A DNA stretch of 64,000 nt from Psammoneis japonica (lineage: Eukaryota), in contig QPGO01000091.1 of NCBI GenBank assembly GCA_008632985.1, positions 186,001 to 250,000 of the forward strand. The letters run 5' to 3'. How positions within the stretch are numbered: position 1 is the first letter of the stretch; the number at the start of each line of letters is the position of its first letter. The notes beneath the pieces were generated by a model, which worked only from the letters and a program-made list of their open reading frames with translations, was not told the DNA's origin and searched no databases. Of this stretch, positions 1-64,000 are shown one piece after another. Both the position numbers and the translations under genes were made by a program.

Positions 1-1069
1 GTTCCGTTATCAATGGACTGGGTGGGCCGACGGGGCAACCTGGAATTCCAATTGAGTATTCAGAGTACAAAGGCGAACATTTGTTGTCGCCACACTTTTG
101 GAAAGGTATTCCCAAGAAACTTTTTTCCAAGCCCTAAACTTGCACCGGGAACCCAGCATGCCAAAGCTAGCAAAAGCCTTTGCGTACCATCGCTTTTGAT
201 CCGGCTTACGTTGTTGCCCGTGCGTAGCTCTCTCTTTGCAACGAACGATCGCTCGCGCAAGCGATCCACCGTCAAACGTAGCTAACAAAAATACGGTAGA
301 GTAGCTGAGGTACCGTAGTGGTTACAATTCGGATATTTGTCCAAGCTATAGTTGTAACAGCAGGCCCAATGGGGTACCCTCTCCACTCTCTGCCCCGCAA
401 CACCAGCACTGAATGTGTCGAGCTGTGCAACTCCAGCGCTTGTATGAAATGGAACTTTGCTTGAATTTTGAGATGCAACCTCCAGGGATTGCAATGAACG
501 ACATTGTTCAAGTCACACATTCTTAGTCCCTGCAGGCACCATAACCAGACAAGTCAAGACAGACTTTCTTTCAGCTATGCTGCATTCATTTAACCTTCTT
601 CTCCTCGTGGATTGAAGAACCTCGTCCCTTTCCCACCCACTCCCCTTTCTCTGCTATGCTGCTGCACACTCAGCACACAGGAGGGTGTGTGAATAACAGG
701 ATGATCTCTCTCCCCCACTGCAAGAGACTGCAGCTGTGTCTGTAAACTCACGTGAAGCCATGACCATGTCGTTTCTTCCCACGTCCATCATCGAACAGTG
801 GTGTGCGCGGTCAACCACTACTTTTTTGGCGCGCATTTTCAAATTCGGCGCATTCGGCTGGCGCGGCCGGGCCGCCTGGTCAGGCTTTTCATCAGTCATG
901 CGTGCAGAACACAGAACATGCCATTTTTTTTTTAGATTCATATTTTCGCCTCACAAATTCCTCTTTCAAAGGACGGCCATTCGACCCGAAAGGAAAGGCG
1001 CATGGGGCTGGGCCAAAGTAAACTCTCTCCGCCATCAAAAGGGTCCAGTGCGCAAAGCTCATCCAAAAT

Positions 1070-1987
1070 ATGGCGGACGCTGCTGCTACTCTGGAAGAAG
1101 GAATGCGTCTTCTTCCCGCATCGTCGCCTCCTGGCAATGGCGGCCATCACCGAACAATGACGTCGTACTCCTCTTACCAGCATCATCATGATCATCATCA
1201 TATTGCGCATAGCAACAGTACCGACCATCTTCATGAGCTTTTGCATCATTTGCATGATTATCATCTCACAAGCTCTCGTCGATTTCAACTCTTGCTTTAC
1301 ATGGGCTTGACGTTGCTGTATTTTGCCATTGTCAGCAGTTTGCTTGCGGCTAACAATTTGTGTCAAGACGATATTGAAGCACGGTATTTTTTACCCTTTC
1401 ATTATACGGAATTTTGGAGTTCCTTTGCCTTTATTCTAATCGGGGATGATCATGACATCTTGACGTTTGATACACCCATGGGGCTGGGTGTGCTCTACTT
1501 GTTGAGCTTTAACGTGGTCACGTCGCTCATGGCCGCCTTGCTCTTTTCGTTGCACCCCGCAACGTATGAAGTACCTTCACACTTGATTGAGTATTCTTCC
1601 CAAATCACAATTACATTGGTTGATTTTGTCTTTATTTGGCAAGGCAATGGTCGTCGGGGTGGCAGCAATAGCAGCCTTTGGCAGCGAGCAGCTGCAGTAG
1701 CACCAGAAACTACTAATGATGCGGGCGTCATGCCATCATCATCCTTTGTGTCTCGTAATGCTGGACAAGTGCTGTTTGTGACTCTGCTTCTTATGATGGA
1801 CATTTTCAAGTTTCTCTTTTATGTGGAACTCATTCCCTGTCGCATTGGTGCCGAACGATCGTCCCACTACTTTGAGTTTGTAGGAGAAATGCTCAACAGT
1901 TTGTGGGCCTTTTTCTACGCCAAGCAGCTCTTTGTGAAACTAAGCAAAGATCAAATCAACGATTTGCGGCACGTTCAAGAGTGCTAA
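1070..1987 (+). CDS. Multi-pass membrane protein with His-rich N-terminus, function unknown
   Basis: Uninterrupted 305-aa ORF; HHHDHHH tract followed by about 6-7 hydrophobic segments. Confidence 0.75.
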   Translation: MADAAATLEEGMRLLPASSPPGNGGHHRTMTSYSSYQHHHDHHHIAHSNSTDHLHELLHHLHDYHLTSSRRFQLLLYMGLTLLYFAIVSSLLAANNLCQDDIEARYFLPFHYTEFWSSFAFILIGDDHDILTFDTPMGLGVLYLLSFNVVTSLMAALLFSLHPATYEVPSHLIEYSSQITITLVDFVFIWQGNGRRGGSNSSLWQRAAAVAPETTNDAGVMPSSSFVSRNAGQVLFVTLLLMMDIFKFLFYVELIPCRIGAERSSHYFEFVGEMLNSLWAFFYAKQLFVKLSKDQINDLRHVQEC

Positions 1988-2514
1988 AGACGAAAGAGAA
2001 AAGTCGTATAGTAGAAACGAGTCCAATCAGAGCCACTGGACTAAAAAGATATAGACTAGCAGGACGGTACTCTAACTGAGAGAGTAAATTTCATGCACGT
2101 AAAGTAAATCCTTCAGCTAGATACGATGGAACAATTTATTGATGACACCAAGATGGCAGGTGCCAGGAAATGAAAGATTTACATGCCGACGAGAGACGAA
2201 GCTCTGGATGAACACGAACAACGGCGGAAAAACCAGTCACCGGCTCATGAGGATCTTCATCCTCTTTCTGCCAAGGAACAGAACCAGCCGATCTTCATAT
2301 TGGTTGTGCGTGTGAAATTCACGATGAGTTCTCAGCACATTGGATAGGGTGGCAAACACAAAGCAACCTTCAACAGAAGGCCGATCACCGCGGTCCGTAC
2401 GCAAAATTTACGAGATTTCAATGTGCCTCGTTATCCAATTCATCGAGTTTCTTTCATCGCCTTGCGCCGGCAGGGATAGTGGAAATGTACAGAAGAAACT
2501 TTACCAAAATTAGA

Positions 2515-5500
2515 TTAAATTTCTAATAATTCCCCTGGCTTCTTTCCAAACGATTTATCCTTCGGATCATCACTACTCGCTGCAGGTTCCTTGCTCATGC
2601 TGCTGGCACCGCGTGCTGATCGGCGTCGGCGGTTCTTCTTGGATGTGCCATCCCGTGGCGGGGGTAGTTTCCCACCGTTACTATTCCGACTGCCTTTCTT
2701 TTTCTTTTCCTTTTCGGGAAAGAGGTCGTCGCGGGGATCAATGTTAAAGGCATCCTCGTCCGCGTTCCCAGAAAACAAGCTGTTCTCGTCATTAGAGAAA
2801 AAGCTGTTGTCGCCGTCAAAATTAAAATCTTGCATATCCTCCTCCCCTGAGAAGAAAGGGTCAAAGGCTTTCGTTCCCGACGATGTCTGTGGAGTCGGGA
2901 GCCTAATCATTGAATAAGAATCCTTTTTCTCCTCGAAATCTTCTTCAATAGTAACTTGTCGGTCGTTGCTTTCAGGTGTTTTCAAGTCTCTGCTTTGCTT
3001 CGTTCCTTGATAGAAACCATCCTGTGTGTCTGACGCAGGCGAATCCGGAAGTGCAATTTCAATATCTGGATCCTTGTCCATCCATTCGTTGGCATCCTTT
3101 AAGCCGTTGGTGGGCTTCTCTGGCGAATCATTGTTCACTCCAGAGCCGGCCGCCGGCTGGACGAGCGAATAGTCTACCGGAGGTTGTGCGTAATTATCCC
3201 ATCCTCGGTTCATAAATCTCTCAGTGTCAGGAGTCGGCGGTCTTTGGCCAGTACCGAAATCATCCGTGAACCGTACTCTGTTTTTCCTTGCACTCCCCAA
3301 ACTCGGTGAATCGCGAAGGATGCTCTTTTCGGGAGTCTTGTGCCTGTGTGGCATTTCTTCAGGACTTGGATCATCGAAGGTGGTAGGAGACCACGACGCC
3401 CTAATTTTAGATGGCGAACTCTCTTCTGGGGACCATTCCGGAACTTGGGATCTTGGATTTTGTTCCTCAGGAGGCGACCAAGACGCTCGGACTTGGGAAG
3501 GGGACACCTGCTCTTCCTGAGGCGACCAAGATGCAAGTACTTGAGATGGTGATAGTGTCTCTTGCGGAGGTGACCAAGAAGCACGTATTTTGGATGGCGA
3601 CGTTTCTTCCGCTTCCGCAGGCGAATACAATTGATATGGCATCTCATTCAGGGACCGCACATCATCAAAGTCTGAAACAGATGGAAAAGATCCCGGTGGC
3701 GCTTTCCTCGCCGTACCGCCACTGCCTTTTGGGTCCAGATTCGCACGACCTCGCTCTGAATCGCTAGGTGAGGATCCCGGACCACCATCCGCTGCCGCGT
3801 CGTACGTATCAGGCTCGCCGTTAGCCATTGCGGAACCCAGATAACTTCCGTTCAAAGCATCGGTCGACAGGTTCACAAGCTGCATCCCACGAATCTCTTC
3901 TATCTGATCGGGTGACAACGGTTGGTCAGATACTGGGTCGCCTATTTCGTCCCTAGCCATTGTGACCGAGTCCTTTTCTAAAAACGCTCCCAACTGAATC
4001 TTATCCCGAGTGTTCTCAACCTTTTCCGCAGAGTTGGTTCTTTTGTATCGATCGTCTTGCTTTTCTACCGAGCTAGCACTTTTTCCTCGTCGCCTGGTAT
4101 CCTCTCGTGCCTTGTCCTTATCCCGAGGTGACGGAGCCAGACGCGGGACGTGACTGGATGGCAACGGCACATCCATTTCATCATTGCTGCGATCTAATTC
4201 AATCTCGTCTTTTCGTGAGCTCATTGGAAGAATGGTAATGATTGGATCAGGTGCCATACGACTTCGTTCCACCGCGTCTTTTTCTGGACTCGGAGTCAAA
4301 TCAACCGAGACCGGATGATTTTTCGAACCATTGCGCTCCGCTGATTTCATCATACTTTCGCTTGAAACTTCTTGAAAGTCTTCTGGCAAATCGTAAGGCG
4401 TGAGCGGCATATCCTTGCTGGGCGCGGTCGAAATGGTATCATCATCGTCGTACGAAGCGGTCGGTTTGTTATCCAATTCCATTGCAACCAACTTTTGATA
4501 ATCAATTGCAAAAACTGAGTCCATGGCCATTTGCGTCAATGATTTGGTAGGAGTATGCGACGTAACGTCCTCCTCAGGAGAGGCTCTTGGGAGGGAGCCA
4601 GTAACCGAGGAACGTTCAGAGCTTTCGGGTGATATTTCAATGCTGTCTGTTGGTGGCGACGGAGGCACATTGTGTGTCTCCTCTCGTTTCCAATCGATGT
4701 TTCTCTCCGTACTAACCGGTGATTCAAGTTCCCTGATAGGGATACTCTCGGACTTTGATGGCGTTTCTTTCGTTGCTGCGTCCGGATCTGAAGCAGTCTC
4801 GGCGGGCAAAACGTTCTTTGGGTCCGACGACCAGGATCGTCTGAATTTGGGAACCCTCTTGGGCTTTGGTACTTCTTGTGTCGTCGCTCTGGTGATCGCT
4901 GGACTAGGCGCCTTTTCGCTCTGCTGTAATGGTTGTTCTTGTTGGAGAGGCGTCTCTTTCTTGGAACTGTCGGGACTGGAAGCCTTTTCGATCTCCTCTT
5001 GCTGCGTTTGTTGCTGTGGTGGCGTTTCCACTACGACATTTTCTTTCGTTACTACTTTGGGACTGGCAAAACTCGCAGCTCCCGTCTTCACAGGCGGCCA
5101 CACTTTTCGATGATTCCTTCTTGGTGGCGTCTTACTCGTTGACTCGGCTGCTACACTAATGGATTCGACACTCTTTTCTTTATGTGGATTAGGAGGAGGA
5201 GATGCCCATGTTTTTTTCTCCGGCTGTGATGCATTTGTTTCCTTTCGTGCCACGGTCCTCTTTTCCCACGAGGGTCTTGTTGGAGCAGTCTCCTTTTCCT
5301 TTCGCGCCGGTGACGTCTCGGCTGCTGTACTATTATTGGATTCGACACTCTTTTCTTTTTGTGGTTTAGGAGGAGGAGATGCCCACATCTTTTTCTCTGG
5401 CTGTGATGCATTTGTTTCCTCTTGTGCCACGGTCCTCTTTTCCCACGAGGGTCTTGTTGGAGCAGTCTCCTTTTCCTTTCGCGCCGGTGACGTAGTCTTG

Positions 5501-7107
5501 TTTGGGTCCAACGTTGCCTTGCCATTGTGAACCGATGGGAACTTTTGATAAGTCATCCAAGCAGGAAACCGTCTGCCAGATTGCAATGCACTCGTCGACT
5601 CTGCTACATGATTGTCCTTATCAAGTGGCACTCGCTTGGGTCCGTCTTCCTTGGATCGCTCATTTGCCGCTTCAAACCTTTGTTTCGCTTGTCCCACAGT
5701 GTACTTTCTCTTGGCATCGCTCGTATCATTGTTATTGGATTGAAACCACGGAGGAGGAGCAGCAGGCCCTTCATCGGAGGGTGCCGAAACCACAGAAGCT
5801 GGACTTGGAACACCGTCATGAACGCCCGACGGAAACTTGCTCTCCATCATCCACCTGGGAAAGGATGATCCTTCTCGCGACGACTCGTCATCATCATCAT
5901 CGCTACTGTTGTTTCTCTCGGTAGGTTCCTCTTGAGGCATGGAGGTATCCACTTTTAATTCCTTCGTTTCTTGAAAAGTACCATTAAAAGATTTCTTGTG
6001 CAAAGGAGGCACCGGTGAATGATCCTGAGGATTGACAGCCGTATCAATGGCAGCAGGGCGCTTGCTCTCTTTTTCAACTTGTGCTGGATTCTCTTTTTCT
6101 TTCTGTGCTGGCATCTTGGTAGCCGTCCTTCTTTTCGAACCAAGACCAACTCTTGATGGAGTATTGTTATTTTTCGGCTTGCCTCCAAAGGACGCTCTCA
6201 GACTCGCCACACTGGCAGTCTTGGGGATTTCCAGTTGAGCTCGTCGTCCATTGGCCATGAGAACTGTCGTCGTGGTGGATAACGTTTCTTCCTTATCTTC
6301 TTCAGTACTACTACCTTCTGCTGACTGCTGCGGTTGTTGTTGTGGAATTACAACACTAGGAGGTGGCGGTGTAGCCTTGGGTCTGGGAGGTTTGGAATTG
6401 CTCGCGCCAGCAGGTGACGCAAACTTGAGCTTCGTTGCAGAAGAAGAACTAGGTGTTGTTTTCTGCATTATTTCCTTGGTCCTCGTTTCTACCACCGGAC
6501 TCGAGACGGTTGGAGGAGACATGGCACGAATTGCGGCAGCTTGGCGCTCTGCCACAGACTTGTTGTTCGGTCCGTCGCTGGCGATGTTTCCAAACGCATC
6601 GCCCTGAGGAAATCGGCTCTTCTGCGATGACGAAGCTTTTACTTGACTCATGATTCGTCTTCGACGCTGTGTCAAAGTCTCCTTAAGAAGTCTACTTGAA
6701 GATGATTTGGATGAGGGTGACTGTTCTATTGGTGCATGTTCAGGTAAATTCTTTTGTTCCGGAGTAGTCACATTTGACCGTACAGGCGTTGAGTGTTCTT
6801 TTGGTGGTGGTGATGAAATGCTTTTATCGTCATTTGTTGTATTCGTTTCGTTGCTATTGTTCATGGCCTTGGCTAGACGATTCCGTACCATATCCTTATG
6901 GTATTGTTGCTGTTGTTGTTCAGGACTGTGAGAGGCATCGGTACTCCAGCTTGCCGTGGACATGGTATCGTCTTTTGTACTCGTGGCTGAACCGACACTA
7001 CTGCCGCTGCTGCTATTATTATTCCACTGTTGATGACGATTCTTTCTTGAATTTGCAGCCTTTTCCATTAACGCACTACGAACGGGTGATTCTTCTGTAA
7101 ACGTCAT
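2515..7107 (-). CDS. Large low-complexity, probably disordered S/P/E/K-rich protein (1530 aa; further 3' exons possible)
   Basis: 4.6-kb open frame; internal 59-aa repeat and several SWSP repeats. Confidence 0.8.
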   Translation of the reverse strand: MTFTEESPVRSALMEKAANSRKNRHQQWNNNSSSGSSVGSATSTKDDTMSTASWSTDASHSPEQQQQQYHKDMVRNRLAKAMNNSNETNTTNDDKSISSPPPKEHSTPVRSNVTTPEQKNLPEHAPIEQSPSSKSSSSRLLKETLTQRRRRIMSQVKASSSQKSRFPQGDAFGNIASDGPNNKSVAERQAAAIRAMSPPTVSSPVVETRTKEIMQKTTPSSSSATKLKFASPAGASNSKPPRPKATPPPPSVVIPQQQPQQSAEGSSTEEDKEETLSTTTTVLMANGRRAQLEIPKTASVASLRASFGGKPKNNNTPSRVGLGSKRRTATKMPAQKEKENPAQVEKESKRPAAIDTAVNPQDHSPVPPLHKKSFNGTFQETKELKVDTSMPQEEPTERNNSSDDDDDESSREGSSFPRWMMESKFPSGVHDGVPSPASVVSAPSDEGPAAPPPWFQSNNNDTSDAKRKYTVGQAKQRFEAANERSKEDGPKRVPLDKDNHVAESTSALQSGRRFPAWMTYQKFPSVHNGKATLDPNKTTSPARKEKETAPTRPSWEKRTVAQEETNASQPEKKMWASPPPKPQKEKSVESNNSTAAETSPARKEKETAPTRPSWEKRTVARKETNASQPEKKTWASPPPNPHKEKSVESISVAAESTSKTPPRRNHRKVWPPVKTGAASFASPKVVTKENVVVETPPQQQTQQEEIEKASSPDSSKKETPLQQEQPLQQSEKAPSPAITRATTQEVPKPKRVPKFRRSWSSDPKNVLPAETASDPDAATKETPSKSESIPIRELESPVSTERNIDWKREETHNVPPSPPTDSIEISPESSERSSVTGSLPRASPEEDVTSHTPTKSLTQMAMDSVFAIDYQKLVAMELDNKPTASYDDDDTISTAPSKDMPLTPYDLPEDFQEVSSESMMKSAERNGSKNHPVSVDLTPSPEKDAVERSRMAPDPIITILPMSSRKDEIELDRSNDEMDVPLPSSHVPRLAPSPRDKDKAREDTRRRGKSASSVEKQDDRYKRTNSAEKVENTRDKIQLGAFLEKDSVTMARDEIGDPVSDQPLSPDQIEEIRGMQLVNLSTDALNGSYLGSAMANGEPDTYDAAADGGPGSSPSDSERGRANLDPKGSGGTARKAPPGSFPSVSDFDDVRSLNEMPYQLYSPAEAEETSPSKIRASWSPPQETLSPSQVLASWSPQEEQVSPSQVRASWSPPEEQNPRSQVPEWSPEESSPSKIRASWSPTTFDDPSPEEMPHRHKTPEKSILRDSPSLGSARKNRVRFTDDFGTGQRPPTPDTERFMNRGWDNYAQPPVDYSLVQPAAGSGVNNDSPEKPTNGLKDANEWMDKDPDIEIALPDSPASDTQDGFYQGTKQSRDLKTPESNDRQVTIEEDFEEKKDSYSMIRLPTPQTSSGTKAFDPFFSGEEDMQDFNFDGDNSFFSNDENSLFSGNADEDAFNIDPRDDLFPEKEKKKKGSRNSNGGKLPPPRDGTSKKNRRRRSARGASSMSKEPAASSDDPKDKSFGKKPGELLEI
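5161..5493. repeat. Intragenic tandem repeat, 177-bp period (59 aa), about 1.9 copies
   Basis: ggattcgacactc...ggtgacgt at 5161-5316 and 5338-5493; peptide SPARKEKETAPTRPSWEKRTVA occurs twice. Confidence 0.95.
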
Positions 7108-7335
7108 TCTGTATGTATATCCTAATCAGCGGCAACAACAATGATGGATGTTGTCATTGTGAATTCTTCGCCTCTCTCGGTCAGAGGTTCAGCTCATCAC
7201 GGCGAGCGAGAAGCGTGCCGCAACATTTTGGTTCCCGCGACAAGACTGCTGAATATAACAGTTCAAAAGATATGTAGGTTTGAATTATGAATGTATGTGC
7301 AAGACAAAAGGAATATTCGATACTGATCGTAGATC

Positions 7336-9267
7336 AGATAAAATTTTAGTCTTATTGACTGTCCTAAATGACATATAAAGTATTTCGATAGAGGGCTATG
7401 TAAAGGATTTGAAAAAAGAAGAGATAACGTCTAAGATTAGTATTTTATCAGTGAGTGAATAAAACATCAGAAAATGAACGAGACGCTGATTAGGCGGTAT
7501 ATCGCGCCGGCCGGTCACCCTATTTATCCGTACCGGCTTCTTCGCGAATTCAACGGTCAGCGTTATCATAGCGGACACCAATCACCCAAAACCAATGGCG
7601 AAGCAGACTCAAAGATTAGTGACGTATGCTGCCGCCAGCAACGCGGGCACTTTTTTTTGCTTCCCGCCATCGCGCTCGGAACCTCTCTCCGCCCGCCTGT
7701 CGACGAAGGAAAAAGGCCTTGCCAAAGATGCGAGGCACCAAATCTACTGTATCACGATAGACTTTCGCGCAATGCATACTTTAAAAGAAGAACAACGAGT
7801 AAAAGGAGCAGCTGTAGAAAATACAAAATTATGAGCATGCAAATGATGTTGACACATCTGCAACACCACTCAAAAACCAAAACAGAAAAAGATGCTGTCC
7901 GTCGGTTTGTTTGCATGGCGGGCACTCCCACAGCCATGAGATCTCTTTGTTGTTGCATTTGAAGCATGCTGAGTTTCCTTGCAACCTGTGGGTCACTGGC
8001 GTGCTTTTCAATCGAAGCTTGGAACTGCCGCTGCGCAGTGCCCTTTTCCTTGAGCACCTTTTCGCCCTCATCGTTGGCCATGGAGGCAAACTTCATGTGC
8101 ACGTCTTGTGCCACCTGTCGATCATCAAGATCCCCACCTTCCTCTCTGGCTTCATTCACAATGCCCTCCATGGTGGAAGTGAGCGCGGCAAAGCACAGCT
8201 CGGCAGCTTCAAGGAGTTTCTCTGGCTCCAAAATATCCACTGGCTCGGCGCTACCACCGCTTCTCTTTCCCACAACAGACTCGCCCGTCACATTTTCATA
8301 AAGATAAAATTTTAGTCTTATTGACTGTCCTAAATGACATATAAAGTATTTCGATAGAGGGCTATGTAAAGGATTTGAAAAAAGAAGAGATAACGTCTAA
8401 GATTAGTATTTTATCAGTGAGTGAATAAAACATCAGAAAATGAACGAGACGCTGATTAGGCGGTATATCGCGCCGGCCGGTCACCCTATTTATCCGTACC
8501 GGCTTCTTCGCGAATTCAACGGTCAGCGTTATCATAGCGGACACCAATCACCCAAAACCAATGGCGAAGCAGACTCAAAGATTAGTGACGTATGCTGCCG
8601 CCAGCAACGCGGGCACTTTTTTTTGCTTCCCGCCATCGCGCTCGGAACCTCTCTCCGCCCGCCTATCGACGAAGGAAAAAGGCCTTACCAAAGATGCGAG
8701 GCACCAAATCTACTGTATCACGATAGACTTTCGCGCAATGCATACTTTAAAAGAAGAACAACGAGTAAAAGGAGTAGCTGTAGAAAATACAAAATTATAA
8801 GCATATAAATAATGTTGACATATCTGCAACACCATTCAAAAACCAAAACAGAAAAAGATACTATCCGTCGGTTTATTTACATGGCGGGCACTCCCATAGC
8901 CATGAGATCTCTTTGTTGTTGCATTTGAAGCATACTGAGTTTCCTTGCAACCTGTGGGTTACTGGCATGCTTTTCAATCGAAGCTTGGAACTGCCGTTGC
9001 GTAATGCCCTTTTCCTTGAGTACCTTTTCGCCCTCATCGTTGGCCATGGAGGCAAACTTCATGTGTACGTCTTGCGCCACCTGTCGATCATCAAGATCCC
9101 TACCTTCCTCTCTGGCTTCATTCACAATACCCTCCATGGTGGAAGTGAGCGCGGCAAAGTACAGCTCGGCAGCTTCAAGGAGTTTCTCTGGCTCCAAAAT
9201 ATCCACTGGCTCGGCGCTACCACCGCTTCTCTTTCCCACAACAGACTCGCCCGTCACATTTTCATAA
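7336..9267. repeat. Direct tandem duplication, 966-bp unit (7336-8301 and 8302-9267)
   Basis: Units align without indels, 26 substitutions by manual count, all transitions; 2-bp 'ag' microhomology at the junction. Confidence 0.98.
7911..8301 (-). pseudogene. Orphan 3' fragment of the 8877-9668 gene, hypermutated at TpA, stop codon lost
   Basis: Same peptide as the C-terminus of the intact gene with Y>C, R>G, I>T, T>A, N>D, M>V and TAA>CAA; no 5' half. Confidence 0.92.
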
Positions 9268-9668
9268 AGCGATTGGAATCGCTCGACAGCTCGTTTCACC
9301 TTGGGGTATTGTTCGGGTTGTTCCAAAAATTCAAACGTCGCTTCCTCCAAACAATCCTCATCGACATCAAACTCTTCAAAGATCGGTCCCTGCTTTTGCA
9401 ACAGATTACGTTCAAACTCCGCCTTGAGAAGCTGTCGTAGCTGCCGTTCGGGAATGGTCTGACCGGACATTTGAATTTGTTGTACCTGTTGCGACAGCTG
9501 CGCCACGACATTTTGCATTTCCAAAAAGAGACGATCAAAGATCTTGCAAACGTCCTCGGGTTGGATGCAATCGGATTCATCCAGATCGTCAATGATAGTA
9601 TCAAACTCGCGATCCGGATTCATTTTCGAATAGGCCGCAACGGCCAAGAGCGCGGCAGAACCGGCCAT
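8877..9668 (-). CDS. Uncharacterised alpha-helical protein with N-terminal hydrophobic anchor
   Basis: Open frame (ORF track 8877-9881); likely start MAGSAALLAVAAY at 9668; ends AMGVPAM-stop. Confidence 0.8.
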   Translation of the reverse strand: MAGSAALLAVAAYSKMNPDREFDTIIDDLDESDCIQPEDVCKIFDRLFLEMQNVVAQLSQQVQQIQMSGQTIPERQLRQLLKAEFERNLLQKQGPIFEEFDVDEDCLEEATFEFLEQPEQYPKVKRAVERFQSLYENVTGESVVGKRSGGSAEPVDILEPEKLLEAAELYFAALTSTMEGIVNEAREEGRDLDDRQVAQDVHMKFASMANDEGEKVLKEKGITQRQFQASIEKHASNPQVARKLSMLQMQQQRDLMAMGVPAM

Positions 9669-10759
9669 GAGAATTACAGAGAAGATGATGGTGACATGAT
9701 GTGTGTGTCTGTGAACAAAAAATAATGGGCTCAGACGACTCGACAACAATAATTGTGAGGTGATGGAAACAGCGGCCGCTGTGAGAAACCAACAGAAAAC
9801 CAAGGTGCAAAATCCGAAGCTTCGTGGCGGGAAATGCAAAATCAGCGACCAACATGACGTGTGATGTAGAATTTGTACCATTTTCTACGGAGAATGCTTT
9901 CCATCCACAAACTTCAAACAAGAAACGTGATGTCGTCATGATGAGCTGGCAGTCCCGCTGACAGTTGTTTCCGCGTTCTTTCGTCTGTTTTGTATGGAAA
10001 AGTTTCTGTAGAACTCTACGTGTTACGACTGAATGGGATGATGAACAAGGTGCTGTCGTCAGAATGTCGTTGGTGCGATTTATTTTGGAAATTTGCCGTC
10101 ATGGCCCAAGCGGGCATTGTTCTGAAACTGCACTCGCAAGTCGCAGGCTGACGGCCCTTTTTCACCTTGGCTCTTTCTAGCTAGAGTGCCATATTACTAC
10201 GTTAAGGAATAAAGCCTCTCATCATAGGTACACTCGATAGCCTCCAAGAACTTTCTTGTAGTCTGCAAACTCCCGTAGGCTCTATTCAGTACTCTCACTT
10301 CTCAACGGGACTCATAAAAATGATCTCTTCCTTCTAGAAACCCTCCAATTCCTGTCTTCTACCTTACCTATGCGCTCTCAAAAGACGCGAAAGGATTTCT
10401 CTTTGTAGTTGTTATCTACTGTAGACTCCTCTACTCTAAGTTGAAGGGTCACTCCAACATTCACGGCACTCATAACAATCTCTTACTAATTGAATAACAC
10501 TTGTTGTAGTGAGTGCGACAAGTGCGACAAGCTCCAAGCTCTCGCCGTCCACACTACGTTACTTTCATCGTTTTTCTTCACGCCACAGAATGAATAATCA
10601 ATAATCACCCGCGTGATTCCGCACAAGCAATTTTTTTCTTGCTTTTCACATTCAACATCAACATAGGACATAGGCCCTAGAGTCTTTCTTCGAACAGACT
10701 CCAAAAACACCGACAACATACAAACAACATATAATACTTCTCATCCTTCTCTGTTTTTT

Positions 10760-11993
10760 TTAAAGAATATTGCAACACTGCGCCATGGCCGCGGCAACAG
10801 GATCTCCTTCTGCACCACCACTCGCCAAGAGCGCTTCCGCCAAACCCGCCAAAGCGGTAAAGTCAAAGTCGGCCGGCATCTCCATGTTTTCGTGCTCACC
10901 ATCGGCAATAAAGACATAGGGCAAGTCCAGTACCGTGCCCGAATGACAGCAATCCATGACTGCCGTGACTGTGACACCCTTCTTCATGGGACCCACGAGG
11001 GTGCTGAACAAGGCGTCATCACGAATTTGACCCGCCGAAGCGTAATCGACCGGTACCTGCAAAAGTAGTATGAAATAGCGTGCTTTTTGTGAGTTTTGAA
11101 TTTTACAACAACAAGTATAGAAAGAAGCAGGCTCAGCTAAAGTACCAAGGTTTCGTCGTATCCATCGGCCTCGTCACCTGCAAAAGTAGTAAGAAATAGC
11201 GTGCTTTTTGTGAGTTTGAATTTCAAAACAACAAGTATAGAAAGAAGCAGGCAGAGCTAAAGATTATCTTACCGTCGTCGTCACGAAGGCGTCCGCCGTG
11301 GCCTGAAACAGGAACAGAAAGGCAAGCAAGGCATAAGAAAAGCTAGTCACACATCATCAACTCGATCACACCAAAGCAACAAGAAGTATTCTAATACGCA
11401 CCCGAATAATGACAGTAGCAGCAGTCACCAGGCTGACTGGCCGCCACAAGGTCCTTGTAAGCCTGAAGAATGTTGTTCCTGGAGGGATTCGTGTGCTGTC
11501 CATCATCTAACAGGAGCGTGATGTTTTCCTCTTTGAAGCCGTGAACGTCCATAATATAGTCCTTCATGTTCATAACATCATTCTGACAGCCACTCAGCTC
11601 ACCCTGTTGTCCGACATAATTGATTCCAATCATGACGGCACGACGGGTTCCCGAAAAGCCGTCGGGAACGATACGAAAGGGTTCGTGAATGTCCAGAGGA
11701 CGAGACGATGTGAGCTGCGGAATTTGCGTGTACCGACCCGACGAGAGCAAGCCACGCATCTTGAGCAAGACGTCTTGAAAGCTCAAATCTTCGTCAGGAG
11801 CCTTGTGGTCGGCGTAGAGAATCTTGAGAAGCGCAGACGTGCAAGCACCTCCGGCTCGACCTGCTGGATCGGGGAGTTTGAAGGAGGCGACATTGGAAAC
11901 GTCGGCAGAGGTTTGTTCATCGCGACAACCCGAGATCATGTGGATCTCAGAGGGGATGAGCTTTTCGGCTTGGGCGAGGCCTGCGTCTGCCAT
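10760..11993 (-). CDS. Type III metacaspase, 4 exons (11993-11402, 11302-11273, 11177-11146, 11056-10760), C-terminal CCNIL
   Basis: p10 motif [11 protein letters not shown] precedes p20 motifs [30 protein letters not shown] and DCCHSG; three GT-AG introns restore the frame. Confidence 0.93.
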
Positions 11994-12440
11994 GGTGATA
12001 GATGTAGGAGTTGTTCTGTTGTGTGTTTGACAAGAGAGAGCAATGCGAAAATGACAGCGGTCGTCAAGTAGAGTGTAAAAAGATTGGGTTCTTTGTTCTC
12101 TCGATCCCGGATCTTCCCCGGATCTTTTTCAGTACTGAATTCTATGTGAATCCTACGGAGCGTTTAAGGTTCCATTCGTGACACCGCATCCAAGATAAGA
12201 CACGGGCTCGCTCGGAGCGAAGCGGCACACAAATTTGCTACTCTAGCTACTAGAGTCTCTACTGTAGCTTTCACTATCTAGCTTTTCAACTCAGTTCCAG
12301 TTATGCTAGTTACTGAAGGTGCTAGGTGCTTATGCTCTCTCTAGCTGGAGTAGAACTAGCCATTTAGATTGCGTTTCTGTACACTTTCCACTTGCCTACC
12401 GGTAGACTGTGTTGCGGAGTCGTCCTCTTGAACATCTCTA

Positions 12441-13745
12441 CTATTGCTCATTGTCAGCATCCATATCTCCAGAGTTGAGATTTTTGAAAAACATCTTCCA
12501 TTGCTTGTCTTTCAATACTTCATTCACATCAATAGAACAAAAACTACCCTTGGCCATGGCTTGTGCAAACTCTTCTCGGATCAGGGCCTCGCCTCTGGAG
12601 GCGTAGAACTCGGGGAGCAATTCGGATTCATGAGTAAGCGCTCGGTTCAACATGGCATCCAGTTGCTCTTGTGATAAACAAACTGTAGGGAAGTCCATGA
12701 CTCCCACTAGACCGAGTGACTTGGCGTGTCGCTCCACCGCGTCTCGTACGCCCTTTCTAGACAATTTCTTATTCACCCAGCCGCGATCATACGCTGCTGT
12801 GGCAAGCATGTCGAAATGCAATTTTTTGCTTGTCGACGGGTTTCTAGTGACACTCTCGTGTTTTTGTTTCAAATGTCGACACATGCTTGTCGCTTCGGGT
12901 ATCATTTCGCAAAAGAAATCCTGCAAAAAATCGTCCGTATGCATGTTGAAGACCCACACATTGTCGAAATGCTTTTGCCACTTGGCGCTAATGACGGGCG
13001 GTTGTCGCACATTATTTTCACCAAAGCCCTCAAAAAATTTCGGAAAAGGCGGAATCACCTTGCCTCCCTTGTCTTGCCAGGTTTGACGGTTTTGAATTTT
13101 GCGTTTTGAATTTCCGCTTCCGTCGGGATTGTAAAGTTGCACATACTGGCTTGGCACCCACTCGTAGTATTTGCGGTACGTAAAGACTATTCGTACTCGC
13201 CATTTGCTGAGCAACGGCACGAGTCTGTCCCACAAGTGTTCTTGCTCACACTCTGCATGTTGAAAGGCGGAAAACATTTCTTCAATGCCCAGTACAGATT
13301 GGTTCTGGGCGTAATGATAATTCACAATATCCTCGAATTCAGCCCATTTTTCGTCGCAGAGTTTCACACTTGGTCCACTGCATGAATAGCATTCGCTAAC
13401 CATGGCATGTAAATCCCATTCGGGGTGCTTTTTATTGTGACGAAAGTGGCCAACAAAGTACATATTGTCCTCCTCGAGCAATTCAGAATTTCCTCCTGCA
13501 AAATATTGCAAAGTGCTCGTGCCGGTCTTGGATGGTCCAACTTGCAACACAAAAAGAGGCGCTTTGCTATTTTCTGCTTTTCGAGAGTCTTTGAATTGTT
13601 GATCCTTTGAAGAGGGCTTGGTGGTTTTCTGGACAGGGGTGGCCTTTGCCATTTCTTTGGAGGACGACACTTCTTGTGCAGAGATCCACACGAAACACGC
13701 AATCAACGCGACTCCAGACACGAATACCCAGCGTGAATTCATCAT
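12441..13745 (-). CDS. Membrane-anchored or secreted P-loop/sulfotransferase-like protein
   Basis: 434-aa ORF; N-terminal hydrophobic segment; VLQVGPSKTGTSTLQ resembles the 5'-PSB/P-loop motif; IVFTYRKYYEW strand. Confidence 0.7.
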   Translation of the reverse strand: MMNSRWVFVSGVALIACFVWISAQEVSSSKEMAKATPVQKTTKPSSKDQQFKDSRKAENSKAPLFVLQVGPSKTGTSTLQYFAGGNSELLEEDNMYFVGHFRHNKKHPEWDLHAMVSECYSCSGPSVKLCDEKWAEFEDIVNYHYAQNQSVLGIEEMFSAFQHAECEQEHLWDRLVPLLSKWRVRIVFTYRKYYEWVPSQYVQLYNPDGSGNSKRKIQNRQTWQDKGGKVIPPFPKFFEGFGENNVRQPPVISAKWQKHFDNVWVFNMHTDDFLQDFFCEMIPEATSMCRHLKQKHESVTRNPSTSKKLHFDMLATAAYDRGWVNKKLSRKGVRDAVERHAKSLGLVGVMDFPTVCLSQEQLDAMLNRALTHESELLPEFYASRGEALIREEFAQAMAKGSFCSIDVNEVLKDKQWKMFFKNLNSGDMDADNEQ

Positions 13746-14085
13746 GGTTTAATCGATTCAACACTCGTCAGTCTGATGCAAGGTTGCTAGCTTCCCTTTA
13801 GTGCTCTTGATGGCTTTCCAGCTTACGACGAGTTGTAATACTACTTCTACTTAGGTAAGCTAGAGGCTTCATCTATGGCCGTGTTGGTGGAAGAATTTGT
13901 GATCACGATTTGCTTGTACTGCGAGTTTACGTAGAAGCTACGTACTTCACGAGAGTCATTATGACTGTGTCAAGTCACAATCCGCGACTAAAATGACCGG
14001 CATTGAAAAGGATAAATTTTATGTAGCACTGTATAAACTATATATTTTGCTCACAAAAACCCGCGACACGAGACAACGATCGAAT

Positions 14086-14357
14086 CTGCCGTTACCGATT
14101 GGGTCGCCATGGGATTCTGCCGTTACTGTCGGAATCGCTAGACTGTGGTACTGAATGTACGATGGCCATGTTTGAATGGACTGCCGTTGGCGTCGGAATC
14201 AGTACAGTGGCCGTACAAATCTACTACGGTAATGTTGTGAGCTGACACTCCAACCGCCATTCAGTTGAGGCTGCCGTTGGCGTCGGAATCAGTAAAGTGG
14301 CCGTACAAATCTACGGCGATGTCGTGAGCTTACACTCCAACCGCCATTTTGGTGAGG
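14086..14357. repeat. Upstream repeat array: two ~90-bp near-identical units plus two degenerate units, each starting CTGCCGTT
   Basis: ctgccgttggcgtcggaatcagta...ctccaaccgccatt at 14181 and 14271; ctgccgtta at about 14086 and 14117. Confidence 0.9.
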
Positions 14358-14434
14358 CGAACCTGAGTTCTCACAAAAAACACTTCAGTCATTTGTGCAA
14401 GTGAATCGCCCCGTGTTTTGCTCTTATCACGAAC

Positions 14435-15287
14435 ATGTTTGTCAAGACTTTTCTTGTTGTCCTCTGCGTCCTGGGTACGACCATGACGAGTTGCAACGCC
14501 TCCCCCAGCGTCGGTAAGTACAGAGCATCATGTATCCAAGCGTATCGGATCACCTTCAAAGCAGACGAGCCAATCTTCTTTTTCTTTTGAACCGTTTTCT
14601 CACGAACTCGTTGGCGCTCGCGTTCTCTATGCAGCTTCCTCTCGCCAGCTCCATGGCAGACGCTGGAGAAAGAAGCGCGGCAGCTCTAGCAGCTCCGCTA
14701 GTAGCTCCCGCAGCAGCTCCGGTAGCAGCTCCCGCAGCAGCTCTGGTAGTAGCTCCGGCAGCAGCTCCCGCAGCAGCTCCCGCAGCGGCTCCGGTAGCTC
14801 CGGTAGCTCGGGTAGCTCCGACAACTGCGTCACGCCGTCGCATGGCCGTTCCAACGTCAAGGAACTCTACTTTGACATTCGTCTTGATGACGGCGAGAAC
14901 AAGACGATTCTCGAGGATGGTCCTCTTCGTTTCTTCATGACCTGCAGCGACAGCAGCGCGAGCCTCAAGATCACTTTGGGATGGCCTGAAGACCTGCTTG
15001 TGTTTGGCGACCTTGGCGGAGACAAGAGCCTCGACGATCCTCCTCTTCAGAACCAGATCCTCCAGGCTGGTGTTCCGTTTGAGAAGGACATGTGGACGTG
15101 TTGCGAGGGCCAGGACCTTAACGACGGTGCGATTTGGTTGTCGACTGGCCACTACGTTGGGTTGTATGGTGATGCAACGGTTGGTGTTCATAAGAATAAC
15201 ACGGACGTAATCGGTGTTGGTGGCGAAACCTACGATTGTATCGTCTCTGGTCTTATCAACTATGCATTTCCGACGGCATCGCATTAA
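14435..15287 (+). CDS. Secreted Ser/Gly/Arg-rich, silaffin-like protein, 2 exons (14435-14513, 14635-15287)
   Basis: Signal peptide MFVKTFLVVLCVLGTTMTSCNA; gtaagt...gcag intron keeps the frame; then RQL, RRWRKKR, (SSS[RG])n and a globular C-terminal part in frame with ORF 14937-15287. Confidence 0.85.
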
Positions 15288-15698
15288 GAACTCGGCCAGA
15301 GTGCCTTCGAAGACTCTCGTAGCTTCATTTCTAGTATTCTTTGAGTAAATTAGGACAACTTTACCTAACTGTATTCATTCATTTGTCGATGTGAAAATAA
15401 ATCGATCGATCCTCTTTTAGACTGCTATGCATAGACCTCTTTCTTATTGAGGGTCGCATTCTCTACTAGAGAGCCAAACTTTGCTACTCTATGATGTAGA
15501 GTTAGGGTAGCAATGCGCAACTCGTCCCGCCTTGATTTGCGAGCATCGTTCTGCATGCCGCCGCCCGCCACGCGGTGGCGCGATCACGTCAGCAAGGCGT
15601 CGCGTCGGAGGGAGTTTTTGAGTTTCGATTTCGCAGCGCTATTTCCCTCAATATCGCTTCACTGTGCCTGGGATAACCATAGTCCGGCAGTCAAAAAG

Positions 15699-16770
15699 AT
15701 GTTAAGGTCAGCGTTGGCAGGGTTTGTACTCTGGGAAGCCATCGTGCTTGGGGTAGCGTTTGATATGCCTTCGTTGCCCAATATCTTCAACACGGGCTCT
15801 CAGAAAAGAGTGGGGGTTGCTTCGTCACTTGTCGACAAGGTAAGTGGCTTTCGAAACCTCATTCCTTCGTCTATGCACCGCACCTTGCTCACTACACTGT
15901 GTCGCTCGTTAGACCAAGGCAAATTTGTTGGATGCCGTGTCGAATACTAACAATGGGAAAACAGCTGATATTGCGACGCAAAAACGTGTGCTTGAGTTGG
16001 TCCGCGAACTAGAACAGAAGGCGCCACCTAGCCCAGAACTGTTGTCAGACCCGCAAGAGGCCATGGCGTTGGATGGAACGTGGTACTTGCAATATACTTC
16101 GCCCAGTGATGTTGGAGACCAAGATCAATTTCCGGTAAGCAAGAAACGTGGACAGAATGGAAAAATCTCGTGGATCGGAACGACTTTGCATGCTCAATCT
16201 CGTGGGTCTCTTCCTCCATTGCAATTAATATTTTTTGTATTCTCAGGATGCGTGGAAACCAAACTTTGCCTCCGAAGGGAAATCGAATATCGAGACTAGA
16301 CAGTACCAGGCCAAGGGATCCGTGTCGGCTGCGGGTATTAGTGTTGACACTTCAAATCGCGTCACAACACAGAATTTCGACATTGCCAATAGCCGCGTAG
16401 AAAACCTTGTCGACCTTGATTTTGGACGTGTTCGTGTGGCGGGGCCCTTTCGACAATCACCAAATGTACCTAATCGTGCCATTGTAGGCTTTGAAGACTT
16501 GACGATAACAATTGGAGGAGTGGGCTTGAATCTGGGCTTTGTCTTTTCTATTATCGCTTTGTTGCGTCAGAGCAAGGACAATGGTTGGTTGGAAACTACT
16601 TATTTGGATCAAGACATACGCATTGGTCGTGGAAACAAGGGCACAATGTAAGAGAGGACGACGAGCCATCCTTGTTACTGTGTATGATAGATTTTGCACT
16701 CAATTTTTCTTGTTTTCTTCTCCGTATTAGGTTTGTCTTAACCCGAGATCCAGATGCAGTAACACCGTAG
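15699..16770 (+). CDS. PAP/fibrillin-family plastid lipid-associated protein, 4 exons
   Basis: Signal peptide ending GVA-F (ASAFAP-like); LDGTWYLQYTS and WLETTYLDQDIRIGRGNKG motifs; GT-AG introns near 15840, 16135 and 16648. Confidence 0.9.
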
Positions 16771-16793
16771 GAATGCTACCATTACATAGAAAT

Positions 16794-19684
16794 CTAAAAG
16801 TTTTTAGCCTTTATTGCGTTACGACTCCATTCTGGGGGCAAGGTAGTTTTGTGCACAACACTTGATCCAACTATTGAAACATACACGTCGTTGGGTACCA
16901 TGCTGTTAAGACTTCGAAGCAAGGCATCGTCAACATATCCGTCCTCGCAGCACTTCGAGAAAAGATCTTGAAACGCACGGTGACGCTCCGCTTCCTCCTC
17001 TATGACTGGTGGGACCATTAAGTTGTCCACTGCATGTAGCATGTTCTTGTAAGTCACATCGTCCAAATTCTTTTGAAAAAAACTTGCTCTCATAGCTTGG
17101 AACGCAACGATGGCCTGCTCAAGCGCCTCCTTTACCACCTCATCGCTTCCTGTTGTACGAGAGCATGCCTGTATAAATGTATTTTTGGACACGCGTGTAG
17201 AAGGCACCTCGAGTTCCTTCATCTGTTCCATCAAGTCGAGAGCGACTTGAACTTTGTTTGTGGGTTCATCGCTCTTGGCTAGTGCAGTCAGGAGAGAACA
17301 GTAGACAGTAGTGGTTGGACGGCAATTGCGATGTCCAGCCCTATACCGTTTCAGCAGCTGGTCCATGATTGTTGCAGCACGGCTATACGCATCTGGTGCA
17401 TTGCACCGAGCCCAAGCATCGATGCAGGTAGCATAGCTGATCATGGATGGCTTCACCACGAACCCATTCTTCGACTCACCAGCTTCTGCTTGAGTATTTT
17501 CCATCCATGACAAAAGCTGTTCGGCCTTCTCGGCATTCCCCTGCTTGGAGTAAATGTTTAAGAGCGAGTTGAAACATATTTCGTTTGGTATAACATCTGA
17601 ATCCCCCTGTTTCCACAAGTCAAGCATTCTCTGCATAACAGCTTCTCCTCTCGCAGATACACTTTTAATCGTCGCGCCATCAATCGTGTGCTCTGTGTCT
17701 TTTGTACTTTTTGAAAGTGCATCTAATACACAGGCATAAGCAATCGAATCAGGCTTTATCCTTTCACGACCATCAATCTTGCAGGTTTGTTCCATTTGAA
17801 TTAACAATGCTTCCACCTTGTCTTCAAAGCCGGGTCCACCATCCTTGATGAAAGCTCTCATGAGGCACGTGTAAGTGACGTTGTCGGGTAGCATATTATC
17901 ATTCTTGTGTTCTCTGCCTAATCGCTCCATTCGTAAGAATAATTCATGCACGCTCTTTACTGCTCCCGTTTCACCACTTTTTATGTTTGCATCCATCACT
18001 GCAACGTGATACAAACAAAGAGCCCCCGAATCAGAAAACTAAAAACAGATGAAGGAACAACGACGATAATATTTTTCTAACTCACCTAGATTGTATGCGA
18101 ACGTATTCATCTCGCGAGCGGATTCTTCAGATGACAGAAACATATCTTCTAATCTATGCAATATCTCACGAGCTTTTCGTGCTCCTTGAGGTGTCTTTCG
18201 CTTAGCCCACGCATCAATCACTGTCACAAAGCACTGAAGAAATAACATTTCAGCGCAAGCCGCGCATCTTGTAAGCCGTGATGAACAACAAATCCAACCA
18301 GATCACAAATAAAGTTTCTTACCCTGATGTTTGGTCTGCACTTTTCATTTCCGCCTTGATACAGTCGCTGCATTTGATGCAAGAGCTCTTCGACCTTTTG
18401 AGGATTGCCTTTTTTCGCCCATGCGTTCATGAGCGGAACAAAATGCCTCACCTCCGGCTGCAAGCAAGCTGGTTTGCCTTGCGCTTCGTAGTAATCCAGA
18501 AATTGTTCTAGAGTCTCTTGCGCTTTGTGAATCTTGTATGCATAAAGTTTGATGAGGGAGCCGAATTGCATGCTTGTGGGCAGTGGATTATTCTTGGGAT
18601 CCTGCTTGTACCGTTTCATGCAGTTTTGAAGTAGAGAATGCACTTGTTGAGGTGCATCAGGGTGATTGGATCGCAGCCATGCCTTGGTGGCAATCGAATA
18701 CGTGTACTGGTCCGGGGCGGTAGGCATTCGGTGAAACAACTCCATGGCCTTCATGGCATTGCCCTGATTGGACCATGCATCCATTACTGAATTCCATGAA
18801 CGTGTACTCATCTGTTGCACCAACGGGTTGTTTTCCTGTTGCAATGCGCGCTCGAGGAGTGCTGATGCTCGTTCAGGCGCATCACGATGGTAGCTCTTGG
18901 ACCAAGCATCTAAAACGCCTCCATATGTCGAATCAAGTGGTTGATATTGTATGTTGCCAGTCTCATTGTATATGCCTTCCAGCCTTTCCAGGATGACCTG
19001 TGCTTTCTCGGCAGGATCTCCTTTTGATCCTTTCCAGCGGTTGTAATATTCATAGCTTGCGAGTTTAGAATAGGCATGAATGACCAGAGTTACAAATCCT
19101 GCTTCTGTGGAAGTTACAGGAATCTTTGTGAGAGGTTCATCTCCTCGTTTTTCAGAAGGGGCCATGTCCAACAAGATGTTTGCCATTTCATCCAACATCG
19201 GAACAATTCGAGCCAATTGATCGCCAGGCACACTGTGTATAACGTGGCTCCAGTCCATTATGTGCTGCAGGATACCAGAGTTCAAGCGATCTGAGCTGAT
19301 TTTTCCTTGCTTGATATCCTTCAGAAATTGATCCGATTTTTGTTCCAACACCTTGGCTTCCTGCCGCGCTTCTGCTTCCCTTTCCCGATCTTTCGCAGAC
19401 AAGAATTTCTCTCTTTCGTGATAGAAAGTCGTGCCAGATACTCTAGAAGCAAAGGACCGTTGTATGGGACTATGGATGATTTGCGTTTTACTTCTTTTGA
19501 CTAAAAGCAGTGTGTGTGAGCAACTAGGAGGCGTAGATAGTAAGGCTGTAGATTGTTGGCGACGAAAGCAAGTTTCAATAAAAAATCTTGATCGATACCA
19601 ATTTTTCATGACTGTGTGAGGGGGGTGGGCAGTCCGATATCGCAACAGAGATGATGCAGTCGACATGATAAACAGCATTTTCAA
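16794..19684 (-). CDS. Pentatricopeptide-repeat (PPR) protein, multi-exon, probably organelle-targeted
   Basis: Repeated PPR motifs (TYGGVLDAWSK, SWNSVMDAWS, PDSIAYACVLDALSK, PNEICFNSLLNIYSK) across three ORF blocks separated by introns. Confidence 0.92.
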
Positions 19685-20108
19685 TTTGGCAAAACTACAG
19701 TATTATCATCGTCGATTTTCCATTGCCCGCTGATCGCCGATTGCGGTGCGTGATCGGCGGCTTCGATGCGACTGACAGACTGTGAGACGCACCGGTTCAT
19801 TCAATCATCTCAGATCGGTTACCACGATGGCATTCAGTCACAGACAAGATTACATTTTCAAAAATTTGAAAATACGTAGAACCTGCGACAGTTGTATGTA
19901 CTAAGCAAAAAAACGGTACTTTTCGCACATACAACGGTCGTTTTTTTTTTTTAACCTGCGATGTCAGGTTCGTCAACAACAACAAAGAGGAGTCCACAAA
20001 CATTGGGCCTTCGGTAAAGATTTGCATCACCCAAACGCCACCGTTCTGAGTCTTTGCAGGTTGACTTTCAAGGTTACCGATCTACAGTTTGTCTTGAATT
20101 GCAACATA

Positions 20109-21271
20109 ATGCGCATTGATCGTGTTGTCACAAACGCTGATGTTCGCATCATATCAGGATGCCGGGATGAACGAGAATCGGCTGACGCCTCGGTTGTATC
20201 CTCCTTTGGATTGCCGGACTCAGAAGGGCGTGCAAGTGGGGCATACACATCAACGCTCCTTCATATCCTCTATGCCAATCACGAAAGAACGAACGATGAC
20301 TTGACCTTTGCGCAAGTGCTGAGCCGAATGAGTCGCAACTGCTTTGAAAGAAAGGGTTTCTTCCATTTGCCGCAGCTGAGTTGTTCAAAGAATCTTGACA
20401 TGAATACTCGATTTAACATCGTACCGGAGAGTCATGGTCAAGGAGCAAGACGCGCTGTGCTAATTGGGATCAACTACGTGGGGCACGAAACGGGGGAGTT
20501 GAGGTGCTGTCATTATGATGTACTTCGCGTCAAGGAATATATTATGGATGTTCATGGATTCAAAGAAGAAAACATTACGCTCCTGTTAGATGATGGAGTA
20601 CACCATGAACCTTCGCTCCAAAACATTCTTAGTGCTTACTATAATGTCGCAAGAGCGAGCGAAGCTGGAGACAGCATCTTCTGTCACTACTCTGGTGAGT
20701 TTCTCAAATGCTAATATTGCTTTCTGCTGATAACTACCACTGTTCTTATCCATTTTACTGTTCACACACAGGTCATGGTGGTTCTTATGATGAAACGCTG
20801 ATCCCCCTCGATTACGAAAGATCAGGGCTGATTCTCGACGATGACATCTACGAATCGCTCATTTCTCCGCTCAAGAAGGACGTCACCCTTACGGGCTTTT
20901 TTGACTGCTGCCATTCTCGCACAGTTTTGGATCTACCTTTCAAGTTCGTGGCCGACGGCATTTCTACGCAAATGAGATATGAACAAGGAGCTGACCTGGG
21001 AAAGAAACTCATCAATCTTAACGTATCTGATGGACAAGCCTGCATTAGGAAGTTTCTGGACTTTCTATTCTTACAAGTCGCCCTCACTGTACGTCATCTA
21101 CGAGCAGGGATCCGCAATTCATGTGAGCTACTTATAAACTACCGGAAAGAAGTCGTGGATAGCTTTCTGTATGGGTACTTGCTACTGTCGACCTGGAGAT
21201 TATTGGTGGCTGTTATCTTGTTTGTTTACGACGAGGAGGCGCGAAAGATTCTAATCAAAAAGTACAACTGA
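20109..21271 (+). CDS. Divergent type III metacaspase with hydrophobic C-terminal tail, 2 exons (intron 20695-20771)
   Basis: SGCRDERESAD, RRAVLIGINY, HYSG|HGG and DCCHS motifs; same first-intron position as the 10760-11993 paralogue. Confidence 0.88.
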
Positions 21272-22055
21272 GTTGGGGTGAGTCATGAACCATTTTTGAT
21301 GTGGGTGTGGCTTAAGGAATGCGATGCACGAGGAGACGAAAAAAGAAAAAGCATGTAATTGATTTTATCGCACTAACTTAATGTACATCAAGGAATCTAC
21401 GTATGAGTCGGCAGCAGGAGCCAGAGATCAAGATAAAAAATTTATGTTGCATGTTGTTTCGACCTACTCTATAATGAATGTTGTAGCGTCTCAGACGGAT
21501 CCTATCTAGTAGAGAGGAGTCTAATGCTACACCGGTACAGAGAGCAGTCTCCAGTTAGTTCTGACACCAGCAGTCGAGACCGGTTTTTACTTTGTGAGGG
21601 GCGGGCAGGGTTTCAAATGTTTGTCTTAATAAACATATACGTTAATATACTTAACAACGGAAAAAGCCTCAAGTAATATTTAATTTTATTTCTCATATCT
21701 GGCTGTGCATAATCCATATGTTATACCTGTACATAATATCGTAGTGCGCTATTGATTATCGTTCGAACGAATGCTGTGTTTCAAAATGTCCATATTGCGC
21801 AAGTTCTACGTGCAATTAATACCGAAGTTACGGTCATCAGCTGGCATGGGTCATCGACGTTACTTCGATTTCGAAATTTTGGCGCCTGATCAAAGCACAG
21901 AGCAATCCGTTTCGTTGTTGGCTCTCTCGCCTCATCAAAGATCAGCATGATGGTTCAATGTTCACTGTGTCCCGGCAAACATCGGGTACAGTAGTCAGAA
22001 ACAGACTTCCTGAAGTAAGAAGACAGCCCAAAGCAAATCACTCATTCGTCGTTTC

Positions 22056-24062
22056 ATGATGGCGCACTCGGGACGACGCAACGCATTGGTCGATTGGAAC
22101 TCAAATCGGCGCTATTCGGGGCCTTTTTCCTCACTACGACTTCCCATCATCCTCGTTCTACTCTACGTTTCTATTTTCTTGTTTCGTCAGTTTAGAACGC
22201 CATTGTCGGTTTTTAATCAGCTTGATGAGTTGGTTGTCACTGAGGAGGAAAAAGAAGTCAAGGTTTTTTCAAGAGAACCGGCGATAAAAAATGGGAGAGT
22301 TTGTGAAGCAATCGGGAGAGACTCAGCCATGTCAATCTGGACAGAACAAATTGGTCACATTCTGAATGCTAGTCAACTGCCGATTGATAGAGCATACGTA
22401 ATGCATGACAACACTGCAGCAGTATTGAAACTCATCACACCAAGGATTCAGCTGGCACAGCGAAGTGTCCCTCGAAATTGGAAGACAGTTGGCGTTTTGA
22501 TCCAAAAAATCGATGAACGTCTGCGCTACTTGCACGCTGACGGAAACACGGACAAGGGGCAAGTGGTTCCCCCTCCGATTAAAATTCTTGTAATGGGTGG
22601 CTCCGTGACAATGGGGGTGAACTGTTACGGCGGAGTGCCCAGGTCCAATAATTATGTATGTTCTTGGGCCAACCGTCTAGAAAAATTCGTTAACCGGTTG
22701 GCTGGTGGTGAGCTTGTGGTGATTCATAATACCGCGTTTGGAGGAACCAACTCCAAGACGGGACGAGCGCTGTTGGAGTATGACTTACTTCCAGATTACG
22801 CAACCAATCCAGACATTGTAATCAACGCCTACTCGACCAACGACATGCATGTCCTTACTATGATGGAGGCGAAGGCGCAGGGTGTATCTTTGAGGGATAT
22901 GACATTTGACATGAACCAAGATTTTGTGCGCACTGTTCTAAGCAAGTGCATGCCGACTAGTGCAACAGAGGTCGCACCACTCTTACTATACCTTGACGAC
23001 TATCTTGGAAACGAGCAACGGGAAATTTTGGCAACGACGGAGTTTTCACAAGGTATCCAAGTACTAGCCAATTACTATGGGTTTGGCTTTTTTTCCTATG
23101 GGGACGTTGTTCGCGATTTGGTCTATGGAACGACTGACGAGATGTTCTTTTCTCCAGCCGGCTGGTACAATAAACAGAGAGGGCCCGCTATGCGTCGTGA
23201 AATCCATCCTCAGGTAGGCATGCACCTAGCTACAACTTTCATATTTGCCTTCCACATGCTGCAGCTGGCAAGTAGCTACTGTCGATTGGAACCATGGAAT
23301 GTTATAAAAGGCGAAGCCACGCAATATAATGCGTCGATTGTTCCGGGCTTGCCGCCCTTGAGATTAGGTAATGTATGGGGGCCAGTTCCAAATCCAACGC
23401 TTCGAAGTCTACCACCAAGGCTTCATCCAAAATTGAGTCTTGAAACAGTGAGTGCAGAATGGCGTGAGGCCGAAGCTGCGCAAGGGGAAAGGTCTTGCCA
23501 AAGCATCTCTACGACGCGTCGTTGTCCCGTTTCCTGGATAAGTGGTTTGGACAGAGCACGGAACGATGAGAAATCTGTGAACGCTTATTTTGAGCCATTT
23601 GTAGTTCAACCGGCGGGGTGGGAGTTCATTGATGATACGGGAAAAGGCAAGTTTGGTTTCTCCCCCAAACAACCGCCCGATGGCACGATGAGTGAAGCGA
23701 GTCCCGCCACTATGATTCTAAACTTTGCTTCATTGGAAAAGGTAGAACCCGGACGTGTTGTACGCAGTTTGACTGTATTTTATCTCAAGAGCTACGGTGT
23801 GAAATGGGAAAACGCCAAAGCAAATGTACGAGTCCTGAAACTTGAAGATATTCAGTCCAACAATAACAGTAGTGGGGTAGACAGTGCGTACAAGGATTTG
23901 GCATCGATCAGCTTAGTTGGTCATCATGACAAAGAAACCAGTGAGATGTACGATGAGACCATTGCATGGCCTGATACACCCATGGCACAGCTACGGGTTA
24001 AGCTTGAAGGTGACCCAAATGGCGCCACCTTCAAGGTGCTAGGGCTAGCTCTTTGTAGCTAG
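22056..24062 (+). CDS. Type II membrane SGNH/GDSL-hydrolase-like protein
   Basis: 668-aa ORF; single N-terminal TM; ILVMGGSVTMG, NTAFGG, DIVINAYSTND and EIHP blocks. Confidence 0.75.
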   Translation: MMAHSGRRNALVDWNSNRRYSGPFSSLRLPIILVLLYVSIFLFRQFRTPLSVFNQLDELVVTEEEKEVKVFSREPAIKNGRVCEAIGRDSAMSIWTEQIGHILNASQLPIDRAYVMHDNTAAVLKLITPRIQLAQRSVPRNWKTVGVLIQKIDERLRYLHADGNTDKGQVVPPPIKILVMGGSVTMGVNCYGGVPRSNNYVCSWANRLEKFVNRLAGGELVVIHNTAFGGTNSKTGRALLEYDLLPDYATNPDIVINAYSTNDMHVLTMMEAKAQGVSLRDMTFDMNQDFVRTVLSKCMPTSATEVAPLLLYLDDYLGNEQREILATTEFSQGIQVLANYYGFGFFSYGDVVRDLVYGTTDEMFFSPAGWYNKQRGPAMRREIHPQVGMHLATTFIFAFHMLQLASSYCRLEPWNVIKGEATQYNASIVPGLPPLRLGNVWGPVPNPTLRSLPPRLHPKLSLETVSAEWREAEAAQGERSCQSISTTRRCPVSWISGLDRARNDEKSVNAYFEPFVVQPAGWEFIDDTGKGKFGFSPKQPPDGTMSEASPATMILNFASLEKVEPGRVVRSLTVFYLKSYGVKWENAKANVRVLKLEDIQSNNNSSGVDSAYKDLASISLVGHHDKETSEMYDETIAWPDTPMAQLRVKLEGDPNGATFKVLGLALCS

Positions 24063-24169
24063 CCTTTTGCTGTGAAAATACCATTTCGACTGCATCAAAG
24101 CCATTCTTCTCTATCATAGTGAAGACAGTGCTGTTGAATTCATAAAGTAACACTTAGAGCGCAAGGCTG

Positions 24170-27100
24170 TACACAACATCTCAACCAAAACACATCGAAG
24201 TCACCTTCCTACTTTCACTCAAAACGTTCGCTCAGATCGATTTGAAATTGGTCCATCGTTGCATTTTTAATTGAGGGATGGAAGCTTTGGGGGTCGCCGG
24301 GATTCCACTCCTGCCACAAATGATTGGCACTGCCTTGCATGTCAACCAAATCATTCATAATCCTCGTGTTGAGAGGTGGCATTGTGACTCATTTCTTCCC
24401 CTTTGTTCATTCAAAATGGTGGGCTTGAGCAGAGGAATCTTGAACCCCGAGATGAAACACCCAACTTCTGGCATTGCCGCCATGGACTTTGGAGTTCTCA
24501 AGAAGGGGGTCATTGTTGGTTGTCTCCCCACTTCTCCACTGAGCACAGGCCATGCCCCCAATTTCCCACTGAGGCAATGTGTCACTCTAAAAAAGCTGCT
24601 GCTGTGTTTGACATGTGGTCTCTGTGCCATCAATGGCAACAATGGGGAAAATGTTTGTCACAGTCTGCCACGCACTTTTGTGCTGCAATGTGATGACTGA
24701 ATCTTTCTGCAAAAACCAATTGGCCTCATTTCACTCACACACAGTTTGCCAATGAGGACCTTTTTCACTTTCAACACAATGCCCATTTCCTCCACAGTGT
24801 TGTCACCACCTGACACAAGAAGCATTTCTGTCATTTGTGTTGACAAAGCAGTGAAGAAGGGTCCAAAGTTCTTGATGCCACAATTTTGTGCAAGCCAAGG
24901 TTTGCTTCTTTTCACATCTTCCGAGACTTTTTGTGAGCAAATGTTTGGTTGAATCCATTCAAAAATGCTTCCATGTGAGAACACACACAAAGCATGCTTT
25001 GTGACAGACTCAAAAGCAAATTCATGCATTGGCACATCAAATTGTTTCTGTTGAAGTTGGCTGGGGTGGGGGGAAGCTGTTGGTTGCAACAAAAACAAAT
25101 CAAAACACAAAGCATGCAAATTTTATCCAACCACTTTGATCTCATCTCACAACCCCCTGGCTCTGGATCAGTGTGTGCTGCTTGCATCAATCAACATGAC
25201 ATTGATGCACAGGAGACTCTCAAAAATGCCAGATGGATGATGCACACTGGGGTTGCACATGCAGGTGATTTGTTGCAGTGCCCTCTGGTGCATTTGTGAA
25301 AAACTCTCTACAGAAATTTTCCATGTGTGGATCAAAATGGAGCAACAACTGACACCATCTGTCTGACATCATGCAAGAGGCTCTGTGGCAACCCAGGGTG
25401 TGCAAAGCATGTGCACAGTGTGGCCAACACATGGACTCACATTGGACAGCAGTTTGCACACATCAGTCTTTTTTCAGAGCCAGGTGCTTTTCACATCATT
25501 CCAGTCCCCTGCTGCTCACAGAGTCTGGTGTGCCAATTCTGTGCATTGTTTGTTCTTTTTGTGGCAGTCTGTCAGCAGCTCAGTTGTTTGTGTCACATGC
25601 AAAACCAAGTGTCAACTTTTGCCCAGTTGCATGAAAAATGTTGTGATCAAATGCTAAAACAGCATTGTTTGTGCTGGTTGTTGGCATCAGGACTCCATGG
25701 AAAACAATGTAAGAAAAATGACAAATGCCACAGATGTGCACACACACTGGGACATTGGTTTTGGATCAGGCAGTGACCCTTCTGCATGTGCATGGTTTTG
25801 TGTTCTTTGCATTGGACCTGCACCTTCCTTTTGACACTCTTTTTTTTTTCATGGCAAAATTTTTGCATGCAGGTTTCATCCTGAGCCCTTTCACCTGACT
25901 TGCTTTTGACAAATCAGTGCACAATCAACATTGCCTGCTGCTGTGGTTTTCACTCATGTCAACAGGCCCAGAAGGCAGAAGCTTCAAGAGGTAAAGTCAA
26001 CAATTGCAAGCAAAGGCCCTGGACAAAGCCAGTGTGTCAGAGATGTCAGACCTGACTGCATTGTGTTCACACATGGTCAGGCACCAACTGGCTCTCTTGG
26101 CAGGTGTTCCAAGTGTTGTCTTCTCCACAGTTGTGCACTTTGTGGGCATCAACAACTGGCACAAGAATGCTTTGGGACATGGCAGAGCTGCAACCTCAAT
26201 TGGAAAAAAAAAACAGCGGCAGCCAATTGTCTTGCTTTTGGCACCTGTGTCATTTTGAGCATGGGCAAGCATCAAGTGGTCTGACCAGCTGTTGGAAATC
26301 AGATGGGCAGCCAAAGTGATCATCGACAGCAAAAGGGAAAGGGAAGATCTTGTCATTGTTGAGGGGATTCAATGGCAAGAAAGCCATCAGCAGAGGAGGC
26401 AGAGGTGCCAAGAAACTTTGATCTTGTGCTCAAATGTGGTGTGCCTCAGTCAATGCTGGAATGGAGGAGGGGGGCAGCAGACCAGGACGAGGGTGTGAGA
26501 AGGAGGTTTGGGTGAGTTGGCATCAACAGCTGTGTGGTGCAGAGGTCATGGTGTGGTGGCAGGAGCATGTGAAGAGGGAAGAGATGCCAACACCAGCAAA
26601 AGAGGATGGGAGGTCAGAAGTTTTGCAGGTTCAAGGTGTGTGAACATTGTTGGGGGAATGACACACAGCTGACCACCAGGGGGGCCAGGGTCTGTGAAAT
26701 GAGAAAGGTGGTGCCTTGCAAAGGCTACTGGAGAGCTTGGGCTTGTGACTGCATTAGAGTGAGAAGGTGTGATCACCACAGGCATCAAGGGGGGTGGTGC
26801 ATCCACGGGGCAGGGAGAACCAACATGGCATTGATGATGAAGGTTGCAGAGGCACAGTTTGTGCTGAGCAGCAGCTGCTGGTGGGCTGGTGCAGGTGCCA
26901 GAGGCAAGGCGACAGCAATGAAAAAGCACAAGAAAGGGAGTGAAGGGGATGGCTTGCGAGCATCACTTGCCTGCATGCAACTCTGGCTGGGTTTGGCTCC
27001 TTCTAACTTTTTTCAGATGGTTCATGTCTGATCTGTTGACTTGTCTCTTAGTGGGATCAGGTCTGCAATTGATTGCCCCCCACATTGGCATGAAAAAGCA

Positions 27101-29850
27101 CCAAGTTGGTGCAACCAATGAAAAATCACTTTAATTGAGATGGCCTGGCATGAACAGGCTGCAACTGGCACAAGTCTTGACCACTGAAGCAGCAAAAGGA
27201 ATGACCACCAGCAATAGAGTGATTGCTGGCAAGGAGGATTTGAGCACCAACATGGTCAAAATGACCAAGATGGGTGGATGTTTGGTGATTTTAACAACAA
27301 CAACAACAACAACAATGCATCACAACAAGCACAACATGCCCAGCATGCAGGCAACATGCAATTTTCCCAACTCTTGTTGGAACAAGTGAAAGCTGTGAAA
27401 AAAACTTTGGTTGATGAGGTGGATTTGGCAAAAGAGGATCAAGTGCAAGTTGCTTCCAAGGTTGCCAGCACATTGAATGAAAAAGCCAGCATTTGCAAAG
27501 TTTCATTTGTGAACATTTCTCCCACGCAGGCTTTTGGGTTGGACTTCGATGAAATCAAGAAGAAAGACCCCATGGATGACTTGGCAGATGCCATGGCAAA
27601 ACACACCATGATCACAGTCTTGCCATGCACAGCCACAGCCATGACCACAAAGAATTCCCCCAAAGGATGCAGGAGCAGATTGCACTGACAACCCGCACAG
27701 CACAGATCAGTGCTGTGCCATGCACTTGAGCCAAGCTGGACATCACATGTTGGTCAAAATGGCTGGCTGATGGTGGGGCTTCCCTCCCTTGTGAACAAAT
27801 GGACATGCTGTTTGCCCAGGATGGTTTGGTGCAGGAACAGAAATGTGTTCTCCAACCAGGATGATTTTGTCTCAACAGTGTTTGGCAATCATTGCACCAG
27901 GAACTGTTGTCTTTGTGGGCATGGACGTGAAAGAAAAAGCCATTTTGCCAAGGCATTGGATCTTGCCTTTTGACAGATGCCAAAACAGATGCTCGCCATC
28001 AACAGCTGCAATGTTTTGAGCAGCAGGTCTGTTTTGCGATGGGTGATCAGCAGTGAACAGGCCAAGCGGGTTGGTCAGCAGAATGAGATGACAAGTCCTT
28101 GCTCAAAATCATCAAAACTGCTGTTGTGTGGGCACCCCGTGGGCATCACAGCACACACAGCTTCTGTTTCCTCAATCAGACATTGCTGGGGTGGTGGGAT
28201 CTGAGTGAGTTGTGAGTTGTGTTGGTTGAATGATGCATTTGGGCCTTTTGACAAACACAAATGTCGTCGCAAAAAGGTGTGGCCCGAGCATGAGCCATTT
28301 GGCTTGCTCAGTGCCACACCGCACACAGCAAATGAAGCAATGATGACACAACTTGAACATGCAAGTCTCAGAATTGAGCCCAAAAGTAAACTGACACAGC
28401 CAAATTATTGTCGATCCACCGCAATTATTTTCTCCTCTCCAGATGCCTGCACAATGTCTGAGCATTGTGCCGTGGCATCTTGCTGTGGACCGTGCACTGT
28501 GGCTCCCCCCTCTGCACCGGGGCAATGGTTTGCAGTGCACAGGCAGCAGCATCTGTGAAGGTGCATGGCCATGCATTGGCATGCTGCCAGCAAAGTTACC
28601 CAGATGCCTTCTGGTGTTGGGAGACTTGGAATGATCACAGCAAAATGATTTTTGTCATGGCAGAACCCACCATCCATCTTCAATCAAGTCCTGTTGATGG
28701 GTCCATGCCTTGTCAAATTCTGAGCCTCAAGACAGAATCAACATCAATTTTGAGAGCACCCACTTCTGTCCACTTTGCGATGAGTTTCAAGTCCATCTTC
28801 TTGGACTGGCACATGACCAACCTGACTTTCTGACTGGCCCACAATGTGCAGAACCAACCCAATGGCACATTCTCAATGGTTGGAAGAGTGCTCACAAATG
28901 ATTCCACAAAAAATGAAGTGTGGAAGGGGTGCCGAACATCACAAGGGCAATTTTGCTCAACTCTGTGATGAATGGCTCACAACACACTTGGCAAATAAAA
29001 GAGCACTGCACACCTTTGATTTTGTGATGATTGCAATGACAAGTCATGGTTCAGCACAAGAAAAAACCAGGGTGTTTTGTTTTTGCTGAGCTCAAGTGTT
29101 GATGGCAAGCTTGTGCAAGAACTCAACTTGCTGCCACTTGCCACTTTTGCATCTTTCCTTTGCATGTCACTTTCTCCAAAACTGAACAACAAATTGGAAC
29201 AGCCATGTGCAGTTTCGCAACAACCACTTGCTGTGTGAAAGGAAATGTGGTGCAAAACAACGCACTTTCTTTTTGGCTTTGCTCTGCAAGCACATGGAAC
29301 ACACCACCATTGTCAAATTTTTGTTGCCAAAAGCCACCTGAGATGTCCTTGGTGATGGGATGCTGGCAACAGGAGAGCAGAATTGTGACCCCAGTGGACA
29401 AAGAGCTGCTGACATGACTTGCCACGACCTGGCTGGCAGAGGAAATTTGTTGGGGTTTGCAGAAGAAATGGGGTGATGTCCACACTTCCAACCCCACCCA
29501 CTTTGTGTCCTGCTTTTGCTTGCTCTGGAGGAGGCTGCCATTCACGATGAGCTCTTTTGCCCCAAAGAGAGGCGCACACAGTGCTGAAGGAGTCGCTCAC
29601 TTGACCCAGACAAAAGATCATGTTGGTTGGAGACAAGTGTTCAATGGATGTTTCTCAGTCCTGTGGAATGAAGTGTGCAGAAGATGCATCTGTTGGACCA
29701 ATGTCTCTCTTCCAAATGTCAAGATGAGACCATTTGCAGACTCAACTGGGTTGCTGCTGCTGTCGGAAACCATGGTCGCTCGGTTGCGTTTGGCCGCCGC
29801 GGCCGGCAGGCAGGTCTGGAAGTTCGTCGATCGTTCGTCTCACGGCGGCT
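24170..29850. other. TpA- and CpG-depleted hypermutated island containing degenerate coding and mobile-element relics
   Basis: Only about 20 TA dinucleotides seen in ~5.6 kb, CG rare, TG/CA in excess; ORFs are Cys/His-rich and almost Tyr-free. Confidence 0.9.
25860..26310 (+). pseudogene. Hypermutated, frameshifted paralogous fragment of the 36.1-38.1 kb membrane-protein gene (includes its intron)
   Basis: Aligns with about 36140-36570, e.g. LRSYMVWRRSALLVAIPSVVFS vs LCSHMVRHQLALLAGVPSVVFS and WHKNATGY vs WHKNALGH. Confidence 0.9.
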
Positions 29851-29944
29851 ATCTCACGGCTCACGGCTCGCACGGCAACGTCTACTGTATATCAACTTGA
29901 AACTACTATTAATACTACTGCTACTACTTGTTCTCAACGAGACG

Positions 29945-30574
29945 ATGAACGCTTGGCTAGTTCATGGGCTCCTTGCCGTCATTTCATGGGCTCTTTTGGT
30001 TCCTTTGTCCATTGTTGTGTCAAGTTTGCGAGATTTCTTCCCTTCTCCTTCTCCCTGGCATCGCGACTTGAATCCTGAAGGTTCAAAAGCATGGGCGAAG
30101 ACACACCGGTATCTCACAGAAAGTTGTGTGCTGCTTACAATCATATCCTTTTCCATAGCGGTTCACAAGGTTAACAAGTCGGGAGGGAAGCACTTTCACA
30201 ACAATCATGAACGAGTCGGTCTATTGATCGTTATTTCTTTGCCACTTTTGTGGGTTCTGGGGCGGCTTCTCATGCCACCCAAACAACGCAGGTTTCAGGA
30301 ACCAGCAACGAACGAATCGACGAGCCTGCTACGTGATGTTGAGAGCGGCGATCCACGCGCTTCGCGATTTAGCAAGTTACCTCTTGTTTGGGCTCATCGG
30401 TTGACGGGTCTAGCATTTTCTGTCTTGGCTCTGTGGGAGGTGTATAGCGGGCTTCAGCTGTATGCCAAGCATCAGTACTTGAATGGCTGGTACTCGAAAG
30501 TGTTCTTTGTATGGATTGGAGCTTTGATTGTGATAACTGGGGCGCTACGATTTCGTTTTCGAGGAAGCAGTTGA
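29945..30574 (+). CDS. Cytochrome b561-domain membrane protein
   Basis: Four heme-ligand-like His (VHG, THR, NHE, AHR) in a 5-TM arrangement. Confidence 0.85.
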   Translation: MNAWLVHGLLAVISWALLVPLSIVVSSLRDFFPSPSPWHRDLNPEGSKAWAKTHRYLTESCVLLTIISFSIAVHKVNKSGGKHFHNNHERVGLLIVISLPLLWVLGRLLMPPKQRRFQEPATNESTSLLRDVESGDPRASRFSKLPLVWAHRLTGLAFSVLALWEVYSGLQLYAKHQYLNGWYSKVFFVWIGALIVITGALRFRFRGSS

Positions 30575-30599
30575 AAATTATAAGTGATGCTGTACAGGT

Positions 30600-31140
30600 T
30601 TGAGCGGCAACGTCCGTATGATCTCGGGATGCAAGATGGACAAATAATGAACAAACATCTGGTAATATGTCTCCTCGTATCGTTTCAGCTACCGGATCCG
30701 GCCGGTCGAGGTGGTGCCCGCACATTGGCTCTACTCAATGCATTGTATGCCTACCATTACAATGTGGATGATCATTTGACCTCTGTGCAGAGATTGAACT
30801 GTGGGAAAAGGACTTCACAAAAGTGCCTCAGTTGACGAGCTCCGAGCAATTTGAAAGTCATTATGCTTTCTCACATTGCACCCGAAGATCATGCTGACAT
30901 TCCGTACAGTACCTACTGATTGAAGTCAACCATGTAGCATGAAATTGCCCAATTGCGCAGTTGCCGTAACGATCTACATCATATTGAGAATTACATTATG
31001 GATATGCATGGTTTGAGGAAGAAAAAATTACGTGCTGCTTGTGACGGAGAAAAGGCAGAGTTATCCTCAAGGCTATGTATGCCAAGGTTATAGAAGAAAG
31101 TGAATCTGATGACGATTTCATTGGTATTCTGGTGGGTAAA
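30600..31140 (+). pseudogene. Metacaspase pseudogene
   Basis: Fragments VRMISGC, SFQLPDPAGRGG, PQLTSS, YIMDMHG and YSG in shifting frames with stops. Confidence 0.88.
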
Positions 31141-31695
31141 GCTACGTCTCGTTGCAGACAGCTAGACCTTTTAACTGGAACATTGAAGATCCAATAAACT
31201 GCACTGGGACTTCAGTGTTTTGCGACTCCTTGCCTCACTTTGTTTGATTCCGCAACACTTGTGCTGGTTCCCGCCGGTGTTTGAATCAACTGTTCCCGTA
31301 CACCTTGCATTCAATCATGCTACCATAATCACGCTATCACCAGAAGCATTCAACCATTGACCAAGACATCCAACACCATAACAACGGGCACGATCTTAAC
31401 CGGTGACCCTATCACTCCGACTAGCACACGAATGCAAAGAAGATCTCCACTCCATAAACCAGTAAAGAAGAGAATTCGATCATCGTTCACCGCCTATCGC
31501 AGATAACATTCTCTTCTTATCATTTCATTCTTTACACAAACTACATTTGCTTTGTCTCTTCCTATGGTATCGCCTTACAGGAATCAAGGCATCTCCCAAA
31601 GTAAGTCGCCAGTGCGTTTACTTTGACTGCAAAGACTGGTTCGTCTTTCGTCGTTTCGCATATCTTGAGACGAGCGAGGAGCTCCAACTTAAAAA

Positions 31696-33665
31696 TCAGC
31701 TACCACGATTTGGAACATCGAACTCCAACTGCCTTGTTGGGTTTTCGTGAGCTCCGCAGTAATAAAATGCGGACCATCTTTCTTCGTCGTGCACAAGATG
31801 CAAGGTGTGGACACCGTCCGGCGGAGTCGGTAGGCCATTGATCGATAAATTCTCGGCAGAGTAATGAACAACCCAAATATGTCCAGCACCAATCAACTCT
31901 CCGTATCTCTTAGCCCGCGTATAGTGCTCACGCAATTCCGTGTTACTTGAAGTCGCTTCTAATCCCAGCACATAGCGCCTCCCTACGCATGCTCCGTCGG
32001 GAGTCGCGTCTTCCAAAACGAAATCAATGCGTTGGCGATTACCGTCCATCCGCACTTCAGGGAAGAAGCGCCATACTTTAGGAATCCACGCGCGAATGAT
32101 TGAAGCAAGCTGAGATTGATAAAAGTACTCGCTTGGTACTGGCCTCCTGGCTCCTCTGCCTGCAAGTTTGTACGACCAGCGAACGGCTTCGGCTAGATCG
32201 TTCAATGGAAAGTAGGCCGTGCTGTCCAAGAGTAGCATCATCATATTCAAATTGCCGTCTTCCGTCATGGGCAGAGAGTCGATAACCACTTGACGACAAT
32301 CTTGAATAACGATTTTTTAAATTGCCAGTGAACAAACCATAGAACTGGCGATGACGACTTGATTTGGACCCGACGCATCCCTCACCATGCCGACGGTTTT
32401 CAAATAGTCTAGAGCTTCCGGATCAATAGTATCGGATGATACACTGGTAGTGCTGCTCAGAAACTGCCTCGAAAGGGCTATGCGGGCGGCTTTCCGCAAC
32501 TCATCGTCGCCAGTAAGGTCCAAGTGCATCCGTCGCATTGTGGGAAAATAGTTAAACCAGCTGAGGAGTCGTTGACGTACCCACTCCAGCCATACCGCAA
32601 GCGTCAACTGCCTGTCTACACCCGTTGATTCGGTGAGTAAATGAATTCGGATTTCTTCAGCAATTGCCTTGCCGCACATGTTGACGAGCCCCGCGTGGCC
32701 ACCAGCCCGACGGTGAATGTCCACAATGACCTCCGATTCAACATGAAAATGAGGGCGACAAGCCAAGTACTCCCTGAACATATCTTGAACTTCTTCTTCT
32801 GTCAAGAGTGGGGCAGAAACCGCATCTCCGACATTAAACGGAGATATCTTTCCAATAGTGTTGAGTCGGATCATAGAAAAAACACCGACGATAACAACAG
32901 AATGAAGCATGTGATCTGGTGATGAGTTCTTGAGCCCGCGAAATATTGATAGAATCGCACTTCTTGTTTCTTCTTTCATATCACCGAGAGTATCAAACTC
33001 GTCAATGAAGAGAACATACTTCTTGTCGCGCTTCAACGTCGTATTATTGTTTTGGTTCCAGATTTGACTGAATTCGGGCCCGGAGGAGAATCGCCTTAGA
33101 CCGAGAGTTGCGGCGATTGCTTTTCCTTGCAAAATATCAGAAAAAAGAGTTCCAGAACGAGTCAATGTTTCCCCCTCTATCAGCCAGAGTAATGTCCACG
33201 TTCAAGCAGTGGTATTGTGTTTTGAGATCATCGCAGGCTTGCACCATTCTTGTGGACTTTCCGACCGCTCGTGGCCCGTGAAGCATCACACACTCTCCTT
33301 TTTAAATCCTCTCGTACAATTCAAAGTTTGTTTCTGTTGTTGGGACGACAAAGTGGTTGCCGCGAGCGGCTTTGTTAATTTGACCACTGACCGTAAATTT
33401 TCGCTTATCCGGACTAACCTGGACAGCAGACAAGTTTGAGGAAAGTTGGTCCACTTCACTCTTGATTGCAATTGCATCGTCTTACGTTTCTTCGGTGTAT
33501 CCAACAGCGGCTAGGGCTTTCTTCGCCTCCTCCGAGAGGCTTTTCCAGTAAACCATTTCCTTCCCGTGTGTTTTGCGCCCTAAGCAACAGAAGTCTGCGG
33601 TGAGTGTTGGTACGAATGCAATCAGCGAGGACGTTGTGTTTGGCGGGTGCCCGGGCAATGTTCAA
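31696..33665 (-). pseudogene. Crinkler-like P-loop ATPase plus C-terminal restriction-endonuclease-fold protein, disrupted
   Basis: Walker A LHGPRAVGKST, Walker B VLFIDEFD, SPFNV, GGHAGLVNMCG, then PSE..Y / RIDFVL / EHY / IWVVHY; in-frame TAA at about 33302 and 32317, +1 frameshift in a T-run at about 33141. Confidence 0.75.
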
Positions 33666-33734
33666 TTTTTCCGTAACGGCGCATTCACCTTCACAGGCAG
33701 AGCGGAGTTCAGATCATAGATCATACTGTAGTGC

Positions 33735-35720
33735 TGGATGGTTGCATGTTGCATGCAGAGAATTTGAAATTGGTTCCTGCCCTTTATGGTAAGGGCTGCT
33801 CAAAGACGTCGTTGGCCGGTCAAACTTCACCTTTTGGATGTCTCACATGCACATGCACTTGCCGTCAGACAGACTGCACATGGATGATGACCAGACCTTC
33901 TGCTAGATGGACGAGCAGATCTCTCTGAGATCTGCCTCTCATTCTCTTCCACTGGTGCTCGTGTTGTCACAGTCCTGGCGCTTGGGGAGTCTTTCATGTC
34001 ATTGTCATCATCGCTGCCCTTCGGCATTCTGTCAGGTTGTGGCCTTGTGCTGCTTTGTGAGCCAATCGAGAAAGCCTCATCTTTGTTCCCAAAACCATTT
34101 TTTTCTTGCTTTTGCGCGGCATTTTTCATGCTTGTAGAACCATGCCAGGTTTCCAAGTGTGCATGGCAAAAAATGCTTTCACACCAAGAACAACCATGGA
34201 GTCTCTCTGAGCCTGCTCCATCCGTGCGTTGCTCCCACATCAACTGCAGAGATGTCTGCCATGAGTTCCAAGTGCACAATGCTCTGCCTTGCCTCCACAC
34301 ATCCGACCCCTCAACAGGCTGCACATGGACTCTGCACTTGATCTGGACCCCTTCTTTGAAGACCCAGAGCAGCACGCACAACCCAAGAGGGACTTTGTGG
34401 ACCTGTTTCACATGAGCATCTCATCAATCAAGCGACTCCAGCCACCTTGCACGGTGGATCCCGCGGATGTGCTGTCCATTAAGATGATTCTCAATGCAGC
34501 CCTTTTTTGCACTGTCAACAGCAATCTTTTGTGCTGCAGAGTCATTGTGAAAAAGCACACAGAAATTGTGCAGACCAGTGCCAAGAGAAACATTTTTGGC
34601 TGTCTGTCTGTCTGCCCTCAGTGAATTTTAATTCTGCAAAAAATGGACTTTGCTGCCAACTGACAAGGCGCATTTTAGAACAATGCACATTTGCAGAAAT
34701 GTGCCTGACCAGTTGGCAGCAAAGTCCATTTTTGCACAAGTTTTGAGAAGACAACAGTTTTGGTGCAAAAACATGTGGATTCTGCGGACGTCCTTGAGCA
34801 ATTTGTTGGTTTTGCATCACGGGTCATTTTTGAAAGATTCCCACTGGCACCCTGCTGGGCCTCATGCACTTTGTTTGATGCCTGAAAGTCTGTTGTCAAT
34901 GACCAAGCTGAGTCTGTGTCTGCACGAGCAATCTCTCCACACTCTCGTGCATGTCGGCGCAGCGTGCGCACATCAATCCTGATGTGAGGCCCAATTGTGG
35001 GGATTGGAAAGAGTTTTCTTGCTCTGAACATGCACCCAAACAAGCACCTGTGGCTCCATTGTTGTTGACCATGCATCCTTCGTTGCATTGCATGGACAAT
35101 TTTGTCATGGCACTCCACGCGACATTGTGTGTGGTGCTGCACAGCCAGCATGCTTGACAGCTGTTGGGTGTGATGAAGGCATTCCTGCACATGTTGCACC
35201 CAAGTGTCAACCTCAACAAGAATCTGTGCCTCTTCCAGCAAGGAATGCAACTTGCTTGTTGATTGGTGCACACAATCTCATCAGGACCCGGCACAGTTTC
35301 CCATCAGCGACTGCGCCGCTGAACGCATCTGCCAGCGCACACCATTCTGGAGGTGCCAATGTGCACATTGCATCCAGGTGGTGCACGCCACATGTGCATG
35401 ACCAAGCTCTTCTGCCTCCTCCATTGAAGAATGCACCTCCCACCTCCGTCAGTGCTCCTGATCCCATCGCGGCATCGCGCAACATGCAGCAGACGACGAT
35501 TGTCCCAGTGACGGAAAATGTGGACTCTTTCATGCTCAAAATGGATTGCCACACAAATTTGTTCCTGATGGGACTGTTGAGCAAGATGGACATCAACAAG
35601 GAGTTTGATTTTGGAAAGCTGCTTTGGCCGGACTTGTTGCAAAGCATCTTCCCGGAGGCTGACGAGCGGAGGCAGCGGCAATTTTCTCAAAGAATGCCAG
35701 ACAGCTGGTCCATGTCGCTG
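33735..35720. other. TpA-depleted hypermutated island of unidentified origin
   Basis: Very few TA in ~2 kb; reduced CG; many overlapping Tyr-free ORFs. Confidence 0.85.
34635..34736. mobile_element. About 100-bp hairpin / MITE-like element
   Basis: caaaaaatggactttgctgccaactg ... cagttggcagcaaagtccatttttg: ~25-bp near-perfect inverted repeat with further imperfect inner pairing. Confidence 0.7.
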
Positions 35721-36149
35721 CTCTCTGGTGGACTTTACACTGGAATCTCTAGAGCTGGGAGAAGTCTCTCCAGTGGAGAGTCTATTATTTCCTCCTTGCA
35801 CCAGGTGCGTAAAGGCGTTCCTGCCTCATTCGACTGACTCCGCTGCAGGCAAGAACTGCGCGTTTGTCTGGAAGATGGGAGTCCTGTCCAAGTTGAAGGC
35901 GCCTTCGTCGATCTCACGTCAGTCTCGACGTGCAACATTCAAGCCGGAATTAGCCGGAATTCCGAATGCAAGTGCTTTGATGAGGCGCGGATCTTTCGCT
36001 TACGCAGCTGCCAGAATTCGGAGCACTTTATGTTTCGAGGCACACGCAGCTTTGTGCCCTCGACGCGTGCTGTAGCACCTGCAGGACGCCTCCTCTACCT
36101 TTCAACACCTCGACATTCTTGATTCTAAGCAGATTCTTTTTCACGCAGG

Positions 36150-38112
36150 TTTCGTCTTGCACCCTTTCACTTGTGTTGCTTGTTGACAACGAAATTTGAA
36201 TCAGGATGATCACTGTGATCTTAACTCATATCAACAGGTCCAGAAGGTGGAAGCTTCGAAAGGTGAAGCCAACGACAAGAGAAATTAAGGCTCTGGACGA
36301 CGCTGATGTGTCGGACCTGGCTGTCTTGCGTTCCTACATGGTCTGGCGCCGATCTGCTCTCTTGGTGGCTATTCCGAGTGTTGTCTTCTCCGTAGTCATG
36401 GGCTTTGTCGGTATCAGCGACTGGCACAAGAACGCTACGGGATATGACAAGGCTGCAATCTCAATGGGGAAAATAGTGGCTCCCATTTGCCTTGCTCTTG
36501 GGGTCTGCGCGTCGTTTTGGGTATGGACGAGCATCAAGCGATCTATTCAGCTATTGACAATCGGATGGACAGTATCGCTTGTTATGCAATTCTGGCCTGG
36601 TTTGGTTCCGCCTCACCTTTTTTCAGACGATTCAGATCTGATTTATCGAGTTGCCTCCGCGGTGGGGTCAGGTCTGCAACTACTCCCCCTTCTCGTTAGC
36701 ATCCCCAATGGGTCCGTACGTGGGGGGTTGCGAATCCGGGGTCTCTTGCCCCAGTCAACGCTGGCTGGGTGGATACTGGTTTTCAGCGCTCCGTTCAATG
36801 TCATTATTATCTTCACCGCGGTCATGCTGCTTCTCCAGTCATTCGGGGACGCATTCTTGTTGGCAGGATCCGTTTTCCTTTTGATGAGTCCATTATTGTT
36901 CGTGATTCGGCACAAACTGTAAACTCAAACGGAATCGGAGGCCAATGACAAGGCAGTGGATAGGAATCAATTATTGATGGGAGTAGTGAGCATCACCGGT
37001 GTCGCATTTATTTTGGTCTGGATGTTCACATTTGAGTTGGAAGACGACTACACGTATCGAATCATTGGAGAGGATGACGTCTATTCTCCACACATTTCGC
37101 TGTTCGGATATGCCGACGCCGCCAGATTGATCTTTCAGTTCATTGGAAATTTACTTGCGGCGACTGTGTTGTTTTCAGATATGATCTTGCAAGTGACAAT
37201 TGCTAATTGGCGTAGTGAAGCAAATGGAGGAGAAGAGAACGCGTCAAGGATCAGAGAGATGCGCCCACACTTTGAAGCTGCGTTTGGCGTTTCGCCTGAA
37301 AAAAATAAAAGCGATGAGGATGCGGTCAACAAGACCATTCCCAAGACGCTCCATGAAGAAGAGGAATGTTTTGAGAGCTACGAAGAGGAGGAGGAGGAGG
37401 AAGAGGAAGAAGAGAACATGGAGACTCTGGTAGTGTTGACTCCCCCATGTACAATCCGCAGCTCCCAAAGTATCAGTAGGGATCTTGAAAGTGGTTACAG
37501 TAGCAACGTGGACGTGAAACGCACCCGAATGCAAGCACCTGAGTTGTCTGACGTCCACGATCCGACGCATCATCCTCAGAGTTTCAGTCGCCGAGACCAA
37601 CAAGGCTATCCTGACGACGACGCCTGCGCTCCACCCGTAGTTCCGCATCGGAGTGCAAGTCCAAAGAAGGCAAAGAAGCTCAAGAAAGCAATCACCTCAA
37701 GGGACACTTTCGTTGCCATGAGTGATGATGAATCGCCTCAGTCCTTACTCAGAGCCAGGGGATGACGTCCAAGACAGCAGAAGAACCTAAGAAGGAATGC
37801 ACGCCAAGAGCCGCCACCATCGATGCAGGATCTGAACATAATTCATTACCTGCCATTTCAAAATGGGAACCGAGTTCCAGGATGTCAATTAAGCCTTCGA
37901 AAGGTCGGTATAACTCGTCGAGAAACGCCATCGACGTTGACCAAGTTTCGTCACCTGTCATTCCTTTTCGAAGCAGGTCAAGTGAACCAAGAAAGGAAAG
38001 CATCACGAGGAAAACTATTGTGGTGGAAACCGACAATTATGGAAGGAAGAAAACGACTGAAACAGTGTTTCGAAACGGTATCAAGACCACCACCACAACA
38101 ATTGAAAAATGA
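36150..38112 (+). pseudogene. Multi-pass membrane protein with acidic disordered tail; premature stop and probable frameshift; 5' end uncertain
   Basis: ORFs 36206-36922 and 36956-37765 are in the same frame separated by one TAA (HKL*TQTE); frame change near 37760; probable intron at about 36149-36237. Confidence 0.7.
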
Positions 38113-38875
38113 CACACGACTTTCTGGGGCCCGGGGCCACATTCTATGTTGTACCGGTATACAATGATTCCCGATCCTTGAATTGCCACTGTTGGTCTTG
38201 ATCTGTTTAGGTTTCAAAACTACATGTATAATACATAATGACATGATAACATTAAGATTCGTGCCGTTTGTTGTGTCTTTGGTACGTACTCTTGCATTAC
38301 TATAACGAATCGGTGAGAACATAGCTGTGTAAAACTCGATGCTTGTGAAGATTTTATATCGGTCTCATGAATCCAGGGACAGGGAAGAGGAAAGCTTGTC
38401 GTGCGGGATGCCATACGGTATCCGAAACTAAGCCTGTCATTACATAGAAGCTAGAGACAGTCGTTCTTCCGTATGGCGTTTATTGAGTCACAGTCCCACT
38501 CGGCCGGATTCAAATGCGTAGGCGATGAATGCTATGTGCGAAGGCTTTGCATTGGTGGCAAGCGGAGGAGCAAGCCGAGTCCTGCACGCTCTAGACGTCA
38601 CCAGTAGGCTGCGCCTCTTCCCGGAAAAAAAATATTTGCAAACGTCCAATGAGCAGCAGCTGCCTCTTGATCTACAGAGCGGAGAAAGCACACGTACAAT
38701 AGGGGGGCAATAATTGAGGTATTATAGCAAGTAAACGTTAGGCAAGTGGTATTTAGCTTTAGTTTTTGAAACGAAGCATTGGCGTAGTTTGTAAGGGTCG
38801 TGCCTTTGCGCTGCACGATTGCCACTATCAACGGGCTACTTTAACTTTCTTCTCGGGCAAATATCCCAACGCAGC

Positions 38876-39247
38876 CTATCTTCGCTTAAACTTTTTCTTT
38901 AACTGTTGCCGGAACGATACTTCCACCCAAGGTGGCGGTGCGCCAACAAAGAGTCCCAAGTAGTACTCCACTCCTTCCATCATGTCGTCGTAGCCTTCCA
39001 CCCACATTTTTATGTGTAGATTAATGGATTTCTTGCATTGAAGGAGCTCGTTGAGTAGCGTCGGTTCAATGGTGGTGACGTCTTTCTCCCCACGAGTGTC
39101 AATCCGGTAAAATGCTTCCTTGGCGGTTATGCCTGAGCTCTCATCATTGTGCCGATCCATGCCCATGCCGACGCCGGAGAAGCAATAGCGATCCTTGTTT
39201 TGAAGATAAAATTCGTAGTCTCGATTGAAGGCCTTTGAATATTTCAT
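38876..39247 (-). CDS. Small intronless hypothetical protein (123 aa)
   Basis: ATG-to-stop ORF with globular-protein-like composition and normal Tyr content. Confidence 0.7.
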   Translation of the reverse strand: MKYSKAFNRDYEFYLQNKDRYCFSGVGMGMDRHNDESSGITAKEAFYRIDTRGEKDVTTIEPTLLNELLQCKKSINLHIKMWVEGYDDMMEGVEYYLGLFVGAPPPWVEVSFRQQLKKKFKRR

Positions 39248-39822
39248 TGTTGTAGGTTTGCTTCAACTTTACGAATGCTAATAGTTACGCGTTTTTGCGT
39301 ATCAAGAATCGTTGTGAAGGAGATCCTTGCTTTTCGTGCTTGTAGTTGTGTTCGTGCGGTGCTTAGCTTTTTTTTTTTTTTAATCGTTCAGACCCGCACT
39401 GGCGGGACTGGATAGCGCGGAATTCCATCGCGAGGCAAGAGGCCAACGCTACGTGAGAGACTTCAAATTTGTGTGGCACAGGAGCAAGCCGAGTTTCAAG
39501 GAATCCTCTTCTAGAGGTTTGTAAGCGCCGAATGAGCAATGCCTCTTGCGTCTGACAAGCGGGTTCAAACCCTCATGGTGATACGGTAGGGCCTAAGAGA
39601 TCACAGCACGAGGTAAGGTACCGTATGTTGTGTGAGTCGTGTGACACGATTGCACCCGTTACGCCGCGACCATATCCGGGAATCGATTGAAGTTCAACAT
39701 CCTATTGAGTCCCGGCACATACAGCATCACAATTGCCTCAATGGCAAAACAACCGTCGTGTGCCTATCAGCCCCGCAATCTATCCTATCGTTCCCTTCAG
39801 TGAAACCAGCGCAAGCTCAAGG

Positions 39823-40443
39823 ATGTCTCGTAACAAATTCATCCTCTTTTTGGTAATATCTGTATTCGAAGATCAGTTTACAAACGCATGGATTCCCACG
39901 TTGCCGACTGTCGGAAAGAAAGCAACCACTTCATCCGTTGTAAACATTGATGTGGCGTCCATACCAAAAGACTTGAGTGCTATTCAAGAATGCCGAAGAA
40001 CCGTTGGCTTTTCACAAAAGGAGAATTTGCTTGCATCAGAGCGTAGTTTTCTTGATGCCACAAATCTCATCGTGAACGAAAAGGTGAAGCATCCCGACAA
40101 TGTGAAATGTGTCGTTGCGCGAGAGGGGTCAAGAATTGTCGGGACCGCGGATTGTCGTATCGCAAGCAACAATCGTGAAGTTTTTGTCAATAATGTGTAC
40201 GTGAGACCCGACCAAAGAGGGAGGGGATTGGGAAAACAACTCATGGAGGGAGTTGAAAATCTCATCGTCTCGCAATCGTCTACCAAACTCAAACTTTCGG
40301 TTTACACACAGAATCAACCCGCGGTGCAATTGTATCTAAAGTATGGTTACAAACCGGATGGCCCTGCAAATGCGCTTGTAATGGCAACATCAGATCTGAC
40401 GGGTGCGAATCTTCAAGTTGACATGTGCAAACAATTGCAATGA
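39823..40443 (+). CDS. GNAT-family acetyltransferase, probably plastid-targeted
   Basis: VYVRPDQRGRGLGKQL acetyl-CoA motif, NQPAVQLYLKYGY; signal-like N-terminus ending TNA-W. Confidence 0.88.
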   Translation: MSRNKFILFLVISVFEDQFTNAWIPTLPTVGKKATTSSVVNIDVASIPKDLSAIQECRRTVGFSQKENLLASERSFLDATNLIVNEKVKHPDNVKCVVAREGSRIVGTADCRIASNNREVFVNNVYVRPDQRGRGLGKQLMEGVENLIVSQSSTKLKLSVYTQNQPAVQLYLKYGYKPDGPANALVMATSDLTGANLQVDMCKQLQ

Positions 40444-40755
40444 TGAAGTTTGCGGCGATTGTTTGTGGTTTGTGTTGAAAACCCTCGCCGACGATCCTTT
40501 TCCATGGCGTCCCGCGTCGGTGCTTACAATGAATCAATCGAGTTACCACACTGCAAGTCCTGTACATTCTGTCACTTGAACTAAAAGATCGTAATACTCA
40601 CGCTTCTGCCTACTACATGAGGACGGTCGGAGTGACAAAGGGCATATAGTTGTAAGTAGTGATGTACGAGCTTAAAGTCCATTGTCTATAGTATTGTCAG
40701 TGTAATATATCTATTTTTTCGACTCCATAGCTGCAGTTTCCCTGACCCTTGACAA

Positions 40756-42999
40756 CTACATGATTACACAGGCACATTTTGAGTCGACTGCAGCTGGTGG
40801 CACGCTTGCTCCGGAAGCATTCGGATTGGTCTTGAAAACGTCCCCTTGGAAAGTGTGAACAATTGAATGAAAGGGAACAACATGAGAAACAAATCACTCT
40901 CGGTCCAAAACACCACTGCAGCAACATGCAATCACATTGAACTTACTTGAATAATCCGAGAGACGATCCAAAATAGTGTCAAAGGGCGGTCGGTTTTGCG
41001 GGTTCTCATCCCAACACTGTTGCAGCAAATTGGACAATCGCACATCCCAATCTCTCGGAATGTTGGGTCGTTCTCCATCGACAGCCTTGGCCACGGCACG
41101 GTACCCGGCCAATTGAGGCCACGGCGGCTTGCCGGAAAGCAGATAATAGAAAATCATGGCGTACGAATAAATATCGACCGTTTCATTGTAAAATTGCCGA
41201 CGGTACACTTCGGGTGCCATGAATCGGTACGATCCCGTTTCTCCCGTCATGGCAAAGAAATCTTCGGGTGCCGGCGATCCATCGTCTTCTGTTGTTGTGG
41301 GCTTTGGGTCCGGCCGGACCTTGGCCAAACCAAAGTCGGCCACTTTGAGCACTCCGGACGCATCAATCAAGAGATTGGCGGGTTTCAAATCCCGATGAAT
41401 GACGGGTGGTTTGCACGTGTGCAAGTAATTCATGCCCTGTGCCAATTGTTGAGCGTACGCAATCTGTGTCTTTTTCGGCATGCGACGATTGTGCAAAAGA
41501 TTGGCCTTGAAAATGTCCAATAGCGAACACATCATTAATTCCGAAATCATGACTTCGTAATCGGCCGTTGTGGAATAGGCGAGAAGCAAACAAATGTTGG
41601 GGTGTCTAAATGGGCAAAAAGAGGCGATAAGTATAGGTTGAGACACAGATGAGTAAGACCAAAATAATCCCAGCAAAAAGCAAACTCACCGTAATGATCT
41701 CAAAATGGCTGTTTCTTGTCGAAAGTCCGCAATCGCCATGTCCTTGGCGGTTTGCGAAAGTTCTTCTTGATTGTCTTCATCCCTCAAAATTTTATCAATT
41801 TCGTGTTCGGCCGCACTCCTCGAACTCCGATTGAGCGCTTGTTCAATGAGCCAATTCTTTCGAATCTTGGCCGTCTTGATACACTTGGCCGCCACCAGCG
41901 TTCCCCTCCACTTGCACTTGTAAATCTCCCCAAACGCCCCCGACCCGATCCGTTCCACCATTTCCAAATCGTCAAAATTGACCATTAAATTGGCTTGTTC
42001 CCGTTTTCGAATCGATCCGCTCGTATCCAACATGCCATTATTGGCTTGCATCGTCGTATCGACGCCGTTCGAGGTTGAACCCGGTTTGGCACCGTGCTTT
42101 TTCAACAATTTGATACAATCCTTTTTCCCATTGCGCGTGGCATCGTCCAACGGCCGTCCACCCCATCGATCTTGCGCATTGACATTGGCATCCGCCTTGA
42201 GCAAGAGCCGCACAATCTCAGCGTGTCCCTCTCCGGCTGCCAAGTGCAGTGGCGTACGCTTGTCATAATCCCCACCATTGACGACTGCCTGTGGAGCAAA
42301 TTGCAACAACAATTTGACTTCATTGACATCGCCCTCGGCCGACGCTGTAATGAGATTAGATGTGTGATCCGACGATCCCGTTGTGGCTCCGTGTTGACGT
42401 AAAAACATGACGACATCTTCGTGTCGATGCCGATGCGCATCGTCCAAGGGTGATCCACCCCAACGGTCACTCCGATTGATGCGTGCACCCATTTCCGTCA
42501 CGAGATATTGACAGATATGCAAATGTCCCTCCGAAGCTGCTACATGAAGTGCGGTACGTCGATCGTAATCACGAAAATCGACATGGGACGGATGAATTTT
42601 TAACAAAGCTTCCATGGCGGGACGATCTCCCATGGCGGCGGCTTGGAGTAAATTACAACCCGCCGCAAATTCTTCCGGTGGCAATCCGATATCCTTGGTG
42701 CTGGCGAGAATCCCATCTCCGCGTTTGTAATGTTCGGTCGCCGACAAACTCAAACCATCCATCAACACGGGTGTCATGATGCGAGCCGATTCGGGACCGG
42801 GAATGACATCGTGATTATTGTTCTTTTGACTATCAAAGACTTCATCCTCTTCAACAACGATAATGGGGCGTTTGCGAAACGTCACATTCTTGTTGGAGGA
42901 GGAACCCAACGATCCTCCAGAACTACGACCACTACTGTCGTTGGTGTCCTTGTTATTGTTGAGTGACAACTTTCTCTTTATCGAAATGGGTGACTTCAT
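40756..42999 (-). CDS. Ankyrin-repeat TKL/Raf-like protein kinase, 3 exons (42999-41690, 41605-40947, ~40844-40756), C-terminal CVIM
   Basis: [12 protein letters not shown] and [12 protein letters not shown] ankyrin repeats; [22 protein letters not shown] and APE; splicing gives ...[12 protein letters not shown]. Confidence 0.93.
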
Positions 43000-43269
43000 G
43001 GTGTTGGCTTTTGTTTTGTGTTGCGGTCTTTTTGTGTTGTGGGTGTTCGATGCAAATGCACCTCATCGCCAGACTTTTTACAGAGAAGAACACCCAAAGC
43101 AAGATCAAAACTGCGAGCGAGCGTTGAGCAGTTGGGGGAGCGTTGGGGTTGAATGGCCACGTACAGTACATACAGTAAGATTCTGTTGGGTGGCATTGAC
43201 AGACGAAACTGTTACATTCTATTTATTCATAGTTTAATAAAATTTTACTGAATCTCAAAATTTCGAAAT

Positions 43270-44610
43270 TACTCGCAATGCACATGCTCGCCGGAGATAA
43301 TTATTAATTACTGAATATTAATAACAAAAAAAGCAGCAGTTCACAAGCCCATTCTCCAAATGTCATTGTCACCCACGATTCGTTTCATGCAATGGTTGCT
43401 CACCACTGCGCATGTCTCAAAATGAGCTGCACAAACTGAAACAAAGCAACACAGAGCCATGACTGTTGCTGGTTGTTTCACCCCTTGTGCGGGTGGGTGG
43501 GTGAGGGGGGGGGGCAGCAAGAAAGTGCCTGTCAAAAGCCAAAAAGAGATGCTTCTCTCTTGTCAAAATGATGCAGCTGTGCTCTGGGCGCAGGGACAAA
43601 ATCCTTTGTGCCACAGCACTTTGAGGCATTTGTTTTGCAAGAGAAAAGCTTGAGCTTGTGACAGGTTTGAGCTGCGCCACAGTGGGCTACACACACACCA
43701 CACACTCAAGCAGCAGCAGCAGCGGTGCAGCAGGAGCAGCCACAAAAGAGCAGCGGCTTCTTGTTTCTGTCAAAGCTGCTCAAAAAGAAGCTGTGCAGCT
43801 GAGCTTGGAAAGAGGTGCACACAAGTGACAGGAGAACCCTTGTGCCTGCCCAAGATGTGTGTGCAGAAACATCAACAGCACACTGGGCATCATCAACAAA
43901 AGCAAGAGGATCGTCTTGGCAGAGTCACATGATGGGCCTGTTCCAGCTCCAGGTGATCTGCTTTTCATCACACGAGAGGCCAATTTTCTGTGCAGTTTGG
44001 CGCAATTGACTCCTTCAATTTTGATCGTTTCGAAAATCGAAAGGTGAGTGTGCACCCGAAAATGCACACAAAGTGCACACTTGCCCCTCGATTTGGCAAA
44101 AAACGGATTTGGAAAAAGCCAATTGCGCCAAATGCACAAATTTCCAAATGATGGGAATCGAGCCGGCGCGGAGCACCTGGAGCTGGAACAGGCCGATGAC
44201 TCTTGAGGGCTGCCAAGAAGAACCCATTGTGTGTGCCAAAACAGCAAAAACAAAAGTTTGAGCCCCCCCAGCAGAGTTTTGAAACCGCTTTTGCAACCAC
44301 AAAAGACATTGCATCTGAGTTGGTCTAAAGCAAGTGTCAACTGAGACATTTTGCAGCTCTTCTTGTTTGTTTTTTCTGGTGAGGAGCTTGCTGGTGGTTT
44401 TTGCAAGAACACAGAGGGTGTGGGCACTTCCAGGCTGGAGCACTGCTCTGTTGCTTTGCCCTGACCCTTCCATCCCCAACCTTTTAGCAGCAGTTGCTCC
44501 CAGCAAACTTTCATGAAAAGAGTTGTGGGGGCACACAGAATGAGGAGTGGAAAAACAAGCTGGAGGCCTCGAGGACGGGGCGCGGCGGGCGGGGGGCGGG
44601 GAGGCAGCTG
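43270..44610. mobile_element. TpA-depleted non-coding insert with internal inverted repeat (arms about 43908-44008 and 44120-44224)
   Basis: ggcctgttccagctccaggtg / cacctggagctggaacaggcc and gtgcagtttggcgcaattg / caattgcgccaaatgcac are reverse complements; TA nearly absent. Confidence 0.6.
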
Positions 44611-44764
44611 GGTAGCACGAACAGTCTATGACTGACAACGGCCAGGGGGCATCGTTCGTGCGAAAATTGGAAAATGAACATGGAACGACGGCTGTAAACA
44701 TATACACAGAAGAAGGAATCGATGCATGGAAAAAGGGACAACTTTAATACCATAAGCCACACAC

Positions 44765-46728
44765 ATGTCGGTAGAAAAGCCTCAAAATGTTCTGATGGAA
44801 AGCGAGGAGAATCAACATTATTTCAAAAGTGGAATTGCTGAGGACGACCTTTCCAACGAGGAACAAGCAGTGGAGTCACTCGTTGAAAACAGCGGCGCCA
44901 GTCTTCGACAGCGACACCAAAACTCGCGGATATTAAGCACAGCGACCACATTACCTGATGTAGAAACCACATCTCTTGACGACAATAAAAGTTTTACTGA
45001 GGAGAATGACAAGAACGAGGAGGAGTTGGAGGGTACACTGACCGAGGATGTGTACAGCCTGTTGTACACAAGCAGCTACCGCAGTCCGGCGTTTGCGTTT
45101 TGCGTTTTTGTAATTTTCATTCAAGACACAGTCGTGGCCTTGATTTTATGGGACCTCTTGGACAATTCCACCAATTCCGAAAACCCGCTCAACGTTCCTC
45201 CCGGGGTCAGCGTGCAGGTGCGAGTCGCAGAATTCTTTGCTCTGTTTCTGGCGGTCGCCACGCAGAGTGACATTGTCGAGGCTGCCGTCATGATTCACAA
45301 TGGTTATGATCCTCGTATACTGGAGCGAAATCCGTTTGCCACCCAGTCTAGCTGGCTCGTGTCGATCTTTTTTCAATTCTTGGTGGGGGGTGGCTTGCTC
45401 ATTTCGAATTTTATCCTCGTCATGAAGAGCAGCACGGTGATTGACATGATGCTGAATTTCGCGGCCTTGTCATTTGTTTCCGAAATTGATGATGTTGCCT
45501 TTGCCATGGCCAAACGAGGGTTCGTGTCGGATCGTGTTCAAAAGGAAGCACTGCATGTTACCGAATTGCGGGTACCCATCCGACCATTTAGCAATATCTT
45601 TCGCCGAGTGGCGTTTCTGTTTGTGTTTGGCGGGCTCATGGCTGCATATGGGGTCATTGTACATGCTCAAAACAGTGGGCTCTTTCTCTGCAACTCAATC
45701 CATGTGCAATTCGGAGACGAATTTGCATCTCTGGCTGCAACCTTTAGTGGTATTTACGAGCGAACTAATACCAGGGTGGAAGAAAGGTTCACATATGTTG
45801 CTCAAAAGGACCAAATCGTAACACTTGGGTATTGCAAGTCCGAACGGGCATGGACGTTTACACTAATGTCGGACCAATGTGATTGGATTGCCATTTCACC
45901 CATTACGGAGACTTTTGACGTGATGACTCTGGCGGATTCAACCTGGCAAATTTGGGTTGTTGAACGAAAGCAGGGATTCCCTTGCAAAACTTCTACATGA
46001 AGTGCAACGACTGCGAGGGAAGCTTTGCGAAGGGACGATGCAGTGGTCGTGGGCAGTGCGTGAATAACGAATGCGTTTGTGACGAGGGGCGTTACGGGAA
46101 TCAGTGCCAATTTTCGTCTCCTTGCCCCCAACTTGTCGTGGACGCAAGAACGATTTCATTTCCAAGTGAATTTGCAGAGGATTTTGTATCGGATGAGTAT
46201 GAGTTGCTTGTGGATGAGAGCAAGGATATCGTCACTACCTATGACAGGCCCGTTTACGTGCACAGAAATGATGAAGAATGGAGTGTGATGCTATTTCTCG
46301 GTAGACGCTGGATTATCACAACTACCTTCCTCATCGGCCCTTTAAACACTACCAATGTGACAACTGCTGACGTTGTGGAATATCTGGATTCGTTTCACGG
46401 TTATTTCTCGGAAGACTACATCTCCGTTTTCATGAGTGCCCCCATGGATGCAGGAACGCCGTCAGATGCATTTACTCCAGAAGGTTTGGGTTGGTATCGA
46501 GTTAAAACGAATGCCTTGTCAAAATTACTCACCAATACTGTTGATATCAGTCAGCCCTTGGGCACATCGCTTCTCTGTGCTGTCTGCGACGCAGAAGAAA
46601 ACGATTGTTTCAACGACAATAAATGCCTTGAAAACGGGCTTTGCAATTGCACAGACGGATTTGAAGGCGCTCTATGTGAGCTCAATCTCAACGATGCTGA
46701 GACAAAAAATGGTCGCGAGGTTGCATGA
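44765..46728 (+). CDS. Multi-TM membrane protein with extracellular EGF-like domains; 1-nt frameshift near 45980 (lesion or assembly error)
   Basis: TM block with MLNFAALSFVSEIDD; CSGRGQC..C.C..G..G..C and C..G.C.C..GF.G..C EGF motifs; two overlapping ORFs joinable by one base. Confidence 0.8.
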
Positions 46729-46859
46729 AATCATGCTGGAGTTGAGCTCAGTTCGACCTGGTAGCTCTTGTGCCGTGTACTGGTGGATCGTTCCTTCTCA
46801 GGTATCTGAGAAACTATTATAAATTGTGGATTCTCGGTTGCAATCCAAGAGGTGGTTTA

Positions 46860-47230
46860 CATAGCTCCCTTCTAGCTCATTGTCATCCAGAAAGCTGTCG
46901 CTCGCCCTCCGTATATGGTGCAACAGCTTTCTAGCGCGGTTTCATGGCACGTCTACAATGTCACAGCAGCATCGGTGATCCATGCACTGTCGGTCTTCAG
47001 CCACCAAGTAAGTATAACCTCCATTATGCCACCTTCGCACGTCTTCCGTGGGTATCGTAACCCCAACTCAGATATACTGTAAGAGGTGGCAAGGCAGCCA
47101 GTACAGAATGCATAGCTAGTGAATCAGCGGCTGAATAGCAAAGAGACGGTACCACCCACACGCACTGTAAGAATCAAGTGATCGTTCGTTTGCTTGTCTC
47201 AAACAATTTCGTGGAAGCACCAATGACAAC
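46860..47230 (-). pseudogene. Old degenerate copy of the 3' end of the TTI2-like gene
   Basis: Patchy colinear similarity to about 54075-54530, e.g. aatcaagtgatcgttcgtttgcttgtctc vs aaccaagtgatcgtcagtatccctgtctc. Confidence 0.6.
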
Positions 47231-47465
47231 TGATATACATATTTCATATTTTAAAGTAGTCTCATAGTCTCGCTCCCTCTGTGGGCTCTGGATGCAAAAG
47301 ATGTAAAAGAAAACTTCGCAAGGTCTCGCAAACTGGCATTGACTATGCAGAATGCGATCTTCTTCAGGCACACTCCATCAACAAGTCTAGGGGGTGCTAC
47401 CATCAAATCCGCTCTTGATATGAAGCCTAAAACATGCATGTGCAGCCGCACTCCCAACAAGTGCT

Positions 47466-50400
47466 CTAGTCAGACTGACACAAATCCTCAGCGTCACCTA
47501 CAGTCTCTCCGGCATTACTTTCTCCACTTGCATAGATTTGTCCGTCCTCGCTGATGATGGAATACGACACCACCCCCTGCTCGTCATCTTGCAGCTCGTA
47601 AAAGGAAACAAAAGCCTTGCACACCATTGCGTCCTCCGGAATACAAATTTTGTTCTGCAGGAGTGACAAAGGAATCAACAAGTTATTTCCCATGCCGCCT
47701 GTCTTTGTGATTCTTTCGCCTCCTGCTGTCTTGTACTCAATAGTCCAAAGTGTGCCTGGGTTGCTTGTTCCTTGGAAGCGCATCTGGCTTGAAATGACCA
47801 TTTCTTTTTCATCTTGACGACACTTTGGCCCCACAAGGCTAAAGACCTGCGGAACAAAGGCTGGTGAGGTAATGGCAATCGTGGTACCATCGCCCGAAAC
47901 GGAGAAACCCTCAATATCCCCACTATCTTGTCCAATTTCTTTCTGCTCTTTCCAGTCAGTCCACATGGCAAACACAATCAGCTTCTTCAAGGAGTGAAAC
48001 ACGAGAAGCGACCCATCATTGGAAAAGCGAATGTCTTTTATTTCGTCCTCCAGTTGGAATTCTCGCAGTAGACTCGCCGGCCCGTCTTCTTCTGTATCGA
48101 TCGAAAATAGCTGAAAAGTGCCCGTGGCTCCAGCCGAGCAAAGAATGTGAATGGTCGCATTCGGACGCTTGTCCCAATCAGCCCCGGAGTCGATAGTGTC
48201 ATCTACAAGGGCGAGGGCTTGGATCCCTGCGCAAGAATCAATGACAAACTCATAAGAGGTGCCCCTGCCACTGGGCGGTAAGAAGTCCAACGTGTTTGAC
48301 GACGTTGCCCAAACAGCATATTGGAATCCAACATCAGCGTCCACTCGTGCGAACACTTGCTGTCCGGTGATGGATCCTGTCCAGTTACCGACAGTACTAC
48401 GAGGTTGTGAGCATCCATATGGATCTGGACACGGTCCACCTGCAGAAGACTGAAACATTTGACCATCTGGAAGCAAAAGTGTGTTTGAGAAATTGGAAGC
48501 AAACCAAGACGCGGTGTTGACTTCTTGCAATGGTGTCACAAATGTGTACGTTGATTGACTAAGGCAGTGGAGGCAACCAGGGACACCTGTTTGGAATTGT
48601 CTGTTGCTTGATGATGGCACGTTCAAGGAAGTCCATGCTCTATCTTGCCATTTTGAGACACCGAATCCGTAGAGTGTAAGGTGCTGAGAGCAATTGACAT
48701 TTTGGCATTCAGCGCAGCACCTCACAGTATCCGCAAGGAAGACACTCACTTCGACAGGAATTTCCGCTACCTCGTTTCTACTCTCTACCACTTCAGTACT
48801 CTGTGGGTTCTCGACGAGGTCGACTGCTCCACGAAGCGTAGCAAACGGGTAAAAGGCAAAGCCCATGTCGACTCGTTCGGGTTCGAGAGCTTCGCCACGT
48901 TGAACGTACCGAGAGCCTTTTTTGTCGAAGACTCGAATTCGTCTGCCGGGATAGTTTTGCCTATAAAGAATGTGTTCAACCGTCACCGCGATTCGACCGT
49001 TTCTTGACAGGATTACCTCCTCAAAGTCGCTGGCGTCTCGTTCAACAGTACGAAAGAAGCCCTCTCCAGTAGGGAATTTCCAGCAGTCTCCATCCAGGCA
49101 TGCAGGTAGCCAACAGCCCCTCCCAGTGCATCCTTCTCGAGCAACAGTAGTGTCTATGCAGTTCGGGTATCCAATAGGGACTTCAATGGTCTTTGGCTTG
49201 GCGGTCACAACTGGCCTAACACCGCATTTGAAATCGGCCGAAACGCATGTGGACGCGCAGCAATCGCCACCGTCATATCGAAACGCAGGACTGTTGAACT
49301 GTTTATTGCAAAATCCGTCTGACAACGGTGTGATCTGGCAGAGATCACCATCGGCACCTCCAACGCACTTGCAAACGCCGTCATCACAAATGCCATCATT
49401 TAGACACTTGTTTTCCTCATTGCAGGCCGTACAGATCAACCTCGCCGAAGAAGCTGGAACATCGTCAAACCTAACATCACCAAGGGCAGCAGGCTCTTCG
49501 AGCACGAGCCATTCGAGTCCTGCCGGCGTCGCCGAAGCATCCACCGATCCCACTCGAACCGCTTCGGAGAGCAACTCGACTGAAACAATAGAAGTAATGG
49601 CGTGAAAGTCTCCCCGGTTCAAAAACATCGATAGAGAGAGCTCGTCTTCATATTCTTCTTCGCCTTCGAACCCAGTGAGTGAATCCACCACCGCCCAGCG
49701 AAGTCCAGTGTGGATGAGGACGTCAAATCCTCGGCCATAGAATTGAGGTCCAATGTATACTGGATGATCATAGACAAGAACAACGTCGTCAATGGAGTCC
49801 AGGGAGCTGTTGCTCGCTTGTAAAGCTTTTTCTGTGAGAAGAGGCTTGTACGTCCTTGCGAGTTCGCGTCTTGCAGGGAAGGTATCGAATCGCTCGTCAA
49901 GTTTCAACCTAGGGCAAATGTCCTCCAGACTATATTGGCATCTCAGACCGAAGATACCGGTACCTTTTCCGCATTCGCAAGTGTTTTCGCTGCCGCATTT
50001 GCCGAAAACACAGGCAGAGGCATCGTCGCTGCCGTCGTCGCAGAGCGGGGCCAGAGAGAAACCTTCGGCGATATGGATGCTGTCGCCAGTGGCAACATAC
50101 CACTGAATGTTGACTGCCTGCTCAAAGTCATAAGGAGCCGCCTCTGCAGAGAACATAAGCATGTCTTCGCACGGCGTTTTTCCTGAGAATAGAGACCAGC
50201 GGCGTTTCTTGTCGCAATATCCAAACTTGACCTTTGGTTATCGCTGGCAAGTTCTACCGACCTTTTTTCAGTCTCCGTCCAGCGAAAGAGGTCTCGTGAG
50301 AAACTTTGCCCGTATTTGTGAACACATATCCACCACTGAAGGCTGCTAGCCCTGGGGCGACTTCATCATCAAACTGTACCAGCATCTTCTTGACGACATA

Positions 50401-51302
50401 CTCTCCGTCTTGCTGATCACTGACCAGCACTGACCAGTTGATGATGAGAATCAGAAATGTCACGGCGAGAATAAGGGGCTTGTACCACGTCGGCAAAAGT
50501 TGCTTGGAGTCCTTCTTATTTGCCTCTTCGATTTCTTCGGTTTCGTTTTGGATTACTTCGCCTAAGAAGCCCTTCGTTCCAAGGGGATCGTATGCATTGT
50601 TATCAAGTTCAGAGACGAACTCAACAGCTGCAAAGTTGAGGAACGTGTCCTATGGTAGGGATGTCATTAGCCGGGGATTAGTATATACTGGTAGTGATGG
50701 GGTTAGATGCGCACGTCTCTGTAGATAATGAGGACTTACCAAGACAGTCGTGGACTGGATGATCAAGTACCAGGCCGAAGTCAATCCCAAGGCTCCCTCC
50801 GTCAAAGATATGAAGATAGCCCAAAAGAATCGAATCTTCTGTCCTTTGGAGGCGTGTACGAAATTATCTTTGATCTGAAACGCCAGCTGAATAGATAACA
50901 AGATATCGTCCTGCTTGAAGGAAATAATCAAGAAGGCAGCAAACTGTGCCATCAACACAACCCCATCGACTGCTACCGCGGGGTCGTCACCTGAAATATT
51001 TCCAAGGAACGACGCAAAGATAAAGATTTTCAGTGCCGTAATGAATAGAGCGAGAGAAAAGGGAGCCAATGGACCAACCCTCCTTGGATGCGGTGCTGAT
51101 GTAGAAGCTAGCTGTCTGTTCTTCCAACACTGGCTTCCACGGTGTCTCGTTCTGGTCAGCTTGTTCGCCACGCGGTGACGGTGGCGATAGCGGTGGTGTC
51201 CCATCGTTCTCGTCGCCTTGTTCGGCCCTGCTGTGGCGGTGGCGTCGCATCTTTTCGCTGCTCGGCTTGTTCGGCCTGCGGTGGCGTCTCCACGTCTCCC
51301 AT
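47466..51302 (-). pseudogene. Paralogue of the 44765 TM+EGF gene with long extracellular extension; 5' half frameshifted
   Basis: Shared motifs (LNFAAVEFVSELD, VQFDDE...FSG.Y, GYC...R.W, YDHPVY, PAGLEW), EGF and YDGGDCC modules in the 898-aa ORF; intron at about 50651-50739; frame breaks near 51210, 51070 and 50245. Confidence 0.7.
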
Positions 51303-51669
51303 GCTGACCAGCTGATTCAGCAATATGGGATAACTGAATTGATACTAGGATCTCGGGCGACGAAGCCTGTTGCGCAGAGAGGTTGATGAATCACGTTGTC
51401 CACAGTTTTTTTTTTGTGTGGATCTTTATTTCGTGCAAGAATTTGTGCAGTTGGGACTTCACCTCTCAAATTTTCATTGCGCTCTTCGTGTGATAGTTAA
51501 GCACCCGCTACTGTATTAGCTATTGCCTCAATCTTGTTCAAGACAAAAATGAAATTTTAAATGACTATGTTCTACGCTAGGTTCAACGTAATGAATGATT
51601 TAATGTTTCGAGCTTGAACAGAACCTTTTCGTGTGAGTTTTGAATCTACCAATTAGGACTCTGCCTTTC

Positions 51670-53495
51670 AGAAGTGTCATGTGATTGAATCATTGAATAC
51701 ATTTTTGTTCGTCGCAGGCTTCAACGTGATGCACGCCCCTGCAAATAATGCATCGATCGTGAAAAGAAATTCTTCGACAAAGAAAATTGCCGCACGGCAA
51801 AAATGATGTTTCGATCGTGAACAGAAACTTGAAGTTCGGTGCTTTTGCTTCCACGCCACGTGATGTCTGACGAAAGCAATGATGTTTCTCAGCTTCTTTG
51901 TTGCCATTTTGCTGCTCCAGCATCTGACCAAACAAAGCCTTGATTTGAGACAAAAACAGCCACAACTGAGTGTTTCTCTTTGCACATCCCTGACATTTTG
52001 CGGACATCCAAAACACCATGGCTTTCAGCGACCATGATAGCCAACTTTTTTCAACCTCATGGAAAATTGGAGAGCATGACGAGGACCATTTCAGACAGTC
52101 TGTGTTGTCAATGGTGACAATGAAAATGCTTGTCACACAGGCTGCAGCAGCACAAGAAGAGAAGTCTGCAAGTGACAACAACTGGGTTTCCACTTCACAC
52201 TCACAGAGCCTGCGCCTCCAAAGACGAGCTCTTTTCCATCGCTGTGCATGTTTCCTCTGTGGCATTGACCGGCACAAGTGTTTTGGTCATTGTCATTGAC
52301 AAAACAGCAAAAAAGGTCTCTGTGGACACAAAACAGGCCAAAGAAGAAAAAACAGCTGGCGCGACATGACGAGCGAGGCTTGCAGCAAAAACAGCAGCAG
52401 CAGTCAAACACTTGTGCTGACACCACATTTTCTTTTAAAAACAGAGTGCAGCACCCAGCTTGGAGATTGGACACAGCACAAACTGCAGCAAATCCTTGAG
52501 CCAAAAGTTCAGCAGCCAGGAAAGCAAGTTGACCTTCCCTCTTTGCTTCCCCGCACTGAAAACAAACAAGTGGCTTTCTTTCAATTTGTTGCTCTGCCAC
52601 CTGCCATGCAAGAGATGTTGACAAGATGTGTGCATGTGCTCCTGTGGTGGGCTGCCATTGTTGCAACATGAAGAAGGGCACATTGAATGGCGCAAATTGC
52701 CAACAAACTTTCCCTTGCATCAAAACAAGTGGGGGGATCATGTGGGCGAGTGCCTGATGATTTGAGCCTGTCAGCTGTTTTTGTGCAACAACATGCACAT
52801 CAGAAGCAAGCTGATGGCAAATGAGGAGAGAGAGTTTGATCTGATCATTTTTTTTTTTATTTTTGACCTTAATCAGATGTTTTTCCTTCAAACCTTCTGT
52901 GCAAAATGCAGCAGCTGCAAGGTTGGCTTTGCAAGCACTGCCACGGGACAGAGCTGTGCAAACAAACATGTGTTTGTGGCACAAAGGTCATTGTGAGAGC
53001 CAGTGCCAGCATTCATTGTCCTGCCCCCAGCTTGTCATGATGATGCAAGAATGCTTCATTTCCAAGTGAATTTGTGGTGGAATTTGTGCATGGACGAGTG
53101 CCAGTTGCTTGTGGATGAGACCAAGGAATCGCAGCCACCTGTGACAGGCCTGTTTAAATGCAAAAATGAAGAGGAATGCAGTGTGATGCCATTTCTTGCA
53201 GATGCTGGATTGTCACAACTGCCTTTCTAATCACCCTTGTGGACATTGCGAATGACAACCAATGATGTTGTGGATTGTCTGGATTTGCTTTGGATGACAG
53301 CAACTCCATTTTCAAAACAAGTGTCCCCCACCTAAATGCCGGAATGCCATCAAATGCATTTGCTCCAGAATGTTTGGGTTGGTGCATTGAAATGAATGCC
53401 TTGTCAATTGGTCAGCGTTGGGCACATCCTTGTTGTGCTGTCTGTGATGCAGAAGGAAATGGTTGTTTCAACAAGAATGAAGAGCTGGCAAACGG
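51670..53495. other. TpA/CpG-depleted island; right part is a hypermutated copy of the EGF-gene 3' region
   Basis: About 52995-53540 aligns with 46095-46690 (tcatttccaagtgaatttg, ttgcttgtggatgaga, gatgcagaaggaaa); TA nearly absent up to about 53495. Confidence 0.88.
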
Positions 53496-53569
53496 GCTTT
53501 ACAATCGCACAGATGGATTTGACGGCGCTCCATTATAGCTTAATCTCAAGATTCGGAGTTGCATCAAAC

Positions 53570-54000
53570 CATATGATGGACCCATTTACGTGCATAGAAA
53601 TGAAGAAGAATGGCGTATGGCATATGATCCTTCCTCTAAAAATGCCAAAGTGACAACGGATGGCGTTGCAGGGTACATGGATTCATTTCACGGATATTTC
53701 TCGGAAGACTACAGCTCGGCTTCCTTGAGCAGGAATGCCGTCAGTTGCGTTCACTCCGAAAGACTTGGGTTTTGGGCTTAAAAACAAATGCCTTTGCTCA
53801 AGTTTCTAACCACTGCCGTGGATGTTGTTCCTTGGACCCGTGGCATTTCTCGGTGCTGTCTCAGACAGCAGAAGAAATAAAATGTACAGAAATAGAGCCT
53901 TGGAAAAAGGTCTTTGACCGGACGGATTTGATGGTGATCTATCTAAATTGACCTCAACGACATCGAGACGAACGATTCCGATGGCTCTAGGCTTGTGTAT
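53570..54000 (+). pseudogene. Second degenerate copy of the EGF-gene 3' end, not TA-depleted
   Basis: tttacgtgcatagaaatgaagaagaatgg and tttcacggatatttctcggaagactaca match 46253-46420. Confidence 0.8.
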
Positions 54001-54029
54001 TGGTGGTTCGTTCCTTTTGAGGATCAGAG

Positions 54030-55925
54030 ATGCTGATGTCCTGATTCCTCGGCTGCAATCGAATAGGTGGTTTTCATAGTTCCTTCTTGTTCAACGTGAT
54101 CCAGAACTGCCACTGCTCGCTCTCCACATAACCACAGCCATGGCAGCGCAGTGTTGTGACATATCTACAATTGCTTTGCACAACAAAGCTTCGGCATCGT
54201 CATCGGTTTGTTCCATATGCTGACTGGCTTCGGCCGTGCTAGCCAACAAGGCCGACATGATTTTGCCTCCATGCTGAGGCATCATGGGGTAAGCGCCCAT
54301 AAGGAGATTGGCTAAAGCAATCAACGACGCAAGCTGCACGCGTCTTCCATCGACATTATAATCCCAACTCAAAGAGGCAGCAAGCTAGTCAACCCCACAC
54401 GACCCATTTCTAGCGAATCAGCCTTCAGTTCCATGGCATGCTGGAAAAGCAGCGGAACGATACCACCGACAAGCAATGCAACAACCAAGTGATCGTCAGT
54501 ATCCCTGTCTCTGAAACTATTCGTTGCAAAATTTGAAGAAGCTGGGCGGTGGCTTGACGGCGTTCCTTTTGTCGAGACGAGACTTTACCAAAGAAGATGC
54601 TACGAGACATGCAAATCAAGCGAGCGCAGGTCCTTCTCGACAGCCACGACAGGCGAGTTCCAACACGGAAACAATACCGTCACCGAATTCAGACAGTGCG
54701 CCACTAGTAGCTTGGTCGAAAAGATGAATTAGTGCGCTTGCTCCCATTGCTTTGTGGGTGCTGCTCGAGGAATCCAACAAAGCATAACAAACCGGAAGAA
54801 CATCTTCCAAGACGGTAGCAGTGACATGTGGCGATGACAAGAGCGCAATGAAATTGATCGCCACATGAATCCGTGACGGTACCTCCTCGAATGGCATTTC
54901 CGTTTTGGTGTGAGCATTCTTGGTCCCTAACGGAAAGTTCTGCGGTGGTTTGGAAATTGCCAACGATTCCTCCGTGATCTCCTCGGGAAACTTGTCTCGT
55001 CCAAAGAAATGAGCTCGAATGGACCTTGCCATAACTTCTATACCCAGTTCACGGCAAACGCGTCCCTGAAGAGAATCAAAATCATCTGCTGTTTTGATAA
55101 AGCACTTGCCCAGTGCATTCCAGCAACCAAGTGCTGCTCGAGTTGAATTCCGGAAACTGGGTCGTCCCACCCTGTACCGTCCAATTGAATACTATCCCAG
55201 TAATCGTCTTGAAAGAGATTCACATTGCATTGAAAATTTGCCGGTGGGTAGGCACAGTTCTCTATGAAACTGACGGCATTTCCTGGGAGATCCTTGGTCA
55301 CATTCTGTGGAGTCAGTCGAGGTGTGCCGAAGGCGAGAAGTGTAGTTGCAACCATGGAGAGAAATTCTGGATCCTCATTGTCTCCGTCGAGTAACCAAGT
55401 GCATGATATAGGATCCTCAGCATTGTAGGAAGTGTAAAATTACGTAGCATATCTATAGCTTCTTTCTCGAGCTCTTTGTCTTTCGTGTTGCTGCCGTCAA
55501 CATTGTAACGTCGGTTGTAATGCGTGCACGGATTTCTTAAATTCTGCAGGAACTTTTGTTTTGCTTAGACCCATCGTTTCCTTCATAATTTCGCACAAGA
55601 GCAGTTCATAATGCTTCAAAACCTCATTTCCACAAGCAGTCAAACGATAATCCAAGACATTGCCGCGCACCGTTGTCACGTAACCCTCCACGAGACGTTG
55701 TAAGGTATCTTGTGGTGAATCTAGCTCAAGCAGTCGTTCCACAAGATGTGTTACAAAGGGCGGTAAGCTCATTGGCTGACCCAGAAGCTCATCAAAATAT
55801 GGTGGATCCACCATCACCGCTGTTTCATGGTGTATAGGTTGCTTGTAATGTTCAACCAGCGTCACCAGCGCCGATTCAACTTTGTGCTGAGTCGACGATG
55901 ATTCCTTGATTTGTTCGATCGGCAT
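54030..55925 (-). pseudogene. TTI2 (TELO2-interacting protein 2)-like helical-repeat gene with several frameshifts
   Basis: VLEDVLPVCYALLDSSSSTHKAMGASALIHL resembles the Tti2-domain core; coding split across at least 5 ORFs in different frames. Confidence 0.55.
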
Positions 55926-56353
55926 GTTTTCTATATTTCAAATCACATGGACAGAAAGAGTTTCGAAACGTGTGGCAAGAGCAACAAGCAACAAGTGATT
56001 GAGTCGTCTCGCCCCGTTGCTCTAAGCAGGAAAATAGGGGGGGTACAGACGGAAGAAGAGGGGGGGGAGAGGGGGAGCGAAGCGACCCCGTTGCTGTTGT
56101 AACAGCAAGAGAGAAGGAAGCAAGAGAGACAACGAAGGCAGCAAGCAAAGAAGTGAAAGCAGCAAGTTGGGGGGCGTCTTTGGAAGTGAGATCGTCGAAG
56201 GCGGTCTGATCGCCAGTGCGTTTGGGGGGTTTTCCAGTACAATTTGTACGCACAAGAAAACACGTAGGATCTGTCCAGAGGTCCCAAATACCCAATCGCA
56301 CTGATTGACAGACTGTTTTAGTACAAATTCTACGTAACTTTCTTCGACAGTCT

Positions 56354-59300
56354 CACTTCCGAAGACGTCCCCCAAAGTGATGCGTTGTTGCGTTTTTCGG
56401 GTCTTTGAATGTGAAGCACATGAGCCAATGTTGCATAAAAAAGCTTGGGTTGATTTTATTTAGGCGCCACCGCCCCCCATTTCTCGTCTTCCATCTTGGT
56501 CCCAACTAAAGACGAAACAAAGGCTAGAACCATAACACTAACAATGAATTTACATTTACAGGCTACTTTGATGAACAATGTTCATCATGTGGTGCTCGCC
56601 CTCGAGCAGCAACCCCCAGCAAGTTTGTTTTGGAAAGATGGAAATCCCTTGCACGGTGGCAACAGAATTTTTGAGCAAGATCCGACTGAAGATTTGGCGG
56701 CACCTGCAGTGGTGGCCAAAAAGTTGGTAAACTTGCCCAAAATGGATTTACAGGAATTGGAACACAATGTGGTGCACAATGTGGTGCAGTGGGGACGAGT
56801 GGCGTCTGTCTCGTGAGATCCTTTTCTTGAGAATCTGCTGACTTGGATTTTTTTGCGCTCGGCCCGTCAGGCAGCATCGGCGGTGGCTGCTGTGTCTCGT
56901 GGTTCATCTTGCATGGGTTTGCCACAGTTGACATAGGATTGAACCGAGCTGAACATGGGTTTCTTGTCCACACTTGTTGCACATGCATCGGTCAGGGTCA
57001 CTTGCCACTGCTGCGCCGGTTGCAGCTCTTCTTGTTTCCAGCTGCACTCTCACCCTTTCCAATTGTTCCGGGTGCACTGAAAAATGTCGCTCGCCATTAT
57101 CTTCTTTTAATTCTTCAACATTCTTGTGCACCGGATGAGGGACTCCTGCTTTCTCCGCCAGCATGTTGACGCATTGGAGCTTGCTGTGGTTGAGGAAAGT
57201 GGGAACGCCGCAAAAGGCGTGCGGAATCTTGGCACGCTCCTCAGCCGTCATTTTGTCAATTCGGAGACGCTCTCGTGTTGATGTGTTGCATTCACACGTT
57301 CCCGCAAGGCACAATGCATCCATTGGTGAGCTTCTTGAACCGGTGTTTCCGAAATGCTTGACGATGTGGTGGCATTTTTCAAGCTTCGATTCCGTGCCAG
57401 TGGTTGTCACACAACAAGTGTCGAGCTTGCACTTGGACCATTTTGAAGGCTTGACAACTCTGTACAAGTCTTCACATGGCAGCGGCTCATCAAGTCCACG
57501 AGCTGACAGTGTTGCATTTACAACCGCCGACTTCGCATCTTCGGCAAAAAGCGGCTTCCCAGAATCTGGGTCGCACCGCCCGCCCGCCTCTGCCGCTCGG
57601 GAGACGCAGAGCACTTGTGCCGATCGAACCAAGATTCAAGATTGTTGTCACGTGTTTCCAGAGGGTAAGTCCACCTTCGAATGTGCTTTTTGCAATTGTT
57701 CCACTTCTCACTGTTCTTGATGTCTTCAATTTCTTCCTTTGAGTTTTTCTTCCTGCCAAGTTTTCCGAAGATAAGAGCATCAATCACCCTCGCCTCGTCG
57801 GATTCATCGTTGTACCGCACGCAATCCTTTGACTCACGAACCGCACGACAACAGTCAATGTGAGGCCTCTCAATGTCCGAATGATCCGGTTGGTCCAGTG
57901 CCAAAGACCAAGCCTGCATGCAACATCCTGACCAAAAATTTGCTTCCAAAATTCTTCCTCATTTGGCCACGTGTCCAAGCGATGAACTTGAGGGTTGACA
58001 TTCGGATGCCTCGCAAACTGTTCCACAGCATGAGCATGGTCTTTTGTTTCCAAAGTTGGCACTGCTGCAGCTGTGCCAATTTCTCCTGTCTCTGTGGCCA
58101 TGGTGAAGAGTCCCTTTCCGTTGCCATCTTCACAATTCTTCAATTGGTCAAAAGCATGGTCGGAGGCAACACTGATGCGACAACCCACCAATTGAATTTC
58201 TCGTGCATGCCGAATGTTGTCGCTTGTGCCAGTCTCTGTAAGATTGGATTGCCTGACAGAATCATCATGTCTCTCACATTTTGTCCTGTGGGTCCATGCA
58301 ACCAATCCAATCCTCAAACACCGACAGTGCAGTCACATTGTCTCCGACTGCTTCTTTCAACAAAGAACAGTGCATCTCCTCTTTGTCAAGAAAAGTTTCA
58401 CCTCTTTGTTGATGAAGAAAAGTAGAAATCATCGCCGTTGCTGTGCTTTTTCATCGCATGGTCAATGCATCGCGACGTTGGAAGCGTTGGATGAAACAAT
58501 GGATTTGCGGCCGCATGTCGCAGGTCAACGGGACAGCTTGTTTGGAGAGGCCTCGGCAGCTGCTCAATAGCCTTGCATCATTCCCCTTGCATCTGCAACC
58601 ACACTTGTTGCACTCATGCATCATTGATGTTGCCCAATCAGCAGGTCCTGTGACGCAAAAAATTGGAGTTGGCGGATACTCCTTCTTGACATCAAACTGC
58701 TGGTGCATCATCTCACCATTGCATTCCTCGTCAATGCACTCCAAATGTGTGCTGAGGCGGTTCAATTCCCAGCGGACGATGTGAACTGCACCCCTTCAAT
58801 CTCACTGTAGAGGTTGTCAGGAGTTTTTGTTGTGTCATCACGTGGCACTGTAAATGACATGGGCACCAGGAGGGAAATGCTTCTGATGCCATTGGAGCTT
58901 CTTGGCATTGACATCACCACCCATGATCTCATTCGAGTCGGCATGAAACCGAGACAGGCACAAGTCCAGAAGACACAATGTCAAGGCCTGCACAGGTGCA
59001 GGACAAGAAATTTTCTTCTTTTTGCATGTGTCAACTCTTTTGCGAATCTCTCTCTTTGGCACTTCTCGAGAAAGAGGGTCTTCTTCAACATCAGTGGAGG
59101 AACCCATGGTGCTGTTTGATGTGACGGTGCTGACGGCATTGGTGGCAGCAGTGTTGGGCAAGTGGGTTGCTGCAGATGGCTTGTTGTTTTTTGAAGCCCT
59201 GGTGCCATTGTAGAACAGTGCCTCCATGCCTTCCTCAGTTGGGGCCTGACAACTCTGCATTTTTTGGCATTCTTTCTTGCATGCTGGCAGCGAAGCGGTG

Positions 59301-59927
59301 GACAGCCGCGTTTTGCTCGGTGCTCATGTTCTTTCCACAGATGGATTTTGGGCAGCTCGCATCATGACCCTTTTTGCAGGAAGGCCCTTGTTTGCACCTC
59401 TTGCACTCAACAACCTTTTCTTGAGTGGCGTGACTTTTTGGCAGAGTCAGAATTTGTGATTCTGCCTCCGCCGCTGGTGATGTTGTAAACCGAGGCGCAT
59501 TTTTTCCCGACAACTTAGCGATTCCAGAAAAAGCTCGCTCCTTTGCTTTTTTTGTGGCAGGCTTTGAGCCTGAGACTGAATGCCCATGGTGCTGGGAAGC
59601 TTGCGAGAATGGTGCTTCTCCATTCTGCTGCAATTCCTTCTCTCAGAACTCTCTTGTGCAGGTCGGCACTGATGATGAGTGAGATGAAAAAAGACCGGAG
59701 GAGTTTGAATTTTTTGTGGGGTGTCTTTGTCCGAGCGCCACCGCTCAGATTGCGGCGCGTCCGTCTAAGATGGATCAATCAACACGGCTGTGTCTGTGTG
59801 ACAGTGATCGTCAAACAATGATGATGTGCATTCTTTCAGAAAGCGTCAAGTGTCATGACGTGCATTCTTGAAATGAAGTGTTCTGATTGGTCCAATCTTC
59901 CATCGGCAGGGGGCTTTCAACGAAGTG
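56354..59927 (-). mobile_element. Degenerate DNA-transposon-like element with TpA-mutated DDE-type transposase-like frame
   Basis: Colinear fragments: CxxC zinc-binding region, SDHAF, ATETGEI, DTWP, RLGLWHW..RI, ESKLE..H; Tyr largely replaced by Cys/His; weak terminal inverted similarity tcacttc...ccccc / ggggg...gaagtga. Confidence 0.55.
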
Positions 59928-61199
59928 ACAGGGCACAAGCCATGGCAAGACCGTCGCGGCTCGCGGCAGGCAGGCCACCGAAACGAGACGGGATGCATGC
60001 AGCGAGCAAGTTGAGTGAGCACAGGCACACACTACACACACCAACCCCACACACACACAACACACAACACAACGTCACAATTTGGCAAACATCCTTCTTC
60101 AACTGATTGCTCCTCTGTCCACCCACCTTGTGCAAGTTCATCACACTGCATCAAAATGGATTTCGGAGAGAATTTCGCACCCATTGTGCAGGCTGGCACC
60201 TTGATGTCAACATTGCTTGCGAACAAGAGCAGCAAGAAGCCATGGTGCGAGTCAGCGACGGCCACTTCTTCAACGATCAATGGCTTTGCAAAGAAGGTGA
60301 ACTGGACAGCTGCCATGAGCTGGTTGACAAGCATCCGGTTGTCTTGCACACAGCAATGCATTGCGATGAGGCCAAAAAAAATGGCGCGGGTGGTCTTTCA
60401 TTTGTCCATGATCAACGCCGTTCCTGGGATTTCTGCACCTGCTCCACCATGCTGAGTGCGGGTCGTCGGTGCATGTTTCCATTCCCTGCCTGACAGACTT
60501 TTGTGCGTTGGACCAGATCTGTCACTGTGCACAAGAGGAACATGGAAATCTGCAGATCTGCATCATCATGGGACCCCAGCACTTCAACATTGAAACGATT
60601 GAATGACTCATCAACAACAACGAAGCGGTGCAAGCTGCTGCACAGAAACTTCACATCAAGCAGTTTGGTCATGATGATGGAAGCCAAAGTGCAAAATTCT
60701 TCCATGCAAAAGCTGTTGTGTCTTCAGGAGGAGCAATGGTGGGATCCTGTGACTGCACTGTGGCGGCTCGCTTGCATCGCTGCGAACATTCTTCTTTGCC
60801 AGCTCCTGATGACACGGACTGCGAAGGTGTCCAAACTGAGTTAAAATGTGCTTGGGACATGATCGCATCAGATGAACTCAAATTCCAAAGAAAGTGACAC
60901 AGGCCACAAAATGACTGAGTGCAGGAGACATTTTCAATCCGCACAAGAAATCCAAAGCATGGCCAAGATGGCATTGGGAACTTTGGTTCATCTGCATTTG
61001 CAGTTCCTTTGATTGGGTTGGCTTTTGTCTAAACTGTCTGCTTTGTCCCTGATTAAAAGGGTTTGAACCAGATCCAAACAAGATGATGGTGCTCTGCAGA
61101 ATTCTGCACATTGTCAGCACTGACACAAAAGCCGTGCCAAAATGTGACAAAGCAGTGAAAAAGGGTCTTGTCAATGACAACTTGGCAGAAATGGTGGCA

Positions 61200-64000
61200 G
61201 CAGACACCAGACAGGCCAAAGTGGAAAAACAGCTGGTGGGACAATGACCGGAAAGAGTCGCAGCAAAAACAACAGCAACATTCAAACACTTGCGCCAATG
61301 TGCCACATTTTCTTCTCTCAACATGGAGTGCCACACTCAGCTTGGGTTGGACACAGCACAAGCAACAGTGCAATCCTTGAGCCCAAAGTTCAGCAGCCAA
61401 GAAAGAAATGTTCCAGCTGGGGGGGGGGGGGGGGGGACCTCGCACTGCTGAACTGTGATTTCAACAGTTTTTTGGATTGCATTGCATGTTGCGCACGTGC
61501 ATTTCTGCATGTGACATCCTACGAAATTGTTTCATGCTCCCTGTTTTGCAAAGCCAAAGGCTTTCTATTTTCAACATTCACGAGAATGAAAATGTGCGGG
61601 GTGCATTCTTTGGTGTCTGCAGAACATGCCTGGGCAAGCTGTTGATGATGTGCTTCAAGTGTGGAGGAGGAGACACATTTGTAAAATTGCCTCTTTCTCT
61701 GTTGGTGATCATGATGTGTGTTTTCATTGCTTGACGAATTCATTGCGGAGCTCGCACATGGAATTCTGTGGGCCAAATGTCACACGGAGTCCCACCTGGA
61801 ACTGGAACCCATTGAAAGCAAGCTGAACCTCCCTCTTCATTGCCCAGCTTTCAAAACAAAACAAGTGGCTTTCATTCAATTTGTTGTTCTGTCACATGCC
61901 ATGCAAGAAGGGATGTTGACAGGATGTGCACATGTGCCATGGCTGGCCACCATCATTGCAATGTGAAGAAGGACACATTGAACAGCGCACATTGCCAACA
62001 AACCATTTTTTGCATTGCAAAACAAGCAGGGGGGCATGTGGGCAAATGCCTGATGAGTTGAGTGAATCAGCTGTTGAGTGCAACAAATGCACATCAGGAG
62101 CTGTTGGCACATGAGGGAAGACAGTTGGATCTGGATTTTTTTCATTTGGGGCCACAACCAGATGTTTCTTCTTCAAACTTTCTGTGAAAAGAGCAGCAGC
62201 TGCAAGGCTGGCTTTGCAAGCACCAGTCATGGGACAGCACTGTGCAAATGCTGAACATGTGTTTGTGGCAAAGGTTGTTGTGGGAGTCAGTGCCAGCATT
62301 CATTGTCTCACCCCCAGGCTTGTCATGGATGATGTAAGAAACACTTCATTTCTGAGCAAACTTGTGGTGGAATTTGTGCATCAGATGAGTGCCAGTTGCT
62401 TGTGGATGAGACCAAGGACATTGCAGTCACCTGTGAGATGCCTGTTTGAAAACAAAAATGAAGAGAAATGCAGTGTGATGCTGTTTCTTGGCAGATGCTG
62501 GGTGGTCACAACTGCCTTTCTAATCACCCTTGTGGACATTGCAAATGACAACAATGATGTTGCAGATTGCCTGGATTTGCTTTGGATGACAGCATCCCCA
62601 TTTTCAAAAGTGTCCCCCCAAATGCAGCAATGTCATCTGGTGCAAATGGTCCAGAGTGTTTTGGTTGGTGCATGGCTAAAATGAGTGCCTTTTCAACTGG
62701 TCAGCCGCTGGGCACATCTCTTGCCTGTGCTGTCCATGATGCAAAAAGAAACAGGTCTTGTTTCAACAAGAATGAACAGCTTGCAAATGGGCTTTGCAGT
62801 TGCACAGATGGATTTGAAATCACTGCATTTGAGCTCAATCTTATGATGCTGAGATGACAAATGTCCGCTGGGTTGCATCAAACCACATGGACCTGTTTGC
62901 GTGCACAGAAATGAAGAAGAGCTGTGCATGGCATGTGGTTGTTCCCCCAAATGCTGCCAAAGTGACAATGGATGGCATGGGGGCTTTTGGCTCAAAAATA
63001 AGTGCCTTTTCTTGTTCAAGTTTCTGCTCACTTCGTTGATGTAATTCATTGCACCCATGGCATTTCTGGGTGCTGTCTGAGACAGCACAAGAAAACAAAC
63101 CTTTCAGAAATGGCAAGTGCCCAGGAAAAAGGTCTTTGACAGGATGGATTTGATGGTGCTCTGTCTGATTCAAACTCAACAATGTTGAAATGAACAACTC
63201 CAATGGCCCCAGGCTTGTGCACAGGTGGTTCATTCCTTTTGAAGGATCAGAGATGCTGATGTCCTGATTCCATGGCTGCAATCAAATGGGTGCTTTTCAT
63301 GGTTTCCTGCTTTCCTTCTTGCTCAATGTGATGCAGAGCTGCCATTGCTTGCTCTCCACATGGCACCACAGCCATGGCAGCACAGTGTTGTGACACATCT
63401 GCAATGGCTTTGCACAACAAACCTTTGGTGTTGTCAGTGGTTTGTTCCATGTGTGTTGACTGGCTTCGGTCATGCCAGCCAATGACAAGTGACAAGGCCA
63501 ACATGATTGTGCCTCCATGCTGAGGCATCACAGGGTGAGCACCCATTGGGAGATTGGCCAAAGCAATCAACGATGCAAGCTGCGCAATCACGATGCAAGC
63601 TGCGCGCATCTTCCATTGGCGCTGCAATCCCAACTCAAAAGAAGCAGCAAGCTGGTCAACCCCACATGACCCATTTCCAACAAATCAGCCTTCGGTTCCA
63701 TGGCATGCTGGAAAAGCAGCGGAAAAATGCCACCAACAAGCAATGCAACAATCAAGTGATTGTCGGTGTCCCTGTCTCAGAAACCATTTTGCTGCAAAAT
63801 TTGGAGAAGCTGGGCGGCGGCTTGACGGCATTCCTTTTGTTGAGACAAGACTTTGCCAAGAAAATGCTGTGAGCCATGCAAACCAGGCAGAGTGCAGGTC
63901 CTTCTCAACAGCCATGACAGGTGAGTTTCAACATGGAAACAATGCGTTGCCCAGTTCAGAGTGTGTCACAAGTGCCTTGGTTAAAAAGATGAAGGAGGGC
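61200..64000. repeat. Hypermutated segmental duplicate of about 52330-54740 (runs off the window end), with a ~450-bp insert at about 61415-61850
   Basis: Colinear matches 61261~52383, 61860~52565, 62350~53055, 62875~53561, 63225~54000, 63900~54635; TA and CG both depleted. Confidence 0.93.

What the first reader, a model, noticed from the sequence alone, without database searches (positions are those of the whole stretch)
7336..9267. 'Inverse RIP' snapshot: one copy of a young tandem duplication has lost every TpA by TA->TG/CA
Seen: the two 966-bp units differ at 26 positions, all transitions, with no indels. Taking the copy inside the full-length gene (8302-9267) as reference, 25 are A:T->G:C and 21 are at TpA (11 TA->TG, 10 TA->CA, so strand-symmetric). 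In 8798-9199 all 18 TpA sites are converted in the other copy, leaving 7832-8233 with no TA, while only 1 of about 14 CpG is lost. Examples: gatactatcc->gatgctgtcc, tttatttacatg->tttgtttgcatg, catataaat->catgcaaat. Established: fungal RIP gives CpA->TpA and 5mC decay gives CpG->TpG; neither predicts this. Inference: the TA-free copy is the derived one, because it is a headless gene fragment, it lost the stop codon, and 400 bp with no TA is unlikely in an ancestor. This points to a fast, saturating, duplicate-targeted A->G mutator, a candidate genome-defence system I do not recognise from the literature.
Basis: partly seen in the sequence, partly recalled or inferred. Interest (0 to 1): 0.95.

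Follow-up and report, generated by a model that had tools for sequence, protein, structure and literature searches.

The report
TA-erasing hypermutation in diatom DNA
One copy of a freshly duplicated diatom gene fragment, and about a quarter of the surrounding 64 kb, has had nearly every TA dinucleotide rewritten to TG or CA, which points to an undescribed, locally targeted A-to-G DNA mutator that looks like fungal RIP run in reverse.

Summary
The units 7336-8301 and 8302-9267 differ at 26 sites, all transitions with no indels. At 25 of them copy 1 has G/C and copy 2 has A/T, and 21 lie at TpA (11 TG, 10 CA). In the core, 18 of 18 TpA are converted.

In 27 diatom orthologues, copy 2 carries the conserved residue at the coding differences (Tyr 27/27; copy-1 residues 1 of 162 cells) and the conserved stop. 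The TA-free copy is therefore derived, and classical RIP is excluded.

Contigs of one read set show both variants at single-copy depth and twofold depth on the shared parts, so this is a real tandem. They reproduce only 17 of the 26 differences.

The tract is not unique. Ten more TA-depleted islands of 0.6-2.8 kb cover about 25% of the window (TA 3.2 vs 38.2 per kb). Their loss of TA plus CG equals their gain of TG+CA. Diverged repeat pairs and an outgroup protein give the same direction.

My best reading is a targeted, multi-round, saturating TpA mutator, probably adenine deamination in DNA, followed by slow CpG decay. The enzyme, the targeting rule and any defence role are inferred. Nine literature searches found no description.

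The parts
7336..8301 (.). Tandem unit, copy 1 (promoter-less, headless copy; the derived, mutated one)
   Evidence: 966-bp direct repeat of 8302-9267, 26 transition differences, no gaps.
8302..9267 (.). Tandem unit, copy 2 (part of the intact gene plus 575 bp downstream of its stop; ancestral states)
   Evidence: carries the orthologue-conserved residues and the stop codon.
7699..8194 (.). Hypermutated tract in copy 1: 25 A:T>G:C changes. Partial zone 7699-7832 (3 of 12 TpA), saturated core 7833-8194 (18 of 18 TpA).
7831..8234 (.). 404-bp stretch with no TpA; CpG count is normal (14)
8877..9668 (-). Intact gene (263 aa + stop, P0001): conserved diatom protein of unknown function, no Pfam domain above cut-off
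   Evidence: (370 homologues with E<=0.001).
7752..8301 (-). Headless gene fragment in copy 1. It has 6 amino-acid substitutions, the stop codon is lost (TAA>CAA at 7913) and it reads through about 60 codons.
   Evidence: 14 coding differences, 7 synonymous and 7 non-synonymous.
8300..8303 (.). Duplication junction with 2-bp microhomology (AG)
   Evidence: right extension of 2 bases.
24359..27004 (.). TA-depleted island (8 TA, 11 CG in 2646 bp); 25861-26310 is a mutated relative of 36137-36572
27293..29849. TA-depleted island. The rule ran it on to 30110, but TA resumes at 29850, at the start of a cytochrome b561 gene.
33905..34480 (.). TA-depleted island (1 TA in 576 bp)
34677..35736 (.). TA-free island (0 TA in 1060 bp; 33 CG)
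43323..44485 (.). TA-depleted island (2 TA in 1163 bp) with a sharp left border next to a TA-dense stretch
51747..53155 (.). TA-depleted island; part of repeat 52285-54728, whose right part (53767-54728) is unmutated
56565..57463 (.). TA-depleted island (5 TA in 899 bp; CpG near normal, 41)
57814..58423 (.). TA-depleted island (1 TA in 610 bp)
58852..61520 (.). TA-depleted island (8 TA in 2669 bp)
61683..63982 (.). TA-depleted island (6 TA in 2300 bp); mutated relative of 52520-54728 and of 46071-46733
45964..46725 (+). Unmutated member of the old repeat family: open frame with an EGF-like domain, used to polarise the island copies

Best explanation
A real mutational process in this pennate diatom converts TpA to TpG or CpA (A:T>G:C) within sharply bounded DNA segments until no TpA is left.

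The 966-bp tandem duplication caught it early. The non-functional copy has lost 21 TpA, plus 4 adenines in weaker contexts, before any ordinary substitution accumulated. The same process, followed by slower CpG>TpG/CpA decay typical of methylated DNA, produced the ten older TA-depleted, gene-free, partly repetitive islands that make up about a quarter of the window.

Most likely chemistry (inferred): enzymatic deamination of adenine to hypoxanthine in DNA, which pairs with C. The enzyme would need a 5' T, as TadA/ADAT2-3-type deaminases do. It would act on both strands over several cell cycles on segments marked by silencing chromatin or by homologous RNA.

Shown: the direction, the sequence context, saturation, strand symmetry, sharp borders, and the link to non-genic repeated DNA. 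Inferred: the enzyme, the substrate (DNA rather than RNA; A rather than its partner T), the targeting signal, and a defence role.
For: Direction:
- At the 6 substituted residues, the 27 orthologues match copy 2 or a near neighbour (Y 27/27, I 17, T 16, N 15, M 22; K 26 where copy 2 has R) and match copy 1 in 1 of 162 cells.
- The copy-2 stop lies within 1 residue of all 27 orthologue ends.
- For the old family, the outgroup P0122 agrees with the unmutated copy at 40 vs 3 and 42 vs 5 informative codons, including TAY>TGY, CTA>CCA, ACG>ATG and CGC>TGC.

Context, hit adenines by 5' neighbour inside the tract: T 21/58, A 3/94, C 1/71, G 0/57.

Saturation: 18 of 18 TpA in the core.

No transversions and no indels in 26 differences, which fits a directly miscoding lesion.

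Strand symmetry and no same-strand runs: 16 runs vs 13.5 expected; older pairs p 0.30-1.0. TG is about equal to CA in 10 of 11 islands.

Mass balance: islands have TA 3.2 vs 38.2, CG 20.4 vs 54.3 and CA+TG 220.2 vs 147.5 per kb, with unchanged base composition.

Older repeat pairs: where the normal partner has TA, the depleted one has TG/CA at 27/30, 17/19, 15/18 and 10/13 sites.

Order of events: the young tract keeps 52 of 53 CpG, and some islands are TA-free with near-normal CpG.

Reality: both variants at single-copy depth, with doubled depth on the shared parts.

Precedent for a 5'-T rule: the fungal Tad2-Tad3-Ame1 complex edits A preceded by T in 96.7% of N. crassa sites (PMC13431901, passages).
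Against: - No enzyme was identified, because no genome is held for this window.
- No natural DNA adenine deaminase of this kind turned up in my searches. The one search aimed at it listed only base-editor engineering papers.
- The sequence data cannot separate A deamination from modification of the paired T.
- Only one sample holds the stretch, and it is probably the assembly's own.
- Its contigs show only the ancestral allele at 6 of the 25 sites, and a mosaic haplotype (8031 unconverted linked to 8036/8038 converted). Either the assembly overstates the count or the locus is heterogeneous.
- Only part of the duplicated unit is hit, and unmutated repeat partners exist, so the targeting rule is unknown.
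- Most island sequence has no partner inside the window, and 100 frames (>=90 aa) overlapping the island regions give no transposon domain.
- 72.6 kb of orthologue-bearing contigs from other diatoms show no TA-free run above 238 bp (low power, short genic contigs).
Confidence: 0.55

Rival explanations
1. Thymine-centred chemistry. A TET/JBP-type dioxygenase (or other thymine modifier) marks T in TpA within silenced DNA. The modified base (for example an oxidised thymine) mispairs with G at replication and gives T>C. Because TpA is its own complement, this would look identical in sequence.
For: It gives the same sequence signature by complementarity. In dinoflagellates 5hmU is made by TET/JBP homologues, is enriched on repeats and silences transposons (PMC11572971, abstract and passages). 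Early work reported a TA/TC preference (PMC11071213, passage). A slowly miscoding epigenetic mark would fit the stepwise or mosaic state hinted at.
Against: The same paper did not recover a TA preference at base resolution. That oxidised thymines miscode strongly enough to saturate 18 of 18 sites is only my recollection and was not tested. Excision of such bases would be expected to leave some transversions or indels, and none are seen in 26 changes. No diatom data exist.
Confidence: 0.12
2. RNA-level A-to-I hyperediting. An ADAR- or ADAT-like enzyme edits sense/antisense or RdRP-made double-stranded RNA from the gene's 3' part. Reverse transcription and gene conversion then write the edits into copy 1.
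For: The 5'-neighbour order T>A>C>G resembles RNA editing enzymes (PMC13431901, passages). The tract covers the last 284 nt of the CDS plus about 212 nt downstream. It fades out downstream and ends 107 bp short of the junction, as an internal conversion tract from an mRNA-sized donor would.
Against: Both strands carry A>G equally and interleaved (13 top, 12 bottom; 16 runs vs 13.5 expected). One cDNA can carry edits of one strand only, so repeated RdRP/editing cycles plus reverse transcription would be needed. The islands reach 2.8 kb and are saturated. The transcript ends are unknown because no RNA run is listed.
Confidence: 0.08
3. Artefact. Collapsed or mis-joined alleles, polishing errors, or modified-base miscalls in the assembly created the apparent second copy and its G/C states.
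For: Only one sample holds the locus, and it shares only 0.79 of the sampled words. Six derived alleles and the single reverse difference are not seen in its contigs.
Against: K-mer contigs show both variants at 13 sites within one run and at 4 more across two runs, each at about the depth of the unique flank (36-55 vs 59.8), and twice that on the shared parts. Contig breaks fall at 7336 and 8301. Collapsed alleles would give flank depth equal to shared depth. Errors do not select TpA, and ten older islands with 20-30% divergence from their relatives show the same relation.
Confidence: 0.05
4. Error-prone repair synthesis by a Pol-eta-like polymerase (WA hotspot, TA>TG) during the duplication event or later repair of copy 1.
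For: Pol eta preferentially mutates WA, and TA holds a WA hotspot on both strands (PMC7884765, abstract and passages). The tract is patch-like.
Against: AA is hit about 11-fold less often than TA (3/94 vs 21/58), although WA includes both. 18 of 18 sites converted is far beyond a polymerase error rate unless there were many rounds. There are no transversions. Kilobase-scale saturated islands do not look like repair patches.
Confidence: 0.05
5. Classical RIP-like C>T at CpA/TpG acting on copy 2 (reverse polarity), or plain 5mC decay.
For: The dinucleotide pair involved (CA/TG vs TA) is the one RIP uses. Diatoms have DNMT4 enzymes related to fungal RID (PMC9998398, passages).
Against: All 7 coding differences polarise against it, and so does the outgroup for the old family. 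RIP would make TA-rich islands, not TA-free ones. CpG is untouched in the young tract (52 of 53 kept).
Confidence: 0.02

Closest known systems
Repeat-induced point mutation (RIP) of Neurospora and other fungi
   Same: Dense, transition-only, locally saturating hypermutation of genomic DNA. It hits a fresh duplication and gene-free repeated DNA, destroys coding capacity, involves the same dinucleotide pair (CA/TG vs TA), and is later associated with CpG loss or methylated-type decay.
   Different: Opposite direction (TpA>CpA/TpG rather than CpA>TpA), so A:T>G:C instead of C:G>T:A. Only one copy is hit (25 vs 0-1). Only part of the duplicated unit is hit. Unmutated repeat partners persist. The organism is a diatom, not a fungus. 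The products are TA-free, GC-neutral islands instead of AT-rich ones.
A-to-I editing by Tad2-Tad3(-Ame1)/ADAT-type deaminases (fungal sexual-stage mRNA editing) and TadA-derived adenine base editors
   Same: A>G outcome with a dominant requirement for T/U immediately 5' of the target A (here 21 of 25; fungi 96.7%, PMC13431901 passages).
   Different: Those natural enzymes act on RNA and leave no inherited change. Here the change is fixed in genomic DNA on both strands and goes to saturation. DNA activity of this fold is known to me only from engineered editors (recalled).
ADAR hyperediting of long double-stranded RNA
   Same: Clustered A>G on both strands, with 5'-neighbour order U>A>C>G (recalled from the ADAR literature).
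   Different: ADARs are an animal family acting on RNA. The 3'-G preference I recall for ADARs is absent here (3' neighbour C 10, T 7, A 3, G 1). The changes are genomic.
5-hydroxymethyluracil marking of repeats in dinoflagellates (TET/JBP homologues)
   Same: A base modification in a SAR-lineage alga that is enriched on repeats and silences transposons. An older report describes a TA/TC preference.
   Different: It is described as an epigenetic mark, not a mutator. No TA preference was found at base resolution. It is not known in diatoms.
CpG decay by 5-methylcytosine deamination in methylated diatom transposons
   Same: It explains the CG>TG/CA half of the island signature and its variable, age-like extent.
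   Different: It cannot remove TpA, and it is absent from the young tract (52 of 53 CpG kept).

Membership tests
Fungal RIP | C:G>T:A transitions, preferentially CpA>TpA | tested here: not met
   Orthologue polarisation shows A:T>G:C, TpA>TpG/CpA.
Fungal RIP | Both copies of a duplication are mutated | tested here: not met
   25 changes in copy 1 and 0-1 in copy 2. Selection on the intact gene could hide hits on copy 2.
Fungal RIP | Triggered by duplicated DNA of several hundred bp; mutation spans the repeat | tested here: inconclusive
   The 966-bp duplicate is hit and repeats under 200 bp are not. However, only 496 of the 966 bp are hit, and unmutated partners of old repeats exist.
Fungal RIP | Depends on a RID/DNMT4-type or DIM-2 cytosine methyltransferase, premeiotic timing | not testable with these tools
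   No genome is held. Diatom DNMT4 exists in some species with unknown function (PMC9998398 passages).
5mC deamination (CpG decay) | CpG>TpG/CpA | tested here: not met
   Young tract: 52 of 53 CpG are kept. It is met only as a second layer in the old islands (CG 20.4 vs 54.3 per kb; 37/50, 24/28, 28/34 and 19/22 CG sites read TG/CA).
ADAT/Tad2-Tad3-type adenosine deamination | Target A preceded by T/U | tested here: met
   21 of 25 hit adenines have a 5' T. Per-site rates: T 21/58, A 3/94, C 1/71, G 0/57.
ADAT/Tad2-Tad3-type adenosine deamination | Substrate is RNA (tRNA anticodon loop or mRNA hairpin loop); change not inherited | tested here: not met
   The changes are in genomic DNA and are seen in DNA read contigs.
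ADAR hyperediting | dsRNA substrate, ADAR deaminase domain with dsRNA-binding domains | not testable with these tools
   No genome and no RNA run listed.
Pol eta WA-hotspot mutagenesis | Hotspot WA (both AA and TA), mixed substitutions, low per-site rate | tested here: not met
   TA 21/58 vs AA 3/94; 0 transversions in 26; 18 of 18 sites saturated. Motif taken from PMC7884765.
AID/APOBEC cytosine deamination | C>T in TC or WRC context, strand-coordinated clusters | tested here: not met
   No C>T in the derived copy. At most one C:G>T:A change (8109), which is not seen in the reads. No strand runs.
Diversity-generating retroelement (adenine mutagenesis) | A>any base, template/variable repeat pair with a reverse transcriptase | tested here: not met
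   Only A>G occurs, on both strands. No reverse-transcriptase domain was found in the 100 frames (>=90 aa) overlapping the island regions.

The most novel reading that the evidence does not exclude
Diatoms of this lineage have an endogenous, chromatin- or RNA-guided DNA adenine deaminase, in effect a natural adenine base editor. It erases every TpA from silenced or duplicated DNA over successive mitotic divisions. It is still active, because the assembled copy carries about six more conversions than the read set of the same organism. It constitutes a hypermutation-type genome defence that evolved independently of fungal RIP and uses the opposite chemistry.
Probability: 0.35. Interest if true: 0.97.

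Novelty: categorically new. Interest (0 to 1): 0.9.

Why it matters
If real, this is a second, chemically opposite kind of hypermutation acting on selected genomic DNA, and it occurs outside the fungi.

It would imply a natural activity that converts A:T to G:C in DNA with a simple TpA rule. That bears on genome defence, on how diatom genomes silence and degrade repeats, on mutation-spectrum models, and on base-editing enzymology.

It also has practical consequences. TA-free islands lack TAA and TAG stops, so they spawn long spurious ORFs (113 stop-to-stop frames of 90 aa or more overlapping the island regions). They would also mislead repeat dating and transposon annotation.

The young duplication gives a clean substrate/product pair, which makes the process testable at once.

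Tried and rejected
- Whole-genome scan: no genome is held for this window. A genome-wide count of duplicates and a search for candidate deaminases were therefore impossible.
- RNA evidence: no RNA holder is listed. Transcript ends, expression of copy 1 and RNA editing could not be examined.
- Joints: none were listed, so the 8301/8302 junction is supported only by contig breaks and depth.
- Other diatoms: 20 metagenome loci with orthologues (72,590 bp) have no TA-free run above 238 bp. They are short genic contigs, so this is a weak negative.
- Transposon identity of the islands: 42 + 58 frames overlapping the island regions were scanned against Pfam. The only hits were in flanking genes (cytochrome b561, ankyrin/kinase, EGF-like), plus one sub-threshold MeaB match.
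- The unmutated family member 45964-46725 has a single distant relative (40% identity).
- Strand-switch (break/resection) model: best split p = 0.097 and no same-strand runs. This does not exclude single-strand chemistry repeated over many rounds.
- 3'-neighbour rule: pyrimidine favoured, 9 vs 4 at informative sites, not significant.
- Simple-sequence explanation of the islands: rejected. Entropy and compressibility are near background, and only two short tandem arrays lie inside islands.
- Earlier scan notes: nothing on this genome or this signature.
- Literature: searches found no description of TpA>TpG/CpA hypermutation of repeats. Term searches inside PMC2806351, PMC3145265 and 10.1101/2025.10.24.684338 found no mention of RIP, hypermutation or deamination.
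- Structure, complex and atlas tools were not used, because they do not bear on the question.
Full report
**1. The observation**

Units 7336-8301 (copy 1) and 8302-9267 (copy 2) align without gaps and differ at 26 positions, all transitions. At 25 of them copy 1 has G or C where copy 2 has A or T. The single reverse site is 8109 T against 9075 C. All differences lie between unit positions 363 and 858. The first 362 bp and the last 107 bp are identical, and the junction has two bases of microhomology.

Of 59 TpA in copy 2, 21 are changed in copy 1, 11 to TG and 10 to CA:
- 0 of 26 in unit positions 0-361
- 3 of 12 in positions 362-495
- 18 of 18 in positions 496-858
- 0 of 3 in positions 859-965

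Each converted site carries exactly one change. The other four changes hit A after A (3) or after C (1). Inside the tract, hit adenines by 5' neighbour are T 21/58, A 3/94, C 1/71 and G 0/57. CpG is untouched (52 of 53 kept). A 404-bp TA-free run is expected about 0.0003 times in 64 kb at the background TpA density.

**2. Is it real?**

Only one sample holds the stretch. It shares 0.79 of the sampled words, and no RNA run is listed. I laid its contigs on 7000-8301.
- The unique flank has depth 59.8 and the shared unit parts about 101.
- Variant-specific contigs have depth 36 and 55 (copy-1 type) against 51 and 55 (copy-2 type).
- Contigs break at 7336 and 8301.

This is the pattern of a two-copy tandem. 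It does not fit collapsed alleles, where flank depth would equal shared depth, and it does not fit a consensus error.

The same table carries a caveat.
- Both alleles are seen at 13 sites in run X1.
- At 4 more sites, X1 shows the derived allele and X2 the ancestral one.
- At 7699, 7913, 7968, 7994, 8001 and 8031 only the ancestral allele appears.
- At 7721 only G appears, and at 8109 only C.
- One contig links unconverted 8031 with converted 8036/8038 within a single 31-mer span.

So the read set's copy 1 seems to carry about 19 conversions, not 25. Either the contigs drop rarer haplotypes, or the locus is heterogeneous and the assembled molecule is further along.

**3. Polarity**

The intact gene on the minus strand (9668-8877, 263 aa, no Pfam domain above cut-off) has 370 homologues with E<=0.001. 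The named ones are all diatoms, mostly pennate. I aligned 27 orthologues with both copies.

| Residue | Copy 2 | Copy 1 | Orthologues (of 27) |
|---|---|---|---|
| 170 | Y | C | Y 27 |
| 190 | R | G | K 26, Q 1 |
| 222 | I | T | I 17, T 0 |
| 223 | T | A | T 16, S 11, A 0 |
| 237 | N | D | N 15, D 1 |
| 258 | M | V | M 22, V 0 |

The copy-2 stop coincides with the orthologue end in 18 cases and lies within one residue in the other 9. Copy 1 reads on for about 60 codons. The 14 coding differences split 7 synonymous to 7 non-synonymous, as expected for an unconstrained fragment.

**4. The tract is one of many**

TpA observed/expected is 0.43 over the window. Besides the young tract, ten TA-depleted islands of 576-2818 bp were called by one rule. 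Together they span 16,150 bp, about a quarter of the window. The last 260 bp of one of them actually belong to the start of a gene.

| Dinucleotide (per kb) | Islands | Rest of window |
|---|---|---|
| TA | 3.2 | 38.2 |
| CG | 20.4 | 54.3 |
| CA+TG | 220.2 | 147.5 |

The gain of 72.7 per kb in CA+TG matches the summed loss of 68.9 in TA and CG, and base composition is unchanged. Island borders are sharp. The islands are complex sequence, not simple repeats, and no intact gene lies within them. The 100 frames of 90 aa or more that I scanned across the island regions gave no transposon domain.

Parts of the islands are diverged repeats of each other and of unmutated segments.
- Where the normal partner has TA, the depleted one has TG or CA at 27/30, 17/19, 15/18 and 10/13 sites.
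- Where the normal partner has CG, the depleted one has TG or CA at 37/50, 24/28, 28/34 and 19/22 sites.
- The one outside relative of this family (P0122, 40% identity) agrees with the unmutated copy at 40 vs 3 and 42 vs 5 informative codons. These include TAY>TGY, CTA>CCA, ACG>ATG and CGC>TGC.

CpG loss varies between islands while TA loss is complete in all of them. The young tract has lost TA only. TA erasure therefore comes first and is fast, and CpG decay follows slowly.

**5. Anatomy that constrains the mechanism**

(a) The changes are transitions only, with no indels. This fits a directly miscoding lesion rather than excision and error-prone filling.

(b) The process is strand-symmetric. 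TG and CA are about equal in 10 of 11 islands. Outcomes alternate at random along the DNA: 16 runs vs 13.5 expected in the young tract, with no clustering in five older comparisons. A single burst on one strand, a single cDNA, or resection from one break would each give same-strand runs. The data need either recognition of duplex TpA or many rounds, which is my inference. Many rounds would also fit the mosaic haplotype.

(c) Only the non-functional copy is hit. Selection against hits on the intact gene could produce this, so homology-dependent targeting is neither shown nor excluded.

(d) The hit part of the unit corresponds to the last 284 nt of the CDS plus about 212 nt downstream, and conversion fades out downstream. 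The 362 bp further downstream, although duplicated and carrying 26 TpA, are untouched. This suggests that homology to an RNA, or a small chromatin domain, defines the target rather than DNA duplication as such. That is inference, untested for lack of RNA data.

(e) Repeats under 200 bp lack the signature.

**6. Mechanism**

I commit to a targeted, multi-round mutator that removes TpA, most likely by deaminating adenine to hypoxanthine in DNA.

The 5'-T rule is the hallmark of TadA/ADAT2-3-type deaminases. The fungal Tad2-Tad3-Ame1 complex edits A after T in 96.7% of N. crassa sites, and its TA motif is 21.8-233 times more likely to be edited than the other motifs (PMC13431901, passages). That such a fold can be turned to DNA is known to me only from engineered base editors (recalled).

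The rivals are:
- modification of the partner thymine, with a precedent in repeat-enriched, transposon-silencing 5hmU of dinoflagellates (PMC11572971 abstract and passages; PMC11071213 passage)
- RNA hyperediting copied back into DNA
- Pol-eta-like WA mutagenesis (PMC7884765), which fits poorly because AA is spared, there are no transversions and the sites are saturated
- artefact
- reversed RIP, which is contradicted by the polarity tests

**7. Comparison and novelty**

In outcome the process works like RIP: dense, transition-only destruction of a fresh duplicate and of gene-free repeats. It fails RIP's defining features, namely the direction of change and mutation of both copies. It is not 5mC decay, APOBEC/AID activity or a DGR.

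Diatom DNMT4 enzymes related to RID exist in some species, with unknown function (PMC9998398, passages). They would not explain A:T>G:C.

Nine full-text searches and term look-ups in three diatom transposon or epigenetics papers found no description of such a signature. Supplements were not consulted. Subscription-only literature is not covered by these searches.

**8. Verdict**

The enzyme, the substrate strand or base, the targeting signal and any defence function remain inferred, and all the evidence comes from one 64-kb window and one sample. I rate the interest as high.

Noticed in passing
window 7000-8301 (reads of sample S1): The read contigs carry a copy-1 haplotype with fewer conversions than the assembly. 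Sites 7699, 7913, 7968, 7994, 8001 and 8031 are unconverted, and 8031 is linked to converted 8036/8038. Site 8109 reads C in both copies. This may mean stepwise, ongoing conversion, or it may be contig-level loss of rarer haplotypes.
   Followed up: partly
all TA-depleted islands, e.g. 57000-64000: Loss of TA removes the TAA and TAG stops, so the islands carry many long spurious open frames on all six frames (113 stop-to-stop frames of 90 aa or more overlapping the island regions). The 100 of these that I scanned gave no domain inside an island. This is a hazard for gene prediction.
   Followed up: partly
52285-54728 vs 61164-63993: One repeat copy is mutated along its whole length. The other is mutated only in its left part (52285-53155), intermediate up to about 53700, and normal from 53767. 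Mutation tracts therefore do not follow repeat boundaries.
   Followed up: partly
43162-43322: A very TA-dense, AT-rich 160-bp stretch (19 TpA) directly abuts the sharp left border of the TA-free island 43323-44485.
   Followed up: no
2515-7107 (-), repeat at 5143-5493: A 1530-aa Ser/Pro-rich open frame without a Pfam domain contains an in-frame 177-bp tandem repeat (94% identical). Its differences are a mix of transitions, transversions and an indel, without the TA>TG/CA signature.
   Followed up: partly
7474-7962 (+) vs 8440-8808 (+): A plus-strand open frame that starts in the unmutated part of the unit is 122 aa in copy 2 and 162 aa in copy 1, because the conversions removed its stop. There is no evidence that it is a gene.
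   Followed up: no
45964-46725 (+), 44765-46000 (+): The unmutated member of the old repeat family encodes an EGF-like domain and has only one distant relative in 5.8 billion proteins (40% identity). It is a lineage-specific family of unknown function.
   Followed up: partly
16794-19684 (-), 20022-20714 (+), 39733-40443 (+), 40894-42999 (-): Ordinary nuclear genes lie between the islands: two PPR proteins, a metacaspase-like frame, a GNAT acetyltransferase and an ankyrin-repeat protein kinase. All have normal TpA content.
   Followed up: no

What the first reader, a model, noticed from the sequence alone, without database searches (positions are those of the whole stretch)
7699..8194. Mutation spectrum is A->G at WA (TA>>AA), a clue to the enzyme
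Seen: three of the four non-TpA A:T->G:C changes are at the second A of AA on one strand (catt->cact, cgtt->cgct, aat->agt), so 24 of 25 fit WA->WG. The remaining one (cat/cgt) could be CpG decay in the other copy. No TA became CG, as expected if one hit destroys the target. Established: DNA polymerase eta makes A->G errors at WA (TA preferred) in somatic hypermutation, and TadA-derived adenine deaminases prefer TA. Inference: candidate mechanisms are error-prone Pol-eta-type patch repair recruited to silenced repeats, a natural DNA adenine deaminase, or a modified A or T at TpA that miscodes.
Basis: partly seen in the sequence, partly recalled or inferred. Interest (0 to 1): 0.75.

Follow-up and report, generated by a model that had tools for sequence, protein, structure and literature searches.

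The report
TA-erasing hypermutation in a diatom duplicate
One copy of a young 966-base tandem duplication in a diatom genome has had nearly all its TA steps rewritten to TG or CA, which fits a DNA adenine-editing enzyme that prefers T-A-pyrimidine better than a sloppy repair polymerase.

Summary
The counts are right. Copy 1 (7336-8301) and copy 2 (8302-9267) differ at 26 sites, all transitions, all within 7699-8194. At 25 of them copy 1 has G:C where copy 2 has A:T, and 21 of those are at TpA (11 to TG, 10 to CA, none to CG). Every one of the 18 TpA in 7832-8194 is gone. 120 homologues fix the direction: copy 2 is ancestral, so this is A:T>G:C in the dead gene fragment, the reverse of fungal RIP.

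TpA specificity is far beyond chance (p=1e-12). The "WA" second tier is not: AA 3/94 against CA+GA 1/128 (p=0.31), and AA 31/357 against GA 26/239 in older repeat pairs. The better-supported second rule is a pyrimidine 3' of the mutated A. It shows in strand choice, in the surviving TpA, in all 4 off-target hits and in the old pairs.

Pol eta fits poorly: no transversions, no strand bias, saturation without collateral errors. A deaminase with T-A-Y preference fits best, but a miscoding modified base at TpA is not excluded.

The same footprint covers 28% of the window. The signature matches a 2026 preprint on Bigelowiella natans. This scan has already noted it on many other pieces of this genome.

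The parts
7336..8301 (.). Copy 1 of the 966-base tandem duplication. It is the derived, partly hypermutated copy. It holds a promoterless 3' fragment of the gene plus the gene's 3' UTR and downstream DNA.
   Evidence: ungapped match to 8302-9267 with 26 differences. Both outer borders (7335/7336 and 9267/9268) are preceded by AG (read).
8302..9267 (.). Copy 2 of the duplication. It keeps the ancestral state and continues into the 5' part of the intact gene.
   Evidence: It keeps 30 TpA in the stretch where copy 1 lost 21.
7699..8194 (.). The mutated tract in copy 1. It holds all 26 differences: 25 A:T>G:C and 1 CpG>TpG.
   Evidence: 19 of 20 CpG are unchanged and 1 of 216 G/C sites changed.
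7832..8194 (.). The saturated core, where 18 of 18 TpA were converted. The TpA-free interval runs 7830-8234 (404 bases).
   Evidence: All four non-TpA A>G changes lie here.
8877..9668 (-). Intact gene: 263 codons plus the stop at 8877-8879. It encodes a conserved diatom protein of unknown function.
   Evidence: 370 relatives, best 62-65% identical, named ones from pennate diatoms. One search found no Pfam family above cut-off. In one search, 110 of 120 homologues end at the same residue.
7914..8301 (-). Truncated coding fragment in copy 1. It carries C, G, T, A, D and V substitutions, and the stop codon is changed to Gln (7911-7913).
24269..29849 (.). TpA desert 1: 19 TpA in 5,581 bases. The same footprint at kilobase scale.
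   Evidence: two-state segmentation with parameters of my own choosing.
33791..35735 (.). TpA desert 2: 5 TpA in 1,945 bases.
43323..44612 (.). TpA desert 3: 3 TpA in 1,290 bases.
51747..53499 (.). TpA desert 4: 7 TpA in 1,753 bases. It includes a dead copy of the EGF-like gene.
56565..64000 (.). TpA desert 5: 34 TpA in 7,436 bases. It runs off the end of the window and includes a second dead copy of the EGF-like gene.

Best explanation
After a very recent 966-base tandem duplication, a locally aimed DNA mutation process acted in place on about 500 bases of the non-functional copy. It turned the A of TpA into G on either strand, so TA became TG or CA, until no TpA was left in a 363-base core. 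The intact gene copy and the identical flanks were untouched.

The chemistry most consistent with the spectrum is hydrolytic deamination of adenine to hypoxanthine in DNA, which is then read as G. The enzyme would demand a 5' T and prefer a 3' pyrimidine (5'-T-A-Y-3'), with rare off-target hits at N-A-Y. CpG decay, presumably through 5-methylcytosine, follows much more slowly. Targeting goes by region or chromatin state, not by repeat homology.

Shown: the spectrum, the direction, the saturation, the sharp limits, the 3' preference and the same footprint in five kilobase-scale deserts.

Inferred: that a deaminase is the agent, and that silent chromatin is the address.
For: Direction. At the six amino-acid differences, copy 1's residue occurs in 0 of 120 homologues at five of them, and in 25 of 120 at the sixth (D). 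Copy 2's residue is the majority at five: Y 117, I 80, T 71, N 56, M 82. At the sixth it is R (3 of 120) beside K (109). 110 of 120 homologues end at copy 2's stop.

Spectrum. 25 of 26 changes are A:T>G:C, with 0 transversions and no indels. TpA 21/58 against non-TpA 4/222 per A site, p=1e-12. The + strand carries 13 A>G and 12 T>C. The order of TG and CA outcomes gives 12 runs against 11.5 expected (my hand count's list).

One hit destroys the site: 11 TG, 10 CA, 0 CG.

Limits. 18/18 TpA in the core, 3/12 in 7699-7831, and 0/26 and 0/3 in the identical flanks.

3' pyrimidine rule.
- The mutated A, rather than its partner on the other strand, is followed by Y in 19 of 28 informative TpA: 9/13 in the young pair and 10/15 in pair B, one-sided p=0.044.
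- Among TpA surviving in the deserts, YTAR is 27/68 against 293/1820 outside (p=7e-6), and RTAY is 3/68 against 524/1820 (p=7e-7).
- All 4 non-TpA hits are at A-Y: 4/70 against 0/93, p=0.03.
- In pooled older pairs, R-A-Y is 40/265 against R-A-R 17/331, p=6e-5. The reverse direction gives 23/246 against 21/328, p=0.21.

Same process at larger scale. 18,005 of 64,000 bases lie in deserts, with rho(TA) 0.057 against 0.57 and rho(CA/TG) 1.76 against 1.17. Live-to-dead copy comparisons give TA>TG/CA in 16/18, 16/19, 10/13 and 39/45 aligned TpA.

TpA runs ahead of CpG. In the young tract 21/30 TpA are lost against 1/20 CpG. In old copies CpG loss is 22/27, 27/33 and 19/22.

Reads. Contigs built from one sample's reads hold both states exactly: 7779-7899 (copy 1, depth 36), 8745-8859 (copy 2, depth 51) and 8866-9583 (copy 2).

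Precedent. In B. natans mutation-accumulation lines, 230 of 231 mutations in the two hypermutable regions (both integrated viral DNA) were A>G or T>C, all at TpA. The authors propose an ADAT2-type deaminase (I read the abstract, Results and Discussion).
Against: No enzyme was identified. No whole genome is held, and the window encodes no deaminase among its 25 large ORFs outside the deserts.

Because TpA is palindromic, an A-centred lesion and a T-centred lesion predict the same changes, including the flank rule (T-A-Y equals R-T-A on the other strand).

The 3' preference rests on modest p-values in the young pair. The older pairs are 70-80% identical, so ordinary divergence is mixed in, and the 'less mutated' partner of pair B lies partly in a desert itself.

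The desert borders depend on segmentation parameters that I chose.

The only read set found is probably the sample the assembly came from, so it rules out a consensus error more than it gives independent support. It also contains intermediate haplotypes that I could not resolve.

The 4 off-target hits of 25 contrast with none reported at non-TpA sites in B. natans.

That TadA and ADAT enzymes read U-A-C in their tRNA substrate is my recollection, not a call.
Confidence: 0.55

Rival explanations
1. A base modification placed at TpA in silent DNA miscodes at replication. It could be an oxidised or otherwise modified thymine, or a modified adenine, and it would give T>C or A>G.
For: It gives the same predicted spectrum: transitions only, TpA-specific, either strand, and one hit destroys the site. 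The region limits would follow from where the modifying enzyme is aimed.
Against: There is no positive evidence for such a base here. Saturation of 18/18 TpA with 1 of 216 G/C sites changed needs a very efficient miscoding lesion. That hydroxymethyluracil-type bases mostly still pair with A is my recollection, not a call.
Confidence: 0.17
2. Error-prone patch repair by a Pol-eta-type polymerase, recruited to silenced repeats, makes A>G errors at WA.
For: 24 of 25 changes are at WA. WA is a known non-AID hotspot of somatic hypermutation (PMC6423074, passages read).
Against: - 0 transversions and 0 indels among 26 changes.
- The TA:AA per-site ratio is at least 11 in the tract (21/58 against 3/94), and higher in the core, where TpA is saturated (18/18 dinucleotides) and AA is 3/63.
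- AA is not above GA in the older pairs (31/357 against 26/239).
- No strand bias (13:12), whereas A/T mutation in hypermutation is strand-biased (PMC6423074).
- Repeated low-fidelity resynthesis should also hit G/C sites, yet only 1 of 216 changed.

That Pol eta gives many transversions is my recollection, not a call.
Confidence: 0.05
3. RNA editing followed by copying back. Transcripts of the fragment are A-to-I edited at UA, and the edited RNA templates repair or conversion of the DNA.
For: The tract lies within the part of copy 1 that is homologous to the mRNA (CDS fragment plus 3' UTR), while the downstream intergenic part is untouched. A 5' U is preferred by RNA adenosine deaminases (Mettrop et al. 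Discussion).
Against: Both strands are hit in an interleaved order (12 runs, my hand count), which a single RNA strand cannot give. The 3' preference is for a pyrimidine, whereas ADAR2's hot spot is 5'-UAG (PMC10661471, passage). Kilobase-scale deserts with no recognisable genes show the same footprint.
Confidence: 0.05
4. Fungal-type RIP: C>T at CpA in copy 2, with copy 1 as the unmutated original.
For: The dinucleotide pairs involved (CA/TG against TA) are the same as in RIP, and the setting is a duplication.
Against: The direction is refuted. Copy 2 carries the conserved residues and the conserved stop, and copy 1's residues occur in 0 of 120 homologues at five of six sites. Only one copy is changed, and 470 of the 966 duplicated bases are untouched in both.
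Confidence: 0.01
5. Assembly or base-calling artefact. Modified DNA in one copy was misread, or two haplotypes were mis-joined.
For: Some read-derived contigs are intermediate between the two copies. One (8898-9100) has the copy 2 state at four sites and then the copy 1 state at four. Others read A at 7699 and at 7913. So the exact haplotypes are not settled.
Against: Contigs with k-mer depth 36-55 match copy 1 and copy 2 exactly across 9 and 7 differing sites. The same footprint exists in old, indel-bearing repeats and in 28% of the window.
Confidence: 0.04

Closest known systems
TpA-restricted hypermutation of integrated NCLDV and virophage DNA in Bigelowiella natans (Mettrop et al., bioRxiv 10.64898/2026.01.13.699255; I read the abstract, Results and Discussion)
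   Same: Almost exclusively A>G and T>C, at TpA, on either strand and limited to regions. The long-term footprint is also the same: low TpA with high CpA+TpG. A deaminase is suspected in both.
   Different: - Here the organism is a diatom (stramenopile), not a chlorarachniophyte.
- The target is a sub-kilobase fragment of a duplicated host gene, not viral DNA.
- The core is saturated (18/18), whereas the viral region there still holds 3.3% TpA.
- A 3' pyrimidine preference and a few non-TpA hits are seen.
- CpG decay accompanies the older tracts.
- The evidence here is comparative, not from mutation-accumulation lines.
Repeat-induced point mutation (RIP) of filamentous fungi
   Same: It strikes duplicated or silent DNA, uses only transitions, works on a dinucleotide target, runs to high density, and leaves the genome with skewed TA, CA and TG content.
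   Different: The chemistry and direction are opposite (C>T at CpA makes TpA; here TpA is destroyed). RIP hits both copies over the duplicated length, whereas here one copy and only half of its length are hit. No stop codons are created by the TpA changes.
Pol eta WA signature of somatic hypermutation (phase 2)
   Same: A:T pairs mutate, and a 5' T or A neighbour is favoured.
   Different: Here there are no transversions and no strand bias, AA is not above GA, and TpA is saturated without collateral changes.
TadA/ADAT2-3 tRNA adenosine deaminases and base editors derived from them
   Same: A>I chemistry gives only A>G. As I recall it, the native substrate reads U-A-C, which matches the T-A-Y preference found here.
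   Different: Natural members are known as tRNA enzymes. DNA activity is reported only for a few (amphioxus and trypanosome, as cited in Mettrop et al.). No such gene could be examined here.
APOBEC3-type hypermutation of retroelements and viruses
   Same: An enzyme-made, context-specific, clustered transition mutagenesis used against unwanted DNA.
   Different: APOBEC3 deaminates cytosine (C>T, G>A) on single-stranded DNA and leaves strand-coordinated runs. Here adenine is hit and there are no strand runs.

Membership tests
TpA-restricted A:T>G:C hypermutation (B. natans type) | Mutations are almost only A>G and T>C | tested here: met
   25 of 26 differences, with no transversions. The direction is fixed by 120 homologues.
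TpA-restricted A:T>G:C hypermutation (B. natans type) | Mutations fall on TpA, giving TpG or CpA | tested here: met
   21 of 25 are at TpA (11 TG, 10 CA), p=1e-12 against other A sites. The other 4 are at N-A-Y.
TpA-restricted A:T>G:C hypermutation (B. natans type) | Confined to discrete regions beside normally mutating DNA | tested here: met
   18/18 TpA changed in the core against 0/26 and 0/3 in the identical flanks and none in copy 2. Five deserts are present in the window.
TpA-restricted A:T>G:C hypermutation (B. natans type) | Long-term footprint of TpA depletion with CpA+TpG enrichment | tested here: met
   rho(TA) 0.057 against 0.57 and rho(CA/TG) 1.76 against 1.17.
TpA-restricted A:T>G:C hypermutation (B. 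natans type) | Targets are integrated viral or other foreign DNA | tested here: not met
   The young target is a fragment of a conserved host gene. Dead copies of a host EGF-like gene are also hit. 0 of 91 desert ORFs match any Pfam family, so a foreign origin for the deserts is neither shown nor excluded.
TpA-restricted A:T>G:C hypermutation (B. natans type) | Arises de novo at about 1e-7 to 1e-6 per site per generation in culture | not testable with these tools
   This needs mutation-accumulation lines. The intermediate haplotypes in read contigs are only a hint of ongoing activity.
Fungal RIP | C>T at CpA (G>A at TpG), creating TpA | tested here: not met
   The direction is the reverse.
Fungal RIP | Both copies of a duplication are mutated along the duplicated length | tested here: not met
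   Only copy 1 is changed, and only 496 of its 966 bases.
Pol eta (WA) mutagenesis | AA as well as TA are hot, above GA and CA | tested here: not met
   AA 3/94 against CA+GA 1/128, p=0.31. In older pairs AA 31/357 against GA 26/239, p=0.4.
Pol eta (WA) mutagenesis | Transversions alongside transitions, and A-over-T strand bias | tested here: not met
   0 transversions of 26 and a 13:12 strand split. The strand bias of A/T mutation is from PMC6423074. The share of transversions is my recollection.
ADAR-type editing | 5' U preferred and 3' G preferred (hot spot UAG) | tested here: not met
   The 5' T is met, but the 3' neighbour of the mutated A is C 10, T 7, A 3, G 1. The UAG hot spot is from PMC10661471.
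TadA/ADAT-type polynucleotide adenine deaminase | Target context U/T-A-C/Y | tested here: inconclusive
   A T-A-Y preference is seen in four partly independent ways, with p-values from 0.04 to 7e-7. The family's own context is recalled, not retrieved.
TadA/ADAT-type polynucleotide adenine deaminase | An extra deaminase paralogue with a chromatin-reading or DNA-targeting module is encoded in the genome | not testable with these tools
No genome is held and there is none in this window.

The most novel reading that the evidence does not exclude
Diatoms carry an active, chromatin-addressed DNA adenine editor, an 'inverse RIP'. It recognises newly silent DNA at sub-kilobase resolution, even a promoterless fragment of a host gene next to its intact twin. 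It erases every T-A-Y and then every remaining TpA within a short time, well before CpG decay. The intermediate haplotypes in the read contigs would mean it is still at work in the sequenced culture. If the B. natans process is the same, this is an ancient genome defence of the SAR lineage, and its enzyme would be a natural adenine editor of DNA.
Probability: 0.4. Interest if true: 0.88.

Novelty: new member of a known kind. Interest (0 to 1): 0.66.

Why it matters
A natural process that edits adenine in nuclear DNA, aimed at chosen regions, is known so far from one 2026 preprint on an unrelated alga. My three full-text searches for diatoms found none: diatom + hypermutation + TpA returned 0 papers. 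Diatom + TpA + dinucleotide + transposable returned 2, and the one I opened was unrelated; the other I saw only in the listing. RIP + diatom returned 13 (11 listed); the one I opened concerns methyltransferases, the rest I saw only in the listing.

This young duplicate is a clean before-and-after pair. It fixes the direction, shows that one hit per TpA ends the reaction, shows that targeting is by place and not by homology, and shows that TpA loss precedes CpG loss.

The spectrum narrows the search for the enzyme to a 5'-T-A-Y-3' reader that makes only transitions. This argues against Pol eta and ADAR-like preferences.

A natural DNA adenine deaminase would interest both genome-defence research and base-editing research. 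The process also biases diatom genome composition and erases tyrosine and stop codons in dead genes, which matters for annotation.

Tried and rejected
- Whole genome: not held, so no genome-wide spectrum and no proteome search for deaminase or Pol eta paralogues.
- RNA evidence: no RNA holder was listed, so nothing can be said on transcription of the tract.
- Desert content: 0 of 91 ORFs of 90 aa or more have a Pfam match at E<=1e-3.
- Closer outgroup for the synonymous and UTR sites: the metagenome scan gave 20 loci, none close (51-57% identity over most of the protein; 73-74% only over best segments). The 8967 (CAT/CGT) case therefore stays unpolarised. None of those 20 loci (about 68 kb) has a TpA-free gap over 192 bases. 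They are gene-dense, so this says nothing about the process in other diatoms.
- Strand-coordinated runs: 12 runs against 11.5 expected, so there are none. A left/right split (TG 10 : CA 4 up to 8933, then TG 1 : CA 6) caught my eye, but it is post hoc and I did not test it.
- Initial RIP reading: this was my first guess, and the homologue alignment rejected it.
- Literature on the TadA 'YAC' context: the hits I opened used YAC for yeast artificial chromosomes, so the TadA context remains a recollection.
- Pair B alone for the AA question: AA>AG plus TT>CT was 27 toward the desert copy against 20 the other way, which is too noisy.
Full report
WHAT IS THERE

The finding compares the two units of a 966-base tandem duplication: copy 1 at 7336-8301 and copy 2 at 8302-9267. 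The alignment is ungapped. Both outer borders are preceded by AG (read).

A gene on the minus strand starts at 9668 and stops at 8877-8879. It has 263 codons. It has 370 relatives at E<=1e-3, and the best are 62-65% identical. The named ones come from Cylindrotheca, Nitzschia, Seminavis, Pseudo-nitzschia and other Bacillariaceae. The window is therefore from a pennate-diatom-like genome. No Pfam family passes its cut-off.

Copy 2 supplies the 3' end of this intact gene. Copy 1 is a promoterless duplicate of the last ~130 codons plus the 3' UTR and downstream DNA.

CHECKING THE OBSERVATION

The copies differ at 26 sites, all transitions, all between 7699 and 8194. The 363 bases to the left and 107 to the right are identical.

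- At 25 sites copy 1 has G:C and copy 2 has A:T.
- 21 of these are at a TpA of copy 2.
- 3 are at the second A of ApA (8835, 8997, 9004).
- 1 is at CpA (8967).
- The 26th difference is a CpG>TpG change in copy 1 (8109).

Of the 30 TpA in the tract, 11 became TG, 10 became CA, 9 stayed and none became CG. From 8798 to 9160, all 18 TpA are changed, so copy 1 has no TpA from 7830 to 8234.

Per A site, TpA is hit 21/58 times against 4/222 elsewhere (p=1e-12). In the core, 18/18 TpA are changed against 0/26 in the identical left flank (p=1e-12).

DIRECTION

My first guess was fungal-type RIP, meaning C>T at CpA in copy 2. The homologues refute it.

- At the six amino-acid differences, copy 1's residue (C, G, T, A, V) is found in 0 of 120 homologues at five of them. 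At the sixth, D is found in 25 of 120.
- Copy 2's residue is the majority at five sites: Y 117, I 80, T 71, N 56, M 82. At the sixth it is R, beside K in 109.
- 110 of 120 homologues end exactly at copy 2's stop. Copy 1 reads through it as Gln.

For the synonymous and UTR sites the direction is inferred from uniformity. No close outgroup was found, so 8967 could equally be CpG decay in copy 2.

IS IT REAL DNA?

Only one DNA sample holds the stretch, and it is probably the source of the assembly. Its read-derived contigs match copy 1 exactly over 7779-7899 (9 differing sites, depth 36). They match copy 2 exactly over 8745-8859 (7 sites, depth 51) and over 8866-9583. This argues against a consensus or base-calling error.

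The same contigs also show intermediate forms. One contig (8898-9100) carries the copy 2 state at four sites and then the copy 1 state at four. Others read A at 7699 and at 7913. With 31-letter words, such junctions must exist in reads. They may be a second allele hit less far, or ongoing mutation. I could not resolve this.

THE 'WA' CLAIM

24 of 25 changes are at WA, but the AA part is not beyond chance.

- AA 3/94 against CA+GA 1/128, p=0.31.
- If 8967 is set aside, 3/94 against 0/128, p=0.075.

For a larger sample I used the older repeats in the window:
- pair B: 52285-54728 against 61164-63993, 80% identical;
- the live EGF-like gene at 46071-46733 against its dead copy at 62257-62885;
- 36137-36572 against 25861-26310.

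In each pair one partner lies in a TpA-poor block. I required conserved neighbours and counted A>G toward the TpA-poor copy. The results were T-A-Y 27/28, T-A-R 17/22, A-A-Y 22/141, A-A-R 9/216, G-A-Y 18/124, G-A-R 8/115 and C-A-N 6/390.

AA (31/357) is not above GA (26/239; p=0.4). Low CA>CG counts are expected anyway, because the product is a CpG that decays. ApA is not depleted in the TpA-poor blocks (rho 1.27 against 1.17), and AG/CT is unchanged.

A BETTER SECOND RULE: A 3' PYRIMIDINE

Four lines of evidence point the same way.

1. At each mutated TpA, one of two adenines was hit. Where one is followed by a pyrimidine and the other by a purine, the pyrimidine-flanked one was hit in 9/13 cases in the young pair and 10/15 in pair B. 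Together that is 19/28, one-sided p=0.044. In these sites the -2 and +1 positions are confounded. The direction of the choice, together with the survivor classes below, shows that +1 dominates.
2. Among the 68 TpA surviving in the TpA-poor blocks, YTAR (both adenines followed by a purine) is 27/68 against 293/1820 outside (p=7e-6). RTAY is 3/68 against 524/1820 (p=7e-7).
3. All four non-TpA changes in the young tract are at A followed by T or C: 4/70 against 0/93, p=0.03.
4. In the old pairs, R-A-Y is 40/265 against R-A-R 17/331 (p=6e-5). The reverse direction shows no such contrast (p=0.21).

The target therefore reads 5'-T-A-Y-3', with rare N-A-Y off-targets. Earlier notes of this scan reached the same motif on other pieces of this genome. 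I tested it here independently.

THE WIDER SETTING

A two-state segmentation, with parameters of my own choosing, puts 18,005 of the 64,000 bases in five TpA deserts: 24269-29849, 33791-35735, 43323-44612, 51747-53499 and 56565-64000.

| Measure | Deserts | Rest of window |
|---|---|---|
| rho(TA) | 0.057 | 0.57 |
| rho(CG) | 0.36 | 0.98 |
| rho(CA/TG) | 1.76 | 1.17 |

Aligned TpA of the less-affected partner read TG or CA in the desert copy in 39 of 45 cases (pair B), 16/18, 16/19 and 10/13. None of 91 desert ORFs has a Pfam match, so I cannot say whether the deserts are dead mobile elements. Two of them hold dead copies of a host EGF-like gene.

In the young tract 21/30 TpA are gone but only 1/20 CpG. 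In the old copies CpG loss is 22/27, 27/33 and 19/22. The TpA process is therefore the faster and earlier one, and CpG decay is a separate, slower one.

HOW IT MOST LIKELY WORKS

The features to explain are these:
- transitions only;
- equal use of both strands without runs (13:12; 12 runs against 11.5 expected, my hand count);
- exactly one hit per TpA;
- saturation with 1 of 216 G/C sites changed;
- limits that ignore the borders of the duplication;
- a T-A-Y context.

Together they point to an enzyme that converts adenine in DNA in place and is addressed to a region rather than to repeat homology. I take hydrolytic deamination to inosine as the most likely chemistry (confidence about 0.55). 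That a TpA-targeted in-place hypermutation happened at all, I hold at about 0.9.

A miscoding modified T or A at TpA predicts the same sequence changes and stays open (0.17).

Pol eta patch repair fits poorly (0.05). There are no transversions or indels, no strand bias, a TA:AA ratio of at least 11, AA not above GA, and no collateral errors despite saturation. The WA hotspot and the A/T strand bias are from passages of PMC6423074. The share of transversions made by Pol eta is my recollection.

An ADAR-like preference does not fit the 3' side, because ADAR2's hot spot is UAG (PMC10661471 passage). An edited-RNA intermediate cannot give interleaved hits on both strands.

What marks copy 1 and spares the identical copy 2 is unknown. 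Copy 2 is part of an intact gene and copy 1 has no promoter, so silent chromatin is the obvious, but inferred, address.

COMPARISON WITH WHAT IS KNOWN

The signature matches Mettrop et al. (bioRxiv 10.64898/2026.01.13.699255; I read the abstract, Results and Discussion). In Bigelowiella natans mutation-accumulation lines, 230 of 231 mutations in two integrated viral regions were A>G or T>C, all at TpA. The genome also showed TpA-poor, CpA+TpG-rich clusters, and the authors named an ADAT2-type candidate. That paper mentions neither diatoms nor polymerases.

The differences here are a stramenopile host, a host-gene fragment as target, sub-kilobase resolution, saturation, a 3' pyrimidine preference and a few non-TpA hits.

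My full-text searches found no report for diatoms. I opened two of the papers that turned up; they concern nucleosome positioning and DNA methyltransferases.

This scan has already noted the same process on many other pieces of this genome. One note reports a candidate deaminase with a reader module elsewhere, which I could not check.

VERDICT

- The TpA rule is solid.
- The WA rule and the Pol eta reading are not supported.
- The enzyme clue is better stated as T-A-Y, transitions only.
- This is a new member of a kind described once, in another lineage.

Noticed in passing
window 7699, 7913 and 8898-9100 (read contigs of coded run X1): Read-derived contigs carry haplotypes intermediate between copy 1 and copy 2. 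One has four copy-2-state sites followed by four copy-1-state sites only 5 bases further on. Others read A at 7699 and at 7913. These may be a less-mutated second allele or ongoing mutation in the culture.
   Followed up: partly
window 24269-29849, 33791-35735, 43323-44612, 51747-53499, 56565-64000: Five sharply bounded TpA deserts cover 28% of the window. TpA is about 10-fold depleted, CpG about 2.7-fold depleted and CA/TG 1.5-fold enriched. None of 91 ORFs inside them has a Pfam match.
   Followed up: partly
window 45964-46725 (+), 52968-53558, 62257-62885: An EGF-like gene outside the deserts has two decayed paralogous copies inside deserts. 16/18 and 16/19 of its aligned TpA read TG or CA in the dead copies, and 22/27 and 27/33 of its CpG are lost.
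   Followed up: partly
window 7699-8194 against the older pairs: TpA loss runs well ahead of CpG loss. In the young tract 21/30 TpA are lost against 1/20 CpG, while old dead copies have lost most of both. This implies two processes with different speeds.
   Followed up: yes
window 5143-5316 and 5317-5493: An in-frame tandem repeat of about 177 bases (92% identical) lies inside the 1,536-codon intronless ORF at 2515-7125 (minus strand). That ORF has no Pfam match.
   Followed up: no
window 11394-12128 (-) and 19905-20711 (+): Two metacaspase (Peptidase_C14) ORFs lie in inverted orientation about 9 kb apart, sharing a stretch about 75-79% identical. Two PPR-repeat ORFs lie between them.
   Followed up: no
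window 7334-7335 and 9266-9267: Both outer borders of the 966-base duplication are preceded by the same two bases (AG). This is a 2-base microhomology, consistent with a replication-slippage or end-joining origin.
   Followed up: no

Follow-up and report, generated by a model that had tools for sequence, protein, structure and literature searches.

The window, the 64-kb stretch of diatom DNA analysed here, contains five islands in which the dinucleotide TA has nearly disappeared, a shorter tract of the same kind inside a tandem duplication, and the genes and repeats that lie in or beside them. The features, with refined island limits and observed/expected (O/E) ratios, are as follows.

7336..8301, tandem duplicate copy 1, a partial gene fragment bearing the recent hypermutated tract
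8302..9267, tandem duplicate copy 2, unmutated and continuous with the remainder of the minus-strand ORF 8877-9884
7698..8233, recent hypermutation tract, with a core at 7832-8194 and a left shoulder at 7698-7830
24211..29849, island 1, 20 TAs (TA O/E 0.05), CG O/E 0.18, TG O/E 1.80, CA O/E 1.90
25823..27091, plus strand, gene-duplicate relic in island 1, a copy of the normal gene at 36094-36702, split by ~650 bp
33791..35735, island 2, 5 TAs (TA O/E 0.04), CG O/E 0.44, with a hairpin of 37-nt arms at 34639-34733
43323..44612, island 3, 3 TAs (TA O/E 0.04), CG O/E 0.37, between two divergent genes, with a MITE-like element at its centre
43935..44194, MITE-like palindromic element in island 3, with 21-bp terminal inverted repeats and no TA in this copy
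44756..47233, plus strand, source gene with an EGF-like domain (EGF_2 match), unmutated, with duplicates in islands 4 and 5
51699..53499, island 4, 8 TAs (TA O/E 0.06), CG O/E 0.38, right border within gene copy C2
52285..54728, plus strand, gene copy C2, mutated on the left (island 4) and normal on the right
56167..56375, second MITE, unmutated (8 TAs), with ~25-bp terminal inverted repeats, 190 bp outside island 5
56565..64000, island 5, 34 TAs (TA O/E 0.07), heterogeneous
61164..63993, plus strand, gene copy C3, mutated along its whole length, a paralogue of C2 and the source gene

Island 1 occupies the gap between an SGNH/GDSL-like gene (ORF end 24062) and a cytochrome b561 gene, and island 5 runs past the end of the window (64000). 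The source gene had six homologues at E<=1e-5, five of them 41-49% identical, and its region was covered by X2 contigs at 44701-46363 and 46387-49973. All named homologues were from diatoms.

Together with the 7832-8233 tract, the islands cover 18,513 bp of the window. The preliminary description had placed five islands, poor in TA and rich in TG and CA, among DNA of ordinary TA content; all five were found in place, their positions being off by at most ~50 bp. TA O/E was 0.04-0.07 in the islands proper, where 70 TAs remain, and 0-0.07 with the 0.4-kb tract included, compared with 0.57 outside. The products were correspondingly enriched, with TG O/E of 1.61-1.85 in the islands versus 1.15 outside and CA O/E of 1.65-1.90 versus 1.19 (pooled, ~1.75 inside islands and tract and 1.17 outside), and G+C was equal (0.484 versus 0.475). 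CpG, whose depletion the preliminary description had not mentioned, was also reduced (O/E 0.18-0.48 in the islands and 0.18-0.54 with the tract included, versus 0.98 outside). The depletion of TA is real and far above chance. The longest TA-free gap in the window measured 1095 bp, compared with a maximum of 401 bp among 100 shuffles that preserved dinucleotides and of 601 bp among 2000 uniform placements, and 27 TA-free gaps of at least 250 bp were observed against a chance mean of 1.06 and maximum of 6. Island borders resolve to ~50-150 bp: at the left of island 3, TAs at 43316, 43319, and 43322 are followed by the next at 43688, and at the right of island 1, the TA at 28996 is followed by those at 29850, 29883, and 29888. 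Within this window, TA O/E worked as the sequence-only marker that had been proposed; diatom-like metagenome contigs other than the window (606 kb) contained no convincing island.

The tandem duplication holds the recent tract. Its 966-bp copies differ by no indels and 26 mismatches, all 26 of them transitions, and are 100% identical in purine/pyrimidine coding. Copy 2 has 59 TAs at an ordinary density and stands for the ancestral state of copy 1, in which 25 of the 26 differences are A:T>G:C changes, 21 of these 25 at TpA. Conversion of TA was complete in the 363-bp core (18/18 at 7832-8194), partial in the left shoulder (3/12 at 7698-7830), and absent at 7339-7625 (0/26) and 8234-8299 (0/3), that is, 0/29 beyond the tract. 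The four remaining A>G changes fall at ApA (three) and CpA (one), which orders the 5' neighbour of the changed A as T >> A > C. Only one copy of the pair is mutated, along part of its length, in contrast to homology-driven RIP.

Comparison with unmutated paralogues revealed in the islands the same directional change, from TA to TG or CA, that the preliminary description had attributed to them from the tract. Across four pairs of normal and island paralogues, of the 72 TAs in the normal copies, 64 have become TG or CA in the island copy and two persist, and identities of 79, 72, and 70.6% rose to 90, 85, and 87% with transitions ignored; the last pair is the island 1 relic against the gene at 36094-36702 (70.6% in plain letters, 87% in purine/pyrimidine coding). 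At the TAs of that gene the relic reads CA (6), TG (4), or otherwise (3), with none kept, and at the TAs of the normal part of C2 (53767-54728), C3 (62981-63993) reads TG (15), CA (10), or otherwise (3), again with none kept. CpG changed in the same direction, normal CG reading CA (12), TG (6), or otherwise (3; none kept) in the relic and TG (21), CA (16), or otherwise (4; eight kept) in C3. Homology to the source gene continues past island 4 to ~54511, in normal DNA. Islands 4 and 5 differ as TG versus CA at 16 sites, as expected if both copies were converted independently, and transversions and indels are present as well in the island gene copies, whose reading frames have been lost. Island differences are still polymorphic. 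In island 3, the window was compared with a contig of X1, whose contigs were built from exact 31-letter words (depth ~56, longest 315 kb) and thus reflect accurate reads; all seven differences (among the 40 entries listed) were exchanges of CG/TA with TG/CA, and at position 43689 X1 has TG where the window has TA.

CpGs are lost by a second process, which is slower and leaves a slightly narrower footprint than TA loss. The two are separated, first, by the young tract, in whose core every TA but only one of 14 CpGs was changed (CpG>TpG; 0/39 elsewhere). Second, CpG loss is graded: in island 5 CpG O/E ranges per kb from 0.09 to 0.79 (successively 0.75, 0.79, 0.46, 0.65, 0.34, 0.13, 0.09, and 0.49) while TA O/E stays at 0.03-0.12, the left being a mid-copy repeat with CpG largely retained and the right the gene copy C3 with CpG almost lost. 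Third, several TA-free zones retain a high density of CpGs over their outer 100-300 bp; 29764-29846, for instance, has 14. Judged by CpG decay, island 1 would be the oldest island.

Islands are associated with repeated DNA, namely MITE-like elements, mid-copy repeats, and gene duplicates. The summed depth of X1 contigs, with a single-copy level of ~56, exceeded 100 in 11 of 14 island bins versus 3 of 16 non-island bins (Fisher p=0.003). It reached 513-1,940 over 56340-60341 and 12,720-18,286 over 61009-62342 in island 5, and 13,739 at the MITE-like element of island 3 (bin 43667-44333), which is high-copy in X1 and marked by loose contig ends at 43935 and 44194, and whose self-complementarity rises from 0.67 in plain letters to 0.80 in purine/pyrimidine coding. 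The earlier view that island DNA is redundant thus held for most content that could be tested and failed for bin 60342-61008 and the flanks of island 3, which are TA-free although at single-copy depth. These flanks lie under single contigs at a depth of ~56.6 (43000-43957 and 44169-48282) and are therefore single-copy, and mutation extends into them from the repeats. Left unmutated although repeated are the second MITE, three metacaspase paralogues, and the source gene (44.8-47.2 kb). The second MITE is high-copy (summed depth 4,455) and an insertion polymorphism, one X1 contig omitting 56167-56405. Redundancy is hence neither necessary nor sufficient for island status. A transposase-like frame mentioned in the preliminary description was not reproduced: the 154 island ORFs of at least 70 aa matched no Pfam family at E<=0.001 (the 155th such ORF is the flanking cytochrome b561 gene), and no viral or transposon protein domain was recognisable in the islands.

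The 70 surviving island TAs comprise 28 YTAR, 39 mixed, and 3 RTAY sites, compared with 292, 1002, and 524 among the 1818 TAs outside (chi-square p=8e-9). At 40 sites with TAY on one strand and TAR on the other, the change fell on the TAY strand 28 times (p=0.017). Both patterns point to a putative target preference for 5'-TAY-3'. TG and CA outcomes are intermixed, with no strand-coordinated runs (runs-test z -0.9 to +1.5), a pattern that does not resemble a single episode on exposed single-stranded DNA, on which TadA/APOBEC-type enzymes usually act.

The direction, spectrum, context, completeness, sharp limits, and repeat association of the change demonstrated above are best explained by a real, domain-targeted hypermutation in a diatom nuclear region, which we consider probable, with adenine deamination as its presumed chemical step. 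Separate domains, 0.4 to more than 7 kb long, would undergo local hypermutation; they sit on repeats, take in a few hundred bp of flanking DNA, and end at adjoining genes. The adenine of 5'-TpA-3' on either strand would be converted to guanine, so that TA becomes TG or CA until nearly none remain, 5'-TAY-3' being attacked first and 5'-TAR-3' last. The second process, at least tens of times slower, would turn CG into TG or CA in domain cores, and its simplest source would be 5-methylcytosine deamination in methylated repeats. The agent may be an enzyme that acts on DNA where chromatin is marked (silenced), and the leading candidate is an adenine deaminase of the TadA/ADAT kind, which would turn A into inosine that is then read as G. 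TadA naturally acts on A34 in U-A-C-G, which matches the suggested 5'-TAY-3' preference, and adenine base editors are TadA-derived. Known TadA/ADAT enzymes require single-stranded loops, and no natural member of the family is known to erase TpA from chromatin domains. ADAT2 is cited as a DNA editor (in bioRxiv 10.64898/2026.01.13.699255).

That preprint describes the closest known system, in which viral DNA integrated in the chlorarachniophyte Bigelowiella natans is hypermutated at TpA (Mettrop et al., April 2026, bioRxiv 10.64898/2026.01.13.699255). There, 230 of 231 mutations in two integrated viral regions of mutation-accumulation lines were A>G or T>C, all 230 on TpA, at ~1000x the background rate, and an ADAT2-like candidate was named; the long-term footprint comprises 124 TpA-poor, CpA+TpG-rich clusters of at least 3 kb, low-TpA coding sequences are enriched in transposon domains, and the authors' reading is a deaminase-based genome defence. 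Here, too, A>G/T>C changes at TpA yield TpG/CpA and are confined to domains. However, the host is a diatom (Stramenopila) rather than a rhizarian, the targets are MITE-like and mid-copy repeats, host-gene duplicates, and single-copy flanks rather than viral DNA (no viral gene was found), and TA O/E is 0.04-0.07 with razor-sharp edges, compared with 0.45 in the NCLDV region of B. natans. CpG loss and a TAY preference appear here, whereas the preprint text available contains no mention of CpG, trinucleotide, diatom, or stramenopile. Mutation was measured live in B. natans, whereas the diatom data are a sequence footprint.

The same domain-limited process might instead be directed at thymine, which we regard as unlikely. 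A TET/JBP-type dioxygenase would oxidise the T of 5'-RTA-3' in silenced DNA, and by this equally unlikely route 5-hydroxymethyl- or 5-formyluracil would mispair with G and produce T>C. The sequence signature is identical for adenine- and thymine-directed change: a TAY on one strand appears as RTA on its complement, and by this strand symmetry TA>CA is readable as T>C. Outcomes intermixed on both strands would also fit a mark placed on double-stranded chromatin; 5-formyluracil does mispair, and dinoflagellate 5-hydroxymethyluracil favours TpA. The off-target changes nevertheless argue for adenine, since as A>G they follow T >> A > C, an order known for adenosine deaminases, whereas as T>C they would be TpT (three) and TpG (one). 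Adenine deamination is also preferred by the B. natans authors (Mettrop et al., 2026).

Less likely still is a process with no dedicated enzyme, in which silent, poorly repaired chromatin passively gathers a TpA-specific lesion and CpG decays via methylation; a UV-induced T-A photoproduct or unrepaired spontaneous adenine deamination would be such lesions, at the same low probability. Domains do end at genes, the site of would-be transcription-coupled repair, and the CpG decay they share is a passive process of like kind. However, the loss of 18 of 18 TAs in 363 bp, with nothing else changed in the remainder of the 966-bp duplicate, requires a rate orders of magnitude over background and near-absolute dinucleotide specificity, and the B. 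natans process ran in laboratory culture at ~1000x background in 11 of 15 lines, suggesting regulation (Mettrop et al., 2026).

We consider it very improbable that the islands are edited retro-copies, produced when double-stranded repeat transcripts underwent A-to-I hyperediting, were reverse-transcribed, and entered the genome by insertion or gene conversion. The hairpin-forming inverted repeats in islands 2 and 3, the change of both strands, and a 5' neighbour order like that of ADARs (U > A > C > G) would suit it. Yet the recent tract lies and ends in place inside a tandem duplicate, the border of island 4 falls inside a gene copy, and the single-copy flanks of a MITE are changed too; conversion is 100% and 84% TpA-specific, unlike ADAR hyperediting, and ADARs are regarded as animal-specific (PMC6651903).

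An assembly artefact, in which modified heterochromatin bases were misread in long-read basecalling, would likewise yield a TG/CA mixture from misreads on both strands, but we find it hardly credible: X1 contigs, although X1 may be the window's own source sample, contain 95% of the 31-letter words sampled from 22000-31999, island 1 included, and match the island 3 flanks with 8 differences in 958 bp; island gene copies bear transversions, indels, and lost frames; CpG loss is graded; and Illumina sequencing yielded these same mutations in B. natans (Mettrop et al., 2026). Just as little credence attaches to foreign or transposon DNA that was TA- and CG-poor on arrival, or to mutated 'normal' copies (classical RIP, CpA>TpA): part of the island DNA has no in-window paralogue giving its ancestral state, and high-copy families could derive from an already mutated master copy, but conversion occurred in place in host-gene copies, the tandem duplicate, and single-copy flanks, the normal copies have open frames and the TA level of other genes (0.57), the source gene has homologues, and islands 4 and 5 disagree at their 16 TG-versus-CA sites.

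The hypermutation favoured here can be set beside other systems. RIP changes C:G to T:A mainly at CpA, lowers G+C, and mutates both duplicate copies over their shared length. It thereby creates TpA, which here is destroyed; G+C here is unchanged, and the change affects part of one tandem copy and some single-copy DNA. Like the process described here, RIP can spill over into flanking DNA, and the dinucleotide index that it leaves can serve as a marker; in Neurospora and other fungi it is transition-only and dinucleotide-specific and disables duplicated DNA in place (PMC7296669, PMC2621366). In diatoms, transposable elements carry CpG methylation, which in Phaeodactylum is the work of DNMT5a (Hoguin et al., 2023, PMC9998398). 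The CpG decay of methylated transposons resembles the CG>TG/CA change in repeat-containing domains; it would account for the slower second component only and cannot remove TpA. Animal ADAR and APOBEC enzymes act on RNA or reverse-transcription intermediates and leave strand-coordinated clusters in new copies, whereas here the chromosomal DNA itself is altered where it resides, both strands are affected, and specificity for TpA is nearly absolute. Shared features are deaminase clusters of one transition type, neighbour preferences, and selfish DNA as target (ADAR, A-to-I in dsRNA; APOBEC, C-to-U in ssDNA; PMC4866542).

Searches of a literature library found no report of TpA-erasing hypermutation in diatoms. 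The process may act as a defence by disabling DNA that is repeated or foreign, and its TpA-editing footprint is of a kind hitherto reported in only one unrelated alga, B. natans.

The preliminary description had singled out five TA-poor blocks in the window, and in 500-bp windows TA observed/expected (O/E) was found to drop from 0.3-0.9 to 0-0.13 exactly there and additionally at 7.8-8.2 kb. In the islands, the mean TG/CA O/E rose from about 1.0-1.4 to 1.5-2.1, and 60 of the 255 windows combined a TA O/E of ≤0.2 with a TG/CA value of ≥1.5.

TA-poor domains and related sequences (window coordinates)
7336-8301: copy 1 of a tandem duplication, hypermutated
7832-8233: young tract in copy 1 (left shoulder from 7698)
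8302-9267: copy 2 of the tandem duplication, unmutated reference
24211-29849: island 1
25823-27091: relic, by paralogy, of the gene at 36094-36702, in island 1
33791-35735: island 2
43323-44612: island 3
44756-47233, + strand: EGF-like source gene
51699-53499: island 4
52285-54728: copy of the EGF-like gene by paralogy (C2), in island 4 and beyond, left part mutated
56565-64000: island 5
61164-63993: copy of the EGF-like gene by paralogy (C3), in island 5, mutated

The five islands and the young tract together span 18,513 bp, in which 70 TAs remain. Pooled over 17,981 island bases and 45,615 bases outside, four dinucleotides differed, whereas the remaining twelve and the base composition were nearly equal (G+C 0.484 in islands versus 0.475). 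The CpG depletion of the islands is an addition to the preliminary description, which had not mentioned CpG.

Pooled dinucleotide O/E (islands; outside)
TA: 0.06 (single islands 0.04-0.07); 0.57
TG: 1.73; 1.15
CA: 1.77; 1.19
CG: 0.37; 0.98

The longest TA-free gap measured 1095 bp; 100 shuffles that preserved dinucleotides gave at most 401 bp, and 2000 uniform placements at most 601 bp. Gaps of at least 250 bp numbered 27, versus a mean of 1.06 by chance. Island edges are abrupt, with a TA every few bases outside and then hundreds of bases without one. The islands fill intergenic spaces, and island 1 starts about 110-150 bp past the end of the SGNH-like ORF (22014-24062). A 251-bp TA-free stretch at 14868-15119, which adjoins a 90-bp tandem repeat and a 12/24/36-bp GC-rich coding-type repeat (14181-14348, 14686-14798), was rejected as an island; its lack of TA reflects G+C-rich low-complexity sequence.

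The direction of the change was read from a tandem duplication. Self-comparison of the window gave 13 repeat pairs, the best of which is, as assembled, a perfect tandem duplication of a 966-bp unit (322 codons). Copies 1 and 2 are aligned without indels and differ by 26 mismatches, all of them transitions: 25 have G or C in copy 1 against A or T in copy 2 (21 at TpA, three at ApA, and one at CpA), and the 26th is a CpG>TpG change. The 25 changes lie within about 500 bp of copy 1, versus none in the other roughly 470 bp. The single altered CpG is one of 14 in the core 7832-8194, and 0 of 39 changed elsewhere. Copy 2 has a normal TA density and is joined to the rest of a minus-strand ORF (8877-9884), only a gene fragment is present in copy 1, and the stop triplet of copy 2 at 8877-8879 is a sense codon in copy 1; therefore, TA changed to TG/CA in copy 1 and not the reverse. 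The duplicated segment comprises the 3' 393 bp of this ORF and 575 bp downstream, with a 2-bp microhomology at the junction. To its left, a minus-strand open frame of 1536 aa (2515-7125) matched no Pfam family; within it lie a tandem repeat of 177 bp (5160-5493, 1.9 copies, 94% matches) and another repeat of 48 bp (3470-3601).

TA sites converted in copy 1
7339-7625: 0 of 26
7698-7830: 3 of 12
7832-8194: 18 of 18
8234-8299: 0 of 3

Older paralogues carry the same mark. Between the normal segment 53767-54728 and its island counterpart 62981-63993, the TAs of the former are now TG (15), CA (10), or other (3), with none kept, and its CGs are now TG (21), CA (16), kept (8), or other (4), so that 37 of 49 became TG or CA. 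Three more normal/island pairs show similar TA and CG conversion; altogether, 64 of the 72 TAs of normal paralogues are TG or CA in the island copies. The pairs were 97.3, 79, 79.6, 72, and 70.6% identical, and purine/pyrimidine coding raised these values to 100, 90, 91, 85, and 87%. The link that had been proposed between the islands and the process at 7.8-8.2 kb thus holds, as both show TA turned into TG/CA relative to unmutated paralogues. Islands 4 and 5, which contain copies of one gene, oppose TG to CA at 16 sites, as would be expected if part of the conversion had occurred separately in each. A three-way alignment of the source gene, C2, and C3 was too noisy to supplement the pairwise counts. 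It assigned 10 A>G changes at TpA to the lineage of the fully mutated copy alone, versus none in the normal part of C2.

TA erasure and CpG loss are two processes, the former fast, complete, and slightly wider and the latter slow and restricted to island cores, because the young tract lost 18 of 18 TAs versus 1 of 14 CpGs, CpG loss in island 5 is graded, and CpGs are kept at several island edges. In island 5, TA O/E is 0.03-0.12 in each kilobase, and CG O/E per kilobase reads 0.75, 0.79, 0.46, 0.65, 0.34, 0.13, 0.09, and 0.49. Among the islands, CG O/E ranges from 0.18 to 0.48, with island 1 the most decayed (0.18). Several TA-free edge zones are dense in CpG (14 in 29764-29846, 7 in 44570-44597, and 15 in 51710-51871). 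The exchange of CG for TG/CA with CpG depletion, as in methylation-driven CpG decay, is present. Slow CpG loss is what cytosine methylation of repeats does, and we infer that these islands are methylated; diatom transposable elements are described as CpG-methylated (PMC9998398).

The surviving TAs point to a sequence preference. The 70 TAs left in the islands comprise 28 YTAR (a purine 3' of A on both strands), 39 mixed, and 3 RTAY contexts, compared to 292, 1002, and 524 among 1818 TAs outside (chi-square p=8e-9; odds ratio for YTAR versus RTAY, 16.7), and back-mutation of island TG/CA would predict 22, 52, and 26%. Furthermore, in four non-redundant pairs, 40 converted sites had TAY on one strand and TAR on the other, and in 28 of them the change fell on the TAY strand (binomial p=0.017). 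When a fifth, partly redundant pair was added, C ranked highest as the 3' neighbour (25 wins, 10 losses) and G lowest (11 wins, 23 losses). The skew of surviving TAs and the strand choice therefore indicate that 5'-TAY-3' is preferred as a target over 5'-TAR-3' (5'-RTA-3' on the other strand).

TG and CA are equally abundant in the islands (2001 versus 1929) and interspersed. Runs tests of TG against CA gave z values from -0.9 to +1.5 in the five islands, and outcome strings such as cGcGGccGGcGG are without blocks. The lack of strand blocks argues against one burst on one exposed strand and fits many independent hits over time. In the young tract, TG/CA outcomes show a left/right bias that is no more than suggestive. 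A resection/single-strand model was dropped because the runs tests show no strand runs and the young-tract bias is weak.

We further assessed redundancy with contigs built from exact 31-letter words of the sequencing run X1. At a likeness of at least 80%, 3,101 contigs were placed on 43000-62999. Single-copy sequence stands at a depth of about 56; summed values, which do not measure copy number, are read only as many versus one.

Summed X1 depth (many versus one, not copy number)
43667-44333: 13,739
51671-53004: 104-179
56340-60341: 513-1,940
61009-62342: 12,720-18,286
genes between islands: 47-62

The earlier suggestion that the islands consist of redundant DNA is borne out in part, as summed depth exceeded 100 in 11 of 14 island bins versus 3 of 16 others (p=0.003), but it does not extend to the flanks of island 3, which are single-copy and yet TA-free. 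Loose contig ends delimit small repeat units at 43935-44194 and at about 61648-61811. The former, a MITE-like palindrome, has terminal inverted repeats of 21 bp and lacks TA, and each of its flanks (43323-43934 and 44195-44612) is covered by a single contig at a depth of 56.6-56.8. Island 3 therefore consists of a repeat between single-copy stretches of about 600 and 420 bp, with TA missing from repeat and flanks alike. The unit at 61648-61811 is similar at its end to the terminal repeat of 43935-44194, with transition differences, and may represent one half of an element from a related family. A second MITE (56167-56375; 209 bp, terminal inverted repeats of about 25 bp, summed X1 depth 4,455) stands 190 bp outside island 5 and has kept 8 TAs. 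It is missing from one X1 contig (joint 56167>56405), and hence polymorphic for presence/absence, and is probably a recent insertion. Purine/pyrimidine alignment revealed no overall likeness among the three units.

Duplication occurs outside the islands as well. Three metacaspase (Peptidase_C14) paralogues at 11391-12128 (minus strand), 19905-20714 (plus strand), and 30589-31137 lie within 20 kb, and none is TA-depleted; their segments are 75-78% alike in purine/pyrimidine coding. The source genes of the island copies are likewise not depleted in TA. The EGF-like source gene had six homologues at E≤1e-5, five of them with 41-49% identity. Among 154 of the 155 island ORFs of at least 70 aa, Pfam detected no family at E≤0.001 (the 155th is the flanking b561 gene), and only four weak, chance-level rows at E 0.004-0.009. 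Viral or transposon protein domains were not detected in these 154 ORFs; MITE-like and mid-copy repeats and host-gene duplicates are present in the islands. A word-based protein search with the island ORF 56907-57635 returned 0 of 808 candidates at E≤0.001, and the two longest island ORFs gave Cys/His/Gln-rich junk translations. Since TAA and TAG are almost gone from the islands, long stop-to-stop ORFs arise by chance; those of 200-284 aa include 35028-35834 and 52136-52987. No RNA genes were found in the window with Rfam at gathering thresholds and a tRNA scan.

The SGNH-like ORF has 230 homologues, of which all named ones are from diatoms (Fistulifera, Odontella, Phaeodactylum, Nitzschia, Seminavis, and Bacillariaceae) at 35-45% identity; the best others reach 49-52%, and none is identical to the query. 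Long intron-free ORFs and genes for PPR, ankyrin-kinase, GNAT, and metacaspase proteins fit a diatom nuclear genome.

The X1 contigs contain 95% of the sampled words of 22000-31999, including island 1, and also reproduce the island 3 flanks. Besides the TA/CG changes, island gene copies carry transversions, indels, and broken frames. For both reasons a basecalling artefact is unlikely, although X1 may itself be the sample from which the window was assembled. Among the 40 listed of 1,244 differences between the window and X1, all seven inside island 3 are exchanges of CG or TA with TG or CA, and the 31 in genes at 44.6-51.4 kb are mixed transitions and transversions.

Differences in island 3 (window versus X1)
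43490, 43675: CG versus TG
43689: TA versus TG
43860-61: TG versus CA
43862: TG versus CG
43880: CA versus CG

Because X1 and the window may share one sample, these are taken as haplotype or strain differences. A second run, X2 (labelled 'DNA?'), probably represents transcripts from the same sample; its depth varies gene by gene, and its joint 50648>50739 skips 90 bp with the CT..AC ends of a minus-strand intron. X2 contigs cover genes between islands and fall in 0 island bins, although the uncovered part carries no weight on expression.

The closest known counterpart is the hypermutation of integrated viral DNA in the chlorarachniophyte Bigelowiella natans. In its mutation-accumulation lines, 231 of 302 mutations fell within two integrated viral regions and 230 of these 231 were A>G or T>C, all at TpA; hypermutation occurred in only 11 of 15 lines, at about 6-9e-7 per site per generation in hypermutable regions versus 3.5e-10 elsewhere (Mettrop et al., bioRxiv 10.64898/2026.01.13.699255). 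The same preprint describes 124 TpA-poor, CpA+TpG-rich clusters in that genome and an ADAT2-like protein as the proposed editor; its main text, in the portion available, does not mention CpG, diatom, stramenopile, 'trinucleotide', 'flanking', or 'neighbo' (bioRxiv 10.64898/2026.01.13.699255). The changes are almost exclusively A:T>G:C transitions in both organisms (25 of 26 tandem-pair differences here), whereas the TpA specificity reported as 100% in B. natans is slightly looser here (21 of 25). Bounded domains that are TpA-poor and CpA+TpG-rich occur in the window as the five islands and the young tract. By their sequence pattern, the islands are a finished diatom footprint of domain-targeted TpA>TpG/CpA hypermutation of the B. 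natans kind with slower CpG decay. If the rates of B. natans applied, a domain would lose all its TAs within roughly 10^5-10^6 generations and before ordinary mutations appear, matching the tandem pair. The guess with the best support as to the cause is adenine deamination on marked chromatin, and its main rival is thymine oxidation.

Fungal RIP produces C:G>T:A changes, mainly CpA>TpA, which raise TpA and lower G+C, hits both duplicate copies over the full duplicated length, and requires a RID/DNMT4-type methyltransferase-like protein and a sexual phase. Relatives of DNMT4 are reported from many diatoms (PMC9998398). Two defining features of RIP fail here. The direction is opposite, with TpA O/E at 0.04-0.07 and G+C unchanged. 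The target rule also differs, as one tandem copy was hit over about 500 of 966 bp, island 4 stops within a duplicated gene, and single-copy flanks are mutated. Fungal RIP is thus a functional analogue with opposite chemistry and other target rules. ADAR-type hyperediting fixed via RNA retro-copies is very unlikely, as both the tandem duplicate and the single-copy flanks were altered where they stand.

In the literature searched, neither TpA depletion nor A>G hypermutation was described for diatoms, and one preprint, that on B. natans, describes the signature. The mutation-accumulation study of Phaeodactylum, in its accessible text, reports the usual GC>AT bias and does not mention TpA (PMC6604790). 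We also scanned, in 500-bp windows, 80 diatom-like loci from metagenomes, 606 kb in total, that surround homologues of the SGNH-like gene. Only 1 of 2305 windows had island-like values (L039:1-500), and with 7 TAs it is not an island; no convincing island was thus seen, but metagenome contigs break at repeats, and the survey is therefore weak evidence of absence. The longest TA-free runs in it were ≤374 bp and not TG/CA-rich on both counts.

As a tentative reading of the whole, which we would not yet call probable, diatoms and chlorarachniophytes would share a RIP-like defence, a mirror image of the fungal one, that may be ancestral to SAR because both groups share it. An editor of the TadA/ADAT kind, specific for 5'-TAY-3' in DNA, would be recruited to chromatin domains that nucleate at repeats or foreign DNA, spread over a few nucleosomes, and halt at active genes. 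It would rewrite every TpA to TpG or CpA in roughly 10^5-10^6 generations, independently of cytosine-methylation decay and faster. Such an enzyme, if real, would be a natural adenine base editor working on chromatin.

The diatom footprint implies that TpA-specific A>G hypermutation is not confined to the one rhizarian lineage where it was recently first reported for integrated viruses. New here are the diatom lineage; the targets, namely MITE-like repeats, gene duplicates, and their flanks; the almost total erasure of TA, sharply bounded at genes; a tract caught in the act that measures about 0.4-0.5 kb; the TAY preference; and the separation of the TA footprint from the CpG footprint. The search for the enzyme gains several constraints: a preference for TAY, action on both strands with no strand runs, tracts as short as about 360-500 bp, edges at genes, and a footprint that exceeds CpG decay in both width and speed. 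Since diatoms are genetically manipulable, candidate deaminases or thymine oxidases are directly testable. TA O/E offers a free, sequence-only marker of such domains, and the loss of TAA and TAG stops means that gene finders see long false ORFs in islands. Fresh duplicates are pseudogenised before other changes appear, which should shape gene-family evolution in these algae.
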